From contig NW_024704762.1 in the NCBI RefSeq assembly GCF_018977255.1, forward strand, positions 9,176,001 to 9,240,000: a stretch of DNA of 64,000 nucleotides. Reading direction: 5' to 3'. The notes under the pieces are model-generated. The model saw nothing but the letters and a program-made list of their open reading frames with translations. It was not told the DNA's origin and made no database searches. Source of the stretch: Callorhinchus milii. Lineage: Eukaryota. The translations under genes were made by a program, and so were the position numbers. This document shows, one piece after another, positions 1 through 64,000 of this stretch (position 1 is the first letter of the stretch; each line of letters starts with the position of its first letter).

Positions 1-964
1 GCATTGAAAAAAATCCGAAACGTTAAGAGCGTCCTTGCAATGAAGTATCATTTGATGTAATTTTTTTGGTTGGAATCCTCCACTCAATCTTTGCAGGTTT
101 GACCACGTTAAGACATGTTTTTCTCAGAAAGTTCCTCTTACTTCTTTGAGTGCTTGCAGTCTTACTTTGCATAAAAATCACCTGTTGGCTTGCTTCCACA
201 CTGTCGCCCACGGTGCCAACAAATCACACTTGTTTAACAAGATAATCGCATACTCTGAACTGTACAATCACCAGTGACATCTTTAGAATGAGGAATTCAA
301 AGGTTTTTTTTTAAAAAGTGAAATCAGCAAGAAGGATTTGCAGCGTTCTCGGATTTTGGAAAGATTGTGCAGTCCTGTGGGTATTAGTTAGCGCTCTCGT
401 GTATTAGTTAATGTTCTCGCCTCCCAAGTGAGGGGACCCGGATTTGATTCCCGGGTCGGACGAAACCTGAGGCAAGTTTCCTTACTCAACACACCCGCCT
501 CTGTTTACCTAGCAGTAAGTAGGAACCCAGTCGTTAGTCGATTGGGCGATCGTTTTTCCGGGGGTAACAAACCCTTAAAAATAAATAAATAATCTGGTCA
601 TTATTATTATAATATTTTTTATTCTACTGTAACCAAATCTTGGCCTGAAAGGTTGCACAGACAATAGCATCTGAAGTGTCCTGAGATCGTTGACTGAAGG
701 TCTCGTCTCAAGTCTACACAAAAAGGGCAGTTTTGTGGCACATCGGGGTTTACACATGATATGTTTCTTTTATTTGTCTTGTTGATTTCCTTTGGTTTGG
801 GTGAAATTCTTGTCAATAAAGAAAGCCTTCTGTGACATTTGCAGCTTGTTTCTCGTGCTTTTACCAACTGTGCTGCCAAGTCACACGGACTCGCTCACTT
901 AATGCAGTAATGGAAATATAGAAAATTACCCAAAACAAGAGAAGGCTTCATGTTTTGGGATCTT

Positions 965-1330
965 TATTAATAATAATAATCCTTACATTTGATATTGTGC
1001 CATATCACGTGGTTGAGTTGTCTCAAAGCACTTCACAGAATATACTGTAAAGCGAATTGACTATATTTTGGGGGCAACACAGCAGCCAAGTGCCCCACAA
1101 ACAGTTGTGGATTCAGTGACCAAATTATTATTAATATTTCTTTTTTTTCTTTTGAAGGGATTCTATCCCTGGAAAGCAATCCTGCAATCGACTAACATCC
1201 GGATTCCCACTTACTGTTAGGTAAACAGAGGCGTGTGTGTGGAGTAAGGAAACTTGCCTAACGTTTCGCCCTGCCCGGGAATCGAACCCGGGTTCTCTCG
1301 CTTGCTCTAACCAATACGCTACGGAACCCC
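965..1330 (-). mobile_element. tRNA-derived SINE
   Basis: tRNA-like head with A/B boxes, TGTGGG..GGCTGC core and CAAATG(C/T)AAGG(ATT)n tail; family dispersed in dozens of copies across the window. Confidence 0.85.
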
Positions 1331-1704
1331 ATTCCTAGAAGGAGCAAGGCCATTCAACCCGTCAGTCCTACTCCACCATTTAGTACAAATGTTCGTTTCA
1401 GTGTTAAATTACAATCAAAGGGGTGACAGTATCAATGTGCTAGGAGAAGGAAGCAATTATACACAGGTATTGTCAGCCCAATAAAAGCAGTCATTATATC
1501 TTTCTATGGGCGGGGCGCTATTTTATCTCTCTGATTCCCTCCCTCTCCCAAGAGAAATGTTCAAACTTGTTCTCCCAGGCCTAACTAAAAGAATCTGGCT
1601 TTAGAATAAATTGTTCATTGACATGAGTTGAACATGCCAGCGCCAAGCACAGGCTATTATTGTTGATCCCCACTAACATTGTTCAGGTCTCCCAGCTCAG
1701 GTGC

Positions 1705-2470
1705 AGTATAACATAACATAACATGGAGGAGGAGGCCATTCGGCCTTTCGAGCCTGCCCTGCCATTCAATCATGGCTGATCTTCTAATCTAACTCCAGCT
1801 GATAACCTGACCCTGCCTTACCCCCATATCCCTTCATCTCTCTCACACACCCACACACTGTCTCTCTCACACCCACACACACTATCTAATAATCTGACGC
1901 TGCCTTATCCCCATATCCCTTAATCGCTTTTGCAATAAGGAATCTATCTATCTCAGTCTTGAATATGTTCAAGGACTGAGCGCCAACAGCCCTTTGGGGT
2001 AGTGAGTTCCATACATTCACTGCCCTTTGAGTGAAGAAGTTCTTCCTCAACTCAGTGCGAAAGGGCTGCCTCTGATTTTAAGGTGGTGACCCCTGGTTTT
2101 AGTTTCTCCAATCGGGGACACAATCTCCCACTATCTACTCTATCATTGCCCTTTGATGACCTTATCTGTTTCTATAAGATCCCCTCTAATTCTTCTATAT
2201 TCCAGAGAATTATAGGCCCAAATTGGTCAGCCTATCCTCGTAACTCATCCCCTTCATCCCTGGTACTAACCGAGTAAATCTACGCTGTACCTCCTCCAAG
2301 GCAAGTACATCCTTCCTTAAGGAGACCAAAACTGCATACAGTATTCCAGGTGTGGTCTCACCAGGGCCCTATACAGTTGCAGCAACTCTTATACTCTAAT
2401 CCTTTCATAATGAATGCTAACATACCGTTCGCCTTCCTAATTGCTGCTGCACCTGAGGACTAACTTTCTG
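1705..2470 (-). mobile_element. CR1-type LINE 3' fragment
   Basis: Reverse complement closely matches 53510-54020; (ATGTT)n tail at 1708-1724; RT C-terminal remnants. Confidence 0.8.
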
Positions 2471-3676
2471 TGATTGGTTAGAGCACTTGGTTCACAAGCG
2501 AGAGGACCTTTGTTCAATTCCCAGGCAGCGCAAAATGTTGGGCTTGGAAGTGTTTCCTTACTCCAACTTCTGTTTACCCAGAAAAAAAATTTGGTCACTA
2601 AATCCACGACTGTTTGTGGGACACTGCTGTGAACAATTGGCTGCCACGTTTCGCCCACAATTTACTTTACAGCCTATTGTATGAAGTGCTTCGAGTCGTC
2701 TCAACAACCCGATAAGATGGTATATCAAATGCAAAGATTATTATCATTATGAGGTAGATCCAGAGTAAAGCTCCCTCTATGCTATCTAATTATGTTTTCT
2801 CAAAAATAGGTCTTTCCTCAATGGGTTTGCAGCATCAAAAGCAACAACTAGCATTTAACCCAGGATAATATCTTGGAGCAAAATCTGGTCTCAGCGAATT
2901 GATGTTTAAACCCCCATGGGTTGAGTGTCCCAATTTTATTTTGGGGATTTGTTGGCCAGGCCACCAGGAGAGAGAAACTCCCTCCTTTTTTGAAATAGTG
3001 ATATGGGGTCTTTAATGTCCACCTGAACAGGCAGATGGGACCTTGGTTTAATGTCTCATCCAAAGAATGGCACCTTCGACAATGCAGCACCCCCCTAGCA
3101 CTGCATTGGAGTGTCATCTGAGACTATGTAATTACAAGTTCCTTCATGGAGACTTGAACCCACAACCTTCTGGCTCGGAGGCAAGATTACTACCAATGAG
3201 CCAGTTAATCCATTTGAATGAATGGATTGACAAGTGAGCAGAATGGGTGCGGACGCAAATCTGTTTGGAATTTTCCAGTTCTACTTGAGATGTTTTCACC
3301 GTTAATTCAAACATGAAATACAGGTTTAATTCCCTTTCAAAGTGATACCGTTTTTGACTGGGTTCACGCTCTAGCAGACCATTTCATTTGTCTCTGATTC
3401 TTTTTCCCCACGTGAGTGCACAGTGTCAAGCGCTTTGAGACGTTTCAACGACGAATAAGGGGCTGTATGAAATGCAAGGATTATTATTATTATATTAATG
3501 TTAACTCCGAGTGCGACTTTACACATGGGGGAAAAAAGCACGAGGAGAAAATTCAACAGTTAAACATCTTTTATTGAACTGTCATAAGGGTCAGAACAAG
3601 AAAGAGGTATGACAGCTGCAGACATCAATGAACAACGTTTGAAACGCTACCAACAGCCATCTACAATAGAATGGCT

Positions 3677-4346
3677 TCAGCATTTTCCCTTTGGTGGTGC
3701 AGGAACCTGACATCCCATTAAATCGTAGTTTGTGAATACAGTGAAGATGGAGACCAGACTCATGAACTCTATGAATGACACCTCACCATCTTGATTATTA
3801 TCCAATTGTGTCATATATTGCTCCATTTTCTGCTGTGTGTTTTTTTCCTGTACACAAAAGACAGAGGTTAGAAAGCAGCACCAGTGCCAAATGATTATTA
3901 TCATTATTATTTTTTTGAAGGGGTTGTTACCCCTGGAAAGTGATCCACCAATCGACTAACAACCAGGTTCCTATTTGCTACTTGGTAAATAGAGACGTAT
4001 GGAGTAAGAAAACTTGGCTAACGTTTTGCCCTGCCTGGCAATCGAACCCAGGTCTTCTCGCTTGCGAGGCAAGTGTTCTAACCACTACACTACATCAAGA
4101 ACAACAACAAATTACATTTGTAAAGCGCCTTTCACGTTGGGAGGATGTTCCCAGGTGCTGGACGGTCAGGGGTATGGATCATCAGTTAATTTTTAATGCA
4201 AAACATACCTTACACTCTCCCAAAAATTCCTTGGTGATTAATTCCTTAGCTTCCGCTTTGTTCAGAGTGTAGATGCATCCTTCCTTCTTAGCATAATGCT
4301 GAAACAGATCTATGATCTTGTCCATCAGTTTGTCCAGCTGAGACAT
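3677..4346 (-). CDS. S100 family protein, gene 1 (102 aa); coding exons 4346-4209 and 3847-3677
   Basis: Exon 2 MSQLDKLMDKIIDLFQHYAKKEGCIYTLNKAEAKELITKEFLGECK (pseudo EF-hand) ends AAG/GTATG. Exon 3 starts after CAG: EKNTQQKMEQYMTQLDNNQDGEVSFIEFMSLVSIFTVFTNYDLMGCQVPAPPKGKC* with canonical EF-hand DNNQDGEVSFIE. Phase-0 intron at the typical S100 position; AATAAA at 3570-3575 (-). Confidence 0.93.
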
Positions 4347-4650
4347 TGTGGTCAGATTGCAGATTATCACTAGAGAGAGAGCGACATGGAGAAGGGGTGG
4401 GAGGTAAAAACAAAATCACTTTCAAGCTTGCAAAACAACAACAATAACAAATTACATTTGTATAGCGGCTTTCACGTCGGGAGGACGTCCCAAGGTGGTG
4501 TCTAAACAACTAAATATACAGTCAATACGTATCCTTATTAAACAGAAATTACGAATCCCTGGAAAATTGAAGCGGTCGGTTCAAAGGCATCAGCCAATTG
4601 TGAACTAAGAGTTGATCCAACGTCTAACTCATTTGCTCTCACTTACTCTT

Positions 4651-4716
4651 ACCTAACAGTACAGTGAAGTTGTTGAGCTGGTGAGTTTGAAATAGGCACT
4701 GCCTCCACCTTATATA
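4651..4716 (-). promoter_or_regulatory. TATA box and non-coding exon 1 donor of S100 gene 1
   Basis: TATATAA at 4716-4710 and AG/GTAAG donor at 4652, about 60 nt downstream; matches the short untranslated first exon of S100 genes. Confidence 0.65.
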
Positions 4717-5496
4717 CAGGAGATGGATTCAACCCCACCTACTCCTCGGGTCTCCCACCATCATTGGTCACACAGATGGGCCGATCCATTCCGCCCACCG
4801 TCCTCGCCCCACCCCCCCCCCCCCCCCCCACCCCCCGCCTTCCAATTGTACTCAAATGAGAAAAGTTTGTTAAAAAGTTTTGAAACTTTTTACTTGTTGT
4901 TATAAATAATATTAATATAAATTATATCACAGAATAAATGATATTACATTCATATAATACAGTATTGTTTATTAGATTATAGGAATATTATACCAATTAT
5001 GTTAATGAAAATGATATTAATCCAAGGCTGTTTGTGGGGACGTCGCTGTGAGCGATTGACTGCCGCGTTTCGCCCACAAAAATGTACAATCAATTCACTT
5101 TACAGTATAATCCTGAGAAGCGCTTTGAGACGTCTCGAAGACGTGATAAGGCGCTGTATCAAATGCAGAGATTATTATTATCATTATTATTAATTATGAA
5201 CGAGCAAAGCAACATCTCTGTAAAATATATTGAAAAATAAATTTTTTTGGGGGGAAACGTTTTCTCTTCAAGAACGGTGGGGGGTGGGGGGGGGGGCGAA
5301 ACCTTCCCATTTTTAACTCCAATTCTGAGTTTTCTACCCGGGTGGCTTGGAGGGGAGCGGCTAGTGGGAGAGGGGGTGGTCTTCCATAAATGGGCGTGCC
5401 TTTGGGGCTCAGACCCCGCCCCACTTTACGTAAAGGACCAATGGGGGTTGGGTAATATTTGTGGGCGGAGAATGGGTGGACCCCAACCCTCAGCTG

Positions 5497-5562
5497 TATA
5501 AAGGGGCACAAAACAGATGACTTTTACTGAGCAGCTGAACATCTTCATTGCATTTTCAAGGT
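5497..5562 (+). promoter_or_regulatory. TATA box and non-coding exon 1 donor of S100 gene 2
   Basis: TATAAA at 5497-5502 preceded by CCAAT and GGGCGG motifs; AAG/GT candidate donor at 5561. Confidence 0.55.
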
Positions 5563-6163
5563 GGTGATGAGTTGATCCTTCTCTTCTGTAACAGCGTCAG
5601 ATACTGTCTGAGATAAACGTAAATATAGATATATGTACGATCAACATATATATATATATATTGTTTTTTTTGGATAAATGATGAGTTGATTCTCTTTTTT
5701 CAAAGATTTTTTTTAACCAATACCACATATGTTTTCTTTGTTTTAAAAAAAAAGTCTTTTTTTTTATACGTATTCGATTCAATCATTTTTCTTAAAAAAA
5801 ATTTCACTTTTCTTTCATTTTTATTCTTTTTAAAAAAGTGTGGGGAGGAGGAGGAGAAATGTGTCTTAATCCTAATTTTTTTTTAAATGTAAAGTTTTAC
5901 GGTTCAGTGACTCATTTCCGTCCCCTTCGCCAATCTTTTTTTGTGGACTTGGATTGGCTTCAATTAAATCACCGTTGGTTTGAAATTTTTTTTTTTTAAA
6001 AAAATCATTTTTTTGTAAGTTCTGAGAATTCTTGGCTTTTGATTTTTATCTTTTTCTGCCGACCGCCTTTGGTGGACATTTTATTTTGAAAGTGTTATTT
6101 TATTTCTCCCTTTCTCCCCCTCTCTAGCTGACCCCAGTCACTTCTGCACTTATCATCACCGAA

Positions 6164-6909
6164 ATGTCTTTTGCTGAGCATTCTGAACTCCAAAAGCTGA
6201 TGAAGGGTATCGTTGATATTTTTCGTAACTATGCTGGCTGCAAAAACACTCTGACCAATTCAGAAGCTAAAGAACTGCTCGAAAAGGAATTGTTTGCCAA
6301 TGTTCAGGTAATTTTGTTTTTACAAACAGCTACGTTAGATACTAGTATGTAGCACTTGCCTCGCAAGCGAGAGGACCCAGGTTCGATTCCGGGCAGGACG
6401 AAACATTGCAGAACTTTCCACACGACTCTTGTCATCCAGCAGTAAGTTGGAACCCAGTTCTTACTCGATTGGCAGATCGCTTTTCCGGAGGTAATAATCT
6501 GTCCAAATCAATCCACTGAGTGTCGGTCACTGTTGTGTGTAGTTGGCTGCCGTGTTTTGCCCAAGAACTATCGTGTCCATTCACTTTGGCCTGAGACTGA
6601 GGATTTCTTTTTTTAGTTCACACATTTTTAGTTCACGCTTTGTGACATCTCAAAGACATGATAAGGCACTATATCAAATGCAAGGATTGTTGTCACATGT
6701 GCAGCAGAAATAGTGTGACTTTCTTGTACTCTATGTTTCAGGCACCAGATCACTTGGAAAAGATGAAATCACACATGAAAATATTGGACACAAATCAGGA
6801 TGGAATCATCACTTTTGTGGAGTTTATAAACCTGTTAACCGTCCTCATGGTATTGAAGAGCAGCAAATTGCAGGGGTGTCCCATCCCAACTAAACAGAAA
6901 TGTAAGTGA
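6164..6909 (+). CDS. S100 family protein, gene 2 (103 aa); coding exons 6164-6307 and 6742-6909
   Basis: MSFAEHSELQKLMKGIVDIFRNYAGCKNTLTNSEAKELLEKELFANVQ/GTAAT ... TTTCAG/APDHLEKMKSHMKILDTNQDGIITFVEFINLLTVLMVLKSSKLQGCPIPTKQKCK*; canonical EF-hand DTNQDGIITFVE; AATAAA at 6992-6997. Confidence 0.92.
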
Positions 6910-7289
6910 TCCATTGTACTCTGCTTCGGTAGCTCATCAAACATGGTTCACCTGTTACTGTATTGCTTTGTTTGACCTAATTGGACAGTTCAATAAAAAT
7001 TATTCAATGATGAATAGCCTCTTCGGGTTTTTTGGGGGGCGGGGGGGAAGGTAAATTGGAGCATTGAGCTCCCCGTTCAATCACATGGCGACTCATAGCT
7101 TTGTGATTGCAGTTATAACACCTAAATTTCATTCTCCCCCCTTCATTTGTCCGAATCCCTTCCTGATCCCCTTAGATCAAGATTGGCAGTTGGCAGATCG
7201 CTTTTCCGAGGGTAATAATTCCTTCAAAAAAATAATCTGAGGACGCAGCAGAACTCAAGTCCTAACATAACATGGGATGTCAACTCATA

Positions 7290-8537
7290 ACTGTCCTCCT
7301 TGTCCTCTCTGCCGCCTTCGACACTGTCAACCATTCCATCCTCATACACCGCCTCTCCGCTTTACTCAATCTTCATGGATCTGCCCTTGCCTGGTTCGAT
7401 TCCTATCTCTCTCACTATCTCCACTTCATTGCCTCTAACGGTTTCTCCTCCAGCCCCCGCACTGTCATGTCTGGCGTCCCCCAGGGCTCTGTCCTTGTCT
7501 CCTCTTTGATATCTACATGCTCCATCTTGGTGACATCATCCGTAGACATGGGGTCAACTTCCAAGTGTATGTGGATGACACCCAATTCTATCTTTCTGCC
7601 TCCACCGTCAACTCCAGGACCACTGCTGTCCTGACAGACTGCCTGTCAGGCATCAAGTCCGGGATGAGGGCAAACTTCCTACAGTTGAATGTGAACAAGA
7701 CTGAGGCCCTCCTGATTGGCTCACGCCAGCGCCTCTGCACCTCAGGCTCTGGCAACATCAACCTCCATGGTTGCACACTACAACTCACCAAGCCAGTCAG
7801 GAACCTTGGGGTCTTGTTCGACCCTCAACTGTCTTTTTTCCCCCACATCCAAGCCATGACCCGCTCTGCCTTCCCTCACCTCCATAACATTGCCCGACTC
7901 CGCCATTACCTCACTCTCAGGCACTGAAACTCTTGTTCATGCCTTCAACACCTCCAGGCTCGACTATGCAAATGCCCTGGGTGTCGGCCTTCCCAACTCC
8001 TCCCTCCACAGGCTGCAGATAATCCAGAACTCTGCCGCCCATGTCCTCTCCTGCACCAAACTGCGTGATCCCATCTCCCCAACTCTCGCCCAACTTCACT
8101 GGCTCCCTATGCTTCAGAGGATCCAGTTCAAGATCCTGGTCCTCACCTACAAAGCCCTCCATGGTCTCGCCCCATCTCTGCGACCTCCTAACCCCCTACC
8201 AACCTGCCTGTTCCCTCCCCTCAGCCGGCTCTGGCTGATCCACGTCCCCTGCCCCACCTGCCCCACCATTGGGGGGAGAGCCTTCAGCCACTCTGCCCCC
8301 AACCTCTGGAATTCTATCCCCCAATCACTCCGCCTCGCCCCCTCCTTAATCTCCTTCAAGTACCACCTCAAGACCCTCCTCTTCGACCATGCCATTGGCC
8401 ACCGCCCTTCCCCTTCTCTCCCGACCCCCCCCAACCCCAGCTCGGGTCTGAAATGCTGCACTCTGTCCAGCACCTTGGGACGTCCTCCCGATGTGAAAGG
8501 CGCTATACAAATGTAATCTTGTTGTTGTTGTTGTTGT
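7290..8537 (+). mobile_element. L2/CR1-clade LINE, 5'-truncated
   Basis: RT motifs [33 protein letters not shown] and LHWLP with frameshifts; 3' end GTGAAAGGCGCTATACAAATG followed by (TTG)n. Confidence 0.92.
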
Positions 8538-9052
8538 TTCTGACCCTGAACGAGGCTGACACCAACTGCTGATATTTGGAATGGTCCTACTTTAAACCGT
8601 GAAACATTTCCTTGCTCGCTTGTTCCCTCTACCGTTCTCCAGGTGAAAGGCAATATCTGCTTTCCTTCCGGCACAGACACGGGTTTGGAAACTTCCAACT
8701 GGCGAACCTATCACAGAAGTGGGAGTCATCTCACTCAGCTTTTGTTAACCCTGCAACCCAAAGCCCTAATCAGAAGGGTGGTCCTAACTGGGAAAGCAGC
8801 GGGAAAGCTTGCCACACAGCGATATCAACGGCAAGCTATGTGGTCTTAATTGATTAGACGCCAACAGTTACCCCAGCGCACACTCTGGGCTCTCCCCAAG
8901 CCTTGCCTCTTGCCAACCTAATACTTTCTGGAATTAGGTAAGCAGGACGGGTCACTCCAGGGAGAGAGAGCGCATTCCATTCAAACAATCTATTTTGAGG
9001 ATTTCCATGTGTAGGTGGGATGCAGGGAATTCTCAGTTTGGTTTGGATACCG

Positions 9053-9352
9053 TGGATAGAACACTCGCCTCGCAAGGGAGAGATCCGGGTTCGATTCCCG
9101 GCAGGGCAAAACCTTGGCCAAGTTTCCTTGCTCCACACCCCTGGTAATACCTCTCAAGAGAGAAAAAAACAATAATAGAATTGTCCCTTCAATCCACGAC
9201 TGTTTGTGGGGACGTTGTTGTGTGCAATTGGCTGTCGTGTTTCGCCCACAAAATACACAGTCAAATTCACTTTACAGTATATTCTGTGAAGCGCTTTAAG
9301 ACGTCTCAAAGACATGAAAAACGCTATATAAAATGCAAGGATTATTATTATT
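9053..9352 (+). mobile_element. tRNA-derived SINE
   Basis: GGTTCGATTCCC B box, family core and (ATT)n tail. Confidence 0.85.
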
Positions 9353-9833
9353 ATACTTTTAAGCGATGGGTTTCCACATGTGTCAGACACCTGGCTAACC
9401 CCAAAAAATGACTACAGATTATTACAGTCTACAGGATTCTGTCAACAAAAGACTAGAGTTCAGGATAAAACAGATGTTCTTTCTATCACTTGTTTCAGAA
9501 AGTGAAATAAGTGGTAGTTCAGGAAAAAAAAATCATATATGATTCCACCCGATGTAACACACGAGCTAAGAGCTGGGAGCGAGGGGAATAAAATTGAGGA
9601 TATGGTCTGCTCTGCTTGCTGGATCCTCAGATTTTAGAGCTCCCAGTCCCTTGAGTTTTCAGAAAAGAAACTACTTCTTTGACCATATCAATGATCACCA
9701 CCTTCCAACCTCACCATCTTTGTGAGGCCCACAGAGAGAAGGACGATGATTATTATTATAGATGTTACTCTATGTGAAAGGCACTATATAAAGGTAGCTT
9801 GTCCTGACCAGGTGATTCCCTCCTTCACCCTGG

Positions 9834-9962
9834 ACAGGAAGTACATTGATCACACCTCCCTCATGAACAGGAAGTCTGTCTGATCACACTTCCATGAACA
9901 GGAAGTGTGTCTGATCACACACCCCTCCCCCCATGGACATGAAGGAAGTGTGACCAGACACA
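9834..9962 (+). repeat. Degenerate ~31-40 bp tandem repeat carrying AGGAAGT motifs
   Basis: ACAGGAAGT...TGATCACAC...CATG three times plus a fourth partial unit. Confidence 0.75.
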
Positions 9963-10682
9963 GTGGACAGGATGTTGGTTCTGGGGGTAATTTTCTCCCA
10001 TTTGCTGCAGATTATTTGCCTTTATTTATTCCCATTGACAAGAAAGTCTCCGACTGTGGTCTCAGGGGGTGTCAGAGTGTAAATGGCTGGAGGAGGGGGG
10101 TGGGGGCAGTGACAGTGAGTAATTGGCCCACATTTAATGACCTGTGACCTTTTGGGGGGGCGGGGGGGGAGAGGGAGAAAGGGTTAAAGGTTTCAAAGGT
10201 TAAAACACATGGGATCTTGTGAGACATCCTCATGATGTGAAAGGTGTAAAATTGGCGTAAAAAAGGAAGTGGGTATAACAGGCAACGTGTCTGAGGATAT
10301 TTGAGATGACACATATGGGGGTGGGGGGAGTGTAGCTAATTGCAATTGTTCTTTGCAATTAGTAAAAATACTTTATAGTGCAAAATACTTTGCAGTGTAT
10401 CCTGTGAAGCGCGTTGAGATGTCTTGAAAACATGATGAAGCGGTCTATCAAATGCAAGGATTATTATTCTTATTATTATTTTCTTATTTGACTGACAGTG
10501 TAAGGAAGCACTCAATTTCCTCCTGAAATCTCCCACCGGCAAATGAAGAACAGAGATCCAGTTAATTATTGCTTATTTATTTTATTATTTAGAACCAGAT
10601 TAACAAGAGGCCTCACATGTCCATGCCATTACACAGAGACTTTGCCATACAGGGTATTCTCGCTCTCTCTTTAGCTCCGTTT

Positions 10683-11457
10683 CTATGCCTCCAAGGTTGT
10701 GTCAGATTCCAGGGCCAGTTTGGTCAGCATCGCCATGTATTCACAGAAATCCACACCGTCGTTCTTGTTGTAATTCACTTTGGAGAAGATGCTTTCGATC
10801 TGTGCTGCTGATGCACCCTTTCAAGGCAGAGCAAGAGAAGTGTTAGATGGTTTTCTCTCGCTCCTCGTGAAAGTTCTTAACCGCTCAGCACACGAACAGC
10901 TGTCTGGTTTTCCGTAGCGTAGTGGTTAGCGCTCTCGCCTCGCAAGCGAGAGGTCCTGGCTTTGATTCCCGGGGTGAAACCTTAGACAACTTTCCTTACT
11001 CCAAGCACGCCTCTGTTTACCTAATAGTAAGTAGGAACCCCGATGTTTGTCGATTGGCGGATCGCTTTTCCGAGCCTACTAATTCCTCTAAAAACAAATA
11101 ATAATTTGGTCGCTCAATTCACGACCGTTTGTGGGACGCTCACTGCTGCGTGCAACTATTATTATTTATCTGACTTTCTCTCGCGGGTTAACCGAGTAGG
11201 CATCGAACGTAGGAGGCTCCTGTTCTGTGCAACAGGCAAGCCAAGGGAATGCTCAGCTGGTGTCACAAGGGGGCACTGTCAGTGTTCCTCATTACCTTCA
11301 AAAAGTTGGGGATTTGGCTCTGGAGCAGAGCTTTGAGCTCTTTCACGTCCAGAGAGTAGCGTGTCTTTCCATCTCTGACTTCTGCTCCAGCCGCCTCCTT
11401 AAAAATGATCATCAGCTTCACGATGGAGCTTTCCACCACTGTTGGCTCGTGGGACAT
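10683..11457 (-). CDS. Divergent S100 family protein, gene 3 (98 aa); coding exons 11457-11296 and 10817-10683
   Basis: MSHEPTVVESSIVKLMIIFKEAAGAEVRDGKTRYSLDVKELKALLQSQIPNFLK/GTAAT; second exon (hand-translated, absent from the ORF track) GASAAQIESIFSKVNYNKNDGVDFCEYMAMLTKLALESDTTLEA* after a pyrimidine tract and AAG; AATAAA near 10576-10581 (-). Confidence 0.85.
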
Positions 11458-12459
11458 TGTGAGATTCCCTGAAGCAAGATTAACTGGGAGTAAAAGCAGA
11501 ATAACAGCAAAGTTAGAACATTTCTCACTCTCACTCTCTCTCTCTCTCTCCATTCGCCCCCCACCCAGCCCCCACCCGCCCCATCTCCTCACCTGTTTGT
11601 TGGCCAGCTGAGTGCCTGACACATGCGGGAACCCATCACCGTGCTTAAGAGTATCCGAACCAAACTGAGAATTCACCTACACATGAAAATCCGCACTCTC
11701 TCTCTCTCTCTGGAGGGATGCATCCTGCTTACCTAATTCCAGAGAGTATTAGGCGCAGGTTGGTAAGAGCCCAGGGCTTGGGGGGATCCCAGACTGTACA
11801 TTGGGGTAACTGCTGGAGTCTCCAATTTTCTCCTGGGATCTGGTTCAATGGTCGGCATCCTGTACCTTGCCCCAAATACCCATAAAGGTGTGACCCTTGA
11901 TGGCAAGTGTTGGCAGGTCCTTCCGCCTTGGAGGGTACTTATGGCACCCAAGCCCCCCATCCTGTCCTCTTAACGGCCAGCAGACCTGCCAACCGTGACC
12001 TACTAACTCCCTCCACTCAGCAGGTTCCAGCCTGTTCGATGTCCCCCTCCCAGCCCGCCCTACCCCACCGATGGGTGGTCGGGTCTTCAGCCTCTCTGCC
12101 CCCACCCTTTGGAACTCCATCCCACAGTCCTTCACCTCTCCCCCTCCCTCTTCAAGGCCCATCTCAAGAAGCCTGAGGTTAAGTAAATCAGCCCAGGTCA
12201 AACCTCCCCATCCTCGCGTGACTCAGCTGCCAACCAGGTAAAGTTAACCAGTTGGTAACTTAGCTGTCGGGGGGAGGGGGTGCGAGAGAAAGGCTAACCA
12301 GCCAGAGTCACTGATAACGAAAGGACTTCTCCTGAGAAACAGAAATAAGTAAATATACAGCGGAACAAAGACATATCAGAGATTTTCAACCCTGCAAAAA
12401 AAGTGGATAAAATGTACAAGTTAAGTCCATTAAAAAAAAACCTCAGCTCTTAAAAGAAA

Positions 12460-12825
12460 TAATAATAATAATTCTTGCAATAATGATGCAGCACCTTATC
12501 ACGTCTTCGAGACGTCTCAAAGCGCTTCACAGTGTGTACTGTAAAGTGAATTGATTGTTTTGTGGGCGAAATGCGGCAGCCAATTGCGCACGGCAGTGTC
12601 CCACAAACAGTCGTGGATTGAACGACCAAATTATTATTATTTTTTTCTTGAAGGGATTATTACACCTGGAAAAATGATCCGCCAATCGACTAACAACTGG
12701 GTTCCTAATTACTGCTAGGGAAACAGAGGTAAACAGTAAGGAAACTTGCCCAAAGTTTCGCCCTGCTCGGGAATCAAATCCGGTTCCTCTGGTTTGCGGG
12801 GTGAACGCTCTAACCAATACGCAAG
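12460..12825 (-). mobile_element. tRNA-derived SINE
   Basis: Full head-core-tail copy in intron 1 of S100 gene 3. Confidence 0.85.
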
Positions 12826-12954
12826 ACACTTTAAAATAATAAAGGAAAAGAAATTATCTTTCGAAAAACAAACAGTAGAGCTGCAGAACTACTCTGAGAG
12901 AAAGACACATCAAGTTACAAACCAGCCACTCCCTGTTTTCGCCTTTGGCTTCTT

Positions 12955-13022
12955 ACCTGTGAAATGATCTGGAAACAGGAGAGAAGCAGGAATGCGACGC
13001 AAGCTGTGAGGCGTGCTATATA
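12955..13022 (-). promoter_or_regulatory. TATA box and non-coding exon 1 donor of S100 gene 3
   Basis: TATATA at 13017-13022 and CAG/GTAAG donor at 12956, with the same spacing as the other S100 genes. Confidence 0.6.
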
Positions 13023-13692
13023 GGCGCGTCTGCTCTCCCCCACCCCCTCACACCAGAGGTACGGGGGGGGGGGGGTGGGAACTCTGACCGACTTTACCAT
13101 TTCTATATCCCAATTCGTTGAAACCAATTCAAAGGAACCGAGAAACTATGGAACCAGCAGCTTAAAAACTAAGGGTGACACAAAAGAGCTGTTGTGTTTG
13201 TCCTCAAGAAACAGGACAAGCCGTTCAGCCCACGCTTGAGAACCCTTATTATTCACACCTCCGCCCCCACCTTATTGTTACCTGTTTGTCTCTCTTAAAT
13301 CCCTCAAATTGTAAATCATGCAGGGCTTTCTGCAGAAACAAGTGGCACAAAATAATAATCCTTGCCATTTTATACAGCTGCTTTTCATGTCAGGAGGATG
13401 TCTCAAAGCGCTTCACAGGATGCACTGTAAAGTGTAGTGGCTGTGTATTTGTCGGCAAACGTGGCAGCAATGTGCAAAAGCAGCCGTGCAGTGAGCCAGA
13501 ACACCGGGAGAGAGAAACCCCCTAATAAACTGCCAACCGGGCTTGATGGGTTTCTCCTCTTCTGTTCCCCTGACTGACTCACCCGAGTTGTTACGGTCTG
13601 GAACACATGGCCTGAAATGGTCGTGGAAGCAGTTTCGATAATAGCTTTCAAAAAGGAATCGAATAGGTACTTAAAACGGAAAGACAAGGCTA

Positions 13693-13845
13693 TGGGGTAA
13701 GAGCGGGGGGAGTGGGACTAGTTGGGGTAAGAGCGGGGGGAGTGGGACTAGTTGGGGTAAGAGCGGTGGGAGTGGGACTAGTTGGGGTAAGAGCGGGGGG
13801 AGTGGGACTAGTTGGGGTAAGAGTGGGAGGAGTAGGGACTAGTTG
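13693..13845 (+). repeat. 30-bp minisatellite (GGGGTAAGAGCGGGGGGAGTGGGACTAGTT) x5
   Basis: Direct inspection; lies inside a CR1-like 3' fragment that occurs in single-unit form near 41410 and 46755. Confidence 0.92.
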
Positions 13846-16800
13846 GATAGCTCTTTCAAAGAGCCAGCACAGACACCATGGGCCGAATGGCCTCCTTTTG
13901 TGCTGTAAGATTCTATGGAGGCAGAGGATTCAAAACTAGAAACAGTGCTTCAGGGCTCAGATGATTTTGTCCCACTGAGGAGAACACACTCTGTTGTTTT
14001 GCAACAAACAGAAACGGGAAGTTTCTGTTAACAAAAACAAACAGATGTGAGCGCAGAACACAGTAGTCGTGCCGCAGCAGAGAAAAAAAATGGCCTTGTT
14101 GTAAATAAACAAGAGAACTATTGATGTTACGTCCACGGAAGAGACGTGTGAACAAGCAGAGAGTGAGACAGCCCAAACCAAAGGTCTTTGTAACGAACCG
14201 GTCAGAAGTTTGTGGGTTCAAGTTCTGCATAAGGGCTTTGAGATCACATTCCAAGTTGCCATCTTCCAGGCAAGACTAACGCTCATCTGTCTGTTTAGGT
14301 GGATTTTAAAAGATCCTGTGACACTGTTTTGGATACAGAAGAGAGTTTGTCCCAGTGTCCTGGCCACCAATCCTCCAGATAAATCGTTCATCCGCTTCAA
14401 GGTTGTTTGTGGGACCTTGCTGGGCCCAAACCTAGTTTTACTATGTTTTGTGGTGTGTTCACCTACAAAATACAACAACAGCAATTTGCACTTGCACAGC
14501 GCCCCCTCACGCAGGGCAGTGTCCCAGAGCGCTTGACAGTGTGGAGAAAGCGTGTTCCAGAGTTTCGGGGCGTAGTGGCTGAAAGCCGGGCCACCGATGG
14601 TGGAACGGAGGAGGGCACGAGGGACATGCAAACGCTGTCACCTACGCTGGCAGGGGTGAAGCGCTTTGAGATGTTTCTAAGCCATATTCCAACCCGACGA
14701 TGTTTACTTTCTCAAATTACTAAATATAATTATTAAATGAATGGGTCAGCTGACTCGAATGCTAACCCACTGATTCATGTAGGATTATGTGTTTGGTTTG
14801 AGGCACCACCCAAACCATTGCAAAAGCTACGTTACACCCAGCAGCGTTGATTATTTGGGTGCAAACTTCCTTGATTTCAATAGGATCTATTACAATAACC
14901 TCTAAACACAAAATCTGGCTGGTGTGGGAATAATCAACAAAGGAGAGCTTCACAAACACTGCGGTGTACTATTGAAAGCTTCTGCATTAGCTCAAGATTG
15001 GTAAACATTCAAGCTTCAGCTGCACACAGTGTTTTAGTGGCTTGGGGATGGCGTAGTGTTTATCTAAGGTGGCGAACAGGATTCCAGTTTCTCTGTGAAG
15101 CTTGTTTCCACCCCACGCTGAGATCAGATAATGCTAATAATAATAACAATAATAACAGTAACAATCCTTGCATTTGATATGGCGCCTAATCACGTCGTCG
15201 AGACCACTCAAAGCGCTTCACGGAACATCCTGTAAATTTCGTGGGCGAAACGCGGCAGCCAATTGCGCACAGCAGCGTCCCACAAACAGTCGTGGACCGA
15301 GCAACCGAAGAGAGAATTGTATCGCAGGGTTAGTTAGGGTAAGAGCAGGTAAAATTTCAGGGCGCGGTGGCCTGGCACAGGGCCAAAAGCTTTGCTCGTA
15401 GGAGTATGAACAATCGACTTTTACTTATTCATGAATAAGGGAACCGAAAAAAACCGGATCCAACACCTACACCTACGGCACTGAAAAAAGTTCCCGATGA
15501 GCAGTGAGGGCCAACAACAGCAACAACAAGAAATTGCAATTGTATCGTGCCTTTAATTTCAGGGGAATGTCGTTTATATCAGCAAACTCTATCCAGTGAA
15601 AGACAGATTCACCACAGTTTCCATACATGGACTTTCCAAATAAATTTAAACTCGATTGAGTCATAATTTATTCAGCATGTGAAAAGGCATTGTTCCAAGT
15701 TAATCTCATGTCAACTCTCACACACACACACACACACAATACAGTATTTGCCATCAAACATAGCTAAGGTTTTGGCTTTCCTGTGTTTTACCCAAAACAG
15801 GTGTATCCAAACAACTCACAAAAGAGGCCGTTTGATCCCGTCCTTCCATAGGAACAGGAGGAGGCCATTCAGCCCCTTGAGTCTGTTCTGCCAATCGATT
15901 AGATCATGGCTAATCTGTACCTCAGCCTCATTTAGCCACCTACCAAACCTACCCTCTGCTCTTCCCATTAGAGCACTGGACGAACAAATGAGTGCAGGGA
16001 CTGAGGTCAAGATCACTGACCATATCTCAAAGCAATATCTCTGTAAGTAAATTTGGGTATTTTGTAAGTAAATGTGGCTGCAAATGTGAGCGCATTGATT
16101 CATGAAGTGAATGACCAGTTTTATTGTCTCTGGTTGTGGTTTGCCTGTTCAACCAAACTCTCATCCAAAGGAACAGGTTAACCCTCCTGTCAGAGGACAA
16201 GAGCAGGATATAAACCCTGTGAAGTCCACATCAGACCTGTCACATCAATGGACATCTCTGCACAGATCATCTTGCTTTAAGTACAGCCCCTTATCACAAA
16301 CTCGAGACAGCCTAAAGCACTTCACTGGATTTTACTGTAACCCGTAGTGACTGTGTATTTGTAAGTACACGCAGCAGCCAATTTGCATAGGACAGTGACT
16401 GCCGATAGACAGACGTGAAGCCAATGGCCGTTTATTAATCCTTGCATTTAATTATCCTTGCATTTGATATAGAGCCTTATCACATCTTTGAGACGTCTCA
16501 AAGCGCTTCACAGAATATACTGTAAAGTGAACTGACTGTACATTGTGTGGGCGAAACACGGCAGCCAATTGCGCACAGCAGCGTCCCCACACACAGCTGT
16601 GGATTGAGTGACCAAATTATTATTTTTTTTTGAAGTGTTTATTAGCCCCGGAAAGCGATCCGCCAATTGACTAACAACTGGGTTCCTATTTGACGTTGGT
16701 AAACCGATGCGTGTGGCGTAAGGAAACTTGTCTAATGTTTCACCCCGCGAAGCTATACTAACCTACGGGATTTCATTTTATCTTCACCGACAGTTTAACT

Positions 16801-17204
16801 GGATATTCCCTGAACCCAAAGGAAAAGGAGATTCAAAGCGGAAAAAAAACGAACCCTGAGCGTCCTAAGTATTGGCGAGGTCAGGGTATCAAGGGATACG
16901 GGGCAAAGGGCTGGTAATTGGAGTTGAGGTACAGATCAGCCGTGATCTTATTGAATGGTGGAACAGGATTAGATTGAATGACCTAATCCTGTTTCTATGT
17001 TTCCGAACAAACATGTAATTGTTCAGCAGTCAAACCTGAAATGCAAAACTGCTAAGAAACATGCAAAGTTTGAGCAAACTGCTCTCCCCTTCTTCCCCCC
17101 CCACCCCCCACCCCTCCCGTCCCTCAGAACAGAAATCATTCTCTCTGCATGTGCACAGAGGGGTCATTATGTACTGAGAACACCATTGGGTTGTAGACAT
17201 GTGG

Positions 17205-17590
17205 AGGCTGTAGTTTAATAGTTAGGCCCTCGTCGTGCAAGCGAGAGGAATGGGTTCATTTCCAGGCGGAGCAAAAACCTTAAGCAAGTTTCCTCACTCC
17301 ACAAACACGCCTCTGTTTACCTTGCAAGAAGCAGGAACTTGGTTGTTAGTCGATGGGCGGACCACTTTCTAGGGGGAGTAATAATCCCTTCGAAATGTTT
17401 TAAAAAGTAATAATTTAGTCACTCAATACGTGGCTGTTTGCGGGGACGCTGCTGTGCGCAATCGGCTGCCGCGTCTCGCCCACAAAATACAAAGTCAATC
17501 CACTTTACAGTGTATCCCGTGAAGCGCTTTGAGACGTCTCGACGACATGACAAGGCGCTGTGTCAAACGCCAGGATTATTAATATTATTA
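17205..17590 (+). mobile_element. tRNA-derived SINE
   Basis: Head-core-tail copy of the same family. Confidence 0.8.
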
Positions 17591-18600
17591 TTAATCTTAA
17601 CTAGGCACAGGTTTGGGAGGGAACCCCATAGGGTCTGTATTGTATTGCAGTGATCTGAGATGCTTTTCTGGGTGAAGGGGTTGGGGTGGGGGGTGGGGGG
17701 GGTTTCGATGAGTTGAATAATGGTCGGAACCGGCTGCAAAACCAGAACCAGCCACAAGGGAGCGATCCAACCACTCGGTGAAGACAACGTCGCCGACACT
17801 ATCTAGTCACGGCCGAACATCTCTCGTCTAACACTCATGTCCTCAGTAACACAGTCAGAGCTGATTTAGGGTTAAACACTCGTGACTGTGGGTCCTGTCA
17901 CACCGGGAATTCTGAGCCGCAAGGCAGATTCACCTCCAGACTGGCGTCCCATGACGTGTCAGTTCAGGTTTTAGCCTGTACACGGGTGTGGTTTGTACAT
18001 TCATTGTTTCACCTGGAAATTTGGAAGGATCTGGCAACCTCCAACCTGGGCAAGATCGAGCTGTGTGTCGTGTTTGTGCAACGGTAGCATCCGATGGCAA
18101 CAGACCGTGTTGCTTAATAATTATTATTATTATTTATGTAACTCAATCATCTCATGAAAAAAGATGTTGAAACAGTGAGGTTTTTTTTTTTGGGGGGGGG
18201 TGAACTTTATTTAGCAGCAAGAGGAAACATACAAGATTGGAAACTCAGGAAAGCAACTCTTATCGGTTTGTAGGTGAGACACTTTGTGTAAAGCCACAGT
18301 TATTAATAATAATAATAATCCTTACATTAGATATAGCGCTTTATCACATCGTTGAGATGTCTCAGAGTGCTCCACATGATATACTGTAAAGTGTAGTGAC
18401 TGTATTTTGTGGGCAAAACAGGAGGGAGAGTGAGGGGGAGGAGAGAGGGAGGGAGAGACAGAGAGTGATATTTCTTTATTAACAAGCACACCTACTAAAG
18501 ACACAGGAAACCATAGTAAGACAGAGAGTATGGAGACTGTGAAAATATTAATGACAATAATCCTTGCACGTGGTTATTAATAGGGTTTTGTTGGTTTCCT

Positions 18601-20377
18601 TTACATCTTGCCTTGTTTCTTTAGGAGGTCAATGAAGAAGTCATTACAGGCAATAGTGAGGACTGTGACAAGGTGGATAAACTCCTGGAAATCCACTTTT
18701 CCATCACTGTTGACATCCAAGTCTCTCATGATGTCATCCACGCAATTTGGATCCTTTTGGCTCTGGCGGAGAGAAAGATTAAACACCAATTAGATCCTCC
18801 ATTTTCTCACGAGTGGGAAAAACAGAATTGATTCTAATAATAATTTAATAATAATAATCCTCGCTTTTGACCCAACGTCTTATCGTGTCTTCGAGACGTC
18901 TCAAAGCGCTTCAAAGGATATACAGTAAAATGAATTGGCTGTGAGACCCTCGAGCCTGCTGGTGAGAGATTAAAGGCAGTGAGGTGCCTCTTGGGGAAAC
19001 TGTGGAAATGTAAATAAGACAATTTCTTGGAAGAGATGATAACTCAATCTGTTGTATTTTGTTTCCAAGGAAAACAGTGGCAGATTTTAGCCACCGAAGC
19101 CTTCCAAGCTTCCTCCAGCTCAGTGCATGTTGCAACGGGGGTAGTTTTATTAATAATATTGATAACAATCCTTACACTTGGTATGTTGCATTGTTGAGAC
19201 GTCTCAAACGCTATATACTTCAGAGAATACACTGTAAAGTTGATTGACTGTGTAATTTGTGGACGGAATGCGGAAGCCACTTAAGCACAACAGCGTCCCA
19301 CAAAACAGTCGTGGGTTGAGTCCAAATTATTATTTTATTTATTTTTTCTTGAGGGATTATTATCAGGCGTAAGGAAACATGCCCAAGGTTTCGCCCTGAC
19401 CTGCCGGGAATCAAACCCGTGTCTCTCGCTTGAGAGGCGAGCGCTCTAACCACTGAGCTACAGGACTCCACATCAATGAATGTCACAGCTCACTCGGCCA
19501 CAGTCACCAATGCAAGTATTTTACTTGCATCTACTTATTGCAAATGGGGAAGTGGACAATGGAGAATTTATTTTTCGCACACAGTGTGGTTAGGATTCGA
19601 ATGTCCTCGCGCAAGCAGAATCCATGTTGGCTTTCAAAAGGGAACTGGACACATAATTAAAAAGGTGTCAACCTCAGAGGGGTTTGTGTGGGAAGAAATG
19701 TCAGCAAACGGGACTAAGTGGATTGTTTTTGGAGCAGCCGGCACAGGCACGAAACTCGTAGAATCCTACAGCTCAGAAGGAGTCCATTCGGCCCATCGTG
19801 CCTGTGCCGGCATATAATTATAATAATCCTTGCCTTTGACTCAGCGCCTTATCACGTCTTCTTGACGTCTCAAAACGCTTGACAGATTATACTGTAAAGT
19901 GAATTGGCTGTATATTTTGTGGGCGAAACGCAGAAGACAATTGCGCACAGCAGCGTCCTACAAACCGTCATGGATTGAGCGACCAAATTTTTTTATTTTT
20001 TATTATCCCCCCCCGGAAAGCGATCCGCCAATCGACCAACAGCCGGGTCACTGCTAAGTAAACAGAGGCGTGTGGAGTAAGGGAAACTTGCCCAGGTCCT
20101 ATCGCTTGCGATGCGAGTGCTCTAACCACTGAGCTACAGGACTCTCGAAAACCTAACCAACCCACTTGTTCCCTCGCCTTACAAATATTTCCTTTTAAAA
20201 AAATTTTCATATCATTTTTAAGGTCACATTAATTACCTTCAAGAAGCTGATCAGCTCTCCCGAGAGAAGATCTTTGAGTTCGCCTTTGGTCAGAATGTAC
20301 TTGTTTCCCTCTTTGCCGGAATATTTGTAGAAAACCTGGATTATCGCATCCATGGCAGATTCCAGCTGGGAAAGCAT
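18601..20377 (-). CDS. S100Z/S100A1-like protein, gene 4 (100 aa); coding exons 20377-20237 and 18762-18601
   Basis: MLSQLESAMDAIIQVFYKYSGKEGNKYILTKGELKDLLSGELISFLK/GTAAT ... CCAG/SQKDPNCVDDIMRDLDVNSDGKVDFQEFIHLVTVLTIACNDFFIDLLKKQGKM*. The SQKDP hinge and LTxACNDFF..LKK.GK tail resemble S100Z as I recall it; orthology not established. Exon 1 donor at 21228; AATAAA at 18475-18480 (-). Confidence 0.95.
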
Positions 20378-20479
20378 GATGGTAACCTGGAACTGAGGGA
20401 AAAATATAATCGTCAGACAGAGGGAGACTTTAATATAATATCGCTCTCGTCTCAGAGCCTTTCACCAAGTTAATTCCAG

Positions 20480-20737
20480 GCAGAGGGCGAAACCTTGGGC
20501 AAGTTTCCTTTCTCCACACAGAGCCTAATAATAATCCCTCCAAAACCAAAAACAATAATAAATTGGTCATTTTCAATCTACGACACTTTGTGGGACATTA
20601 CTGTGCGCAATTGGCTGCCGCGTTCGCCCACAAATACACAGTCAATTCACTTTACAGTGTGTTCTGTGAAGCGCTTTGGGACGTCCTCCCGACGGGAAAA
20701 GCGCAATATCAAATGCAAGGATTACTATTATTATTAT
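20480..20737 (+). mobile_element. tRNA-derived SINE, young subfamily, 5'-truncated
   Basis: Near-identical to the 3' part of 56790-57132. Confidence 0.85.
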
Positions 20738-21735
20738 TTCTGCAAAGTGTAGTGACTGTTCGCTTGCCACAGGTGAACACACACAACCAGGTCGTCTTCT
20801 GTACTGTACATTTAGCAAATACAAATGGCCAGTTTGATTATAATCATCATAATACTCCTTACATTTGATGCAGCACCGGGAGCGGATGGCTCAAACACTT
20901 CACGGGTTATACTATAAAGTGTAGTGACTGTGTAGTTTGTGGGGAAAATGCAGCAGCCAGTTTGTGTGTGGCAGTGTCCCACAAAGAGCTTTGAGCAATT
21001 GAAAATTGACGCGTACTCACTTAATTTTTGTTCAGAACACTTTACAGAATATGGTATCAAACGCTCTGAGACGTCAAGTGCGACGATTATTATGCATCGC
21101 TATTGTTTCCCAGTTAATTACAGCAAAGCCTTGCAACCCTTTTCCCTGAAGAAAACTTGGATTTGAGGGAATTTACGCTTTCGGAATATCGGTTTACTAA
21201 ACTGGGCTTTTCTTTGGTGTTGTCTTACCTTTCAACCGCGATATCTGAAGCTGAAACAAGAGACGAGAGGAAGCGTGGTAACGGCTGTTGCGGTTTATGT
21301 AAAAACCACGGCAATCGCTGGGCGGTGACGCTGCCTGACACCTGTCAATCGCAGCTCAGGGTGAATGCCATTGATGGCCTGGGAGATGCACACGTTCACT
21401 TTGTGGCACTCGAATTCCGCCCACCGGCTGAGATTGGCTTCTTGCAGAGGTTGTTAAGCGAGGGAAGGAGTCCAGGGACCGGATTGCGGGGGAGGACTTT
21501 TCTTAGGCACCAAAACGCCCGTCAACGTCCCCCTGTCAACAGGTGCTGCGTGGGATTCCCTGTCCCCGAGGAACACCTGCGTGCTGAGGTGAAAATACCC
21601 CCCCACCCCCCACCCCGTGCAGGGCAACGCTCCCACTAGCACTCACTGAGGAGAGATGCTCCCTTGGTGCTTTGAAGCCTTCCCAACCAACCTTTCTGCT
21701 TGACGTTCCAAAAACACTGTCAATAACTGGCTCCT

Positions 21736-22450
21736 GTGGAGTCCCGTAGCTCAGTGGTTAGAGCATTTAGAGCATTTGCCTCACAAGCGAGAGGACCTGG
21801 GTTCGATTCCCAGGTGGGACAGGGAGAAACGTTAGGCAAGTTTCCTTACACACACGCACACACACACACACACACACGCACGCACGCGCCTCTGTTTACC
21901 AGCAGTAAGTAGGAACCCGGTTGTTAATCGATTGGCGGATCGCTTTGGGGGTAATAGTCTCTTAAAAAAAAATCCCCCCAAAAATAAACAATAATAAATT
22001 GGTCACTCAATCCACGGCTGTTTGTGGGACGCTGCTGTGCGCAATTGGCTGCCGCGTTTTGCCCCCAAAATACACAGTCACTCCACTTTACAGTGTATCC
22101 CGTGAAGCTCTTTGAGACGTCTCGAAGATGTGATAAGGCTCTACATTAAATGCAAGTATTATTATTATTATTTGTTATCGCGCCTTATCACATGTTTGAG
22201 ACTTCTCAAAGCGCTTCGTAGAATACACTGTAAAGTGTAGTGACTGTGTATTTTGTGGGCAAAATGCGGCAGCCAATTGCGCACAGCAGCGTCCCCACAA
22301 ACAGTCGTGGATTGAGTGACTGATTTTATTTGGGGGATTGTTGGCCAGGACGCAAGGAGAGAGAAATTCCCTTCTCGCTTCGAATAGTTGCCACGGGATC
22401 TTTAACATCTACTGAACAGGGAGATGGGACCTCGGTTTAATGTTTTAGCC
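21736..22450. mobile_element. Two SINEs tail to tail (+ 21736-22170, - 22176-22450)
   Basis: Full + copy with an internal (CA)n, followed by an inverted core and tail copy. Confidence 0.8.
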
Positions 22451-24355
22451 GAAGGACAGCTTTAACTGAAGAGAGGTCACACCCTTGGCATGGAAACTGA
22501 GCAATTCAGTAGGGGTTCGGGAGCATAATATTGTTTAATAGCTGTTGTTGGAAAGTGATGTGTAAGGGAGCAATTTATTTTTTAAGTTTTGTTAATTAAA
22601 GCCAAGACTCAAGGGATTCTTTTAAAGTGGGAACGAGCGAACAGGTGAATTCCCAAATGCCATTTGTGAAGGGGTTTGAATGGGGATCGTTTGGGATATA
22701 AAGATGCCGCCATATTTTTTCTTTTTAAGCTTATTTAAATAAACTTATTTAAAGCCAATATTTGCCACGTACAATTTTTAAACATCATTGGGGTGGGTAG
22801 AGGGGGCGTGGGGGGGTGTTGCGGTGGGGAGGGGGGAATTCAGTCTTCATCGAGACAATAGTTCAGGCTTTTGTTGATATACTCTCCAAAGGGAGCACTT
22901 AATAACACTTAAGCAGTTCCTAAGCAGTAGAGCTGTCGTGTGTAGCGTGTGTGTGGGTGTGTGTGTCGGGCTGGTTTAGTTGGTGTTGCTCTGGCCTCTG
23001 GCTCAGGAGATTAAGGATTTGCTTCTAATATTGGAACGTTAATAATCTTTCACGTTTCATACAGCGCTTTACCACATCCTGGAGACATCTCGGAATGCTT
23101 CACACGCATAGCGAGTGCAGTGTTGTGAGGTGAGCTCACGAGCCGAGGCTGTCACTTCCAGGCTCTCAGCCTCTGAATGAGAGGTTAAGGCGTTATGGAA
23201 CAAATAGGAAAGAATTTGTTATGACAGCAAATAGGTTGTGGACGACGAGTTGCATTGAGCAGCTCATTATATCAAAGCTATCCATGGCTTAGACCCCTGT
23301 AGACACAGGAGACATCCTCCCAATGTGGGGGACTGAACCCATGGCCTCTTCAGTCAGAGGAGAGACCTGGACACCAGCCAACAGTTGCTGCGTCTGAAAG
23401 GCTTCACTGTTGACCATACCGGGCACTTTGAGACAGTGGAAGTCAAGTGGCTTAAGGAAGCAGTTTTTTTTTAAAAAACAGTGGGATTTGAAGGGTTTTT
23501 AACCTGTTCCTCGCCTGCTGATCCCTCGTGATCCTTGATCTTACTAATAATTTGGTCACTCATTCCACGACACCACTGTGCGCAATTGGCTGCCGCGTTT
23601 CGCCCACAAAAATGCATGGTTGATTCACTTTACAGTATGTTCTGTGAAGCGCTTTGAGACGTCTCGACGACGTGATAAATAGCTACATCAAATGCAAGGA
23701 TTATTATTATTATCCACACACACACACACCACACACACACGCGCGCGCGCACGCACACCACACACACCTACACCCTGAGTGCTGTAGATGCAGATTAAAG
23801 TTTGCATGGGTGAAAGGGAGATGATAGATACTTGGGAAGTAATGGGTATTAGTGGGTATGGAGAAAAAGGGGCCAAAATGGGATTAAAATATCCCTTGGG
23901 ATGTTCCCCTGACATGAAAGGCGCTGTACAAATGTCAGTTGTTGTAGAAAATCTCCCACGATCTACTCAAATACAGTGAACGGCCTCTTCCTAGTTCTGT
24001 GTTTCTCTAAATGTGTTGCAGACCGGCCTCTGGCACTTGTCCCAAATCCCTTGTGATACAACAACTCGCCAATGGATTCAGCCGTCATCAATCGCAGCTT
24101 TATTTCCAACGGGGACTGCACTCTGGTAAAACAGAGTGAGAGATCAACGTGAGGCTGCTGAAAAGATAATTTTGGGATGAGGTTGTTGGGTGTTGAGTGG
24201 GGTAGGGTGGGGGGGGTGTTGCGGGGGGGGAGCAATGAGGAAGGTACAATATGGTACAACGTGGAACCACCTTCCCAGCTCCACCCTCCTCTTTGACCGT
24301 GCCTACCCCCACCCTCCCTGCCCTCCACCCCTCCTGATCCCGACCCCCAATTGTG

Positions 24356-24607
24356 NNNNNNNNNNNNNNNNNNNNNNNNNNNNNNNNNNNNNNNNNNNNN
24401 NNNNNNNNNNNNNNNNNNNNNNNNNNNNNNNNNNNNNNNNNNNNNNNNNNNNNNNNNNNNNNNNNNNNNNNNNNNNNNNNNNNNNNNNNNNNNNNNNNNN
24501 NNNNNNNNNNNNNNNNNNNNNNNNNNNNNNNNNNNNNNNNNNNNNNNNNNNNNNNNNNNNNNNNNNNNNNNNNNNNNNNNNNNNNNNNNNNNNNNNNNNN
24601 NNNNNNN
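24356..24607. other. Assembly gap
   Basis: Run of N. Confidence 1.
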
Positions 24608-24858
24608 GTCTGCGTCTGTGTATGGGTGGGTGTGTGCAAAGATTATTATCACTCGCTATTTATTTTTAAAAAATTGAGAAACAATTTCTGCTGAAGAAGG
24701 AAGGATGGCCCAGGTTTAAGAGTGAAACCTTTGTTCTTTTTACTAAACAGCAAATCGAATACAAACATGGTTTTGGGTTTGAAGATAAGATGAGTGGTCG
24801 TCCGTTAACGTTAGCTTCTGGGTTACATCACGTTACGTGCAAATCTGCTCATCTCTGC

Positions 24859-27579
24859 TCAACTTTTCTGAAACTGTTCGTGGCAAGCGATGGTCAGAGA
24901 AATCACCAAGATGGCAAACTCCTGGAAATCCACCGTGCCGTCTCCGTTGTGGTCCAGATCGGCCATGATCTTGTCCACAGCTTTTTCGTCCTTCTGGTTC
25001 TGAGAGACAGCGGCGGAGAGAGAGGCAGAGAGAGAGAGAGAGAGAGAGAATGAGGGAGATCTGGTTTAGCTTGAGAACTCAGAGCCATTACTGCACAGAA
25101 TCAACAACAACAAATGACATGACATCGTGGAGTCCTGTTGCTCAGTGGTTAGAGCACTCGCTTTGCAAGCGAGAGATCTGAGTTCAATTCCAGGCAGGGC
25201 GAAACCTCGGGCAAGTTTCCTTACTCCACACAGAGCCTAATAATAATCCCTCCAAAACCAAAAACAATAATAAATTGGTCATTTTCAATCTATGACTGTT
25301 TGTGGGACATTGCTGTGCGCAATTGGCTGCCGCGTTCGCCCACAAATATACAGTCCATTCACTTTACAGTGTGTTCTGTGAAGCGCTTTGGGACGTCCTC
25401 CCGACGTGAAAAGCGCTATATCAAGATGCAAGGATTATTATTATTATTATATTATTATTATTTACACAACGCCTTTCACGTCAGGAGGACGTCCCAAGGC
25501 GCTGGTAAAGTAGCGAAGATCATATTGATTAAAAAATCCAAGAGCTGGACGTAAAGTCACAAGGGCAAGTAACGAATGGATGATTAGCCAACGCTGTTAC
25601 AAAAGAATGCATTGGGTAGATGCCTAGAAGCATTGCAGCATTCTCTGCGGTTTGCAACCAGTCAGGTCTGGACGTGCAGATTAAGAGATAGATTAAGGAA
25701 TTTGGTGTCGGTTGACTTTCAAGTTCAAGATACAAAGCAGGGAATTCATTGCACATTCTCCGTTGGAGGGAACGGTTTAAAGCAGCTCCATTGCAAAATC
25801 TCCCAGGTCTGATGAAGTGCTAACTCACTTTCCTCTCTCTCTCTCTCTCTCCCTATAGATGCTGCCTGACCTGCTGAGTGTTCCCAGCCACTTCTGTTTT
25901 TATTTCAGATCTCCAGCATCTGCAGTATTTTGCCTTTGGCCAACAAAGTCTCCACTCAATTAGAATTTCCACTAAAGGACAAAAGGCCACTTGTTGGCAG
26001 ATCTTCACAAACCAGAGAATTATGGATTGAGCGATTCTGAACACGAGACAGAAAACTGTCACATGAGAGATTAGAACCATTAAAGCCAGTTAGGTCAACA
26101 TTTGGCAGTGCGGAGAGCCAGTCGTCAGTCAGTCAGTCAGTCACTCAGTCAGTGTTTCAGACAAGGCAAATGAGACTCTGTCATGAGAGTCAGTCAGCAC
26201 ATTGCGATGCTGTGTGTCAGGTTATCTCAGTTTGTAGTCCTGAGGACAAATAAGGTGTGGGCTGAGGTGGGATAGAGAATGGAATGCGTTCAGAGCAAAT
26301 TTTGATCCTTTGTTTCACAGTGGTTATAATAGAAAGTTTAGCATTGAAATAAAATATTTCCATAGTCCTCATTTCCTCATTTTTGTTCCTCTTTATTCAA
26401 GTTTTGCATATTTTCCGAGCAGTTTTGCATCCCAGATTTGACTGCTGCCCAATATGGTGTCTGTACCACAACGTATGCCCTTAGCATTGGGTAGCGTCTC
26501 AACAGTGGAGCGCTTAACAATGGCGGAGCTTGTCTCCGAGCCGGGGGGGGGGGGGGGGGTGGGTGCGGGGGGAGAGAGAGAGGGAGAGAGGGGAGAGAGA
26601 GAGAGAGAGAGAGAGAGGGGGGAGGGAGGTGACACTGTCAAAGACCACATTCCAGACTTCCAGTGCGATTTGAAGACAGGCAAGGAGAGGCGTGGGGACA
26701 AGCGGAGGCATCTGTTGAGCAGTCTTGACTACGAGATGAGGCGTTATATTGAATGCAGGAATTATTAATAATAATAATACTGTACTGTCCTGCAAACATT
26801 GAAAGCTCACTAGTAATAAGTCAAAAGACTTCCCCGCCCTTTTTCGTTTCTCCCTTGCTCTCACTTGTGAATTTCTTTACGATCTCCAATAAAACAAACC
26901 TTGAGGTTCAGACGCCTTTTATTAATGGAGGGTTGGTTTGCACAGAATGCCCCACCCGAAGACAGAATTTGCCAAGTTGGCAGAAGTTGCAATAATCTCT
27001 GGCTAGGAATGTCACACATTTGTTTCCAATCCCGCTGAGCGTAATTGGCAGCCACGTTTGGCCCACAAGACAAATTCTCTTTGCAATATATTCTGTGAAG
27101 CTCTTTGAGACGTCTCGAAGACGTGATAAGGCACTGAATGAAAAGCAGGGATTATTATTACGATTATTATTATAACAGCAGTATCCTTTCATTGAACATA
27201 CGGGTTCCGGATTCCAAGAGGGCCAAGATCTAGTCTCAGAGGGACAGCAGAAGGCCAACCCTCAAGCCTGCTCCATCCATTCTATTAGACCATGGCTGAT
27301 CTATATCTGTGACTCAACTCTAATTACCTGTCCTTGTCCTTGATGTCCCGACCTAAAAAAAAATCTAACTCAGGTTTGAAAATTTCAAATGAATTACCTC
27401 CGTCCCCACATTCCCAATCTCTGCGCAATGTTTATTACCTTCAGGAAGCATCCCAGTTCACCTTTAAAGAGATCCTTCAGTTCTGAATTGCTCAAGCTGC
27501 CTTTGCTGCCCTCTTTCTCGGAATATTTGTGGAAAATCGCCATGAGAGACAGCATAGCATTTTCTAGGTCGGAAGGCAT
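24859..27579 (-). CDS. S100 protein (S100Z/B/P-like), gene 5 (93 aa); coding exons 27579-27439 and 24999-24859
   Basis: MPSDLENAMLSLMAIFHKYSEKEGSKGSLSNSELKDLFKGELGCFLK/GTAAT ... CTCAG/NQKDEKAVDKIMADLDHNGDGTVDFQEFAILVISLTIACHEQFQKS*; both EF-hands intact; AATAAA at 24659-24664 (-). Confidence 0.95.
25127..25461 (+). mobile_element. tRNA-derived SINE, young subfamily
   Basis: Near-identical to the copies at 41591, 54045 and 56790. Confidence 0.9.
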
Positions 27580-28002
27580 GATGGTAGTGGACTGCAGAGT
27601 AGGGGCGTAGAGAACTGCAAGGAGAGAAGGGAGAGAGAGTGTTAGTCAAACAACAGACAGAAAATATTGAGCAACAGTGACTGGGATACGGGAATACCGA
27701 CTTATTCTAACTTAACGTTAATTAAGGCTTATTTGTTTCAAACTTCTAATTGGTGAAACTTCTAAAACTTCTAACAAGTCAGTGCAACTTTTAAGCAGTT
27801 TTTAACGCGACTGAGACAAACTTTTTGAGACTGAAATCAAACTTTTCTCCTGCTGCAAGGGATCGAACACGCACACTCACACACATAAAACTCCCTAAAT
27901 ACTGTACACCGAAAATATTTTGCTTTTACTTTAAAATAAAAAGGCACCCGCAAAAAAAGACGAGGAGGATTTCCTTTTGGCTGCGGCTTTGTGTATTTTC
28001 TT

Positions 28003-28140
28003 ACCAATTTGAAGCGAGTGCTGAGAGACCCACCCAGCAAGCAGTTTTATACTGTTCACAGTGCCTGTGACTCATTCCTGTGTACGTTGCATCAATCATA
28101 GTTGAGCCAAGCCCAGTGTTGGTGGATTGCATTGGTTGCC
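28003..28140 (-). promoter_or_regulatory. Promoter and exon 1 donor of S100 gene 5
   Basis: TATAAAA at 28051-28045, G/GTAAG donor at 28004, AP-1-type TGACTCA near 28068 and CCAAT near 28131. Confidence 0.6.
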
Positions 28141-28514
28141 TCGCGATAGGAAGTTCGTTCTCAACTAACTCGGGTCCTGCCCACAGAGTTGAGATCAACT
28201 TTTAGTGTAGAAATTATTAACCGCAGATTGAACAGACCCCATAAAAGCTTATCAGAAGTTAAGGATTAATAATAATTGGATAGAGTTCCCACCTTATGTT
28301 ACATTTCTACCCCTCCCGGTCCTCCCGCCCCCACCCCCTCCTGATCCCCAACCCCCAGCTCGGGTCCAAATCCCTGACTGTCCAGCGCCTTGAGACGTCG
28401 TGAACAGCGATCTGCAAATGTAACCTGTTGTTGTTCTATCCCCTCTTCCACTTGCGTTGAAGGAATATTTCATGCTGTGTTGTTTGGCGTGGACCAGGGT
28501 ATCTCTCCCTCCCT

Positions 28515-28553
<39 letters not shown>

Positions 28554-30474
28554 TCCCTTTTGAAATCATCAGTAAAGCCTTTCACCACACTCCGCTCATA
28601 AGAGGACACCCTTTATTGCCAAGAAATCATTGAATCCTACAGCACAGGAGGCCATTCGGCTCATCGAGCCTTTTGCCGGCTCTTTGAAAGAGCTACCAAC
28701 TAGTCCCACTCCTGCTCTCTTTCCCCATAGCTTTGCAATTTTTTTCCTCTCAAGTCTATCTCCGCTACCTCCGCTCCACTGGGTTCAGCCTCCTGCTTGT
28801 CCCTTGTGCTCTCTGTACCACCATCTGTGATGTTGCTTTCAGCCACTACGCCTCTGTAAGACTCTTCCTCCATCCCTAGTCCTTGCCCCCCTCCTTCCTT
28901 TCAGGCAGTGATTTCCATAACAACTCGCTGAGTAAAAAACAAAATCTCCTCATCTCCCCTCTGGTTCTTTTTTTTCCCAATTATCTCGAATCTGTGTCCT
29001 CTGGTTACTGACCAACCCTCCAGAGGAAACACTTTTCCTTTATTTACTATATGGAATTTGGCCAAACATTTGCCTTGCGTTGCTATGGTCGGACTCAGAC
29101 ACAAAGAGCTGGCCTGTTACTGGTGGAACTTAATTTGACAGTAAATAAAAGCAACTGAAGAGAAACAGGAAATCTAGTTGAAAACTCCTCTCGCTGACAA
29201 AGGTGTCTAATAAACATACCAGAGGTACATCTATATTGCTACACTTGGGTCAATAGTTATGAGCCACTTAATATCTCTCTTAAACTAAAGTTTACGGGTA
29301 ATTTTCCAAGGTTTATCTGAGTGAGATCAAGCCAATCTTTTTGCCCCGCCTAATTGTGCAGCAGATGTAAATGATTCATTCATTAATCATTTAATATATT
29401 GTCTGTACATCGCCCTTGGAGCCATATTTATTGTTAACCGTTGAGCAATCTGCAGAGGTTGAATCAAAGGTGGGATTGTGTTGGGAGAAGGGTAGTAAAC
29501 TGACCCAATTCTCTGACAGACAGACTAGTTTGCTTCTCATACACTACCTTTGTATCTTATTCAGAGTTGGTCATGGTGAATAAAGTAATATACCTCTTAC
29601 TTCTGGGACTCCCTTCCTCTACCTCTCTGACTTGCTCCCCCCTCCCAACCTGTCAGCCTGACTCCGAGCCTGGGGTTGGGGGGAGGTGGTGGCCGTAAGC
29701 ACGGTCGATCAGGACATCCCAAGGTGCTGGAACCTACCACCTCCACCCAACCTATAGTCATTTCCCCTTATCCCCCCGTCTCCCTTCTCTCTTGCTCGCT
29801 CCGTCGTTGTGAATTATTTGTTATAATAATAATCCTTGCACTTGATATAGCGCCTTGTCATGTCCTTGAGACGTCTCAAAGGATTTTGTCTTGATCTTGT
29901 CAGGAACCAATAGGTCTTAGGATCCAGATCTCAACCCACCCCCAACCCCATTGGGACTTTTAATAGCTCACAGTTGAAGCTGAATCTCCAGGACAGTATT
30001 GGTGGGGGGGCGGGGAGGGAGGGCGGGGGGGCATTCAGCTAATGCCTCCATAGCACAATGTGTAACCTCAGGTATGAAAGCAGATGGAAATTCTTTTTTG
30101 TGTTACGGGGCCTTTCTCTCCAGCTCTGTAATTATTAACTCATCCATGGGTGGAGCTGTATTTACACAGTGTTTTATTGTTTACGGTTTAAGGTTGGTAG
30201 CACAAAGGCAGAGGGTCCTGACAGACAACCTGAGCGACATTTATTATAATATTATAATCCTTCCTTCATGTGATTGCATTCAAATATTTCAAGGCATTGA
30301 ATCAACAGCTGTGTCATTTTAACGCACGGTTTGAGCTAAAGATCAGGATTTTTCTGTGCATTGTTTTTCACCTCCAGCACAGTACCGGGGGGGAAATCCT
30401 ATCTCGTTGGAGCTGCTCTGCTTCACTTTGAGACCAAGGCAGGCAAGAACTTGTCTGTCAAGTTCTTCAGGAAC

Positions 30475-31430
30475 ATTTGTATAGCGCCTTTCACGTCGGG
30501 TGGGGTGGGTGGGTCAGGGGACGTGGAGCAGGCCAGAACCGGCTGAGCGGGGGGAACCGGCAGGTTGGTAGGTGGTTAGGAGAACACAGAGGTAGAGTGG
30601 GGCGAGGCCATGGAAGGCTTTGTAGGTAAGAACAAGGATCTTGAACTGGATCCTCCGAAGGATAGGGAGCCGGTGGAGTGGGGGAGAGTGGGGGAGATGG
30701 TGTCACGGAGTTTGGTGCAGGAGAGGACATGGGCTGCAGAGTTCTGGAGGGAGGAGTTGGGAAGGCCGACAAGCAGGGGGTTTGCATAGAGGTGATGAAG
30801 GCATGAACAAGAGTTTCAGCGGTCTGAGGGTGAGGTAGTGGAGGAGTCGGGCAATGTTATGGAGGTGAGGGAAGGCAGAGCGGGTTATGGCTTGGAGGAG
30901 ACAAGGACAGAGCCCTGGGGGACGCCAGATGTGACAGTGCGGGGGCTGGAAGAGAAACCGTTAGGGAAGGTGGTGAAAGAGATAGGATTCGATCCAGGCA
31001 AGGGCAGCTCCGCGGAGATTGAGTAAAGCGGAGAGGCGGTGTAGGAGGATGGAGTGGTCGACAGGGTCGAAGGCGACAGAGGGTTCGAGGAGGACAAGTA
31101 GGCAGAGGGAGCCCTGATCAAGCTGTTCAGAATGTCGTTAGTGACTTTGACCAGGGCCGTTTCCCTGCTGTGGGCAACATAGCACGAAAGACAGCAGAGA
31201 TAGAACAGGAGGGGTTGAATTGGAGGTTGAAGTCACCTAAGATTAGGAGGCGTTAGAGCAGAGGGAATGGGAAGATAGGAGGGTGGAGATGTCCGAGAGG
31301 AAGGTGGGGGAAGGCTTGGGTGGAACGGTAAACAAGGAGGACTTTGAGGGAAAGACTGGATGGGTGGTAGAGGGTTAGGTGTTCAAAGGAGGGAAAGGTT
31401 TCGGAGGAGTAGGGGCAAAGGGGAAAGACA
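30475..31430 (-). mobile_element. L2/CR1-clade LINE fragment with internal deletions
   Basis: GVPQGSVL on the - strand; same family and 3' end as 7290-8537; runs into the assembly gap. Confidence 0.85.
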
Positions 31431-31431
31431 T

Positions 31432-31616
31432 NNNNNNNNNNNNNNNNNNNNNNNNNNNNNNNNNNNNNNNNNNNNNNNNNNNNNNNNNNNNNNNNNNNNN
31501 NNNNNNNNNNNNNNNNNNNNNNNNNNNNNNNNNNNNNNNNNNNNNNNNNNNNNNNNNNNNNNNNNNNNNNNNNNNNNNNNNNNNNNNNNNNNNNNNNNNN
31601 NNNNNNNNNNNNNNNN
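31432..31616. other. Assembly gap
   Basis: Run of N. Confidence 1.
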
Positions 31617-34600
31617 CTTTCTTTCATTCTTTGAAAAAATCTACAGAGGTTGAATCAATGGTGAGGCTGTGCTGGGCGAAGGGGAGTGAGCCTGACTCGA
31701 TTCTCTGATAGACAGACAGCGCTCCAGGCCACTCTTGCTGAATACTTTTGTTTTTACGCCCTTCCCTCCTCCCGCCTTTCTCCCTTGTTCAGGGTCCGAC
31801 CCCTTCTTTGTGAAGCGCTCCGAAACCTTATCCTACACGAAGGGCGCTACACAAATACAAATTGTTGCAGGCCATTTTTTAACGTGTAAAGTAAAGTGTT
31901 GAGGCTAATCCCCAAGGAATTCCCCAGCTGTAATTTCAAAATTCCCCACCAGTAAATTGACCTTCCATAAAAATAATAATATTAATACTATTAATAACAA
32001 TACAGAGAATTACCCTAATAATTACCCCTATTATAATTAACGACATTGGATGATTTATTACTTATTTAATTTCCTGCTTTCCTTCACCTTGTTGTAATCA
32101 TTCTGAGGTTTGAAAGAAATACCCGAAGCGTTGCTGCATCTGCAGCAACAATCTGCTTTTAATGTTTCTGGATGTGGGTTAAAAATGCATCCTTTTGAGT
32201 TCAGTCCCAATCAGTGACTATTGCTTAAAAAATGCCCTGGATTGTTGTGTTTGTGATTATAAAGTTCCCGCCTGTGTTGGACACTTTCCCAGCAGAACAA
32301 GAGTTGCAGCGCTGCCTGGTGATGAAGTCGCGCAATGGCCATTCACAAGATCAACCACCGTTTCAGTTCACACCCACACACTCACACACACACAGTACAA
32401 TGATGTCAATGGAAAATTGAGCAATTTTATCCGGAGGTTTGTTGGCCTGGAAACCAGGAGGAACTCCCTCCTCCCTTCCAATAGCATTTCAGGATCGTTA
32501 ACTCTTAACAGCCAGGAATTCGGTTTAAAGCCTCACCAAAAACGATGGTCCTTCAATTGTCCAATTGTCGCCCCCCCCCACCACCTCCCATTACCCACAG
32601 CCCTCCACACACCCCCACCCCACCAACCCAAAAAAAAATACCGCAACGAAGTCTGTGTCAGCCTGCGCTGTGAGCTCAAAGGAGCAATAATAAATAAGCA
32701 AGTGCGTGACAGCCTGGCTCAGTGGTGGCGCTCTCATCTCTGAGTCATAAGATTGAGGGTTCAAATCGCATTCTGCACTTGAATCACATCGTCTAAACAG
32801 ACCCTCAGCGCAGTGCTGGGGATGTGTTGCATTGTCCTTCGTGTGAGACGTTAGAACAAGGTCCCCTCTGCCTGCTCAGGTGGACGTTGAAGATCCCACG
32901 GCACTCTTTAAAAAGGGCAGGGAGTTTCTCTCTTTCCCAATGTCCGGGCCAACACGTCTCCCCAATAAAATTGGTTGTTTGTTTCATGGCTGTTTGTGGG
33001 ACATCGCTATGCGCAATCGTCCTGCCGCGTTTCGCCCACAAAAATACAGTCACTACATTTCACGGTAAATCCTGTGAAGCACTTTGAGACGTTCTTCCGA
33101 TGTGATAAGGCGCCTGCCAAGTGCAAGGATTATTATAAGTATTGTTACTACTGTATAAACTTCAATTTAATCAAGAATCCAGTTGTGTGCAGCCAAAACA
33201 TACATCTGTGGGTGTTATTGAACGATTGTTAGTTTTCAATCAGGGAATTTCTGACGAAGGTTCGTGGACCGGGAACGTTGACTCACTTTCCTTTCTCCAT
33301 AAATGCTGCCTGACTTGCTGAACGTTTCCGGTGACTTCTGCTTTTGTTTCAGCTTTCCAGCATCCGCAGTATTTTGCATGTTTATTTGTAAGAGAATTTC
33401 TGATCCCTGTTTCAGATGTTTTCTGAAGCGAGCGCTGCTGGACTGTTGCAGATAAACAAACTGATGATTCAGTTTCCTGAAGCTGTTAGGAAGCCTGAAA
33501 AAAACAACCCTGCAGAATATGTCATGCAACTTGCGTGTGTTCCCTGATATTCCTGCTGCGTCTCGCAGGGAAATGGGATCCTATCTGGGGGAAGGCAAAC
33601 ACTCTCTTACTTTGAATGAACAAATCAACCTGAGTCCTGACGATCAGAAAGATTCCAGGAGTAAACACTGGATAAGCTCTTCCAGCTGTTTGCAGCTTTC
33701 AAACACAAAGACCTGATGCTTTGTGGTTGTAACTTCTTTTATCTTTTTCAGTGTCTTCCCAGGTCTTGTGGAGAATCCGTAGCGTAGTGGTTAGCGCGCT
33801 CACCCCGTTTGACTCCCGGGCTCCTTAGGCAAGGTTCCTTACGCCACACGCCGCTGTATACCTAGCAAGTAGGCCAACTAGCAAATCCAGCTGTTAGTCA
33901 GTTGGTGGATCGAGCTGTGGGGTTGGTGAGGTTTTAGAAGGTCACAGAGGTAAGGTTGGGCAAGGCCATGTAGGGCTTTAAAAGTGAGGAGGAAGATCTG
34001 GAACTCGATCCTCTGGGGGAATCAGCGCCCAGTCTCAATCTGACGACTTCAAGATTGTAGATCGGTCAGGTGTTTACCCAGATTTGCTGCTGTTTATTTT
34101 GGAGGTTTGCGAAGCGCCATTTCCTGAGATGGCAAGTGATAAGGTTGTGATGTTTCAAAACACTGCTTCTCAGCACGTTTCCCTCAGTCTCTACTTTAAG
34201 CATAAAATGAGGATAGAGATTATTCTCGGCTGGACAGTTAGGCACTGGGCAGACTTCTCGATAAGACGTGTCTTCCTCTGAGCTTTACCAAATTCTCACT
34301 GACTATTTTATCCTCATGTGCAGGACCCTCCTTCTCTCAACCGAGTAAGTCTCCATTTGGTTATATTCCTCTTTTTGCCCACCTCATGTTTTCAATTTCA
34401 CAACCGGAACCTCCTCGTTTCTCCCGACTTTACCCCAGATTGTCTTAAAAGGCGCAAGAGAGAGAGAGAGAGAGAGAGAGAGACATCTTTTTTAACCTTT
34501 GCAGCATAATTTTGGCGATTTAGAAATGTCATCGATTCTTTAAGATAATCGGTAAGAGAACCAGTGGGGAGACGAGGAGAATTATTTTCATACCCGGTCT

Positions 34601-34819
34601 GGAACGCACTGCCCGTGAAAGGGTGGTGGAAGCACTTTGAGAGACGTCTCAAAGCGCTTCACAGAATATACTCAAGTGAATTGACTGTATACTTTGCAGG
34701 GCTTTGTAGGAGAAAAGCAGCAGCCAATTGCGCACAGGGGTGTCCCACAAACAGCCGTGGATTGATTGAGTGACTGAATTATCATTTTTTTTCTTTCACT
34801 TTTTCCTTTGCTCATTGTT

Positions 34820-35200
34820 GGAGGAGGTTTCAGGCAAAACCATTCAGCCTTAGTTAACCTGGGGAAACCAGATGTGAATCATCTGACCAGTTACACCAGC
34901 ACCGGGATCACCCCCCCACCATTTACTGCGTCATCTTCCTCATCAGGCTCCCTGCGAATGGCGTGGCCTTATTTTTCCTGGTCGCCAGGATCAAGAAGAT
35001 GCCTTCGACCATCTTCCTCATCAACCTGGCCACAACGGACCTGCCCTTCAAGTTCTCTTACCACTTCCTGGGCGACAAGTGGACGTTCACCAGCACATTC
35101 TCACACAGGACAACGACCTATACCTCTGGTCCTCAGCACCTTCAACAGCTGCATTGACCCTTTCGTCCATCACTACATCCCCCAAAAGCTTCAGGGAGGA
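34820..35200 (+). pseudogene. Proteinase-activated receptor pseudogene (internally deleted)
   Basis: HLTS...IYCVIFLIRLPANGVALFFLVARIKKMPSTIFLINLATTDLPFKFSYHFLGDKWTF joined almost directly to [18 protein letters not shown]; frameshifts, a deletion in TM2 and loss of TM3-TM6. Confidence 0.88.
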
Positions 35201-35954
35201 CGTGATAGACAAGAGGAACCCAAAGATACAGTGAAAACATCACAACAAGTCAATCAGACCAACAATGTGTTAGGGTCTGGGACTAAAATTCAATGATGTC
35301 TTAGATTTGAACTTTTACGTATGTTCACTCTCTCACTTCCCTCTTGCCCTCCACCCCTCTTGATCCGGTTGCCTTGAGAAGATAGTGTTACCATCATGGT
35401 GTCGGGATTTTGACCTGTTAGACTTGTCAGCCCATTTGGATGAAATGGGCAACAAAAACAGTTAACTGACAATTTAATGCCGGATCCAAGCTTCACGTCC
35501 AATCATTGCAAGCGAAGATGGGGTGGGGGGGTGGGGGAACGGGAGGTAGGAGGGAATCCATAACCCACATGCGATTCAATCTGTTGTCTAGTCATTGATG
35601 AAATGGAACCGTCAACACTTTGATGGTGAGATACAGGTAGTGAGGTGGCCTCGCCAAGCTCCGCTCTATTGAGACTTTTGACTTGCAGAAACCCAACAGA
35701 ATAAAAACGAAGGGGATAAAATAACTCAAGTCTTATCTGTTGAGGTTCTCGTGATGTCATTTCCTTCTTCCCCACAGTGTCAGGAGATTGGACTTTGGTT
35801 TCCTGCTGTTCCTGATGCTTTTTGTTATCAATGTCTAATATGAGGAGGATGTGAGTTCCGACTCTCTCTCCTCCTTCTCTCTCTCCCTCTCTTTGCACTT
35901 CCCAAGGGAGCAAAGACACAGTGGGCTGACTGAGCTCTTTGAAGCCAACCAATA

Positions 35955-38404
35955 ATGGTTGGGTCTCGGATGCCCCTGGCTCTCCTTCTGTCAGTCCTGT
36001 TAATGTCCTACACAAGATTCTGCTGTTCACAGAGAGGTAAGAAATTTGTCTCTTTATTAGAATGAGTCTTGCATCTTTTGCCCGGGCCAATAGTTTTCTA
36101 TGTAATAATAACCCTGGCATTTGGTACAGCGCCTTATCAAGTTGATGAGACGTCTCAAAGCGCTTCACAGGATATATTGTGAAGTGGAGTGACTGGGTAT
36201 TTTGTGGGCAAAACATGGCAGCCAATTGCGACATAGATTGAATGGCCAAATTTCTTTTTTTTTAATTACCCCCGGAAAAGCAAGTAAGAGAGGGAGAAGG
36301 CATTTTGGAAGAATTGGTTCCACAGAGCAGGGATAGAGAGGCTGAGAGTTCAGTGACTGATGGTGGGACGAGGGGAAAAGTGGGGGGGGGGGGTAAGACT
36401 TGCAGCAAGACTGCATTTGGGGATCAGAGGGTATGTGTGGGGGAGAGCAAGGCTAGAAATTATTTTTTTCTATCATGCAGCTTCCCCAATTTCACCCCCA
36501 AAAATACACAGTCACTCCACTTTGAGTGTATCCTGCGAAGCGCTTTGAGATGTCTCGACGACTTGATACGGTGAGAGCTACATATCAAATGCAAGGATTA
36601 TTATTGTTGTTAATACAACATAAACCTCGGAAACCGCTATGGACAAGAGACACCCAACTCATCACACTCCCTTACTTTACTTGAGAGTCCCAGGTGTTCC
36701 TTTGGTTTCCTCAGTTCAGAGCCACAGTAAATTGGCTATATATTAAGTTTGCGCTGATGGGATCTGTAGATAAGATGAGAGCTAAGAGGTCATAGTTTCA
36801 GTACACCCCACCCCCCTGTCTTGGGGTCGTGCTCCACCACTATCAAGCGCTCTACTCTGCCTGAGGGGCGCTGAGTAAATGCAAATTGTTGTTGCTGTTG
36901 TTGTTGTGAACGAGAATGACGTGAAGGGTCTGAAGTCCAGGAGGGAATAAAATACAGAGATAAAACCATCTAAAAGCCATAATTAAACTAATAACAACAA
37001 TAATAATAAAAATAATTCTTGCATTTTATGTTCTGTATTTTTTTTCCCGCCCCGGCCTTATCACGTCTTCGAGACGTCTCAAAGCGCTTCACAGGGCACA
37101 CTGTGGAGTGGAGTGACTGTGTGTTTTGTGGGTGAAACTCTATTCTCTCCTCTCTGTCTATTGCAGACAACAACAGCAATTGCTTGGGAAGAGTCTTAAC
37201 CTTCACAAATTGTCAAGCCGACATAGGTAACCCCCTCCCGAACGGAGTCCTGGACAAATCGGCCAAATATCACCTGACCAGCCCCATCACCACGGTAGTC
37301 ATCCCCACCCTTTACACCTTGGTCTTTCTCTTCGGTTTGCCGTCCAACGGGCTGGGTCTTTTGACGCTGGTCCTAAAGATGGAGAAGACGCCGTCCACCA
37401 TCTTCCTGATGAACCTGGCGATGGCAGATCTGCTCGTGATCCTCATGCTCCCCTTCAAGATCCACTACCACTTCCTGGGGAACCACTGGGTGTTCGGGGA
37501 AGCTCTGTGCCGGACACTGACTGGCCTGTTCTACGGGAACCTGTACTGTTCCGTGTTGCTCCTCACCGCCATCAGCATCGACAGGTACCTAGCTTTAGTC
37601 CATCCCTTCTTCTCCAGGCGCTTCAGAGACAAGAGCTTTGCCATTTGTACCTGTGCCGTCATCTGGGTGTTGGTTGGTGTCTCCCTGATGCCATTGCTGC
37701 TCCAGAGACAGGTCTATACCTTCGAGGATCTGAACATCAACACCTGCCACGATATGTTGCCCGAGATCGAGTCCGATTACGTCCTCTATTACTTTGTCTG
37801 CCTGGTTGTGCTTGAGTTTGCAATCCCGTGCCTCATCATTATATTCTGCTACACGTCGATAATAAGGACCTTGATTGTGAACAAGAAGAAATACGCACGA
37901 GCTGCTAAGATCACCTTTCTGCTCCTCATAGCTTTCCTTCTTTGTTTCGCTCCCAGTAACATCACCCTTCTCATCCATTACTCTGTCCATCCTCGCACGC
38001 ACAACCACAACATCTACTTGTATTACTTGATCTGCCTAGCACTCTCCAGCTTCAATAACTGTCTTGACCCTTTCCTGTACTATTACATCTCGGATGAGTT
38101 CAGGGAGAAGGTTCGAAGCCTCTTTAGGGATGCAGAAGGCGAACACTCTCAGAAAACATCCCACAAGCTCATGTCAGCCAACACCTGCTCCAGATCGCCG
38201 CAAATGGCTTCTCTTCCACCCCCCGCACTGTCTCATGTGGTGTCCCTCAGGGCTCTGTCCTCGGTCCCCTCCTCTTCACCCTCTATATGCTCCCCCTTGG
38301 TGACATCATCCGCAGACATGGAGTTAACTTCCACATGTATGCGGATGACACCCAACTCTACCTTTCCTCCTCTACTCTCAACTCCACGACCACCGATGTC
38401 CTGA
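35955..38404 (+). CDS. Proteinase-activated receptor (PAR3/PAR4-like), PAR-A, 439 aa; exons 35955-36036 and 37167-38404
   Basis: Signal-peptide exon [33 protein letters not shown] (phase 1) joins in frame at TTGCAG/AC. 7TM has [32 protein letters not shown] and DPFLYYY. The C-terminal ~65-70 aa are read from an inserted LINE. Confidence 0.9.
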
Positions 38405-39415
38405 CAGCTGTCTGTCTGACATTGAGTCTTGGACGAGAGACAACTTTCTTCAGCGAAAAACCGAGGCCCTCCTGATTGGCTCACGTCAGCGCCTCCGCAC
38501 CTCAGGCGCCGACACCATCAGCATCCAAGGCTGCACTCTCCACCTCTCAAAGCCATCAGGAACCTCAGCGTTTTGTTCGACCCTGAGCTGTCCTTTCTCC
38601 CTCACATCCGCACCACAACTGGCACCGCCTTCCATCACCTCCGGAACATCGCCAGACTACGGCATTACCTCACCCCTCACGCGGCTGAAACTCTGGTCCA
38701 CGCCTTTATCACCTCAAGGCTGGACTATGGGAACTCTCTCCTCGCGGCCTCCCCAGCCCTCCCTCCACACTGCAGGTCATTCAGAACTCTGCAGCTCGTG
38801 TACTGTCCCGCACCAGACACCGCGACCACATCACTCCCACCCTCGCTCGCCTCCACTGGCTCCCCATCCCCCAGAGGATTGATTTCAAGATCCTCATCCT
38901 CACCTACAAGGCCATTCACGGCCTCGCTCCCTCCTACCTCTCTAACCTACTATCCCCCTACCTACCTGCCCGTACCCTCTGTTCCTCCGGCTCCGGTCTG
39001 CTCCACATCCCCCGCCCCAACCGCCCTACCATCGGTGGTCGGGCCTTCAGCATCTCAGCCCCGAGGCTCTGGAACTCCATCCCCCAGTGCCTTCGCCGCT
39101 TCCTCCCTCTCCTCCTTCAAGGCCGGTCTCAAAACCTTTCTCTTTGACCGAGCCTTCAGCTCCCCTCTCGACTCTCTTCCCCCTCCTCGCTCCCTCCCTT
39201 CCCTCCCCTCACCCTGACCATTTCCCGCCTCCTCGCTCCCTCCCTTCCCTCCCCTCACCCTGACCATTTCCCCCCTCCTCGCTCCCTCCCTTCCCTCCCC
39301 TCACTCTGACCATTTCCCCCCTGCTCGGGTCCTGACCCAACTGTATTGGGCCTTGGGACGTCCTCCTGACGTGAAAGGCACTTTATAAATGGAATCTTGT
39401 TGTTGTTGTTGTTGT
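38194..39415 (+). mobile_element. L2/CR1-clade LINE inserted at the PAR-A C-terminus
   Basis: YADDTQLY and SRLDYGN RT motifs; collinear with 7430-8537; (TTG)n tail at about 39398-39415. Confidence 0.92.
39175..39325 (+). repeat. ~45-bp pyrimidine-rich tandem repeat x3 in the LINE 3' UTR
   Basis: CCTCCTCGCTCCCTCCCTTCCCTCCCCTCACCCTGACCATTTCCC repeated. Confidence 0.85.
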
Positions 39416-39984
39416 AAGTTTCACTCCAGGCTTTAGCTCAGAGCAGTTGTGTGCTTGGAAAGAGCATAGAGGCTAAGCTTTAGCTGCTCAACAACGACAA
39501 CAACTTGCACTTATGTAACGCCCATCGCGCCGGACAGGATCTCGGAGCGCTTCATCCATAATCGGAACTCTTTACTGTTGCATTTGATATCACGTCCTAT
39601 CTCGTCAAAGTGCCTCAATCCGGGGCTGATAATCCCTTCAAAAAAACAAAAAAATTTGGTCGCTTAAACCACGACTGACAATTGCTCTGCGCAATTGTCC
39701 CACGGCTGATCAGTTATAAATTAATAACTCTCTGTTGTATTAATAATATTGTGTGAAATCTAACAAGGATTTTTTTTCCAGATTTTTAATAAAAGGAGCA
39801 AATCTCCGTTTTGTCTTAAAATGTCGCTTTGTGTTTTTTTTCAGTCAAAGCTTCGAAATCCCTGGACACCTGGTAATTGATGTCTCTCTCTCTCTCTATT
39901 TCTGTTGCCTGTTCCAGCAAACCTACCTACATCCATTATCAATTGGCTGCCCACAAAATATACAGTCGGTTCACTTTACACTTG

Positions 39985-40640
39985 GGGGAGGGTGGAGGGC
40001 AGGGTGGAAGCAGGGAGATCGAAAGCATGGTCGAAGAGGAAGGTCTTGAGACAGGCATTGAAAGTGACAAGGGAAATGAGGCACAGGGACTGCGAGATGG
40101 AGTTCCAGAGGGTGGGGACAGAGTGGTGGAAGGCCCGCCCGCAGGTGGTAGGGCGAGCGAGACGAGGGACGTGAAGCAGGCCTGGAGCCCGCTGAGCGGA
40201 GGGAGCGAGCAGGATGGTAGGGGGTTAGGAGGTCGCAGAGGTAAGGGGGGAACAAGACAGTGGAGAGCTTTGAGGGTGAGGACCAGGATCTTGAGCTGTA
40301 TCCTCTGTGTGATGGGAAACCAGTGGTGTTGGGCGAGGATGGGAGTGATAGGGTCACGGAGCCTGGTGCAGGAGAGGACAGGGGGTGCAGAGTTCTGGGT
40401 GATCTGCAGCCTACGGTGGGAGGATTTGGGGAGGCCGACAAGCAGGGAGTTTGCAGAGTCGATGTAATGAAGGAGTGTATGAGGGTCTCGGGGGCCTTCG
40501 GTGTGAGACAGTGTCGGAGCCGGGCGACGTTGCAGAGGTGGGGGAAGGGAGAGCGGATCATGGCGCAGATGTGGGGTAGAAAGGATAGCTGGGGGTCAAA
40601 CAAGACCCCAAGGTTTCCGGATGGCTTAGCAAGGTGGACC
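39985..40640 (-). mobile_element. L2/CR1-clade LINE 3' fragment
   Basis: NLGVLFDPQLSFLPHI motif; same family as 7290-8537. Confidence 0.85.
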
Positions 40641-40842
40641 ATCTGATTAGTTTTTGAAAGAATCGGCACGTTCTAGATGTTCGATACGTTTACTACTGAA
40701 ACAGTGTCTCTGCAGATTTGTTCCGAATTTACCCCCTTCAATCATTACAACACAAATATACGGTCAGTTCACTTTACAGCATATTCTGTGAAGCGCTTTG
40801 AGACGTCCAGAAAATGTGAAAAGCACTACGTCAAATGCAAGG

Positions 40843-40873
<31 letters not shown>

Positions 40874-41188
40874 GCACTTCTGTGGAACATACACAACATT
40901 CAAGAGTAACGTGTGTTGGTGGGCTATTTTACTTGAACAAGTTATGTCAGGAAATTGCTCCTCACCCTTACATCGAGAACATGTGCTAACTTGAGTTAGC
41001 TCAGTTTAAAGGCATTCTCGCTAATCTGTTCCTATTTACCCAATCCAATCATATCCTATGGAAATGCCCAAGTAGGAAATAACATTCCCAGCTTAGGAAA
41101 CTGGAACTAGTTGGTTTGGAGGGAGCGAGAGAGAGACAGAGAGACAGAGAGAAAGAGTATGTTGGAGGTGGGAGGCAAATGTGCCATT

Positions 41189-44100
41189 ATGAACAACCCT
41201 CATCTGTTACAAACTCTTCTCTTCTCTCTCTTAATATCCTCGGCTTACGGTGGTAAGTTTATAATTTTACTTCATTCAAAGTTCCTGGGGTGACAAAAGT
41301 AATAAAGAGTGGCTACGGTCTGGAAGGCACTGCCTGAGAGGTTGGTGGAAGCAGATTCGATAGTAGCTTTCGCGAGGGAACTCAACAGGGACTCGAAAAG
41401 GAAACATCTGCAGGGCTATGGGGTAAGGGGGCAGAGGAGTTGGATAGCTCTTTGAAAGAGCCGGCAACTCCATGGTGATAATAGTAATAATAATAAGAAT
41501 AATCCTTGTATTTGATGTAGAGCCTTATCAGGTTGCCGAGATGTCTCAAAGTGCTTCACAGAATATATTGTAAACAACCATAACTTGCATGTGGAGTCCT
41601 GTAGCTCAGTGGTTAGAGCACTCGCTTTGCAAGCAAGAGACCTGAGTTCAATTCCAGGCAGGTCAGGGCGAAACCTTGGGCAAGTTTCCTTACTCCACAC
41701 AGAGCCTAATAATAATCCCTCCAAAAAACAAAAACAATAATTAAATTGGTCATTTTCAATCTATGACTGTTTGTGGGACATTGCTGTGCGCAATTGGCTG
41801 CCGCGTTCGCCCACAAATATACAGTCAACTCACTTTACAGTATATTCTGTGAAGCGCTTTGGGACGTCCTCCCGACGTGAAAAGCGCTATATCAAATGCA
41901 AGGATTATTATTATTATTATTTATATAGCGTCCCGGAGCTCTTGACAGTGGAGGAGTCGGACACCGAGGCAGAGGGGAGGTGGGGGGGGGGGGTGGAGAA
42001 GTGACCGTAAGCCCGATCAAAAAGGAAGGTCTTTGAATAGGATTTGAAAGTGGGCAGGGAGGGTGCGAGGGGGGGCGATTGAGGGAGAGGGCTCCAGAGT
42101 TTTGAGAGGATCTTGAATTCGATCCGTTCAGTGACGAGTTATCAGGAGTGGTGAGTATAAATACATAAATAAATTCAGTGGGGATATTGACAGTGTGATG
42201 ACTTAAATGGTAGTGACAAGTAAACCAGGGTCAAGTTATCAGGAGTTTACTGTTATTATTAAAGATGATATTATTAGTAATACGTGATTTAAGTGCTGTA
42301 AGATGTTTCATTTTAAACTTCATAAAAATATAGAGTTATTCTTAAATCTTACGAATCCCAATTTGATATTCATCCCAAAATATTTGTTGGAAACTCAGGA
42401 CAAGTTTGATGTGATCAGTTCGATCAAGTTCAAGGATTGTTATTGTTATGATGATGATAACTGTGATTTATGGATGCTTTATGATACGAAAGTGGATTGT
42501 ACTCCAGTCTGGGTGAGCTGTGAAGGTGTTTCAGCGCCTTGGGACGTCCTCCCGACGTGAAAGGCGCTATACAAATTTAATCTTGTTGTTTCTCCCTGAG
42601 CGCTGGTGAACAAAACTCATGAAAAAAAATTGGTCACTCGTTCCACGGTTGTTTGCAATACACTACTGGGCACAAACTGTCTGCCATGTTTCACCCACAA
42701 AAACACACAGTCACTCCACTTTACACTGTATTCTGTGAAGCGCTTTGAAACGTCTCGACGACGTGATAAGGCGCTGTATGAAAGCAACAACAACAACAAA
42801 GTTACACTTGTATAGCACCTTTCACGTCGGGAGGTCATCCCAAGGTGCCGGACAGACAGGGTTACGGACCCGAGCTGGGGGTTCGGATGGGGGAGGGTGG
42901 AGGGTAGGTGGGGGGAAAGCAGGGAGATCGAAAGCACGGTTGAAGAGGGGAGGGTCTTGAGGTGGGTCTTGAAGGTGGCGAGGAAGGGGGGGGGGGGAGG
43001 CAGTGGGACTGCAGGATGGAGTTCCAGAGGGTGGGGGCAGAGTGGCAGAAGGCCCACCTGCGAATAGCGCGGCGAACGAGGACATGAAGCAGGCAGAGTA
43101 AGAATTATTATTATTATTATTAGTTATTATTATTATTTTAGTAACTTGCTGGTGGAAGAGCTTTTCCAATGTTAATTCATCTAATGCTATTCCTCCTGAG
43201 CAGATGGCGATGGGAACACGACAACTGATATAGTCGAGACAATCAAATACTTTATTATTCACGAATCTAGCTTGATAACTTTCAAGAATCTCAGCGTCAA
43301 TGAGCTTGAGAATATGACTGACTATGTCTGGAAAAACCTCACCATCTACAAGGTTGACAACATCACGAGAGGCCACTTGACTGGTGCGGTCACTACGGTG
43401 TTCATTCCAACTCTCTACATTCTGGTGTTCGGCATTGGGCTGCCCGCCAACGCACTGGGGCTCTGGATAATGATCACGAAAATCAGGAAGCTGCCCTCCA
43501 CCATCTTCCTCATCAACCTGGCCACCTCAGACCTGCTCCTCATCCTCATGCTGCCCTTCAAGATCTCCTACCACCTGATGGGCAACGACTGGATATTCGG
43601 CGAGGCTTTGTGCCGACTCTACACCGGGCTCTTCTACGGCAACATATACTGCTCCATCCTCCTCCTCACCTTCATCAGCGTCGACCGCTACTTCGCCCTG
43701 GTCCACCCGTTCCTCTCGCTGGGCTTCAGGGACAAGAGGCTTGCCTGTGGTGTTTGCCTGGGCACCTGGGCCCTGGTGTCTCTCTCTCTGCTGCCTTTCC
43801 TCCTGGTGCAGCAAACCTACCATATCCACAACCTAAACGTCACCACCTGTCACGACTCGTTGCTCTCGGAGCAACGTAGCGGCTATTTCTTCTATTACTT
43901 CGCTTCCCTGGTCATCGTGGAGTTTGCCCTGCCCTGTGCCATCACCCTGTTCTGCTACGGCTCCATCATCAAGACCCTGGCGTTCAACGAGAAGAAATAC
44001 AAGCGGGCGGCGGGCGCGACCACCCTCACCCTCCTGGTCTACGTGCTGTGCTTCACTCCCAGCAACGTCATCCTCCTGACTCACCACCTGCAGTTCTTCC

Positions 44101-44381
44101 TCAACCACCACAGCGACCTGTACATCTACTACATGCTCAGCCTGGCTCTCAGTGGCTTCAGCAGCTGCCTGGATCCCTTCATCTACTATTTTGTGTCCGA
44201 CGACTTCAGAGCCAAGGTCCAAGCGACACTTTGCTCCCGCAAGGAGAAGGGCGGCCGGGAAACCTCGCCAAAAGTCTTGCGAGTGAAGCCCCCCATCAAC
44301 ACGGTCCCCTTGACATCCTCCTTCACCTCCACCGCCACAGCCGCAGCCGCGCCCCAGCTTTTGAACAGCCTGGAGACCTGA
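41189..44381 (+). CDS. Proteinase-activated receptor (PAR3/PAR4-like), PAR-B, 413 aa; exons 41189-41252 and 43204-44381
   Basis: Signal exon MNNPHLLQTLLFSLLISSAYG G/GTAAG; acceptor GAGCAG/AT in frame with the 369-aa ORF; GLPAN, DRY, TTCHD and DPFIYYF motifs. Confidence 0.93.
41591..41921 (+). mobile_element. tRNA-derived SINE, young subfamily
   Basis: GTGGAGTCCTGTAGCTCAGTGGTTAGAGC head (A box), TTGCA anticodon-like loop, GAGTTCAATTCC B box and (ATT)n tail. Confidence 0.9.
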
Positions 44382-46514
44382 CCACACAGGGAGACTGACT
44401 GACTGAAGCAGAAAGAAATACGGAACCCTTACATTTTAACAGCCTCCTCCCTCACCACACACACTGACACACACACATACACTGACACACACTGACACAC
44501 ACACATACACTGACACACACACTGACACACACCCCGCACCCTCCACCACACCCGCCCCTCCCCCCCCGCATCAGCTACAAAATACACAGTCACTCCACTT
44601 TCAGCATCTCCTAGAGGGGGACACTGCGTGTTTGTGGGCGATATTAATTATTACGGTGGTTTTTCATTGATTCTCAGGTAAACTCACACACTCAGATTAC
44701 TCGCAAATGATACTGTCAATTCACTTTACACTCTATTCTGTGAAGCGCTTTGAGACATCGAGAAGACATGAAAAGCGCTGTATCAAATGCATGGATTGTT
44801 ATTATATTATTATTACTTTTTCCAGCTTAATAAAAAGGAGTAAATGTACGTTTTTGTGTTGAGCTGTTTCTTTGTGTTTATTGACCATTAAAGCATCAAA
44901 ATTCCAGGAAACTTGAGGAATGTGATTAAGTCCAGAGTGTGTCTATCTCTCGTTCCTCTCTATTCACAGGACAGGATTCCCCTTGTTTTCATCTTACCTA
45001 GAAATAGATGAAGCACGGCTGTTAGTCAATTGGCGGATCACTTTCCAGGGGTAATAATCCACTCCCCCAGCACCCTGACCCCGAAAAAAATTTGGTCATT
45101 CAATCCACGACTGTTTGTGGGCCACAGCTGTGTGCAATTGGCAGTCAAGTTTCGCCCACAAAATGTCCAGTCACTCCCCTATATCCTGTGGAGTGCTTTG
45201 AGATGTCTCAACGACGTGATAATGCTCTATATCAAATGCAAGGATTATTATTGTTATTATTCATTGCTCCTCCAATATATATTATGAAAGCAAACGTCAC
45301 CTCATCAATACCTGAAGCTCTCGATACCCCATCACCTCATGTCCTCTGTGTAAAACGTAGGGTTACGGTTGGAAATATTTCTCCCCTTCTTCAGGGAAAT
45401 GTATTTTAATCAAGCTTCAGATGAGTTGGCGTTTTTCTGTTAAAATGTGCGTAAAGTGATAAGAGTCAGCCTGGCTCAGTCGCTAGCCCTCACGCCTCTC
45501 AGTCAAGTGGCTGTGGGTTCAAGCCCCCAAGTCGGGATCTTTGTAGACAACACTGATGCTGCAATACAGTGCTGGGGGCGGGGGTTGGTGGGGCTGCATT
45601 GCCGGAGATGCCGTCCTTCAGATGAGACGTTAAACTAACGTCCTTCTGTTGAGGGGGAAGTTAGAGATGACATGTCACTGTTTGAAAAGAGATGGAACTT
45701 CTTCTCTTCCATCTGTGGTGTCTCTCTCTCTCTCTCTCTCAATCTGTCTGCGAAAGCACCTCACCAGTATCAAGCAGGACATCTGAGCTCAGGAAGCTGC
45801 CGTGAACACTTCACCGCGGGTTAACACTAAGCTCAAACTCCAATGACTTGATTCCAGAGCCTCTGAGCAATGGCAATGTGGGAATATACCTGTTGTGGAG
45901 TGCCGTAGCGTAGTGGTTAGAGCGCTCACCTCGCAAGCAAGAGAACCCGGGTTCGATCCCCAGGTAGGGAAGTTTAGGCAAGTTTCCTTATTCCACACGC
46001 CTCTGTTTACCTAGCAGTAAGTTAGTCAAATGGCGGATCGCTTTTCTGGGGGTAATAATCCCTCCAAGAAAATTAATCTTTAAAACAATAATTTGGTCAC
46101 TCAATCCACGACTGTTTGTGGGACGCCGCCGTGCGCAATTGGCTGCCGTGTTTTGCCCACAAAGAATACAGTCAATTCACTTTAAAGTATATTATCTCGA
46201 AAATATGATAAGACACTGTATCAAATGCAAGGATTATCATTATCATTATTATTATAGTCTGTGCGATAAGTCTTTCCCGAGGTGAGCTAAGAAATTGCTG
46301 CTCGCTCTTACTCTTCAAACGTTCTGAACCAACGACAACATCTACTAATGTGATTCTGAGCCATGAGGTCAGTTTAAAAGCATCCTTCTCGTCTGCTCCC
46401 ATTTCCTCTCCCACTTATGCACAAGTAGGAAATAACATTTCCAGCTCAGGAAACAGTTAGTTCGGAGAGAGAGAGAGTGTGTGTGTGGGACAGCTGGGAG
46501 GACCGTGTATCATC

Positions 46515-47483
46515 ATGAACTCTCCACATCTGATACAAACTCTTCTCTTCGCTCTCTTAATCTCCTGTTGCACTTCTGACTTCTTGAGTTACAACTGTAA
46601 GTTTATCATTTTACTGTATTCAAAATTCCTGGGATCACAAAGATAACATAAGGGTTGTTACGGTCTGGAACGCACTGCCTGAAAGGGTGGTGGAAGCAAA
46701 TTGGATAGAAGTTTTCAAAGCGGAATTGGGATAGTACTTGAAAAGGAAATCTTGGCTGTGGGGTACAAGCCGGGGGAGTAGGACTCGTTGGTGGCTCTTT
46801 CTAAGACCTGCACCTGCACGATGGGCCGAATGTCCTCCTTCTGTGCTGTGAGATTCTATGATTCTATGAAACTTTTGTTACGAGGTTAAGTTTTCCCGAA
46901 GCTTTCTGTTCGGCTCTGCTTTCGAGACTGCGATGTCTGAAACGGGTGAAAATGTTCACACAGGTTACCAACAGATTATCAAAGGGCAGAGAGGATTCAT
47001 TTATTAAAGGGGTGGTGTGTGGGGAAGGGGAAAAGGGGTAATTTACGGGCGTATACCCACAAAATCCACTTTAAGTACATTCTGCAAAGCGCTTTGAGAT
47101 GTCTCGACGATGTGAAAGGAACCATATCAAATGCAATCAAAGGATTATTATTATTATAATGTGCCCTAATTAAAATTATTATTATAATAATTCATTTGAA
47201 CCGGAGCCTTTTGCGCGTGTAGTTTTTTTTATTTTGAGTGTATAACGGTTCATCTCAGGGCGCAGAAAACAAGATATTAAAAGAGACACTGAAACTCGTG
47301 ACTGGGGCTCTCGAATTCGAAATAAATTCTTTCCGAGAGATTCTGCTTCAAATCGAAGCTGAAAATTTACAGAAACAAAACCAGCCATCACCGTTTCGCT
47401 GTCTGTCAAAAGTTTCCTTCCTCTAAATTAAGTGGTTTTGATAAAAGTGTAAATAAACAAGCGATTAGAAAGAGACTTCAAAG

Positions 47484-47514
<31 letters not shown>

Positions 47515-49612
47515 CCTTGCATTTGATATAGCGCTTTTCACGTCGGGAGGACGTCCCAAAGCGCTTCACAGAACACACTGTAAAGTGAATTGACTGTATA
47601 TTTGTGGGCGAACGCGGCAGCCAATTGCGCACAGCAATGTCCCACAAACAGTCGTAGATTGAAAATGACCAATTTTTTTTTTATTATTATTTTTGGTTTT
47701 TGAAGGGATTATTATTAGGCGTGTGGAGTAAGGAAACTTGCCCAAGAAACACAGTGGCTGGAACCGGTGTCGAGTGCACAGAATCTTCCTGCCTCCATCC
47801 GGCCACTGTCTTTGGAAGGTTTAAGCATTTGTGTGTCTTGAAAGTTGATTTTTTTGTTCTCCTTAAAGCAAAAGACTGGAGTCTAACTTGCGATATTTCT
47901 TTCTTAACGGTAATCAACAACCACAGTAACAACAAAGCGACGTGTGGAAAGCGCCTTTCACGTCAGGAGCACGTCCCGCGGTGCCGGACAGACAGAGTTA
48001 CGGACCCGAGCTGAGGGTCAGGGTGGGGGAGGGCGGGACAGCGGGGGTGGGGGGTGGGGGGAAGCAGGGAGATCGAAAGCAAGGTCGAAGAGGAGGGTCT
48101 TGAGGTGGGGCTTGAGGTGGGGTGACGAGAGAGGGGGCGAGATGGAGGGATTGCGGGATGGAGCTTCAGAGGGTGGGGGCAGAGTGGAGCAAGGCCTCGC
48201 GTAACGCTGATCGTGGGGCGAACGAGGCGGTGGATGTGAAGCAGGCCAGAGCCCACTGAGCGGAGGGAGCGAACAGGGTGGCCGGGGAGTTAGGAGGTGG
48301 GAGAGGTCGGGGGGAGCAAGACCATGGATGGGCTTTGAAGGTGAGGACCTGGATCTTGAACTGTATCCTCTGTGTGATGGGAGGCCAGCGGAGTCGGGCG
48401 AGGATGGGGGTGATAGGGTCGCGGAGCCCGGTGCTGTGGAGGGAGAAGTTGGGGGAGGCCAACAAGCAGTGAGTTTGCGCAGTCGAGCCTTGATGTAATG
48501 AAGGCGCGTACGAGGGTATGAAGTTTCCTCACTCCGCACACCTCTGTTCACCGAGCAGCAAGTAGGAAACCGGTTAGTCGATTGGCAGATCGCATTTCCT
48601 GAGCTTAATCATCCTTCAACAATAAATGAATAAAATAATATTTTTTTAAAAATTGGTGACTCACTCAATCCAGGACTGTTTGTGGGAACCTGCTGCGCGC
48701 AATTGGCTGCTGCTTTTCGTCCACAAAATACAGTCACTTGACAGTATATCCTGTGAAGCGCTTTGAGACGTCTCAAAGACCGGTTAAGACTCTATATCAA
48801 ACGCAAGGATTATTATTATTAATTAATAATAAGTGGATTATTATTATTAATAATAATAAGTCTCTCCCTGTCCCTCTGAGTCCCCTCAAAGGTGGCCAAC
48901 TTTTGGTGTGATGCAACGTGAATTCATCTATTTTTTTTCTTCCACTTGTGTTTGCAGTCACAGATTACAATTACGAGAGAAGTATAATGCTCAATGAGTC
49001 GACCTACAATTACGAGGGAAGTATAATGCTCAATGAGTCGACTGACTTTGCAATGTCGAAAGCAAATCCCAGAGGCTTCCGTCCTCATTATGAATTGATA
49101 CCAGTGATTGTCACCATAAATAACAGAACCTTCTACACAATGAAGAACCTCAGCAACGTTGACAACATCACGAGAGGCCACTTGACTGGTGCGGTCACTA
49201 CGGTGTTCATTCCAACTCTCTACATTCTGGTGTTCGGCATTGGGCTGCCCGCCAACGCACTGGGGCTCTGGATAATGATCACGAAAATCAGGAAGCTGCC
49301 CTCCACCATCTTCCTCATCAACCTGGCCACCTCAGACCTGCTCCTCATCCTCATGCTGCCCTTCAAGATCTCCTACCACCTGATGGGCAACGACTGGATA
49401 TTCGGCGAGGCTTTGTGCCGACTCTACACCGGGCTCTTCTACGGCAACATGTACTGCTCCATCCTCCTCCTCACCTTCATCAGCGTCGACCGCTACTTCG
49501 CCCTGGTCCACCCGTTCCTCTCGCTGCGCTTCAGGTGAGCAAATACTCAGAGTAGAGTCAGTAGATGTGGAGGTTCACTCTTCGTGACAATGCTACTGTT
49601 TGAAGGCAGACA

Positions 49613-49647
<35 letters not shown>

Positions 49648-50469
49648 TCTTTCCATCGTGAAGTCCCGTAGCTCAGTGGTTAGAGCTCTCGCCTTGCAAG
49701 CGAGAGGACCCAGGTTCGATTCCCGGGTGGGGCAAAGCCTTAGGCAAGTTTCCTTACTCCACACACACACACTTTTTTTGATGCAACAAAGACGTGATAA
49801 GGCGCGCCGTCAAATGCAAGGATTCTTATTGTTGTTACTATTATTATATTCAGGGACAAGAGGCTTGCCTGTGGTGTTTGCCTGGGCACCTGGGCCCTGG
49901 TGTCTCTCTCTCTGCTGCCTTTCCTCCTGGTGCAGCAAACCTACCATATCCACAACCTAAACGTCACCACCTGTCACGATGTGTTGCCCTTGAGACAACA
50001 GAACGGCTATTTCTTCTATTACTTCGCTTCCCTGGTCACCGTGGAGTTTGCCCTGCCCTGCGCCATCACCCTGTTCTGCTACGGCTCCGTCATCAAGACC
50101 CTGGCGTTCAACGAGAAGAAATACAAGCGGGCGGCGGGCGCGACCACCCTCACCCTCCTGGTCTACGTGCTGTGCTTCACTCCCAGCAACGTCATCCTCC
50201 TGACTCACCACCTGCAGTTCTTCCTCAACCACGACAGCGACCTGTACATCTACTACATGCTCAGCCTGGCTCTCAGTGGCTTCAGCAGCTGCCTGGATCC
50301 CTTCATCTACTATTTTGTGTCCGACGACTTCAGAGCCAAGGTCCAAGCGACACTTTGCTCCCGCAAGGAGAAGGGCGGCCGGGAAACCTCACAAGAACTT
50401 TTACGTACCACCACCACCTCCACAACGACCAACTTCCTCTACACGTCCCACTCGAAGACCGTAGTCTGA
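46515..50469 (+). CDS. Proteinase-activated receptor (PAR4-like cleavage site), PAR-C, 424 aa if spliced; exons 46515-46596, 48958-49534, 49854-50469
   Basis: Signal exon MNSPHLIQTLLFALLISCCTSDFLSYN T/GTAAG; acceptor TTTGCAG/TC; ANPR/GFRPHY site. The 7TM region is nearly identical to PAR-B but is interrupted by a 319-nt GT..AG insertion whose removal restores the frame. It could instead be a disrupted pseudogene. Confidence 0.8.
47940..48525 (-). mobile_element. L2/CR1-clade LINE 3' fragment in PAR-C intron 1
   Basis: AFITSRLDCANSLL and RIQFKI motifs plus the family 3' end. Confidence 0.85.
49658..49848 (+). mobile_element. Internally deleted tRNA-derived SINE inside the PAR-C insertion
   Basis: GTAGCTCAGTGGTTAGAGC...GGTTCGATTCCC head joined to the GACGTGATAAGGCG..CAAATGCAAGG(ATT)n tail; central core missing. 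Confidence 0.85.
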
Positions 50470-50562
50470 GTGAATAGCCTCTGACTCGCTGGAGACCTGA
50501 CCCCACAGGGAGACTGACTGACTGTCCAGCTTGCCTTGTCAAAAGCAGAATGAATTGTCATC

Positions 50563-50940
50563 TTGTAGCTTAGTGGTGAGAGCGCTCCCCTTGCAGGCGA
50601 GAGGACTTGGGTTCGATTCCCAGCCCGGCAGGGAAAAATCTTAGGCAAGTTTCCTTACTCCACAAGGCTCTGTTTACCTAGTGGTAAGTAGGAACACGGT
50701 TGCCAGTCGATTGGCGCATCGCTTTCCGGGAGTAATAATTCCTTAAAAAAAAATAATAAGTTGGTCACTCAATCCACGACTGTTTATGGGACACTGCTGT
50801 GTGCATTTGACTGCCAGATGTCTCACACAAAATATACAGTCATTTCACTTTACAGTGTTTTCTGTGAAGCGCTTTGAGAAGTCTCAAAGACATGATAAGG
50901 CAGTATATCAAATGCAAGGATTATTATTATTATTATTATT
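50563..50940 (+). mobile_element. tRNA-derived SINE in the PAR-C 3' UTR region
   Basis: Full head-core-tail copy. Confidence 0.85.
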
Positions 50941-52109
50941 TTGTTAGGTTACTGACTGAGCTCCACTCTGTGTGTGTTACCTGTTACACAGTAGAGAACA
51001 AGTGGAATTGACCTTAGTGGCGATAGAGATGGTGAACTTTCAAGGCAGTGTGTGTGTGTGTGTGTGAACCCTGTCAGCTCAAGTAATGTCAGGGACTTAG
51101 GCCAAACTGGGGGTCAACTTTCAAACCATTTGGACTCAATTGTCCTTTGATACAAAACTGGATGTTGCACACAGAGAAAGATAGTTACCTTCACTACGTC
51201 CCGACACAAAACTAGTAAAGAATCCCACTAAGCTTGGGAGATGGTGTAAGCATGAAGTGCTGATCCTCTTAAGAACAAATTAGATAGATTTCCGTGAGGA
51301 ATTAATATCTCGGGATACAATACTATATTTGGGGCACGACATGAGGTAAGCAACGGCCAGGATGGTGGAAGGCAAACTGGATGGACCTTGGTTTTCTTTC
51401 ATCCGGCAAATTCTCAGCTTCTTATATTCTTATAAACTGCATTCAACTTCCTACTGACAGACACCTGGTAATCATATTTATGCCACACATTCAGCCCCAC
51501 AAGCTTGCCGCTGTGAAACCTTCCCAGGTATTTCCATTTGCTGTTAATTCTCATTGCCGGCTCATTTGAACAATAAAGAAAAAGTTTGTAACTTGTGAGT
51601 TGAATGGTTGTTTGACTTCAGTAATTCAAAGAGCTGACACAGACACGACGGGCCCGAATGGCCTTTTTCTGTGCTCTAAATGCGCGCGCACGAAATACGC
51701 AGTGAATTCACTTTACGGTATTACTCTAGAGGGGACCGAGTGTCCCATGAACACCACCTGACACTACCACCCCACCACACAGCCACACTTTCTGATGAAC
51801 AACACTACAGGGCAGCTTTGGTACAAAGCACCTCAGGGCACTTCACACATAATTGCTGACAAGTGTCGTGACTGTATGTGTAAACAACTATTGTAAAATA
51901 ATAACTCTCTTGGACAAGAGGCCGCAAACAACCACGAGGGGAACGAACAATTGTGGGCCAGGACACTGGGAGAGACTCCCTTCGCTCTTCAAACGACACC
52001 ACGGAATCTTTATCTCGCGCATGTACCTGTACAAGCACAGACTCACCCTCAGGATGGCACCTCAGATAATGCCATAGCCCGCGCCCCCCTCAGTTCTGCC
52101 TTGATATGG

Positions 52110-52260
52110 CCGCCCAGCCGCATCTCCACCAGCTTCCTCTACGGCAACATGTACTGCTCTGTCCTCCTCCTCGCCTTCGTCCGTTATTTCTGGTCTTTCG
52201 CCAGCGTGGGCTGGGTGCCTTGCCATGTCTGCTCGCTCTGGTGCGTGATGTGGCTGTGAT
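52110..52260 (+). pseudogene. PAR pseudogene fragment (TM3-TM4 remnant)
   Basis: RISTSFLYGNMYCSVLLLAFVRYF matches TM3 of the neighbouring PARs (FYGNMYCSILLLTFISVDRYF) with a deletion in the DRY region; flanked by SINE and LINE pieces. Confidence 0.75.
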
Positions 52261-53509
52261 CAGGGCTTTCATTCTCAGCCAAAGGAGAAGCAGTGAAGGT
52301 GCTAACAAGCGGGAAAATCACTACACTACCGGGACTCCAATATTAAGAAGAACATTAAGACTCAATTGAATTCCTCGTCCCCCGAGTCGTCCGCTCCACC
52401 CTCGGTGGCCGTGCCTTCAGCCACTGCGCCCCGAGGCTCTGGAACTGCCTCCCTCCCTCCCTTCGTCTCGTTCCCTCCCTTCCCATTTTCAGATCTCTGC
52501 TGAAGACCTTTCTTTTCGACCGTGCCTTTGGTCACCTTCCTCCCCCACTCCCCCCCACTCTTCCCTCTCCCACTCCCCCCGGCTCGGCCCCGGGATCCGT
52601 TACCGTGAAGCGGTACTGAGCCGCCTTCCGACACTGAGCCGCCCTCCAAACCCAAGTTGTTGTTGTTGAATTCTCAGGAGTGACAGAGTGGGCAGCTGAA
52701 CTGACTCCAACGCTGCATTGAAAGCACCCGTCAATCACAATTCACTCTACAGTATATTCTGTGAAGAGTTTTGAGACGTCTCGAAGACGTGATGAGGCGC
52801 TGTATCAAATGCAAGGATTATTATTAGTAGTATTATCTCAGCCGCTCGACCACACATTACAAAACTCTAACAGATGTTTCCTTTCCCTGTGAACTCTAGG
52901 TGTGGAATAATAAAATTAAAGAGATTGTTCTTTTGTGACTCGAATCTTTGTTTTTCACTTCAGTAATTCTCTTGGGTTCAACTTCTGCCAGGGACATTGC
53001 ATTGACCACAAAGCGTCTGACCACAGAAGAGTTGCGAGCAGCTGAGATGTGTCACACTGGTCTGGTTGCAATCCAGTGCCCTTCCTCAGCGATCACACTC
53101 TCCATTCCTGTTTCTCTCAACCCCGTGACCCTCTGATCCCTATGTCCTGCGGAGCTTTTGTTAATAATTCGACAGGCGGTGCTAAGAGAATAGAATTTAT
53201 TGCCTAAGATGAAACGTAAGGTTTTACAATCTGTAATCAAATTATACGACATATAACAGCACAACATCAGTACAGCACATCTGTGTGAGCAAAACATTTA
53301 CCACACAGCACGCACAAGGGTTGATCAGTACTCCAGACAAACAACACCCCACAAAATTTACAGCAGAGATCAGGGACAACTGATTCTGTAACACAAAACT
53401 TCAGAAGACAGACAATCCCCATTCAGCCTCTGGAATCGCCCCTCAGATCCTCACAGTACCTTGCAGCCCTTAGTACTGACCATACAGGGACAACAACACG
53501 TATCCAGGC

Positions 53510-54020
53510 ACCTTGGAGGGGGTGCAGTGTAGATTTACTAGATTAGTACCAGGGATGAAGGGGATGAGTTACGAGGATAGGCTGACCAATTTGGGCCTAT
53601 ATTCTCTAGAATATAGAAGAATTAGAGCGGATCTTATAGAAACCTATAAGATCATCAAAGGGTATGATAGAGTAGATAGTGGGAGATTGTTTCCCCGGTT
53701 GGAGAAACTAAAACCAGGGGTCACAACCTTAAAATCAGAGGCAGCCCTTTCGCACTGAGTTGAAGAAGAACTTCTTCACTCAAAGGGCAGTGAATGTATG
53801 GAACTCACTACCCCAAAGGGCTGTTGACGCTCAGTCCTTGAACATATTCAAGACTGAGATAGATAGATTACTTATTGCAAAAGCGATTAAGGGATATGGG
53901 GATAAGGCAGCGTCAGGTTATTAGCTGGAGTTAGATTAGAAGATCAGCCATGATTGGATGGCGGGGCAGGTTCGAAGGGCTGAATGGCCTACTTCTGCTC
54001 CTGTATGTTATGTTATGTTA
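53510..54020 (+). mobile_element. CR1-type LINE 3' end
   Basis: LEGVQCRFTRLVPGMKGMSYEDRL..LGLYSLE.RR.R.DLIETYKI is the typical CR1 ORF2 C-terminus; (ATGTT)n tail. Confidence 0.9.
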
Positions 54021-54043
54021 CGTTTCGTACTCCAGACTAAGCA

Positions 54044-54044
<1 letters not shown>

Positions 54045-54102
<58 letters not shown>

Positions 54103-54410
54103 CCTTGCATTTGATATAGCGCTTTTCACGTCGGGAGGACGTCCCAAAGCGCTTCACAGAACACACTGTAAAGTGAATTGACTGTATATTTGTGGGCGAA
54201 CGCGGCAGCCAATTGCGCACAGCAATGTCCCACAAACAGTCGTAGATTGAAAATGACCAATTTTATTATTGTTTTGGTTTTGGAGGGATTATTATTAGGC
54301 TCTGTGTGGAGTAAGGAAACTTGCCCAAGGTTTCGCCCTCTGCCTGGAATTGAACTCAGGTCTCTCACTTGCAAAGCGAATGCTCTAACCACTGAGCTAC
54401 AGGACTCCAC
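54045..54410 (-). mobile_element. tRNA-derived SINE, young subfamily, long (ATT)n tail
   Basis: Reverse complement nearly identical to 56790-57132. Confidence 0.9.
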
Positions 54411-56789
54411 AGTAGACCTGGGATCACACCTTGACATACACTGGAGATATCACAGAACTATCACACAGAGTCACAGAGAACGACTCCTGGAAACCTAACA
54501 GAAACCATCGGCTCTTAGCCCATACTCGTACTGTCTAACCTGATTTCTGTGGTTCAAACGGACCAACCACTACTATTGTAATTACTTCTCTGCCTAGCAA
54601 ACAGAACCAAAAGCATATTACCCAGTGACTACTCCTCCTCTTCCACTTTTAATGGTCACTTTCTTACTGGAGGTAAATTCCCTCACCCCGTACATATACA
54701 TAGACACACAGTAGAATCGATATCGGTTCCACTGGGAAGTGCTGACCCTTTACACAACTCCAATTATTCCAAAGTTACATCTTTCTGTCTTTTAGGTGTT
54801 TCTAACTCCACAGGTCACAGATATAGATAGCCCCCATCCTACGCAGCTGCTTTGCACAGAGAGAGACACGGACAACTTCCGGGCAGCCTCCCACAAGTCT
54901 TCTCAGCCTCGAGATAGACAGGCTTCTCTTTCTGCGGTCCATTGCTCTTGCATCTATGCTGAAGGACCCGATGGCTCATTATCTCAGAGGAGTGAACATC
55001 TTCCCAGGAAAAAAAAGAAATACATTCAGAAGCTGACCTCAGCCCATCCAGCAAAGCTACTTTTAACCATTTAACTATCAAACCTTCTGGAAAACTTGGT
55101 TGCTGTTTGAAAATATATCAATGTATCCCGAGGCAATAGTTAATATATTTCAACATTTTGAGATTCCCTTGCCCGACCCACCCCATCCCGAAACCTTGGC
55201 TCCAGCCAACCTATGTTTGAACGCTCCGGGATTACATAAATAGGAACATAGGAGCTGGCCATTCAGCCCCTTGAGCCAGTTCCACTTTTCTATAAGATCA
55301 TGGTTGACCTATACCTTAACTTAACTCCATTTCCCCGCCCTTGCCCCCATTAAATTAGATCAGGTAAACAGAGATCTCTCTAGCGCACAAACGGAAACTA
55401 GATTATATGAAACTTTAAATAGATTGGTTTGAAACCTCTAAGCCTCACTGATGTCACAGACCACTTCACAATAATAATAACAATAATAATAATCCTGGCA
55501 TTTGATACAGCGCCTTATCACGTCACAGAGACGTCTCAAAGCGCTTCACAGGAAACACCGTAAAGTGGAAATGACTGTGCATTTGTAGGCGAACCACATG
55601 GCAGCCAATTGCCACAGCAACATCCCATAACTAGCCATGGAGTGAGCAACCCATTTTATTTGGGGGGATTGTCGGCCGGGAGAGACGGAAATTCTCTTCT
55701 CTTTTCGAATAGTGTCACGGGAGATCTTTAATGTCCACCTGAACAGAGCAGACGGGACCTTGGTTTAACTTCTCACCTGAAGGACGGCACCTGCATCAAT
55801 GCAGCAATGCACCCCCAGCGCTGCATTGGAGTGTCATCTTAGACATTGTGAATCTAAGTTCCTATCTGAGGCTGAAGCCCACAACCTTCTGAATCCGAGG
55901 CGAGAGCATTACCCACAGCACCAGACTGATACACAATTGGTATAGTACTAAATTTACTTATTGCCTGGTGTCAGCAGTTGTGACAGCTCAGGGCTGACGT
56001 TGTATCTGCATGTCATGTACAGATTTTTTTGCCAAATATAAAGCTCAGATTTCCCGTGATGAAATAATCCTGTGCATTGTTTTCTTCCACTTACGCAGTG
56101 ACCAATTTGGATACTTCGAAAAGGGAACTTGTTAAACACTGCAATGTCGCAATGTCTGGAATTTTCACATCTCCCCTCGTCACCATCCCCACCCTCACCC
56201 CCACACATTTTCACACACAGATAGAAGTGCACAAGCGGTTCTATTCTAATCAGAAGACCACAAGAGAGTGCAGAAGGCTCTGCAACACATTTGACCTCAT
56301 CCTGTAGCTCAGCAGTTAGAGCACTCGTCTCACAAGCGAAGGACCTGGGTTTGATTTCCGGCACGGCAAAATCTTGGGCGAGTTTTCTTATTCCGCACGC
56401 CTGATAATAGTCCCTCAAGAAAAAAAATAATAAATCGGTCACTTCAATCCGGGACGCTTCTGTGCGCAATTGGTTGCCTCGTTTCGCCCACAAATATACA
56501 GACAATTCACTTTACAGTATATTCTGTGAAGCGCTTTGAGACGTCAAGAAGACGTGAAAAGCGCTGTATCAAATGCGAGGATTATTATTATTATTATTTA
56601 TCCACCTTCACAGCATCGAGCAGTTTCTCAAATGAGTTACCACCCTAACCTGTTAAATTAAGCAATTTTAAGCAAAGTAAAATCCAGTGCTTTGGGATGT
56701 CCTTTCGAATGTGAAAGGCGCTGTATAAATATAATTTGTCGTTGAAGTTGTCCATCACAATTGTCCTGTACTCATCTTGATCTTGATTT

Positions 56790-57097
56790 GTGGAGTCCTG
56801 TAGCTCAGTGGTTAGAGCACTCGCTTTGCAAGCGAGAGACCTGAGTTCAATTCCAGGCAGAGGGCGAAACCTTGGGCAAGTTTCCTTACTCCACACAGAG
56901 CCTAATAATAATCCCTCCAAAACCAAAAACAATAATAAATTGGTCATTTTCAATCTACGACACTTTGTGGGACATTGCTGTGCGCAATTGGCTGCCGCGT
57001 TCGCCCACAAATATACAGTCAATTCACTTTACAGTATATTCTGTGAAGCGCTTTGGGACGTCCTCCCGACGTGAAAAGCGCTATATCAAATGCAAGG

Positions 57098-57132
<35 letters not shown>
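56790..57132 (+). mobile_element. tRNA-derived SINE, young subfamily
   Basis: Full-length copy with intact A and B boxes. Confidence 0.9.
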
Positions 57133-57559
57133 CCCACTCCATCCCCCAAAAATCCTTTCCTTCTCAGGAGTGTTTGCCCTGAAGACAAGCACTGAATATC
57201 CTGAATCTGCCCCGTTGTCCCCCTGCTGCAGGAAGAAACGTTAAACTAATTTAGTTTTGAGCAGTCATGTTAGTTGAAAGTGTGAAATAGAAGTGATTAA
57301 TTCACTTCCTTAAAGTTCTAAACCAATTGTGGCACAAGATTCTCAGATACTCAGACACACACGTCACATATCATCTGTATCAAGATTTTATAGTCCGGCT
57401 GCTCTGAGTGATGTGATCGAGTTTTTTTCCTCTTCTGTAACTGCTGGAACTGACTGTCGGAGTTGTGTCGGAGGCAATCTATCGGTAGACACTTCGTTCA
57501 GTGAGCAGTGACCGTTTCCATTTGCTGAGCCACACAGACAAGCCACACTGGCTACCAGA

Positions 57560-60422
57560 ATGCTGCCATCACCCTCGCCTGGATCAGTGGTCCTCCTGCT
57601 CGTTCTCAGTTGCTTAGCCACAGCCTTCTCCACACATAACTCTGACGGTAAGACACTGACCTTCTTTCCAGTCACTCTTAAGAGACTCATAAGGGGAGAA
57701 ATTACGCCCGGGTCTGGATTCATTCCGTTTTCGTAGCATTTAAAAGAGAGTTCAGAATTTGGCAAATTGTTAAAACACTTCCCTTTACTGAATATCTCGT
57801 AGGTTTGGTGTTAGCCTGGCTCACTTTGGTAGCACTCCTACCTCTGAGTAAGAAGTAACCCGAGGAACCTCTGAAGGTTGTGGGTTCAAGCCCCACATTG
57901 GGACTTTGAGCTCTTATGTCTCGGCTGACGTTTTCCAATGCAGTGCTGCGGGTAATGCTGCACTGTTGAAGCTGCCTGTTCAAGTAGATGTTAAAGGTAC
58001 TAGAAAAGAGGAGGTTTCTCCCAGTGACTTAGCCAACAATCCCTGGATAAAATATGTCATTCACTTTATGCGTGTTGATGGAACGTTGCCGGGTGCAAAC
58101 TGGCCGCACAATTTGTCCTTAAAACACACGGTCACTATACTTTGAAACCCCAGTTCAACGGGGAGGGTTTCAGGTGGGATTTTAAACAGCCAGGGAACAG
58201 GGCGAAGGTGGAAGGATTTGGGGAGAGTTCCTGAGATCAAGCACAAAGCAACCAGGAGATTGGCCACCATTTGTGAAGCAGAAGCAGACGGAAATCGTGA
58301 GATTAGACGTGGTCGGAGGAAAATGTAGAGATAAGAGTCTTGCACATTCAACACAGGATCTGAGGTCCCGCTCATGCAGCCACTTTTAGTGCAACCTTCA
58401 GATAAGATGTTAAATGTTAGATCTGGCGTCCTGTAGAGTAGTGGTTAGAGCCTTCGCCTCGCAAGCGAGAGGACCCTGGTTTGATTCCCGGGCAGGACCC
58501 AAACTTAGGCAAGTTTCCTTACTCCACATGCCTCGGTTTACCTAGCTGTAAGTAGGTGGCCGTTGGTCGATCGGCGGATCGCTTTTCTGGGGGCTAATAA
58601 TTCTTTCAAAATAAATAAATAAATTGGTCACTCAATCCATGACTGTTTGTGGGACACTGCTGTGAGCAATTTACTGCCACATCTTGTGATAAGGCGCTAT
58701 ATGAAATGTAAGGATATTATTATCCCTTCTGTATGTTTACTCCTACCTCCGTTCCCACAAAATGCTCCAGTGTCATTGCTAATTCCTTTAAACTCACTTC
58801 CTCTTTGCAAGTACTATGGTGCAAATGAGATGCCTGCAATAATTTCGAAAATGTCTGAGGAACTGGAAGAGGACCTTCAGCCCCTCGAACCTGTTTATCC
58901 ATTCTATAAGATCATGGCTGATCTGTACCTCAACTCCAATTACCCGCCTTTGCCCCATATCCCTTGATACCCTGACCTAACAGATATCTATCCACCTCAG
59001 TCTTGAAAATTTGCATCCAGCCAGAATCCACAGCCTTTTGGGGGAGTTTCTTTTTTAAAAGAACTTTTGTGAGGTCTGGAGAATTGCTCATCCAAAGGCA
59101 GAACTACACCCAGATAAATTGCTCCCCACCCGCCCTGCCCCCTCCTTTCCCATCTTCAGGTCGCACCTGAAGACCTTCCTATTCGACCGTGCCTACGGCT
59201 ATCTGCCCCCTCCCCCAGGCTCGGCATCATGCTCGGCCACTGCCAAGAGCTCTGGGAAGCTATATAAATGCAAGTTGCTGTTGTTGTTATTTCGGCAGTG
59301 ATATCAAACAAATGCAGGGATTCTGAATCATAAAAGGTACTTATTCCTTCCCTCTCTTTCCGTACAGTGATAGAAAAAGCACAATTCCCCAAGTCCAGAA
59401 AATTTCCCATCTATTCGGTTACACAAGATGGTTCAAACCAGACCATCCACAAAGTCAATGAATCGGTCACCAACTACCTGACCGGCAAAGAGATGACACT
59501 GGTGATACCCTACCTGTATTTGGCGATCTTCACCATTGGCCTTCCCGCCAATGCCTTGGCTTTCTGGGTTCTCTTCAGCAAAATCAAGAGGCTTCCCTCC
59601 ACCATCTTCTTCCTCAACTTGGCCTTGGCTGACCTGCTCCTAATGCTTGCCTTACCTCTCAAGATCTCCTACCACCTGTTGGGCAACGACTGGCTATTCG
59701 GGGAGGCCATGTGTCGGGTGTCCAGTGTGATCTTCTACGCCAACGTGTACTCCTCCATCCTGCTACTCACCTGCGTGGCTGTGGACCGTTACCTGGCAGT
59801 GGTCCATCCCTTCTTCTCAAAGGAGCTCAGAACAAGGTCATTCGCCTGGTTCCTCTGTGGCGTTAGCTGGGCTCTGGTATTATTCGCCATGCTGCCCTAT
59901 TACGTCACCCAGCAATCCTACCCAATCGCCGAACTCAACATCACCACTTGCAACGAATTCTTACCCTCCATTGTCCTCGCCAACTATTTCGACAATTACA
60001 CTGTGGGCCTGGTTGTGTTTGGGTTTGTCCTTCCCTGCCTCATCATTGTATTCTGTTACGTGTGTGTGATCAGAATTCTAGTACTCAACCGGGAGAATTA
60101 CACACAGGTCATTAAGGTGACTTTGTTGGTCTTACTGGTATTTCTGATGTGCTTGACTCCCGGGCAGGTCTTCCTATTAATCCAAATTTATACAAATAAC
60201 ATTGACTTTTATAAATATTTCTTGATTTTCCAAATTCTCAGCACTTTCAATAGCTGCATTGACCCATTCATCTATTACTATGCCTCCAGTGAATTCAGGG
60301 CCAAACTGAAGGGGGCAATCTCTACTAACCAGAAAGGGAGCGTACAGGTGTCTAGTAAAACAAAACTGTCAATGCTACAGACTAACAGTTCATCCCAGGC
60401 CAGTGGTCCTGTGCCAGTTTAG
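57560..60422 (+). CDS. Proteinase-activated receptor-like, PAR-D, 380 aa; exons 57560-57647 and 59368-60422
   Basis: Signal exon [35 protein letters not shown]; acceptor polypyrimidine-TACAG/TG in frame; [29 protein letters not shown] and [11 protein letters not shown] motifs. Confidence 0.92.
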
Positions 60423-62545
60423 AGCTCTATTCAATGAGAGGGATGGTGTTCAGAGGAACATAGGAACAGTGGCCATTTGAACATTCTCTGAGAACACAGA
60501 TGATCTGTAGCCCAATACCCTTTGTTTGCCTTTTTCTGATTTGAAACTGTTTTGAGGAAGTGAATTGCACAACCCCATGTCTGCAGTGTAGCCTGGCTCA
60601 TTGATAACTCTCTCACCTCTGAAACAGATACTTGTGAGTTCAAATCCCGCAGCAGGACTTGAGCTCATAGCATCTAAGATGATGGTCCAATGCAGTGCTG
60701 TGGGGAGGGGTCCGTTGTTCGAGGTGCCATCCTTTGGATGAGATATTAAACTGAGGTCCTGTCTGCCTGTTCAGGTGGACGTTAAAGATTCGAATCGAGA
60801 AGTTTCTCTCTCGCCAATAAATCCTCTAAATAGAATTGGTCACTCACTCCATGGCTGTTTATGGGACGCTGCTCTACTGGCAGCCGTGTTACACCCACAA
60901 AATACAGTCACTCCTCTTTTCAGTATAATCTGTAGCTAATTCTGTAGCTGTTGGGACTGTCTATTGGAATTGCAATGATGTTCCTCTTGTGCTTTACCCA
61001 AAGGATGGTTCAGCTAAGCTGACACTCCAGTGCAGCAAACTTAAAACGGGAGGAAGCTCTTTAGAAGGATGTTAAAAATCCCGGACTACTCTTCGAAAAG
61101 GGGGGGGGGGGGGGAAAGTTTTTTCTCAGCCCTCGTTTCCAAGTCAAATATCCTCCAAACAAATTGATCTTTTTGCCTCGTGGCTGCTTGTGGGTGGGAC
61201 TGCGCTGGGCGTAACATGGCTGCTGTATTTGTCTACAAAAAAAATTTAATGAAATTAAATTATTCACCGCATTAAACAGCGATCGCTGTGAAGCGCTTTG
61301 AGAAACTGCGATGTTGCGGCTATAAAAACGCAAGTTCATTTGCTCATCCATACGAAGATGCTCTATATCCCTGACTGTCCAACGCCTTGGGATGTCCTCC
61401 TGACGTGAAAGGCGCTGGATGAACGTAATTTGTTGTTCCGTTGCTCGGTTTTCCGAACTTTAGGATGAAATCCGCAATACACAGTTGCGTCATTTCACGG
61501 ATTAGCTGCAAAATGTATAGCTTAGCGGGAAATATTTTGTGCAATCTTTCAATGGGAAGGCATCTCAAATACTTATACATTCATTTACTGCCTCACACTT
61601 CTGTTCAACATAATCTTTCAAAGATTAAATGTTAATATCTCAATTATTGCATCAAATGTGGTTCATTCAGAAGCCAAGGCTCTTCCGACAACAACAGCTT
61701 ACACTTACACAGCGCTCTCCAGGCAGGTTAGCGTCTCAGAGCGCTTAAAGAGTGGTGGCTAAGCATGATTGAAGAGGAAAGTTTTCAGGTAGGACTCGAA
61801 AAAGTGGAAGGGGGCAACGCATAGAGACTGAGGGAGTGTTCCAGAGTTTCGGAGCTTAGTGGCTAAAGCGTGACCTCTAATGGTGGGGCGGAGGGTGTGA
61901 GGGACGAGGAGGAGGCTGGTGCCAATCAAGCGGAGGGAGCCGTTAAAGGTATGCAGATGCTTTGTGGTTTCCTTATTCTTAGTCACCCAACTTATTCTGT
62001 GCCCAAACACTCCCCTCCCCTGATCCCATTATTCCCACCGACTGGGAGCAACACGTCCTGGGGATGCAATGCTTTAACTTACTGTGGAGCTCAGAATGCC
62101 TAAGCAGTTAGGGCCTTGGCTCACAGGGCTTGTGGACACAGATGTGCCTTGGGTTTCATGTGGGCCTATTGGCATCCAGGCTGAATGAAGCCAGCCCAGT
62201 CTGAAGGGTAGCCAACATAACAAGTGTGAAGTCCAATAGCATATTGGTTAGTGCGCTTGCCTCGCAAGCGAGAGAACCCGGGCTCGATTACCGGGCAGGG
62301 CGAAACGTTAGACAAGATTCCCTACGCCACACACACACGCGAGCGTGCGCCTGTTTCCCTAGCAGTGCGTGTGTGTAAACCTGAACTTCTCTCTCACGAC
62401 ATTAAGCGCAAGGTGTGATGCTGCCCAACAACCAGACACTGGCAGCTCGGGCAGAATGAAGTGCAATGCTAGCAGGTTTTATTGGAAATTTTGCACAGAA
62501 CACAATGTGGCAGAGGAGTCAGCGTGCCCGGCCCCAACTCGCAGG

Positions 62546-64000
<1,455 letters not shown>

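Follow-up and report, generated by a model that had tools for sequence, protein, structure and literature searches.

A tandem array of four PAR genes in Callorhinchus milii, best placed in the PAR4 (F2RL3) branch

A 64,000-nucleotide stretch of the Callorhinchus milii genome (contig NW_024704762.1, positions 9,176,001 to 9,240,000; hereafter the window) contains four intact PAR genes on the plus strand, designated PAR-A, PAR-B, PAR-C and PAR-D, together with two pseudogene remnants (Table 1). We consider it probable that these genes derive from an old cartilaginous-fish expansion within the PAR4 branch, in which each receptor is predicted to be switched on by a trypsin-type cut after Arg or Lys that exposes its own tethered ligand.

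Organization and phylogenetic placement of the array

The Pfam module 7tm_1 is found in all four genes, and the best PDB sequence matches of PAR-A, PAR-B and PAR-D are PAR1/2/4. In a fold search, an AlphaFold2 model of the cleaved form of PAR-C matched PAR1 (Z 39.4, rmsd 1.5, 298 aligned residues), the alignment to PAR structures beginning only at residue 18-19. In the models of cleaved PAR-B and PAR-C, the 7TM region is good (mean pLDDT 91), and the first 10 residues score 58 and 56, respectively. The first-pass annotation had described four same-strand genes that share a signal exon and a phase-1 intron. Indeed, each of the four contains a signal-peptide exon with a GTAAG donor followed by a phase-1 intron, but PAR-C carries a second intron inside its large coding exon, and its layout therefore differs from that of PAR-A, PAR-B and PAR-D. 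The exon 1-2 splice was observed in contigs for PAR-C only. The two pseudogenes that had also been noted were recovered by tblastn; in pseudogene 1 most of TM2-TM7 is deleted, and its scores against the different types are tied. The array is neighboured by S100 genes and a UBA52-like gene. RefSeq already includes these genes, some of them within fused models, under inconsistent labels (PAR2-, PAR3- or PAR4-like), so that the novelty lies in their history and architecture rather than in a new protein family.

The last ~70 codons of PAR-A (Ser/Thr/Pro-rich), a predicted tail, are L2 sequence read in an alternative frame. The L2 at 7428-8388, to which it was compared, has an RVT_1 match.

Table 1. 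Features of the PAR array in the window (positions are those of the window)
Feature	Position	Strand	Evidence and remarks
PAR pseudogene 1	~34880..35290	+	frameshifted remnants of TM1-TM2 and TM7, much of the interior deleted; tblastn match to PAR proteins, E ~1e-18
PAR-A exon 1 (signal peptide), phase-1 donor	35955..36036	+	agrees with RefSeq model P0325
PAR-A exon 2: ectodomain, 7TM, C-tail	37167..38404	+	pocket 8/8 as in PAR1/PAR2 rows
PAR-A predicted tethered ligand VLTFTN after Gly-Arg	37193..37210	+	Gly-Arg at same spacing in 14/14 shark/ray A-type proteins
5'-truncated L2 retrotransposon before the original stop of PAR-A	38194..39415 (3' end approximate)	+	76% identity over 973 nt to L2 at 7428-8388
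PAR-B exon 1 (signal peptide)	41189..41252	+	RefSeq P0001
PAR-B exon 2, uninterrupted	43204..44381	+	100% identical to C. milii 'PAR3-like' P0001
PAR-B predicted ligand YFIIHE after Ile-Lys	43248..43265	+	resembles in motif the shark K/R-[STG]F site and the PAR-C ligand (Phe2, His5)
PAR-B ECL2 divergence island SLLSEQRS	43856..43879	+	B/C comparison
PAR-C exon 1 (signal peptide)	46515..46596	+	loose end of X2 contig at 48958 = 46567-46596
PAR-C exon 2a: ectodomain, TM1-TM3	48958..49534	+	39-bp tandem repeat 48966-49042; predicted ligand GFRPHY after Pro-Arg, 49074-49091
PAR-C extra phase-2 GT..AG intron, 319 nt, in ICL2	49535..49853	+	missing from PAR-B; spliced exactly in X1, X2 and X3 contigs
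PAR-C exon 2b: TM4-TM7, C-tail	49854..50469	+	ECL2 island VLPLRQQN at 49980-50003
PAR pseudogene 2	~52116..52270	+	short TM3 remnant; tblastn E 3e-7; 82-83% nt identity to PAR-B/C over 65 nt
PAR-D exon 1 (signal peptide)	57560..57647	+	RefSeq P0059
PAR-D exon 2	59368..60422	+	predicted ligand KFPIYS 59400-59417; R-[RK]-F equally spaced in orthologs P0051 and P0123

Trees were calculated from TM columns only, using 89 of ~270 proteins (FastTree), 40 rows or 39 rows (LG+C20); the rows were hand-picked, and isoforms, fragments and redundant taxa were dropped. Under LG+C20, a starred clade (97/89) unites 13 chondrichthyan rows, PAR-A to PAR-D among them, and falls within the PAR4 group (90/89, unstarred); the same PAR4 placement was obtained with FastTree (97) and in the 40-row tree (91/93). 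The array is thus best placed, with moderate support, as an old cartilaginous-fish expansion in the PAR4 (F2RL3) branch. The four genes do not behave as 1:1 orthologs of PAR1-4: among the five of twelve possible pairings that were tested, A+PAR2 (p=0.024), D+PAR1 (p=2e-4) and B/C+PAR3 (p=0.009) were rejected, as were A+PAR3 (p=0.022) and D+PAR3 (p=1e-4) when six PAR3 rows were included. When only three PAR3 rows were used, neither A+PAR3 nor D-lineage+PAR3 could be rejected (p=0.27 and 0.25, respectively), and even with six rows the grouping of the array with PAR3 was rejected only at p=0.037; the placement with PAR4 as opposed to PAR3 is not firm. Of the 191 matches to a sturgeon PAR3 query, none of the best 120 was from a named chondrichthyan, which does not imply absence.

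The PAR-A, PAR-B/C and PAR-D lineages each have shark or ray orthologs, and PAR-A to PAR-D as a single clade was rejected (p=5.6e-6; AU p=5e-8 in a second test). The lineage-specific birth-and-death expansion proposed earlier is therefore retained as the expansion of one branch, and not as a recent or species-specific burst. Chromosome-scale contigs of sharks and rays contain up to five PAR paralogs each, and the receptor types designated E, F and G have no intact counterpart in the window.

Predicted cleavage sites, binding pockets and receptor cores

The four hexapeptides originally put forward as tethered ligands were all located (at 37193, 43248, 49074 and 59400), and Phe occupies position 2 in three of them (B, C and D), as had been stated. 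All of the cleavage sites are predictions, those of PAR-A and PAR-D backed by conservation and those of PAR-B and PAR-C by motif homology. The spacing of the PAR-A and PAR-D sites is kept in 14/14 and 2/2 shark/ray orthologs, respectively. Shark and ray proteins of the BC type have R/K at one fixed spacing (13/13), followed in 12 of the 13 by an aromatic residue at position 2. Compared with the shark site, the candidate sites of PAR-B and PAR-C are more distant from TM1, by 17 and 10 residues, respectively, and thus rest on motif likeness; that of PAR-B is the weakest of the four, and PAR-C has a second candidate Arg at 48981, within its tandem repeat. Since P1 is Arg or Lys in all four receptors, the predicted repertoire falls within trypsin-type specificity. 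The conservation of the sites is more in keeping with protease sensors retained over long times than with rapid tuning to parasites. On general protease preferences, PAR-A (Gly-Arg/Val-Leu) is likely a PAR2-like sensor of trypsin or factor Xa, and PAR-C (Pro-Arg/Gly-Phe) a thrombin sensor. PAR-B (Lys/Tyr) and PAR-D (Arg/Lys-Phe) would depart from the usual pattern, each combining an unusual first ligand residue with changes in the pocket next to it.

The positions of the ligand pocket (ECL2 His/Asp/Leu, 3.33, 6.58, 6.59, 7.32 and 7.35) were taken from the accessible parts of the PAR1/PAR2 cryo-EM papers. PAR-A retains all eight, PAR-B and PAR-C seven, and PAR-D three. In PAR-B, Val is replaced by Ser at a position which, in the same accessible text, contacts ligand residue 1 in PAR1. 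The PAR-D pocket is remodelled (ECL2 His to Asn and Asp to Glu, 6.58 Gln, 6.59 Ile, and 7.35 Tyr to Phe), and the changes are largely common to its orthologs. Residue Y7.35 is described, in the portion of the literature available, as critical for PAR2 activation.

The 7TM cores of PAR-B and PAR-C are 96% identical in amino acids, and none of 149 fourfold sites differs across 914 nt of core, whereas the flanks (promoter, exon 1 and start of the intron) are 76% identical. Near-zero silent divergence within a tract and diverged flanks are a hallmark of gene conversion, which is the likely source of the core near-identity. Of the 17 core differences, 11 fall inside 24 nt of the ligand-binding ECL2, a clustering equalled in 0 of 100,000 permutations, and the differences comprise 11 nonsynonymous versus 2 synonymous codons. 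The pair shows concerted evolution rather than simple birth-and-death. The ectodomains of the four receptors had been called unrelated; none of the 6 pairs gives a significant local alignment (shuffle p 0.08-0.94, lowest for B-C), but PAR-B and PAR-C are related through their flanks and core.

A similar split between core and ectodomain is evident in six of six sharks, where A- and E-type pairs within a species are 92-98% identical over TM2-7 and 24-42% in the ectodomain, the types having been sorted by eye, which makes the comparison partly circular. The cores of the four ray pairs, one of which spans two species of Mobula, are 70-75% identical, without homogenisation. The AU test did not reject either the A-type rows or the E-type rows as a clade (p=0.066 and 0.061, respectively). 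Some shark pairs have the same ECL2 (12/12 in Scyliorhinus canicula), and the B/C island is therefore not general. No other holocephalan was named among the matches of the homologue search.

The array likely acts as a set of modular sensors, in which the activating protease of each receptor would be determined by its N-terminal segment (P2, first ligand residue, tether length and N-glycans). Gene conversion likely maintains the similarity of adjacent 7TM signalling cores and spares ECL2, which contacts the ligand. We offer, tentatively, a broader reading of a PAR4-derived surveillance array with swappable sensor heads on shared cores: selection would keep site, ligand and matching ECL2 distinct while conversion repeatedly homogenises cores in separate lineages; signalling in the D lineage would rely on a ligand that starts with a basic residue and on a rebuilt pocket; some shark paralogs that lack a basic site would sense non-trypsin proteases; and the PAR-C intron (see below) would have been made in one step by SINE retrotransposition, a datable birth in a genome whose introns have changed least among vertebrates.

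A recent birth-and-death expansion tuned to changing host or parasite proteases could account for the two pseudogenes, the four different sites, the high divergence of the B/C ectodomains, the almost exclusively nonsynonymous ECL2 differences, and the copy numbers and types that differ between chimaera and elasmobranchs. It is nevertheless improbable, in view of the lineages common to sharks and rays, the rejected monophyly of A-D, and the site spacing and residue class conserved across elasmobranchs; moreover, nothing in these data points to parasite proteases. We also doubt that the ectodomain types predate the bony/cartilaginous split (BC corresponding to tetrapod F2RL3, and A to a second PAR4-like gene of frogs, turtles and birds), the chondrichthyan-only clade being an artefact of core conversion. 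The shark BC ectodomain profile does score six of eight tetrapod F2RL3 ectodomains at 7-16 bits, above any other type, tether spacing is 22-23 in both groups, and Gly-Arg/Val-Leu is common to PAR-A and to frog and bird proteins. Yet the ectodomain scores are low and not specific, as shown by the 18.7 that a bird PAR2 ectodomain reaches with the E-type profile, and both groupings were rejected on 7TM columns (p=0.0013 and 0.019), although conversion would bias this test. A somewhat less remote reading, still no better than possible, takes only PAR-A and PAR-C as working protease sensors, with PAR-B and PAR-D as cofactors, decoys or receptors of other ligands, as is reported for PAR3. The first ligand residue of PAR-B is a bulky Tyr, its C-tail is derived and its branch is longer than that of PAR-C; PAR-D has lost Y7.35 and most of the pocket residues. 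PAR-B, however, retains an open frame, the DRY motif and seven pocket residues, with its Val to Ser change located at the ligand-residue-1 contact. Both shark/skate orthologs of PAR-D share its R-[RK]-F site and pocket changes, and the ECL2 Asn recurs in a coelacanth protein with R/RF, a pattern that fits co-adaptation.

The additional intron of PAR-C

The additional intron of PAR-C is missing from all three paralogs (PAR-A, PAR-B and PAR-D). It consists of ~80 nt of unique sequence, a CT tract and an internally deleted tRNA-derived SINE, whose tRNA head lies at 49663-49734 (48.2 bits); the SINE makes up ~60% of the intron, and the 5' 120 nt are non-SINE. A 6-bp direct repeat, TTCAGG, occurs at both ends. 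Sequencing runs were compared over 48900-50600 only, in 4 of 13 runs, the types of X1-X7 being guesses. In X1, X2 and X3 (RNA-like by this guess, from two studies), single contigs cross from exon 2a to exon 2b at consecutive positions with the 319 nt gone, and the removal restores the frame in all three RNA-like runs compared. RefSeq models P0312 and P0313 likewise splice out this intron. These contigs rule out a pseudogene broken by the SINE. Reads of PAR-B are ruled out as their source, as all three match the C-type ECL2 without mismatch and X1 and X3 also bear the C-only ectodomain. An assembly artefact is ruled out by the DNA-like run X8, which contains both ends of the insert.

Recent intron gain is rare in vertebrates, and the PAR-C intron is likely such a gain. 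A retroelement-containing insertion into the coding exon would have been tolerated, creating a new intron, and PAR-C likely survived it because functional splice sites came with the duplication of the target site. The alternative of two steps, in which a short CT-rich intron arose first (e.g., by double-strand-break repair) and the SINE entered later just before the acceptor, is a serious contender to which we give a little under an even chance. It would explain why the first 120 nt are non-SINE and end in an acceptor-like CT tract, and why the SINE alone has no flanking direct repeat; repair-type neointrons of Daphnia, as far as the accessible text describes them, come with direct repeats. 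On the other hand, the (ATT)n tail of the SINE runs directly into the second 6-bp repeat copy, as in one target-primed insertion, and one other SINE copy among nine scored has a 5-bp flanking repeat.

Significance and comparison with known systems

The evolution of PARs has so far been described as four clades from bony vertebrates. A literature search (titles and the starts of abstracts, few subscription papers) gave no account of cartilaginous-fish PARs, of this intron or of SINE-made introns. An old multi-gene PAR4 array would offer naturally occurring versions of the tethered-ligand switch, with Val, Tyr or Lys as first residue and paired changes in the pocket. PAR-B and PAR-C lend themselves directly to a swap experiment, as nearly all of their differences lie in ectodomain, ECL2 and tail. 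As the empty site of the PAR-C intron is preserved in its twin, PAR-B, the mechanism and date of its birth are testable.

PAR4/F2RL3 is multi-copy in coelacanth, Xenopus and birds, and extra copies in non-mammals have already been reported (Jin et al. 2016, PMC4771116, as far as its accessible part shows). Like PAR4, the C. milii receptors have a two-exon gene, a basic P1 with a tethered ligand and a conserved ECL2/TM6/TM7 pocket, in addition to their placement in the tree. The accessible part of that survey is without cartilaginous fish, whereas C. milii possesses four intact genes and two remnants in tandem. Unlike known PAR4, the C. milii proteins include atypical first ligand residues (Val, Tyr and Lys) and the remodelled pocket of PAR-D.

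New introns derived from transposons are described, in the accessible parts of the respective papers, as introners (PMC12130899), in notothenioid slc26a2 (PMC12357937) and among acanthopterygian GPCR gains (PMC3151243). The PAR-C intron resembles these, as there described, in its CAG|G proto-splice site, phase 2, direct repeat, internal mobile-element sequence and exact splicing; unlike the introner families, it is known here as a single instance.

Gene conversion between tandem GPCR paralogs is likewise reported for CCR2/CCR5 and CCR1/CCR3 in mammals (PMC2880985; PMC8877049). As in these pairs, to the extent covered by the accessible text, neighbouring paralogs exchange sequence while the extracellular, ligand-facing parts diverge. 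Unlike the CCR pairs, the PAR ligand is part of the receptor, and the spared segments are therefore the receptor's own cleavage site, its tethered ligand and, in PAR-B/C, ECL2.

Composition of the PAR array and its neighbours

Four plus-strand 7tm_1 genes were found in the window with Pfam, each with a signal exon followed by a phase-1 intron (4/4). The observation of the first-pass annotation was correctly made as a whole: its four tethered hexapeptides all lie at the positions proposed, the two pseudogenes it listed were recovered by tblastn as two further, broken PAR remnants, and none of the six ectodomain pairs aligns beyond chance. The genes themselves already appear in databases as "PAR3-like": PAR-B has an exact (100%) counterpart in an NCBI Callorhinchus milii protein named "proteinase-activated receptor 3-like", and the C. 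milii models P0325 and P0059 match PAR-A and PAR-D. As a separate gene PAR-C is hidden by two RefSeq models that are probably mis-annotated: P0312 (865 aa) fuses it to PAR-B, and P0313 (812 aa) to PAR-D. The RefSeq model of PAR-A is partial and ends just within an L2 element, which begins inside the reading frame and supplies the ~70 Ser/Thr/Pro-rich residues preceding the stop in the predicted tail.

Positions of the PAR genes and other features in the window
Feature	Position	Strand	Remarks
S100-like cluster	3700-27600		five two-exon genes
S100-like gene	3.7-4.35 kb	-	
S100-like gene	6.16-6.9 kb	+	
S100-like gene	10.7-11.5 kb	-	
S100-like gene	18.6-20.4 kb	-	
S100-like gene	24.9-27.6 kb	-	
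PAR remnant	~34.9-35.3 kb		broken; tblastn
PAR-A, exon 1/exon 2	35955-36036/37167-38404	+	predicted ligand VLTFTN, after Gly-Arg
L2 element	from ~38194		
PAR-B, exon 1/exon 2	41189-41252/43204-44381	+	predicted ligand YFIIHE, after Ile-Lys
PAR-C, exon 1/exon 2	46515-46596/48958-50469	+	predicted ligand GFRPHY, after Pro-Arg
PAR-C 39-bp tandem duplication	48966-49042		ectodomain
PAR-C insert, 319 nt	coding exon split at 49534/49854		~80 unique bases, CT tract, internally deleted SINE with tRNA-derived head
PAR remnant	~52.1-52.3 kb		broken; tblastn
PAR-D, exon 1/exon 2	57560-57647/59368-60422	+	predicted ligand KFPIYS
Ubiquitin-L40 (UBA52-like) exons	63300-63900	-	

Among the S100-like genes, one has a Pfam S_100 match and the other four were recognised from their translations. 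Human S100Z adjoins F2R/F2RL1, so the S100 cluster next to this PAR4-like array is possibly what is left of a paralogon. In the UBA52-like gene, possibly a paralog, the sequence right after the ubiquitin Gly-Gly seems divergent from the usual UBA52 sequence.

Orthology and age of the array

Trees were built on 7TM columns with FastTree (89 rows) and with IQ-TREE under LG+G4 (40 rows) and LG+C20 (39 rows), and elasmobranch proteins were sorted by eye into ectodomain types. PAR-A to PAR-D and the shark and ray proteins fall within the PAR4 branch, with PAR3 as sister. The LG+C20 tree contains a PAR4 group (90/89) and a starred clade of 13 chondrichthyan rows (97/89); here PAR-D groups with catshark and skate proteins (100/99), a shark/ray group is sister of PAR-B plus PAR-C (99/96), and PAR-A stands beside the A and E types, its branching unresolved. 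The clades agree with the BC, D and F types, the A and E types being inseparable in sharks. Heptranchias and Pristis have five paralogs each, seemingly on one contig per species (adjacency not seen), and Pristis PAR1 seemingly on a different contig. The lineages shared with sharks and rays make the PAR4-like expansion older than the parting of chimaeras and sharks some 400 million years ago.

A single clade of the four genes was rejected (p=5.6e-6 and 5e-8 in two tests), as were the pairings of PAR-A with PAR2, PAR-D with PAR1 and PAR-B/PAR-C with PAR3. With three PAR3 rows, neither PAR-A nor the D lineage could be rejected as a partner of PAR3; with six, PAR-A and PAR-D were (0.022 and 1e-4), and the array plus PAR3 marginally so (0.037). 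A sturgeon PAR3 query gave 191 matches, and the best 120 include none named as a cartilaginous fish.

The earlier idea of a protease-sensing repertoire survives in altered form: the distinct predicted sensor heads stand, but the recent parasite-driven burst does not, the sequences pointing instead to a PAR4 array that is old and conserved among chondrichthyans. In the part available, Jin et al. 2016 (PMC4771116) describe coelacanth, Xenopus and birds as having two to three PAR4 genes, with no cartilaginous fish among their species.

Predicted cleavage sites and ligand pockets

In the BC type, the distance from TM1 to an Arg or Lys is constant (13/13), and this residue is followed by a small and then an aromatic one in 12 of 13. 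All 14 A-type proteins have Gly-Arg at the spacing of the PAR-A site; at the spacing of PAR-D, R-[RK]-F occurs in each of its two orthologs. The candidate sites of PAR-C and PAR-B, which are 10 and 17 residues farther out, were placed by motif and are less secure; the PAR-C site resembles the Mobula R/GYRP site, and Phe2 and His5 are common to both ligands. From what is established for PARs, the basic P1 of all four candidate sites makes trypsin-type serine proteases their candidate activators; thrombin would fit the Pro-Arg/Gly site. In the PAR-C duplication, each copy adds an N-glycosylation sequon, and SIMLNE is preceded by Arg in copy 1, a possible second cut site, and by Gly in copy 2.

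The F type forms an elasmobranch clade (P0034, P0037, P0042-P0044, P0049, P0050, P0052, P0053, P0374), mostly with a Pro-x-x-Gly-Gly motif where other types have the conserved basic site. Four of the 10 have no Arg/Lys in the scanned segment, the pocket residues are a set of their own, and many models lack the signal exon; these paralogs may respond to proteases outside the trypsin type, or else be exposed constitutively.

Ligand contacts and switches described in the available parts of cryo-EM studies include ECL2 His/Asp/Val/Leu, tyrosines 3.33, 6.59, 7.32 and 7.35, and His6.58 (PMC12033368, PMC11443083). At eight scored positions, PAR-A keeps 8, PAR-B and PAR-C 7 each and PAR-D 3. The change in PAR-B and PAR-C is at 6.59, where they have the His found in numerous shark paralogs; the losses in PAR-D (ECL2 His, 6.58, 6.59, 7.35) are common to both orthologs, and the D-lineage ligand would have Lys or Arg as its first residue. 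PAR-B has Ser in place of PAR1 Val257, a contact of ligand residue 1, and its predicted ligand is Tyr-first. We prefer to read these changes as co-adaptation to unusual ligands, the rival being a loss of canonical signalling; structure prediction gave no verdict on pocket and ligand.

Probable concerted evolution of cores and the extra intron of PAR-C

Over 914 nt of core, PAR-B and PAR-C differ at 17 sites and at none of 149 fourfold sites, while identity drops to 76% in the promoter, exon 1 and the start of the intron, and the ectodomains hardly align. Eleven of the 17 differences, which alter 6 of 8 residues, fall within the 24 nt directly after the ECL2 cysteine (0/100,000 permutations). 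Together this is what gene conversion sparing a ligand-contact island would be expected to leave. Similarly, in six of six sharks, A- and E-type paralogs share 92-98% identity over TM2-7 and 24-42% in the ectodomains; in Heptranchias and Stegostoma this core identity is higher than that of the best same-type pair from different species (83 and 77%). Among rays, four pairs, one of them spanning two Mobula species, reach only 70-75%. Against homogenisation, type-wise clades were not rejected in AU tests; against ECL2 sparing, the S. canicula pair is identical in ECL2.

Two PAR4-like proteins each, seemingly on one contig, were seen in Amia (P0060, P0063) and Polypterus (P0046, P0309). In Amia the two have 91% of the core in common, their N-termini being unlike, so cores may be shared in this way among bony fish as well.

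The insert that splits the PAR-C coding exon starts with GTGAG, ends with CAG, has a 6-bp direct repeat at both ends and carries its SINE tail against the acceptor; if read through, it would stop translation immediately. PAR-B has no break at the corresponding site. Three runs from two studies (X1, X2, X3), taken as RNA by guess and having no cover upstream of exon 2 or over the unique stretch of the insert, each yield one contig joining 49531 to 49851 at consecutive positions, equivalent to the canonical splice, without mismatch to the PAR-C ECL2 (3/3). The X1 and X3 contigs start in the C-only ectodomain, with one difference each in exon 2a (the part of exon 2 ahead of the insert), and an X2 contig joins exon 1 to exon 2. 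The DNA-like run X8 has both insert ends and a 3-nt deletion inside the intron. Differences between runs and window (49103, 49403, 49560, 49963, 50028, 50540), this deletion among them, are likely alleles. The intron is also spliced in the RefSeq models, within the fused proteins. Since it is absent from PAR-A, PAR-B and PAR-D, and two exons are usual for PAR genes in the available account of Jin et al. 2016 (PMC4771116), the parsimonious reading is a gain in PAR-C, perhaps by one-step retroposition, perhaps in two steps.

More surprising are the pattern of conversion and the SINE-bearing intron that is spliced out; literature searches returned no paper on either, a weak sign of novelty. From the available parts of the sources, the nearest precedent for the former is the CCR2/CCR5 conversion (PMC2880985); transposon-made introns are known in notothenioids (PMC12357937), and non-LTR elements account for ~5% of classified introners (PMC12130899).

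Follow-up and report, generated by a model that had tools for sequence, protein, structure and literature searches.

The tandem genes PAR-B and PAR-C of Callorhinchus milii form a sharp mosaic, in which a near-identical tract is set within older, diverged homologous flanks. As an earlier reading made without database searches (hereafter, the sequence-only reading) had described, two 914-nt segments are near-identical once the 319-nt insert of PAR-C is set aside, with 17 substitutions and no other gaps; 11 of these substitutions lie in a 24-nt patch of ECL2 and six elsewhere. The contrast between core and flanks, the collapsed contigs of another individual and of a related species, and a mosaic that extends across the clade bear out its proposal that gene conversion homogenises the core, and we consider it very probable that interlocus gene conversion keeps the PAR-B and PAR-C cores near-identical. 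To the whole model, in which repeated conversion of the core is combined with selection that probably holds the eight-codon ECL2 patch apart, we assign a probability of roughly 0.6.

Receptor genes of the window

The window, by which we mean the whole 64,000-nt stretch analysed (contig NW_024704762.1, positions 9,176,001 to 9,240,000), holds a PAR array, made up of four intact genes and two fragments, that adjoins an S100 cluster; its neighbours in the window comprise S100 genes and a single ubiquitin exon. The phases of this exon presumably fit UBA52, which we take to lie near human F2RL3. The features discussed below are as follows.

35955..38404, +, PAR-A, upstream paralogue, without homogenisation to PAR-B or PAR-C
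41189..41252, +, PAR-B exon 1, coding part (signal peptide); 413 aa when joined with exon 2
43204..44381, +, PAR-B exon 2 (N-terminus, 7TM, C-tail), without internal intron
43242..43265, +, PAR-B putative cleavage site and tethered ligand IK/YFIIHE, placed by register
43353..44266, +, PAR-B homogenised core, 914 nt
43856..43879, +, PAR-B ECL2 divergence island (SLLSEQRS)
44267..44381, +, PAR-B own C-tail, differing from the G1 ...SQELLRT tail
46515..46596, +, PAR-C exon 1, coding part (signal peptide); three-exon model, 424 aa
48958..49534, +, PAR-C exon 2 (N-terminus to ICL2)
49068..49091, +, PAR-C putative cleavage site and tethered ligand PR/GFRPHY
49158..50390, +, PAR-C homogenised core, 914 nt coding plus intron
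49535..49853, +, PAR-C phase-2 GT-AG intron in an ICL2 Arg codon
49854..50469, +, PAR-C exon 3 (TM4 to C-tail; G1-type SQELLRT tail)
49980..50003, +, PAR-C ECL2 divergence island (VLPLRQQN), nearer the shark orthologues
59334..60422, +, PAR-D exon 2 ORF, downstream paralogue, without homogenisation to PAR-B or PAR-C

The 413-aa PAR-B model equals P0001 from residue 11 of P0001 onward, the 424-aa PAR-C model equals the C half of P0122, and the PAR-D exon 2 ORF is near-identical to P0059; PAR-A and PAR-B share 67% DNA identity. The PAR genes carry the class A 7TM domain (PF00001, E 3.8e-48), the solved structures closest to the receptors of the window are PAR2, PAR4 and PAR1, and the PAR hallmarks are present, namely a signal-peptide exon, a long N-terminus and, after an R/K site, a tethered ligand that contains an aromatic residue. 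As judged by phylogeny, PAR-B and PAR-C are members of the PAR4 (F2RL3) clade (FastTree, 41 rows, support 96), which includes hyena PAR4 (P0196) and teleost F2RL3 and leaves gecko PAR3, donkey PAR1 and bird PAR2 outside. Database names (PAR2-, PAR3- and PAR4-like for one clade) and the fused gene models at the locus are unreliable. Activation of both receptors through proteolytic cleavage is predicted. The P2 Pro and P1 Arg of the putative PAR-C site are what we take to be a thrombin-like arrangement; the putative PAR-B site, placed solely by aligning it in register with shark G1 cleavage sites (IMR/TF, for example), is the weaker of the two.

The shared core and the ECL2 patch

The 7TM core is 98% identical between PAR-B and PAR-C overall and 99% identical outside the ECL2 patch. 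The earlier count of about six outside substitutions, five of them changing the amino acid, proved exact: the six (at 43646, 43722, 43915, 43937, 43965 and 44109) comprise I/M, G/R, I/T, I/V and H/D replacements and one silent change. Outside the patch pS is 1/216 (0.0046) and pN 5/669; inside it the uncorrected values are 0.44 and 0.40, respectively. A non-synonymous excess outside ECL2 was considered as a sign of selection and rejected, the 5:1 ratio of non-synonymous to synonymous changes being no excess (Fisher P = 1). At nine of the 11 differing amino acid positions PAR-C has the residue that is commoner among 13 G1 orthologues, and it retains ancestral residues.

Against a core pS of 0.0046, the flanks of the two genes (promoter, exon 1, intron 1) are ~68-83% identical. 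Identical columns number 91 of 109 aligned in the promoter/5'UTR and 169 of 208 at the start of intron 1, and blastn of 41064-41472 against 46417-46818 gives 68%, gaps counted. Exon 1 (52 of 66 columns identical, with bounds 1-2 nt off) is clearly more diverged than the core, and the N-termini and C-tails are largely unalignable (91 and 66 gap columns), both as previously noticed. Because the non-coding flanks differ by ~17-30%, the duplication that gave rise to PAR-B and PAR-C would be old. We propose that repeated interlocus gene conversion copies the 7TM exon between the tandem genes, in short tracts that would end where the N-terminus and C-tail can no longer be aligned and would bypass the intron found only in PAR-C. 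The two receptors would then share one signalling core and differ in their protease sites and tethered ligands.

Clade-wide tests on 55 shark and ray proteins, conducted at the protein level only and with sites that are not independent within a tract, point to the same process. Across residues 141-228, the difference is 0.114 between paralogues of one species, 0.157 between orthologues and 0.171 for pairs with shuffled labels (0 of 2000 shuffles as low as the paralogue value). Over TM2-ICL2 paralogues are closer to each other than orthologues are, and identical paralogue runs reach 125 aa. Paralogue-group labels change 23 times on the TM2-ICL2 tree, the bootstrap of which is not fully settled, and seven times on the TM5-C-terminal tree, a product of a quick search; trees of cartilaginous-fish PARs built from TM2-TM3 mislead. 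Protein searches for fragments of close relatives returned none among 602 shorter proteins and, for PAR-C exon 3, only five distant hits among 485.

The ECL2 peptides, CHD-SLLSEQRS-GY in PAR-B and CHD-VLPLRQQN-GY in PAR-C, differ strongly and are as originally given. Their 11 substitutions are clustered in 43856-43879 (49980-50003 in PAR-C), with 133 identical bases to the left and 35 to the right, and at least 11 of 17 changes fell within 24 nt in 0 of 200,000 random placements (maximum 7). A homogenised patch is expected to show 0.13 changes in 27 nt, against the 11 seen (P 3e-18, or 2e-10 with the upper bound of pS); set against flank divergence, the excess in the patch is weak (P 0.003-0.16 by flank value, with the interval picked post hoc). 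At the protein level, six of the 11 residue differences between PAR-B and PAR-C fall in the patch (P 2e-5, weighted by site variability). Among five segments compared in sharks and rays, the patch is the sole one without a homogenisation signal (524 of 2000 shuffles, 0-2 of 2000 for the others), although eight residues have lower power in this test than long segments. An island recurs in the Carcharodon pair, where the patch holds 4 of the 14 differences (P 0.009, variability-weighted), and in the Heptranchias pair, where it holds 3 of 19 (P 0.11 with the same weighting) and the 20 residues on each side are free of differences. The 125-aa tracts of Chiloscyllium and Hemiscyllium end within the patch, which is identical in Chiloscyllium G2a and Hemiscyllium G2b. 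Three of the six broadly homogenised pairs tested lack an island, with patch differences of 0 of 8 in S. canicula, 1 of 6 in S. torazame and 2 of 22 in Amia. Within the window, the patches of PAR-A and PAR-D are unrelated to those of PAR-B and PAR-C.

Selection may act against conversion tracts that swap the patch after the CHD motif, and the island might be kept because it lies at the pocket entrance. That selection on the island holds it apart is the interpretation towards which we lean slightly. The sequence-only reading went further and had selection keep each ligand/ECL2 pair distinct; that the patch escapes conversion is supported, but the matching step is unproven. The C-H-D-x-L motif of ECL2, aligned to PAR2 H227, D228 and L230, is identical in PAR-B and PAR-C, and the equivalents of H, D and L (L230 in PAR2) are described as ECL2 ligand contacts in PAR1/PAR2 structures. 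Moreover, both Scyliorhinus G2a/G2b pairs have differing putative ligands (GR/GLAL vs GR/SFPL) and 0-1 differences in the eight-residue patch. The final patch residue aligns with PAR2 V236, which reportedly lines the pocket that receives the third ligand residue (PMC12033368). A single-sequence AlphaFold model of the receptor was useless (pLDDT 40). Strict matching of ligand and ECL2 appears doubtful. Rather improbable, too, is the most elaborate form of the model, in which conversion resets the shared core, the protease site, ligand and eight-residue ECL2 cassette form a matched module, and the PAR-C intron was made by a SINE that duplicated an AG/G target; if it were true, PAR-B and PAR-C would offer a naturally occurring minimal pair, with the activating ligand determined by six ECL2 residues.

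The best-surviving alternative accepts conversion and regards the island as neutral. On this view conversion would persist only where purifying selection holds the copies alike, and the loosely constrained patch, having diverged at an early stage, would now stand in the way of tracts much like the intron. The patch is indeed hypervariable among orthologues (p-distance 0.46-0.50 vs 0.25-0.29 in the core) and ranks in the top 5-16% of 8-aa segments for variability in the three groups computed, so that it may be too diverged for conversion, a process reported to be stopped by large indels and piled-up substitutions (PMC3924837). Its homogenisation in both catshark pairs and the similar persistence of the 319-nt intron, with a decayed SINE head and a 5' part shared by the related species, speak for the same reading. 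However, 11 changes would have had to build up inside a converted zone in a stretch 24 nt wide, and the island recurs in Carcharodon and Heptranchias, with PAR-B/PAR-C and Carcharodon above the variability-weighted expectation. We therefore judge a neutral island unlikely.

Contigs, intron and alternatives to recurrent conversion

Read contigs from four of 24 listed runs (X1, X5, X14 and X18) were compared on PAR-C alone (48900-50560); contig differences are those among the rows listed, and SINE contigs crowded the tables of joints and loose ends. In X1, another individual, a contig begins at 49158, the left edge of the core, with a depth of 28.7 vs 8.1-11.5 on parts found only in PAR-C; contig 2 departs from the reference at 1 letter in 369, with depth raised about two- to threefold, and 1 letter also differs in contig 1, which covers 48900-49187. 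A contig of X14, from a related species, also begins at 49158 (depth 48-54 vs ~16 on apparently single-copy parts), and the X14 core is multi-copy and 12% diverged (20 other letters in 168). Since this multi-copy core has the same left edge and 12% different letters, conversion would be recurrent. B-type ECL2 letters occur in X1 contig 7 and in X5 contig 25, which also carries the core and a 5' end that is not of C type; no C-type ECL2 letters were seen in the X1 and X5 contigs listed, and contigs drop variants. Among the rows listed, four of the six outside differences were not seen in B-type contigs from other animals, and as many as four may not be fixed. At 43904 and 50028 the reference has T in both genes and X1, X5, X14 and X18 read C. 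Letters of the C type also appear on B-type contigs, for which, as for the shared T, bubble removal or reference error is a possible source.

A single recent event, either one conversion or an unequal crossover without long-term concerted evolution, could explain why only one silent difference is found in 216 sites and why PAR-C has the commoner residue at nine of 11 positions, as if PAR-B were a recent modified copy. We consider it very improbable, given that the related species has a multi-copy core of its own, which shares the left edge and lies 12% away from that of C. milii, that a single tract would be unable to cross both the PAR-C intron and the island, and that shark lineages carry their own shared tracts.

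The 319-nt insert is a GT-AG intron at a CAG/G site, with TTCAGG repeats at both flanks, and contains (CT)n at ~49615-49644, a decayed tRNA-SINE head at 49658-49765 and a tail at ~49789-49847. Over ~100 nt the head shares no more than 85% identity with any other copy in the window, whereas young copies are 96-98% alike. Removal of the intron restores the frame exactly, PAR-A, PAR-B and PAR-D are continuous at the site, the unspliced reading stops directly after ...SLRFR, and the NCBI models P0122 and P0123 splice the intron out. Its unique 5' part is covered in X1 and X14. This presumably near-neutral intron also survived conversion. None of the contigs listed carries a C-type spliced junction, the sole contig joining across the site being B-type. 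None of the listed runs that hold the stretch is recorded as RNA. In X5, which is RNA by guess, cover on PAR-C starts in the exon 2 acceptor bin and includes the C tail; X5 lacks cover in the unique part of the intron, an observation that carries no weight for splicing.

Around the splice site, 75 and 133 bases are identical, with one difference 8 nt upstream. This extension of identity to the splice site and the seamless PAR-B junction could be explained if a reverse-transcribed, spliced PAR-C transcript had recombined into PAR-B, in a window where LINE and SINE copies are dense. Nevertheless, PAR-B requires no intron loss, since three paralogues are continuous at the site, a cDNA tract should also have brought the ECL2 patch, and a gene spacing of 6 kb favours DNA conversion; we give RNA-mediated exchange little credence. 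Even less can be said for a mixing of PAR-B and PAR-C reads during assembly, which the sequence-only reading had named as one possible refutation. The T at 43904/50028 would fit it, and no listed contig spans the whole stretch, but X1 contig 2 and X5 contig 25 independently reproduce the core, and separate shark assemblies carry the same mosaics. Because contigs of another individual carry the core in collapsed form at roughly twice the depth and the related species shares its boundary on a 12%-diverged core, neither an artefact nor a single recent duplication is likely. Finally, that PAR-C became a pseudogene through a SINE insertion and serves only as a sequence donor, as its unspliced stop and the missing C-type junction in the contigs listed might suggest, is hardly tenable in view of GT-AG ends that restore a 424-aa frame, retained ancestral residues, spliced NCBI models and X5 cover through the C tail.

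Comparison with known systems

Conversion between tandem receptor genes is a known mechanism in opsins and chemokine receptors, and we did not find it reported for PARs in the literature. Like PAR4/F2RL3, the genes have a signal-peptide exon and a 7TM exon, a CHD motif in ECL2 and, in PAR-C, a PR/G site; unlike it, they belong to an array of four copies and two fragments, and PAR-C has a third exon. Two to three PAR4 copies are reported in some fish, frog and birds (PMC4771116), in a text that, in its available part, names no shark and lacks the word 'conversion'.

CCR2/CCR5 and CCR1/CCR3 are likewise adjacent class A GPCR paralogues, for which independent conversion is reported in several mammal lineages; their extracellular parts evolve faster, and the tracts described in bats include extracellular domains (PMC2880985, PMC8877049). 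In the PAR genes, by contrast, the receptor carries its own ligand, identity is 99% throughout the 7TM except in one patch, and the converted region contains an intron heterology. In the red/green opsins, a narrow divergence peak within a homogenised tandem pair (exon 5) is reported, under the Teshima-Innan model, to mark a selection target (PMC3924837). PAR-B and PAR-C also show a divergence peak inside the converted region, but the causal residues are known in opsins, and opsin introns are the most homogenised parts, whereas the introns and flanks of PAR-B and PAR-C escaped.

With the same core and different ligand and ECL2, PAR-B/PAR-C and the Carcharodon and Heptranchias pairs provide test pairs for tethered-ligand discrimination, and the catsharks, with the same core and ECL2 and a different ligand, provide contrast pairs. 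Swaps of ECL2 have reportedly been made between frog and human PAR1.

Late intron gains are reported in the fish GPCRs MC2R, MC5R, P2Y and CHRM3 (PMC3151243), and the PAR-C intron resembles them in its phase 2 and in a MAG/R proto-splice site near the TM3 end. Those gains are described from acanthopterygian teleosts and as absent from elephant shark orthologues (PMC3151243), whereas the PAR-C intron lies ~12 codons past DRY in one C. milii paralogue and has TTCAGG repeats and a SINE remnant.

The shared core of PAR-B and PAR-C

PAR-B, PAR-C, PAR-A and PAR-D, together with two fragments, form a tandem array of protease-activated receptor (PAR) genes, with a cluster of S100 genes on one side and a ubiquitin exon on the other. 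The gene models of the pair analyzed here were checked by translation:

PAR-B, 41189-41252 and 43204-44381, 413 aa
PAR-C, 46515-46596, 48958-49534 and 49854-50469, 424 aa

PAR-B is a 100% match to C. milii protein P0001. Despite PAR3-like database names, both receptors fall inside the clade of named PAR4/F2RL3 proteins in an 82-protein tree (support 96), separate from named PAR1, PAR2 and PAR3. In the TM5-C-terminal tree they are sisters within a single shark orthologue group, G1 (support 98), and, since at 9 of 11 differing positions PAR-C has the residue that predominates in 13 G1 orthologues, PAR-B is for the most part the derived copy.

Without its single 319-nt gap, 49158-50390 comprises 914 nt and matches 43353-44266 with no other gaps and 17 substitutions. 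Eleven of these lie in 43856-43879, an eight-residue patch of ECL2 following the CHD motif, and 6 elsewhere, 5 of them non-synonymous; for these six the count of the sequence-only reading was exact. Eleven or more changes within 24 nt were obtained in 0 of 200,000 random placements, and outside the patch the cores present one silent change in 216 sites. Identity over aligned columns is 79-83% in the promoter, exon 1 and the beginning of intron 1 (68% in blastn, gaps counted), and the N-termini and C-tails can be aligned only with many gaps, in agreement with the earlier description of exon 1 regions more diverged than the core and of largely unalignable termini.

Gene conversion versus assembly artefact

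PAR-C 48900-50560 was compared with contigs from four runs: X1 and X5 from organism A, which is nearly letter-for-letter identical to the window, X14 from organism B and X18 from organism C. In X1, one contig spans 49158-49526, from the first base of the core to the base preceding the G/R difference, at a depth of 28.7 versus 8.1-11.5 on PAR-C-only sequence, which is what two near-identical copies give and argues against the assembly artefact that the sequence-only reading had wished to exclude. Contig 25 of X5 has 275 letters unlike PAR-C, followed by the core without intron and an ECL2 of the PAR-B type. Over 49154-49531 it departs from PAR-C at 3 letters (positions inferred), equal to the number of PAR-B/PAR-C differences there. 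An X14 contig again starts at 49158, shows 20 differences over 168 letters and has a depth of 48-54 versus about 16; homogenised copies of its own thus seem to exist in this species. The main X14 contig bears PAR-C rather than PAR-B letters at 49980, 49981, 49988, 50000, 50001 and 50003. In X18, summed depth over 49180-49515 (TM1-TM3) is about 140-590 versus 30-60 for single contigs further on, and organism C may have many near-identical copies, although summed contig depth gives no copy number.

In both X1 and X5, the B-type contig shows exactly nine other letters 3' of the intron, all of them in the patch and at position 50028. They carry the C-type letter at 50039, 50061 and 50089 (X1 also at 50233), and hence as many as four of the six differences outside the patch may reflect polymorphism or errors in the reference. 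No C-type ECL2 was seen in the X1 or X5 contigs. Each of the four runs has C at 50028, whereas reference PAR-B (43904) and PAR-C both read T; the shared T fits recent conversion, and also read mixing. Either the T is a derived silent variant common to both copies or the reference is in error here, two of the four C-reading runs being from other species. Because variants can be lost in contigs, these readings do not settle the matter.

The analysis was extended to 55 shark and ray proteins, drawn from 120 listed of 198 matches plus cluster members, with duplicate isoforms and two unnamed proteins excluded, and assigned by eye to five groups from N-terminus and C-tail. The longest identical run has a median of 34 aa (maximum 125) in 59 same-species paralogue pairs, versus 21 aa in 300 orthologue pairs. 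Paralogues are closer than orthologues in TM2-ICL2 (distances 0.114 and 0.157; as low in 0 of 2000 label shuffles), and the TM2-ICL2 tree requires 23 group-label changes versus 7 on the TM5-C-terminal tree. The homogenisation signal is found in four of five segments, though TM1 and TM5-H8 show little of it. Some of the 55 proteins are filed as isoforms of a single locus, but chimeric gene models are unlikely to have produced these mosaics, because both ends differ within the pairs and the pairs recur across separate assemblies.

The core/flank contrast, the collapsed X1 and X14 contigs and the clade-wide likeness of paralogues in TM2-ICL2 support the proposal that gene conversion homogenises the core. 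Most likely, an old tandem duplication came first, and repeated short DNA conversion tracts would then have acted wherever the copies remained alike enough for pairing, with termini, flanks and intron escaping through heterology; PAR-B and PAR-C would thus constitute a single signalling core with two inputs. The pattern is real and explained by a known mechanism, matching the known opsin divergence peaks (PMC3924837) and CCR2/CCR5 conversion (PMC2880985, PMC8877049). The one survey of PAR evolution found includes no shark and leaves conversion unmentioned in its accessible text (PMC4771116), and PARs are mentioned once, in passing, in that of PMC8455134. We found no publication on conversion among PARs or on this array in listings drawn mostly from non-subscription literature, and gene conversion is apparently unreported for this family. 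PAR-B/PAR-C and related pairs are useful as a natural test set.

Two further observations concern other PAR4 proteins. Two different Stegostoma PAR4-like receptors (P0012 and P0023) are modelled with an identical signal-peptide exon, reflecting either splicing of a common exon 1 or an artefact of the models. In ray group G2c (P0018, P0031, P0148), acidic ESESEDV-like N-termini stand in place of the G-R cleavage site of sister groups, and these paralogues may therefore not be cleavable.

The ECL2 patch and ligand pairing

After full homogenisation, 0.13 neutral changes would be expected in the patch, against 11 observed, so that it cannot be the product of neutral change since then and has long resisted conversion. 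In six broadly homogenised pairs, with P weighted by site variability, the share of differences falling in the patch is 6/11 for PAR-B/PAR-C (P 2e-5), 4/14 for Carcharodon (P 0.009), 3/19 for Heptranchias (P 0.11), 2/22 for Amia, 1/6 for S. torazame and 0/8 for S. canicula. The Amia pair (bowfin PAR4, P0060/P0063) has a near-identical core and different ends, and this pattern may reach bony fishes.

Of the earlier proposal that selection keeps each ligand/ECL2 pair distinct, selection on the patch is plausible, and a strict matching of ligand to ECL2 is less likely than not. The patch gives no homogenisation signal among the 55 shark and ray proteins (524/2000 label shuffles). Putative ligands clearly differ within both catshark (S. 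canicula, S. torazame) pairs, so a distinct ligand does not require a distinct ECL2. We give selection slightly better than even odds as the source of this resistance, the alternative being early divergence of a loose loop.

Agonist selectivity of PAR1 is set by residues from about 259 on. Structures place ligand contacts at H255/D256/L258 of PAR1 and H227/D228/L230 of PAR2, with ligand residue 3 occupying the pocket at V236 (PMC12033368). By alignment, the contact-equivalent H, D and L are the same in PAR-B and PAR-C, and the two receptors differ at six neighbouring residues, one of which aligns with V236. The role of ECL2 in PAR4 is described as indirect (10.1101/804427).

The PAR-C intron and the surrounding array

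The insert at 49535-49853 starts with GTGAG and ends with TTCAG, in phase 2 within an AGG Arg codon, with TTCAGG repeated on both sides. Its removal exactly restores the frame, unspliced PAR-C meets an immediate stop, and NCBI models splice it out; splicing is thus predicted from gene models and frame. Because PAR-A, PAR-B and PAR-D are uninterrupted there, the intron is likely a gain in PAR-C, possibly created by an insertion duplicating an AG|G site, and it conforms to the phase-2 MAG|R signature described for introns gained late in GPCR genes (PMC3151243). It ends in a SINE tail. Among window copies, none resembles its SINE head by more than 85% over about 100 nt, young copies being 96-98% alike, and organism B shares its unique 5' part, where a 2-base insertion is seen at 49548 (depth 15.7). 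The intron therefore far predates the core identity.

NCBI models P0122 and P0123, in which PAR-B and PAR-C (865 aa) or PAR-C and PAR-D (812 aa) are fused, are probably annotation errors. A 39-nt tandem duplication at 48966-49043, in the PAR-C N-terminus, doubles an N-E-S-T glycosylation sequon and is spanned without gaps by X1 contig 1. The final ~70 codons of PAR-A (38194-38404) overlap a LINE fragment, 76% like 7428-8388, and its C-tail and stop appear retroelement-derived. Two decayed PAR fragments (34778-35296 and 51897-52259) are interspersed among the intact genes. The S100 cluster (3680-27645) holds at least five genes, with S_100 exons near 4185, 6128, 11266, 20210 and 27397 and EF-hand exons near 3680, 6646, 18604 and 24862. 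The lone ubiquitin exon (63808-63894, minus strand) has phase-1 ends, as in UBA52.

Follow-up and report, generated by a model that had tools for sequence, protein, structure and literature searches.

To our knowledge, the origin of most gained introns can no longer be traced, and vertebrate cases in which the mechanism is visible are few.

Transposon-driven intron gain is itself established, although SINE origin of an exact vertebrate coding intron is a rarely documented route. The transposon-insertion model names two routes to new splice sites, through a duplicated AGGT or through sites carried by the element, and in the table of that paper such gains are confined to Oryza, Drosophila, Oikopleura, and Zea (Yenerall and Zhou 2012, PMC3443670). 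Rice catalase A is reported to contain a coding intron made by a SINE (PMC2394776); the same article (Sela et al. 2007) describes four human Alu cases in 3′ UTRs and states that such introns were previously unreported in vertebrates. Non-LTR retrotransposons account for about 5% of classified introners, and according to the introner papers recent intron gain is apparently lacking in vertebrates (Gozashti et al. 2022, PMC9860276; 2025, PMC12130899; review PMC11282704). In notothenioids, introns 3 and 5 of slc26a2 are transposon-derived (Torii et al. 2025, PMC12357937). Of the vertebrates compared in PMC3964593, Callorhinchus milii shows the fewest intron changes; its major tRNA-derived SINE is described in PMC1845163, and SINEX-1_CM/SINE2-1_CM with the partner CR1-2_CM in PMC3747384. 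The literature searched, largely outside subscription journals, reports neither the intron described here nor any vertebrate coding intron made by a SINE; Note VII of PMC3964593, which concerns intron gains, may bear on this, and the accessible text of PMC3151243, on GPCR intron gains in teleosts, mentions neither F2R nor thrombin.

The coding sequence of the C. milii gene PAR-C is interrupted by a 319-nt insert. The insert appears to be one SINE copy, is most likely a spliceosomal intron because transcript assemblies lack it to the base, and probably derives from one old retrotransposition into the PAR-C coding exon, a reading in which as a whole we place considerable confidence. As in rice catalase A, a SINE insertion would have yielded a new intron in coding sequence, although PAR-C is a vertebrate gene, the element is a tRNA-SINE whose tail is shared with a LINE and whose 5′ extension bears the donor, and an empty site is present in an adjacent paralog (PMC2394776). 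The Alu ‘intronization’ of human last exons is similar in that a SINE creates a new vertebrate intron, but the four cases as described in the available text lie in 3′ UTRs, are alternatively retained, and lack an end-to-end element match, whereas the PAR-C insert is in the CDS and its removal restores the codon exactly (PMC2394776). A protosplice-like target and precise removal are shared with the transposon-insertion model, of which PAR-C would be a hybrid with an element donor, a host acceptor, and a target reading AG/GG (PMC3443670; here and below a slash within a splice motif marks the exon-intron boundary). Introners similarly combine an element-borne splice site with one that target duplication supplies (PMC9860276; PMC12130899), but they are families making many similar introns, whereas a single intron is known here and the copies are old; the insert differs from each of its ten relatives by 20–32% (68–80% alike), unlike the recent, highly similar copies by which introners are recognized. 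The slc26a2 introns are likewise vertebrate coding introns of mobile-element sequence, but they occur in teleosts with high intron turnover and derive from elements with putative direct and inverted repeats, and the word ‘SINE’ is absent from the main text (PMC12357937). The tRNA-like head, LINE-shared 3′ end, and very high copy number are shared with the major C. milii SINE (PMC1845163), from which the insert differs by a 120-nt 5′ extension and the absence of ~200 nt of body. At the PAR-C locus, spliced transcripts and an empty site are available together with both junctions and the element family, in a species with few intron changes according to PMC3964593.

The window, which is the whole 64,000-nt stretch of DNA analysed (G000:C21:9176001–9240000, in a genome of 992 Mb), contains four intact PAR-like genes (A–D) in tandem and two fragments. 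The genes and the parts of PAR-C are as follows.

37136–38404 (frame): PAR-A, intact PAR-like gene
43200–44381: PAR-B, intact PAR-like gene
59334–60422: PAR-D, intact PAR-like gene
46515–46596, + strand: PAR-C coding exon 1 (ATG, signal-peptide-like), located by tblastn of NCBI model XP_007897150.2
48958–49534, + strand: PAR-C exon 2, with the C-specific N-terminus, TM1–TM3, and the DRY motif
49854–50469, + strand: PAR-C exon 3, with TM4–TM7, the C-specific tail, and the stop codon
49978–50004, + strand: C-specific ECL2 island of PAR-C exon 3

The spliced PAR-C product is 424 aa long. The core of PAR-B is a 100% match to the C. milii ‘proteinase-activated receptor 3-like’ protein, and PAR-B retains intron 1, its exon 1 being at 41159–41251. 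In PAR-C the GT..AG join of intron 1 (46596 to 48958) is present in sequencing runs X1, X2, and X3 and absent from X11. The NCBI models XP_007897150.1/.2 already splice out the insert, reading LRFRDK, and erroneously fuse adjacent PAR genes; the Ensembl model A0A4W3H591 makes another join at the insert site (HPFLS/DKRLA).

The insert and its borders comprise the following.

49535–49853, + strand: apparently gained phase-2 GT-AG intron of 319 nt, seemingly composed wholly of one 5′-extended, internally deleted SINE
49530–49535, + strand: left TTCAGG, with AGG common to target and element (5′ microhomology)
49849–49854, + strand: right TTCAGG, with TT common to the tail (3′ microhomology) and the host CAG/G acceptor
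49532–49540, + strand: splice donor CAG/GTGAGC, its TGAG homologous to the AG/GTGAG of the element
43725–43730, + strand: empty site (single TTCAGG) in PAR-B

The segment 49535–49853 starts with GTGAGC and ends with TTCAG, and the TTCAGG direct repeat cannot be extended beyond 6 nt. Its excision gives LRFRDKR and a frame (...HPFLSLRFRDKRLACG...) that is open through to the stop at 50467–50469, the phase-2 boundary falling as AG/G within an Arg codon, whereas unspliced PAR-C has an immediate TGA at 49536; PAR-B reads CTTCAGGGACAAG unbroken at 43725–43736. The preliminary description of this locus had reported the repeats, the restoration of FRDKR, the TGA, and the uninterrupted site in PAR-B, all of which are confirmed at these coordinates. 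A search for PAR homology inside the insert found none, so an origin by intronization or tandem duplication of former exon sequence does not fit. The pattern exceeds chance, since repeat-family homology spans the donor to the (ATT)n tail at the acceptor and RNA-like contigs skip exactly 319 nt.

Within the insert, the following parts are recognized.

49536–49657, + strand: 5′ extension of the element, by homology to ten relatives
49615–49644, + strand: (CT)n tract of the 5′ extension
49658–49772, + strand: tRNA-derived SINE head
49663–49734, + strand: tRNA-Ala-like head, predicted by ARAGORN
49773–49779, + strand: internal deletion junction with ~200 nt lost, by family alignment
49780–49850, + strand: 3′ end of the SINE, shared with a LINE, and its decayed (ATT)n tail, the latter at 49822–49850

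The family alignment (omitting L048, L049, L052, L075, and L076, which are chance pattern matches, L061, a duplicate of L055, and L059) covers the intron from donor to tail and leaves no non-element sequence inside it, such that the whole intron appears to be a single mobile element end to end. The first ~120 nt, previously described as unexplained, now correspond to the 5′ part of a low-copy 5′-extended SINE family. The extension is common to L002, L030, L032, L044, L051, and L071, is shorter and 5′-truncated in L055, L057, L058, and L060, and adjoins the upstream side of the same SINE at those loci; it is found in only ~10 copies, and the C30 matches cover only ~45–70 nt of it. The ten relatives have a common 3′ part and differing 5′ starts, the pattern of 5′-transduced retroposons, and are probably retroposed copies of one longer RNA. 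Two of them, L030 and L071, reach ~90 nt further 5′. The genome search with the 5′ part that had been proposed earlier recovered these extended relatives but not a source locus, the search for the latter returning only the two longest copies and two unrelated matches; no other genomic copy of the 5′ part above 92% (over 38 nt) or 80–82% (long matches) was found, and Rfam gives one weak, irrelevant match for L030/L071.

The 3′ two-thirds of the insert corresponds to the common tRNA-derived SINE of this genome, with 4083 candidate relatives, and its 3′ end matches a LINE end at window coordinates 8440–8570 in 39 of 56 columns, partly simple repeat. Among the 40 candidates scored out of 4083, no copy with the same internal deletion appears, and none of the 39 non-self matches spans the junction. 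The segment deleted from the insert has a GTAAGT donor-like site in six of the ten relatives. Selection against rival splice sites was considered as a possible cause of the deletion but not adopted; a separate internal deletion is present in L059.

PAR-A, PAR-B, PAR-D, and the seven receptors L012–L018 from contigs C1 and C4 align unbroken across the insert site, and PAR-B and PAR-C are sisters (100/100 in a tree of 28 rows) beside one shark-protein clade, the shark orthologs being compared as proteins only. Uninterrupted paralogs together with the sister relation make a single gain the simplest reading, and the earlier proposal of an intron gained by retroelement insertion, with the empty site preserved in PAR-B, agrees with both the element homology and these paralogs. 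The same proposal called the intron newly born and PAR-B a near-identical neighbour. Near-identity is found in the transmembrane core, where 18 of 915 nt differ (98% coding identity) and fourfold sites differ at 1 of 150 positions, but the N-termini do not align and the alignable non-coding blocks are 18–20% different (K2P 0.21–0.24 in three blocks). Near-identical coding sequence beside ~20% divergent non-coding sequence points to gene conversion between PAR-B and PAR-C as the likely basis of the 98% identity, which is therefore no clock for the insertion; near-identical paralogs do not date insertions where conversion operates.

Judged against its family the insert is old rather than newly born, departing by 6–14% from the majority letters. 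It differs from the majority of the ten extended relatives at 29 of 231 sites (K2P 0.14), while against its 11 nearest head neighbours, a set that is biased low, 7 of 111 sites differ in the head (4 of them CpG) and 5 of 38 in the tail. A divergence of 0.06 at the mammalian rate would correspond to ~27 million years, a rough floor; PMC4422223 cites a mammalian rate of 2.2e-9 per site per year and takes that of C. milii to be tenfold lower. A search for homologs of the C-specific N-terminus in other species yielded only PAR-B (1 of 15 candidates) and no chimaera ortholog for dating.

Because the insert divergence of 0.06–0.14 overlaps half the B/C non-coding distance (0.10–0.12 per lineage), gain after the B/C duplication is not proven. 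An insertion of the same SINE before the duplication, followed by precise loss from PAR-B through recombination with spliced cDNA, would draw on that overlap and on the homogenisation of the B/C exons right up to the junction. We consider it unlikely, however, as it needs two events in place of one, PAR-B retains intron 1, and the estimate from the best-matched subfamily (12 of 149 sites) falls under the duplication age.

The stretch is contained in 11 runs (seven guessed to be RNA and four unlabelled), of which X1, X2, X3, and X11 were aligned to 46400–50620. The evidence consists of assembled contigs only, and ‘RNA’ is a software guess, none of the runs being recorded as RNA; X1–X3 behave as RNA because the intron 1 join is present in them and absent from X11. 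All three RNA-like runs, from two studies (X1 and X3 being from a different study than X2), skip 319 nt from 49531 to 49851 at adjacent record coordinates, which given the 6-nt repeat is the same join as removal of 49535–49853; the junction is not among the matches listed in one alignment table and was read from the record path in another. Record 20 of X2 (depth 32.3) covers 49224–49531 with no differences from PAR-C, carries the C-diagnostic 49450G and 49528C, the latter just upstream of the junction, and runs gaplessly into 49851–50620 with one differing letter (at 50540), its path including the C-type ECL2, the C-only tail, and UTR. This path is not derivable from reference PAR-B or from unspliced reference PAR-C, and it matches PAR-C at diagnostic bases to either side of the junction.

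Record 1 of X1 and record 21 of X3 proceed from the C-only exon 1 through the intron 1 join and the 319-nt skip to the C-type ECL2. In both, a single unlisted difference lies close to one end of the exon-2 piece; it is possibly the B-type G at 49528, and in that event they support the join less cleanly. In X1, X2, and X3 the depth in the bin 49502–49642 is that of its 30 exonic nt alone, although absent intron coverage is only weakly indicative, rare forms being lost from contigs; the uncovered stretches (49018–49223 in X2 and 48958–49153 in X11) are uninformative. The DNA-like run X11 covers 49497–49603 with no differences, and the left junction of the insert is thus present in another sample. 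X8–X10 probably carry the insert too, judging by word share, with 0.80–0.85 of sampled words present versus 0.73 of 31-mers common to a spliced copy. Record 14 of X11 is a B/C chimera joining a B-type ECL2 to the C tail, so contigs may mix paralogs where both are present. The PAR-C insert is most likely a real coding intron and probably a constitutive one.

The same contigs bear on an explanation without splicing, in which the insert, with its stop at 49536, is a null mutation and the contigs with the skip represent PAR-C alleles left without the intron by PAR-B conversion. The conversion tracts extend to both junctions, the unlisted difference in X1 and X3 may be the B-type 49528G, and no run pairs the DNA and RNA of one animal. 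Nonetheless, X2 has the C-type 49528C beside the junction, the donor and acceptor sit exactly where the frame is restored, and the reference and X11 both contain the insert, as do X8–X10 judging by word share; furthermore, the insert-bearing copy has an intact C-only exon 1, N-terminus, and tail, and is only 1–3 bases per piece off the transcripts. We regard conversion in place of splicing as very unlikely.

Returning to the intron as a SINE copy, its donor is the sole GT(A/G)AG donor-like site within it. TTCAG/GTGAGCAAAT of PAR-C corresponds to TTAG/GTG(A/T)GGAAAT at the homologous position in four of five long relatives, and the donor pattern search gave four matches versus none in the control. 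The motif in these four relatives suggests that TGAG came with the element and that AGG was common to element and target; as the target is AG/GG and not AGGT, duplication alone could not create a GT donor. The splice sites therefore do not both derive from a duplicated AGGT, and the element-borne-site route of the transposon-insertion model applies. The acceptor is the host CAG/G; the T-rich tail preceding it has pyrimidines at 17 of 25 positions, the A of a branch-like CTTAT lies 26 nt from the intron 3′ end, and no AG occurs from −35 to the acceptor. Of the earlier suggestion that target duplication supplied the splice sites and the SINE tail a T-rich tract, the acceptor and the tail survive, whereas the donor TGAG appears to be element-borne. 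Sixteen other tails from the window bracket the A/T counts of this tail, and the idea that it had been tuned into a better pyrimidine tract was set aside.

The true duplication appears to be between 1 and 6 nt, the C of TTCAGG being the only letter that reads as unambiguously duplicated host sequence. Anchored repeats in 16 ordinary copies are 0–4 nt, the same as in mismatched controls, and the test, which does not separate true copies from controls, establishes no more than that long duplications are unusual; the 6-nt repeat of the insert exceeds all of the 16. The longest relatives contain 10 AGG triplets each, 2–3 of them followed by T, so joining at the element's own donor would be uncommon but not remote. 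Upstream of the donor motif in four relatives, open frames are at best 15, 99, 46, and 7 codons.

We infer the priming route and the order of events, as well as the age and function of the PAR-C intron. A LINE enzyme would have reverse-transcribed a 5′-extended SINE RNA at TTCAGG, primed where the (ATT)n tail paired with the TT of this target, and the 5′ end would have been joined via the AGG common to target and element, such that the element was cut at its own AG/GTGAG, which became the donor. The host CAG/G after the T-rich tail would then serve as acceptor, so that splicing restores the codon and neither adds nor removes a base. About 200 nt of SINE body, and with it the competing donor-like site, would have been lost during or after insertion, and PAR-B conversion would keep the flanking exons 98% alike with the intron retained and ECL2 and both termini remaining distinct.

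Capture of the element during double-strand-break repair, either from a genomic copy or from RNA and with microhomology at both ends, could substitute for LINE-primed reverse transcription and would accommodate the two-ended microhomology, the internal deletion, and a direct repeat above the family norm. The 3′ end lies exactly at the (ATT)n tail, however, the relatives share a common 3′ end with variable 5′ truncation as do retroposed copies, and a genome search for a close donor copy found none; we give this route little credence. Less probable still is the original version of a newly born intron with splice sites from a 6-bp target-site duplication and an unrelated 5′ part. The repeat is real, the acceptor CAG/G is host-derived, and a full 6-nt duplication is possible under the standard priming model, but the family divergence of 6–14%, the donor motif in four of five long relatives, and the family membership of the 5′ part make it highly improbable. 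An ancient intron later invaded by a SINE (by our estimate, splice consensus gives ~0.5–1% of ordinary introns such a 6-nt repeat), or a misassembly, has next to no likelihood given that only element sequence remains inside the intron, that the site is uninterrupted in PAR-A, PAR-B, PAR-D, and L012–L018, and that the left junction recurs in the independent DNA-like run X11.

Retroposition into PAR-C, one event in one gene, indicates that a SINE inserted on the sense strand is able to give rise to an exact coding intron, and suggests a simple route in which the donor is carried by the element and the acceptor is formed by host sequence and tail. A more speculative extension, which we find doubtful, is that LINE/SINE retroposition acts as a built-in intron maker via microhomology, with AGG of the target meeting AG/GT of the element, such that truncation falls on a donor, and the duplicated AG/G plus T-rich tail forming the acceptor; that the abundant (ATT)n-tailed chimaera SINEs have made further exact coding introns in the vertebrate whose intron turnover is slowest; and that the PAR-C intron has also been lost in living animals by PAR-B conversion. 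If so, intron gain and loss would both occur at one site within one species.

Of the 14 codons that differ between PAR-B and PAR-C, 11 encode another residue, and six of the 11 are in ECL2. This distribution suggests that selection keeps PAR-B and PAR-C distinct and working, and that PAR-C is a functional receptor.

The transmembrane cores of PAR-B (43353–44267) and PAR-C (49158–50391), two of the four tandem PAR-like genes, have likely undergone gene conversion, judging from their sequences. ECL2, a receptor loop that binds the tethered ligand of PARs, appears as an island resisting this conversion, with 27 nt holding 6 of the 11 amino-acid differences between the two cores.

Two RNA-like runs of one study (X1 and X3, assembled contigs) each have a single unlisted difference within window positions 48958–49531, close to one end of the piece. 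If this is a G at 49528, a base shortly before the PAR-C intron junction (C in PAR-C, G in PAR-B), there may be segregating PAR-C alleles in which conversion by PAR-B reached sequence beside the intron or spanned it.

The PAR-C N-terminus contains an in-frame 39-nt tandem duplication (48967–49044), such that 13 amino acids are present twice, and this is followed by ANPR/GFRP, a sequence resembling a thrombin-type cleavage site. Adjacent PAR genes are fused in both NCBI protein versions (XP_007897150.1 and XP_007897150.2), B with C in one and C with D in the other, so none of the protein records examined represents PAR-C cleanly. The same cluster also contains two fragments:

34778–35296, degraded PAR-like fragment
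51897–52259, degraded PAR-like fragment

PAR-like genes elsewhere in the genome (L017, C1:117348041; L018, C4:79371054) each have one frame change in the alignment, and could represent frameshifted copies, assembly errors, or genes with short introns at other positions.

The 5′ extension of the intronic SINE (49536–49657) is common to a low-copy group of 5′-extended SINEs (loci L002, L030, L032, L044, L051, L055, L057, L058, L060 and L071); in this group it includes a donor-like AG|GTGAG motif, and it is at least 200 nt long in L030 and L071. On contig C30, a duplicated unit of about 2 kb that contains LINE fragments is present four times (L003–L006); these copies have 45–70 nt in common with the extension, with no adjoining SINE.

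Open frames near the PAR cluster (~11263–11676, 14105–14536 and 24670–25053) resemble, on inspection, exons of S100 and CRF-binding-protein genes.
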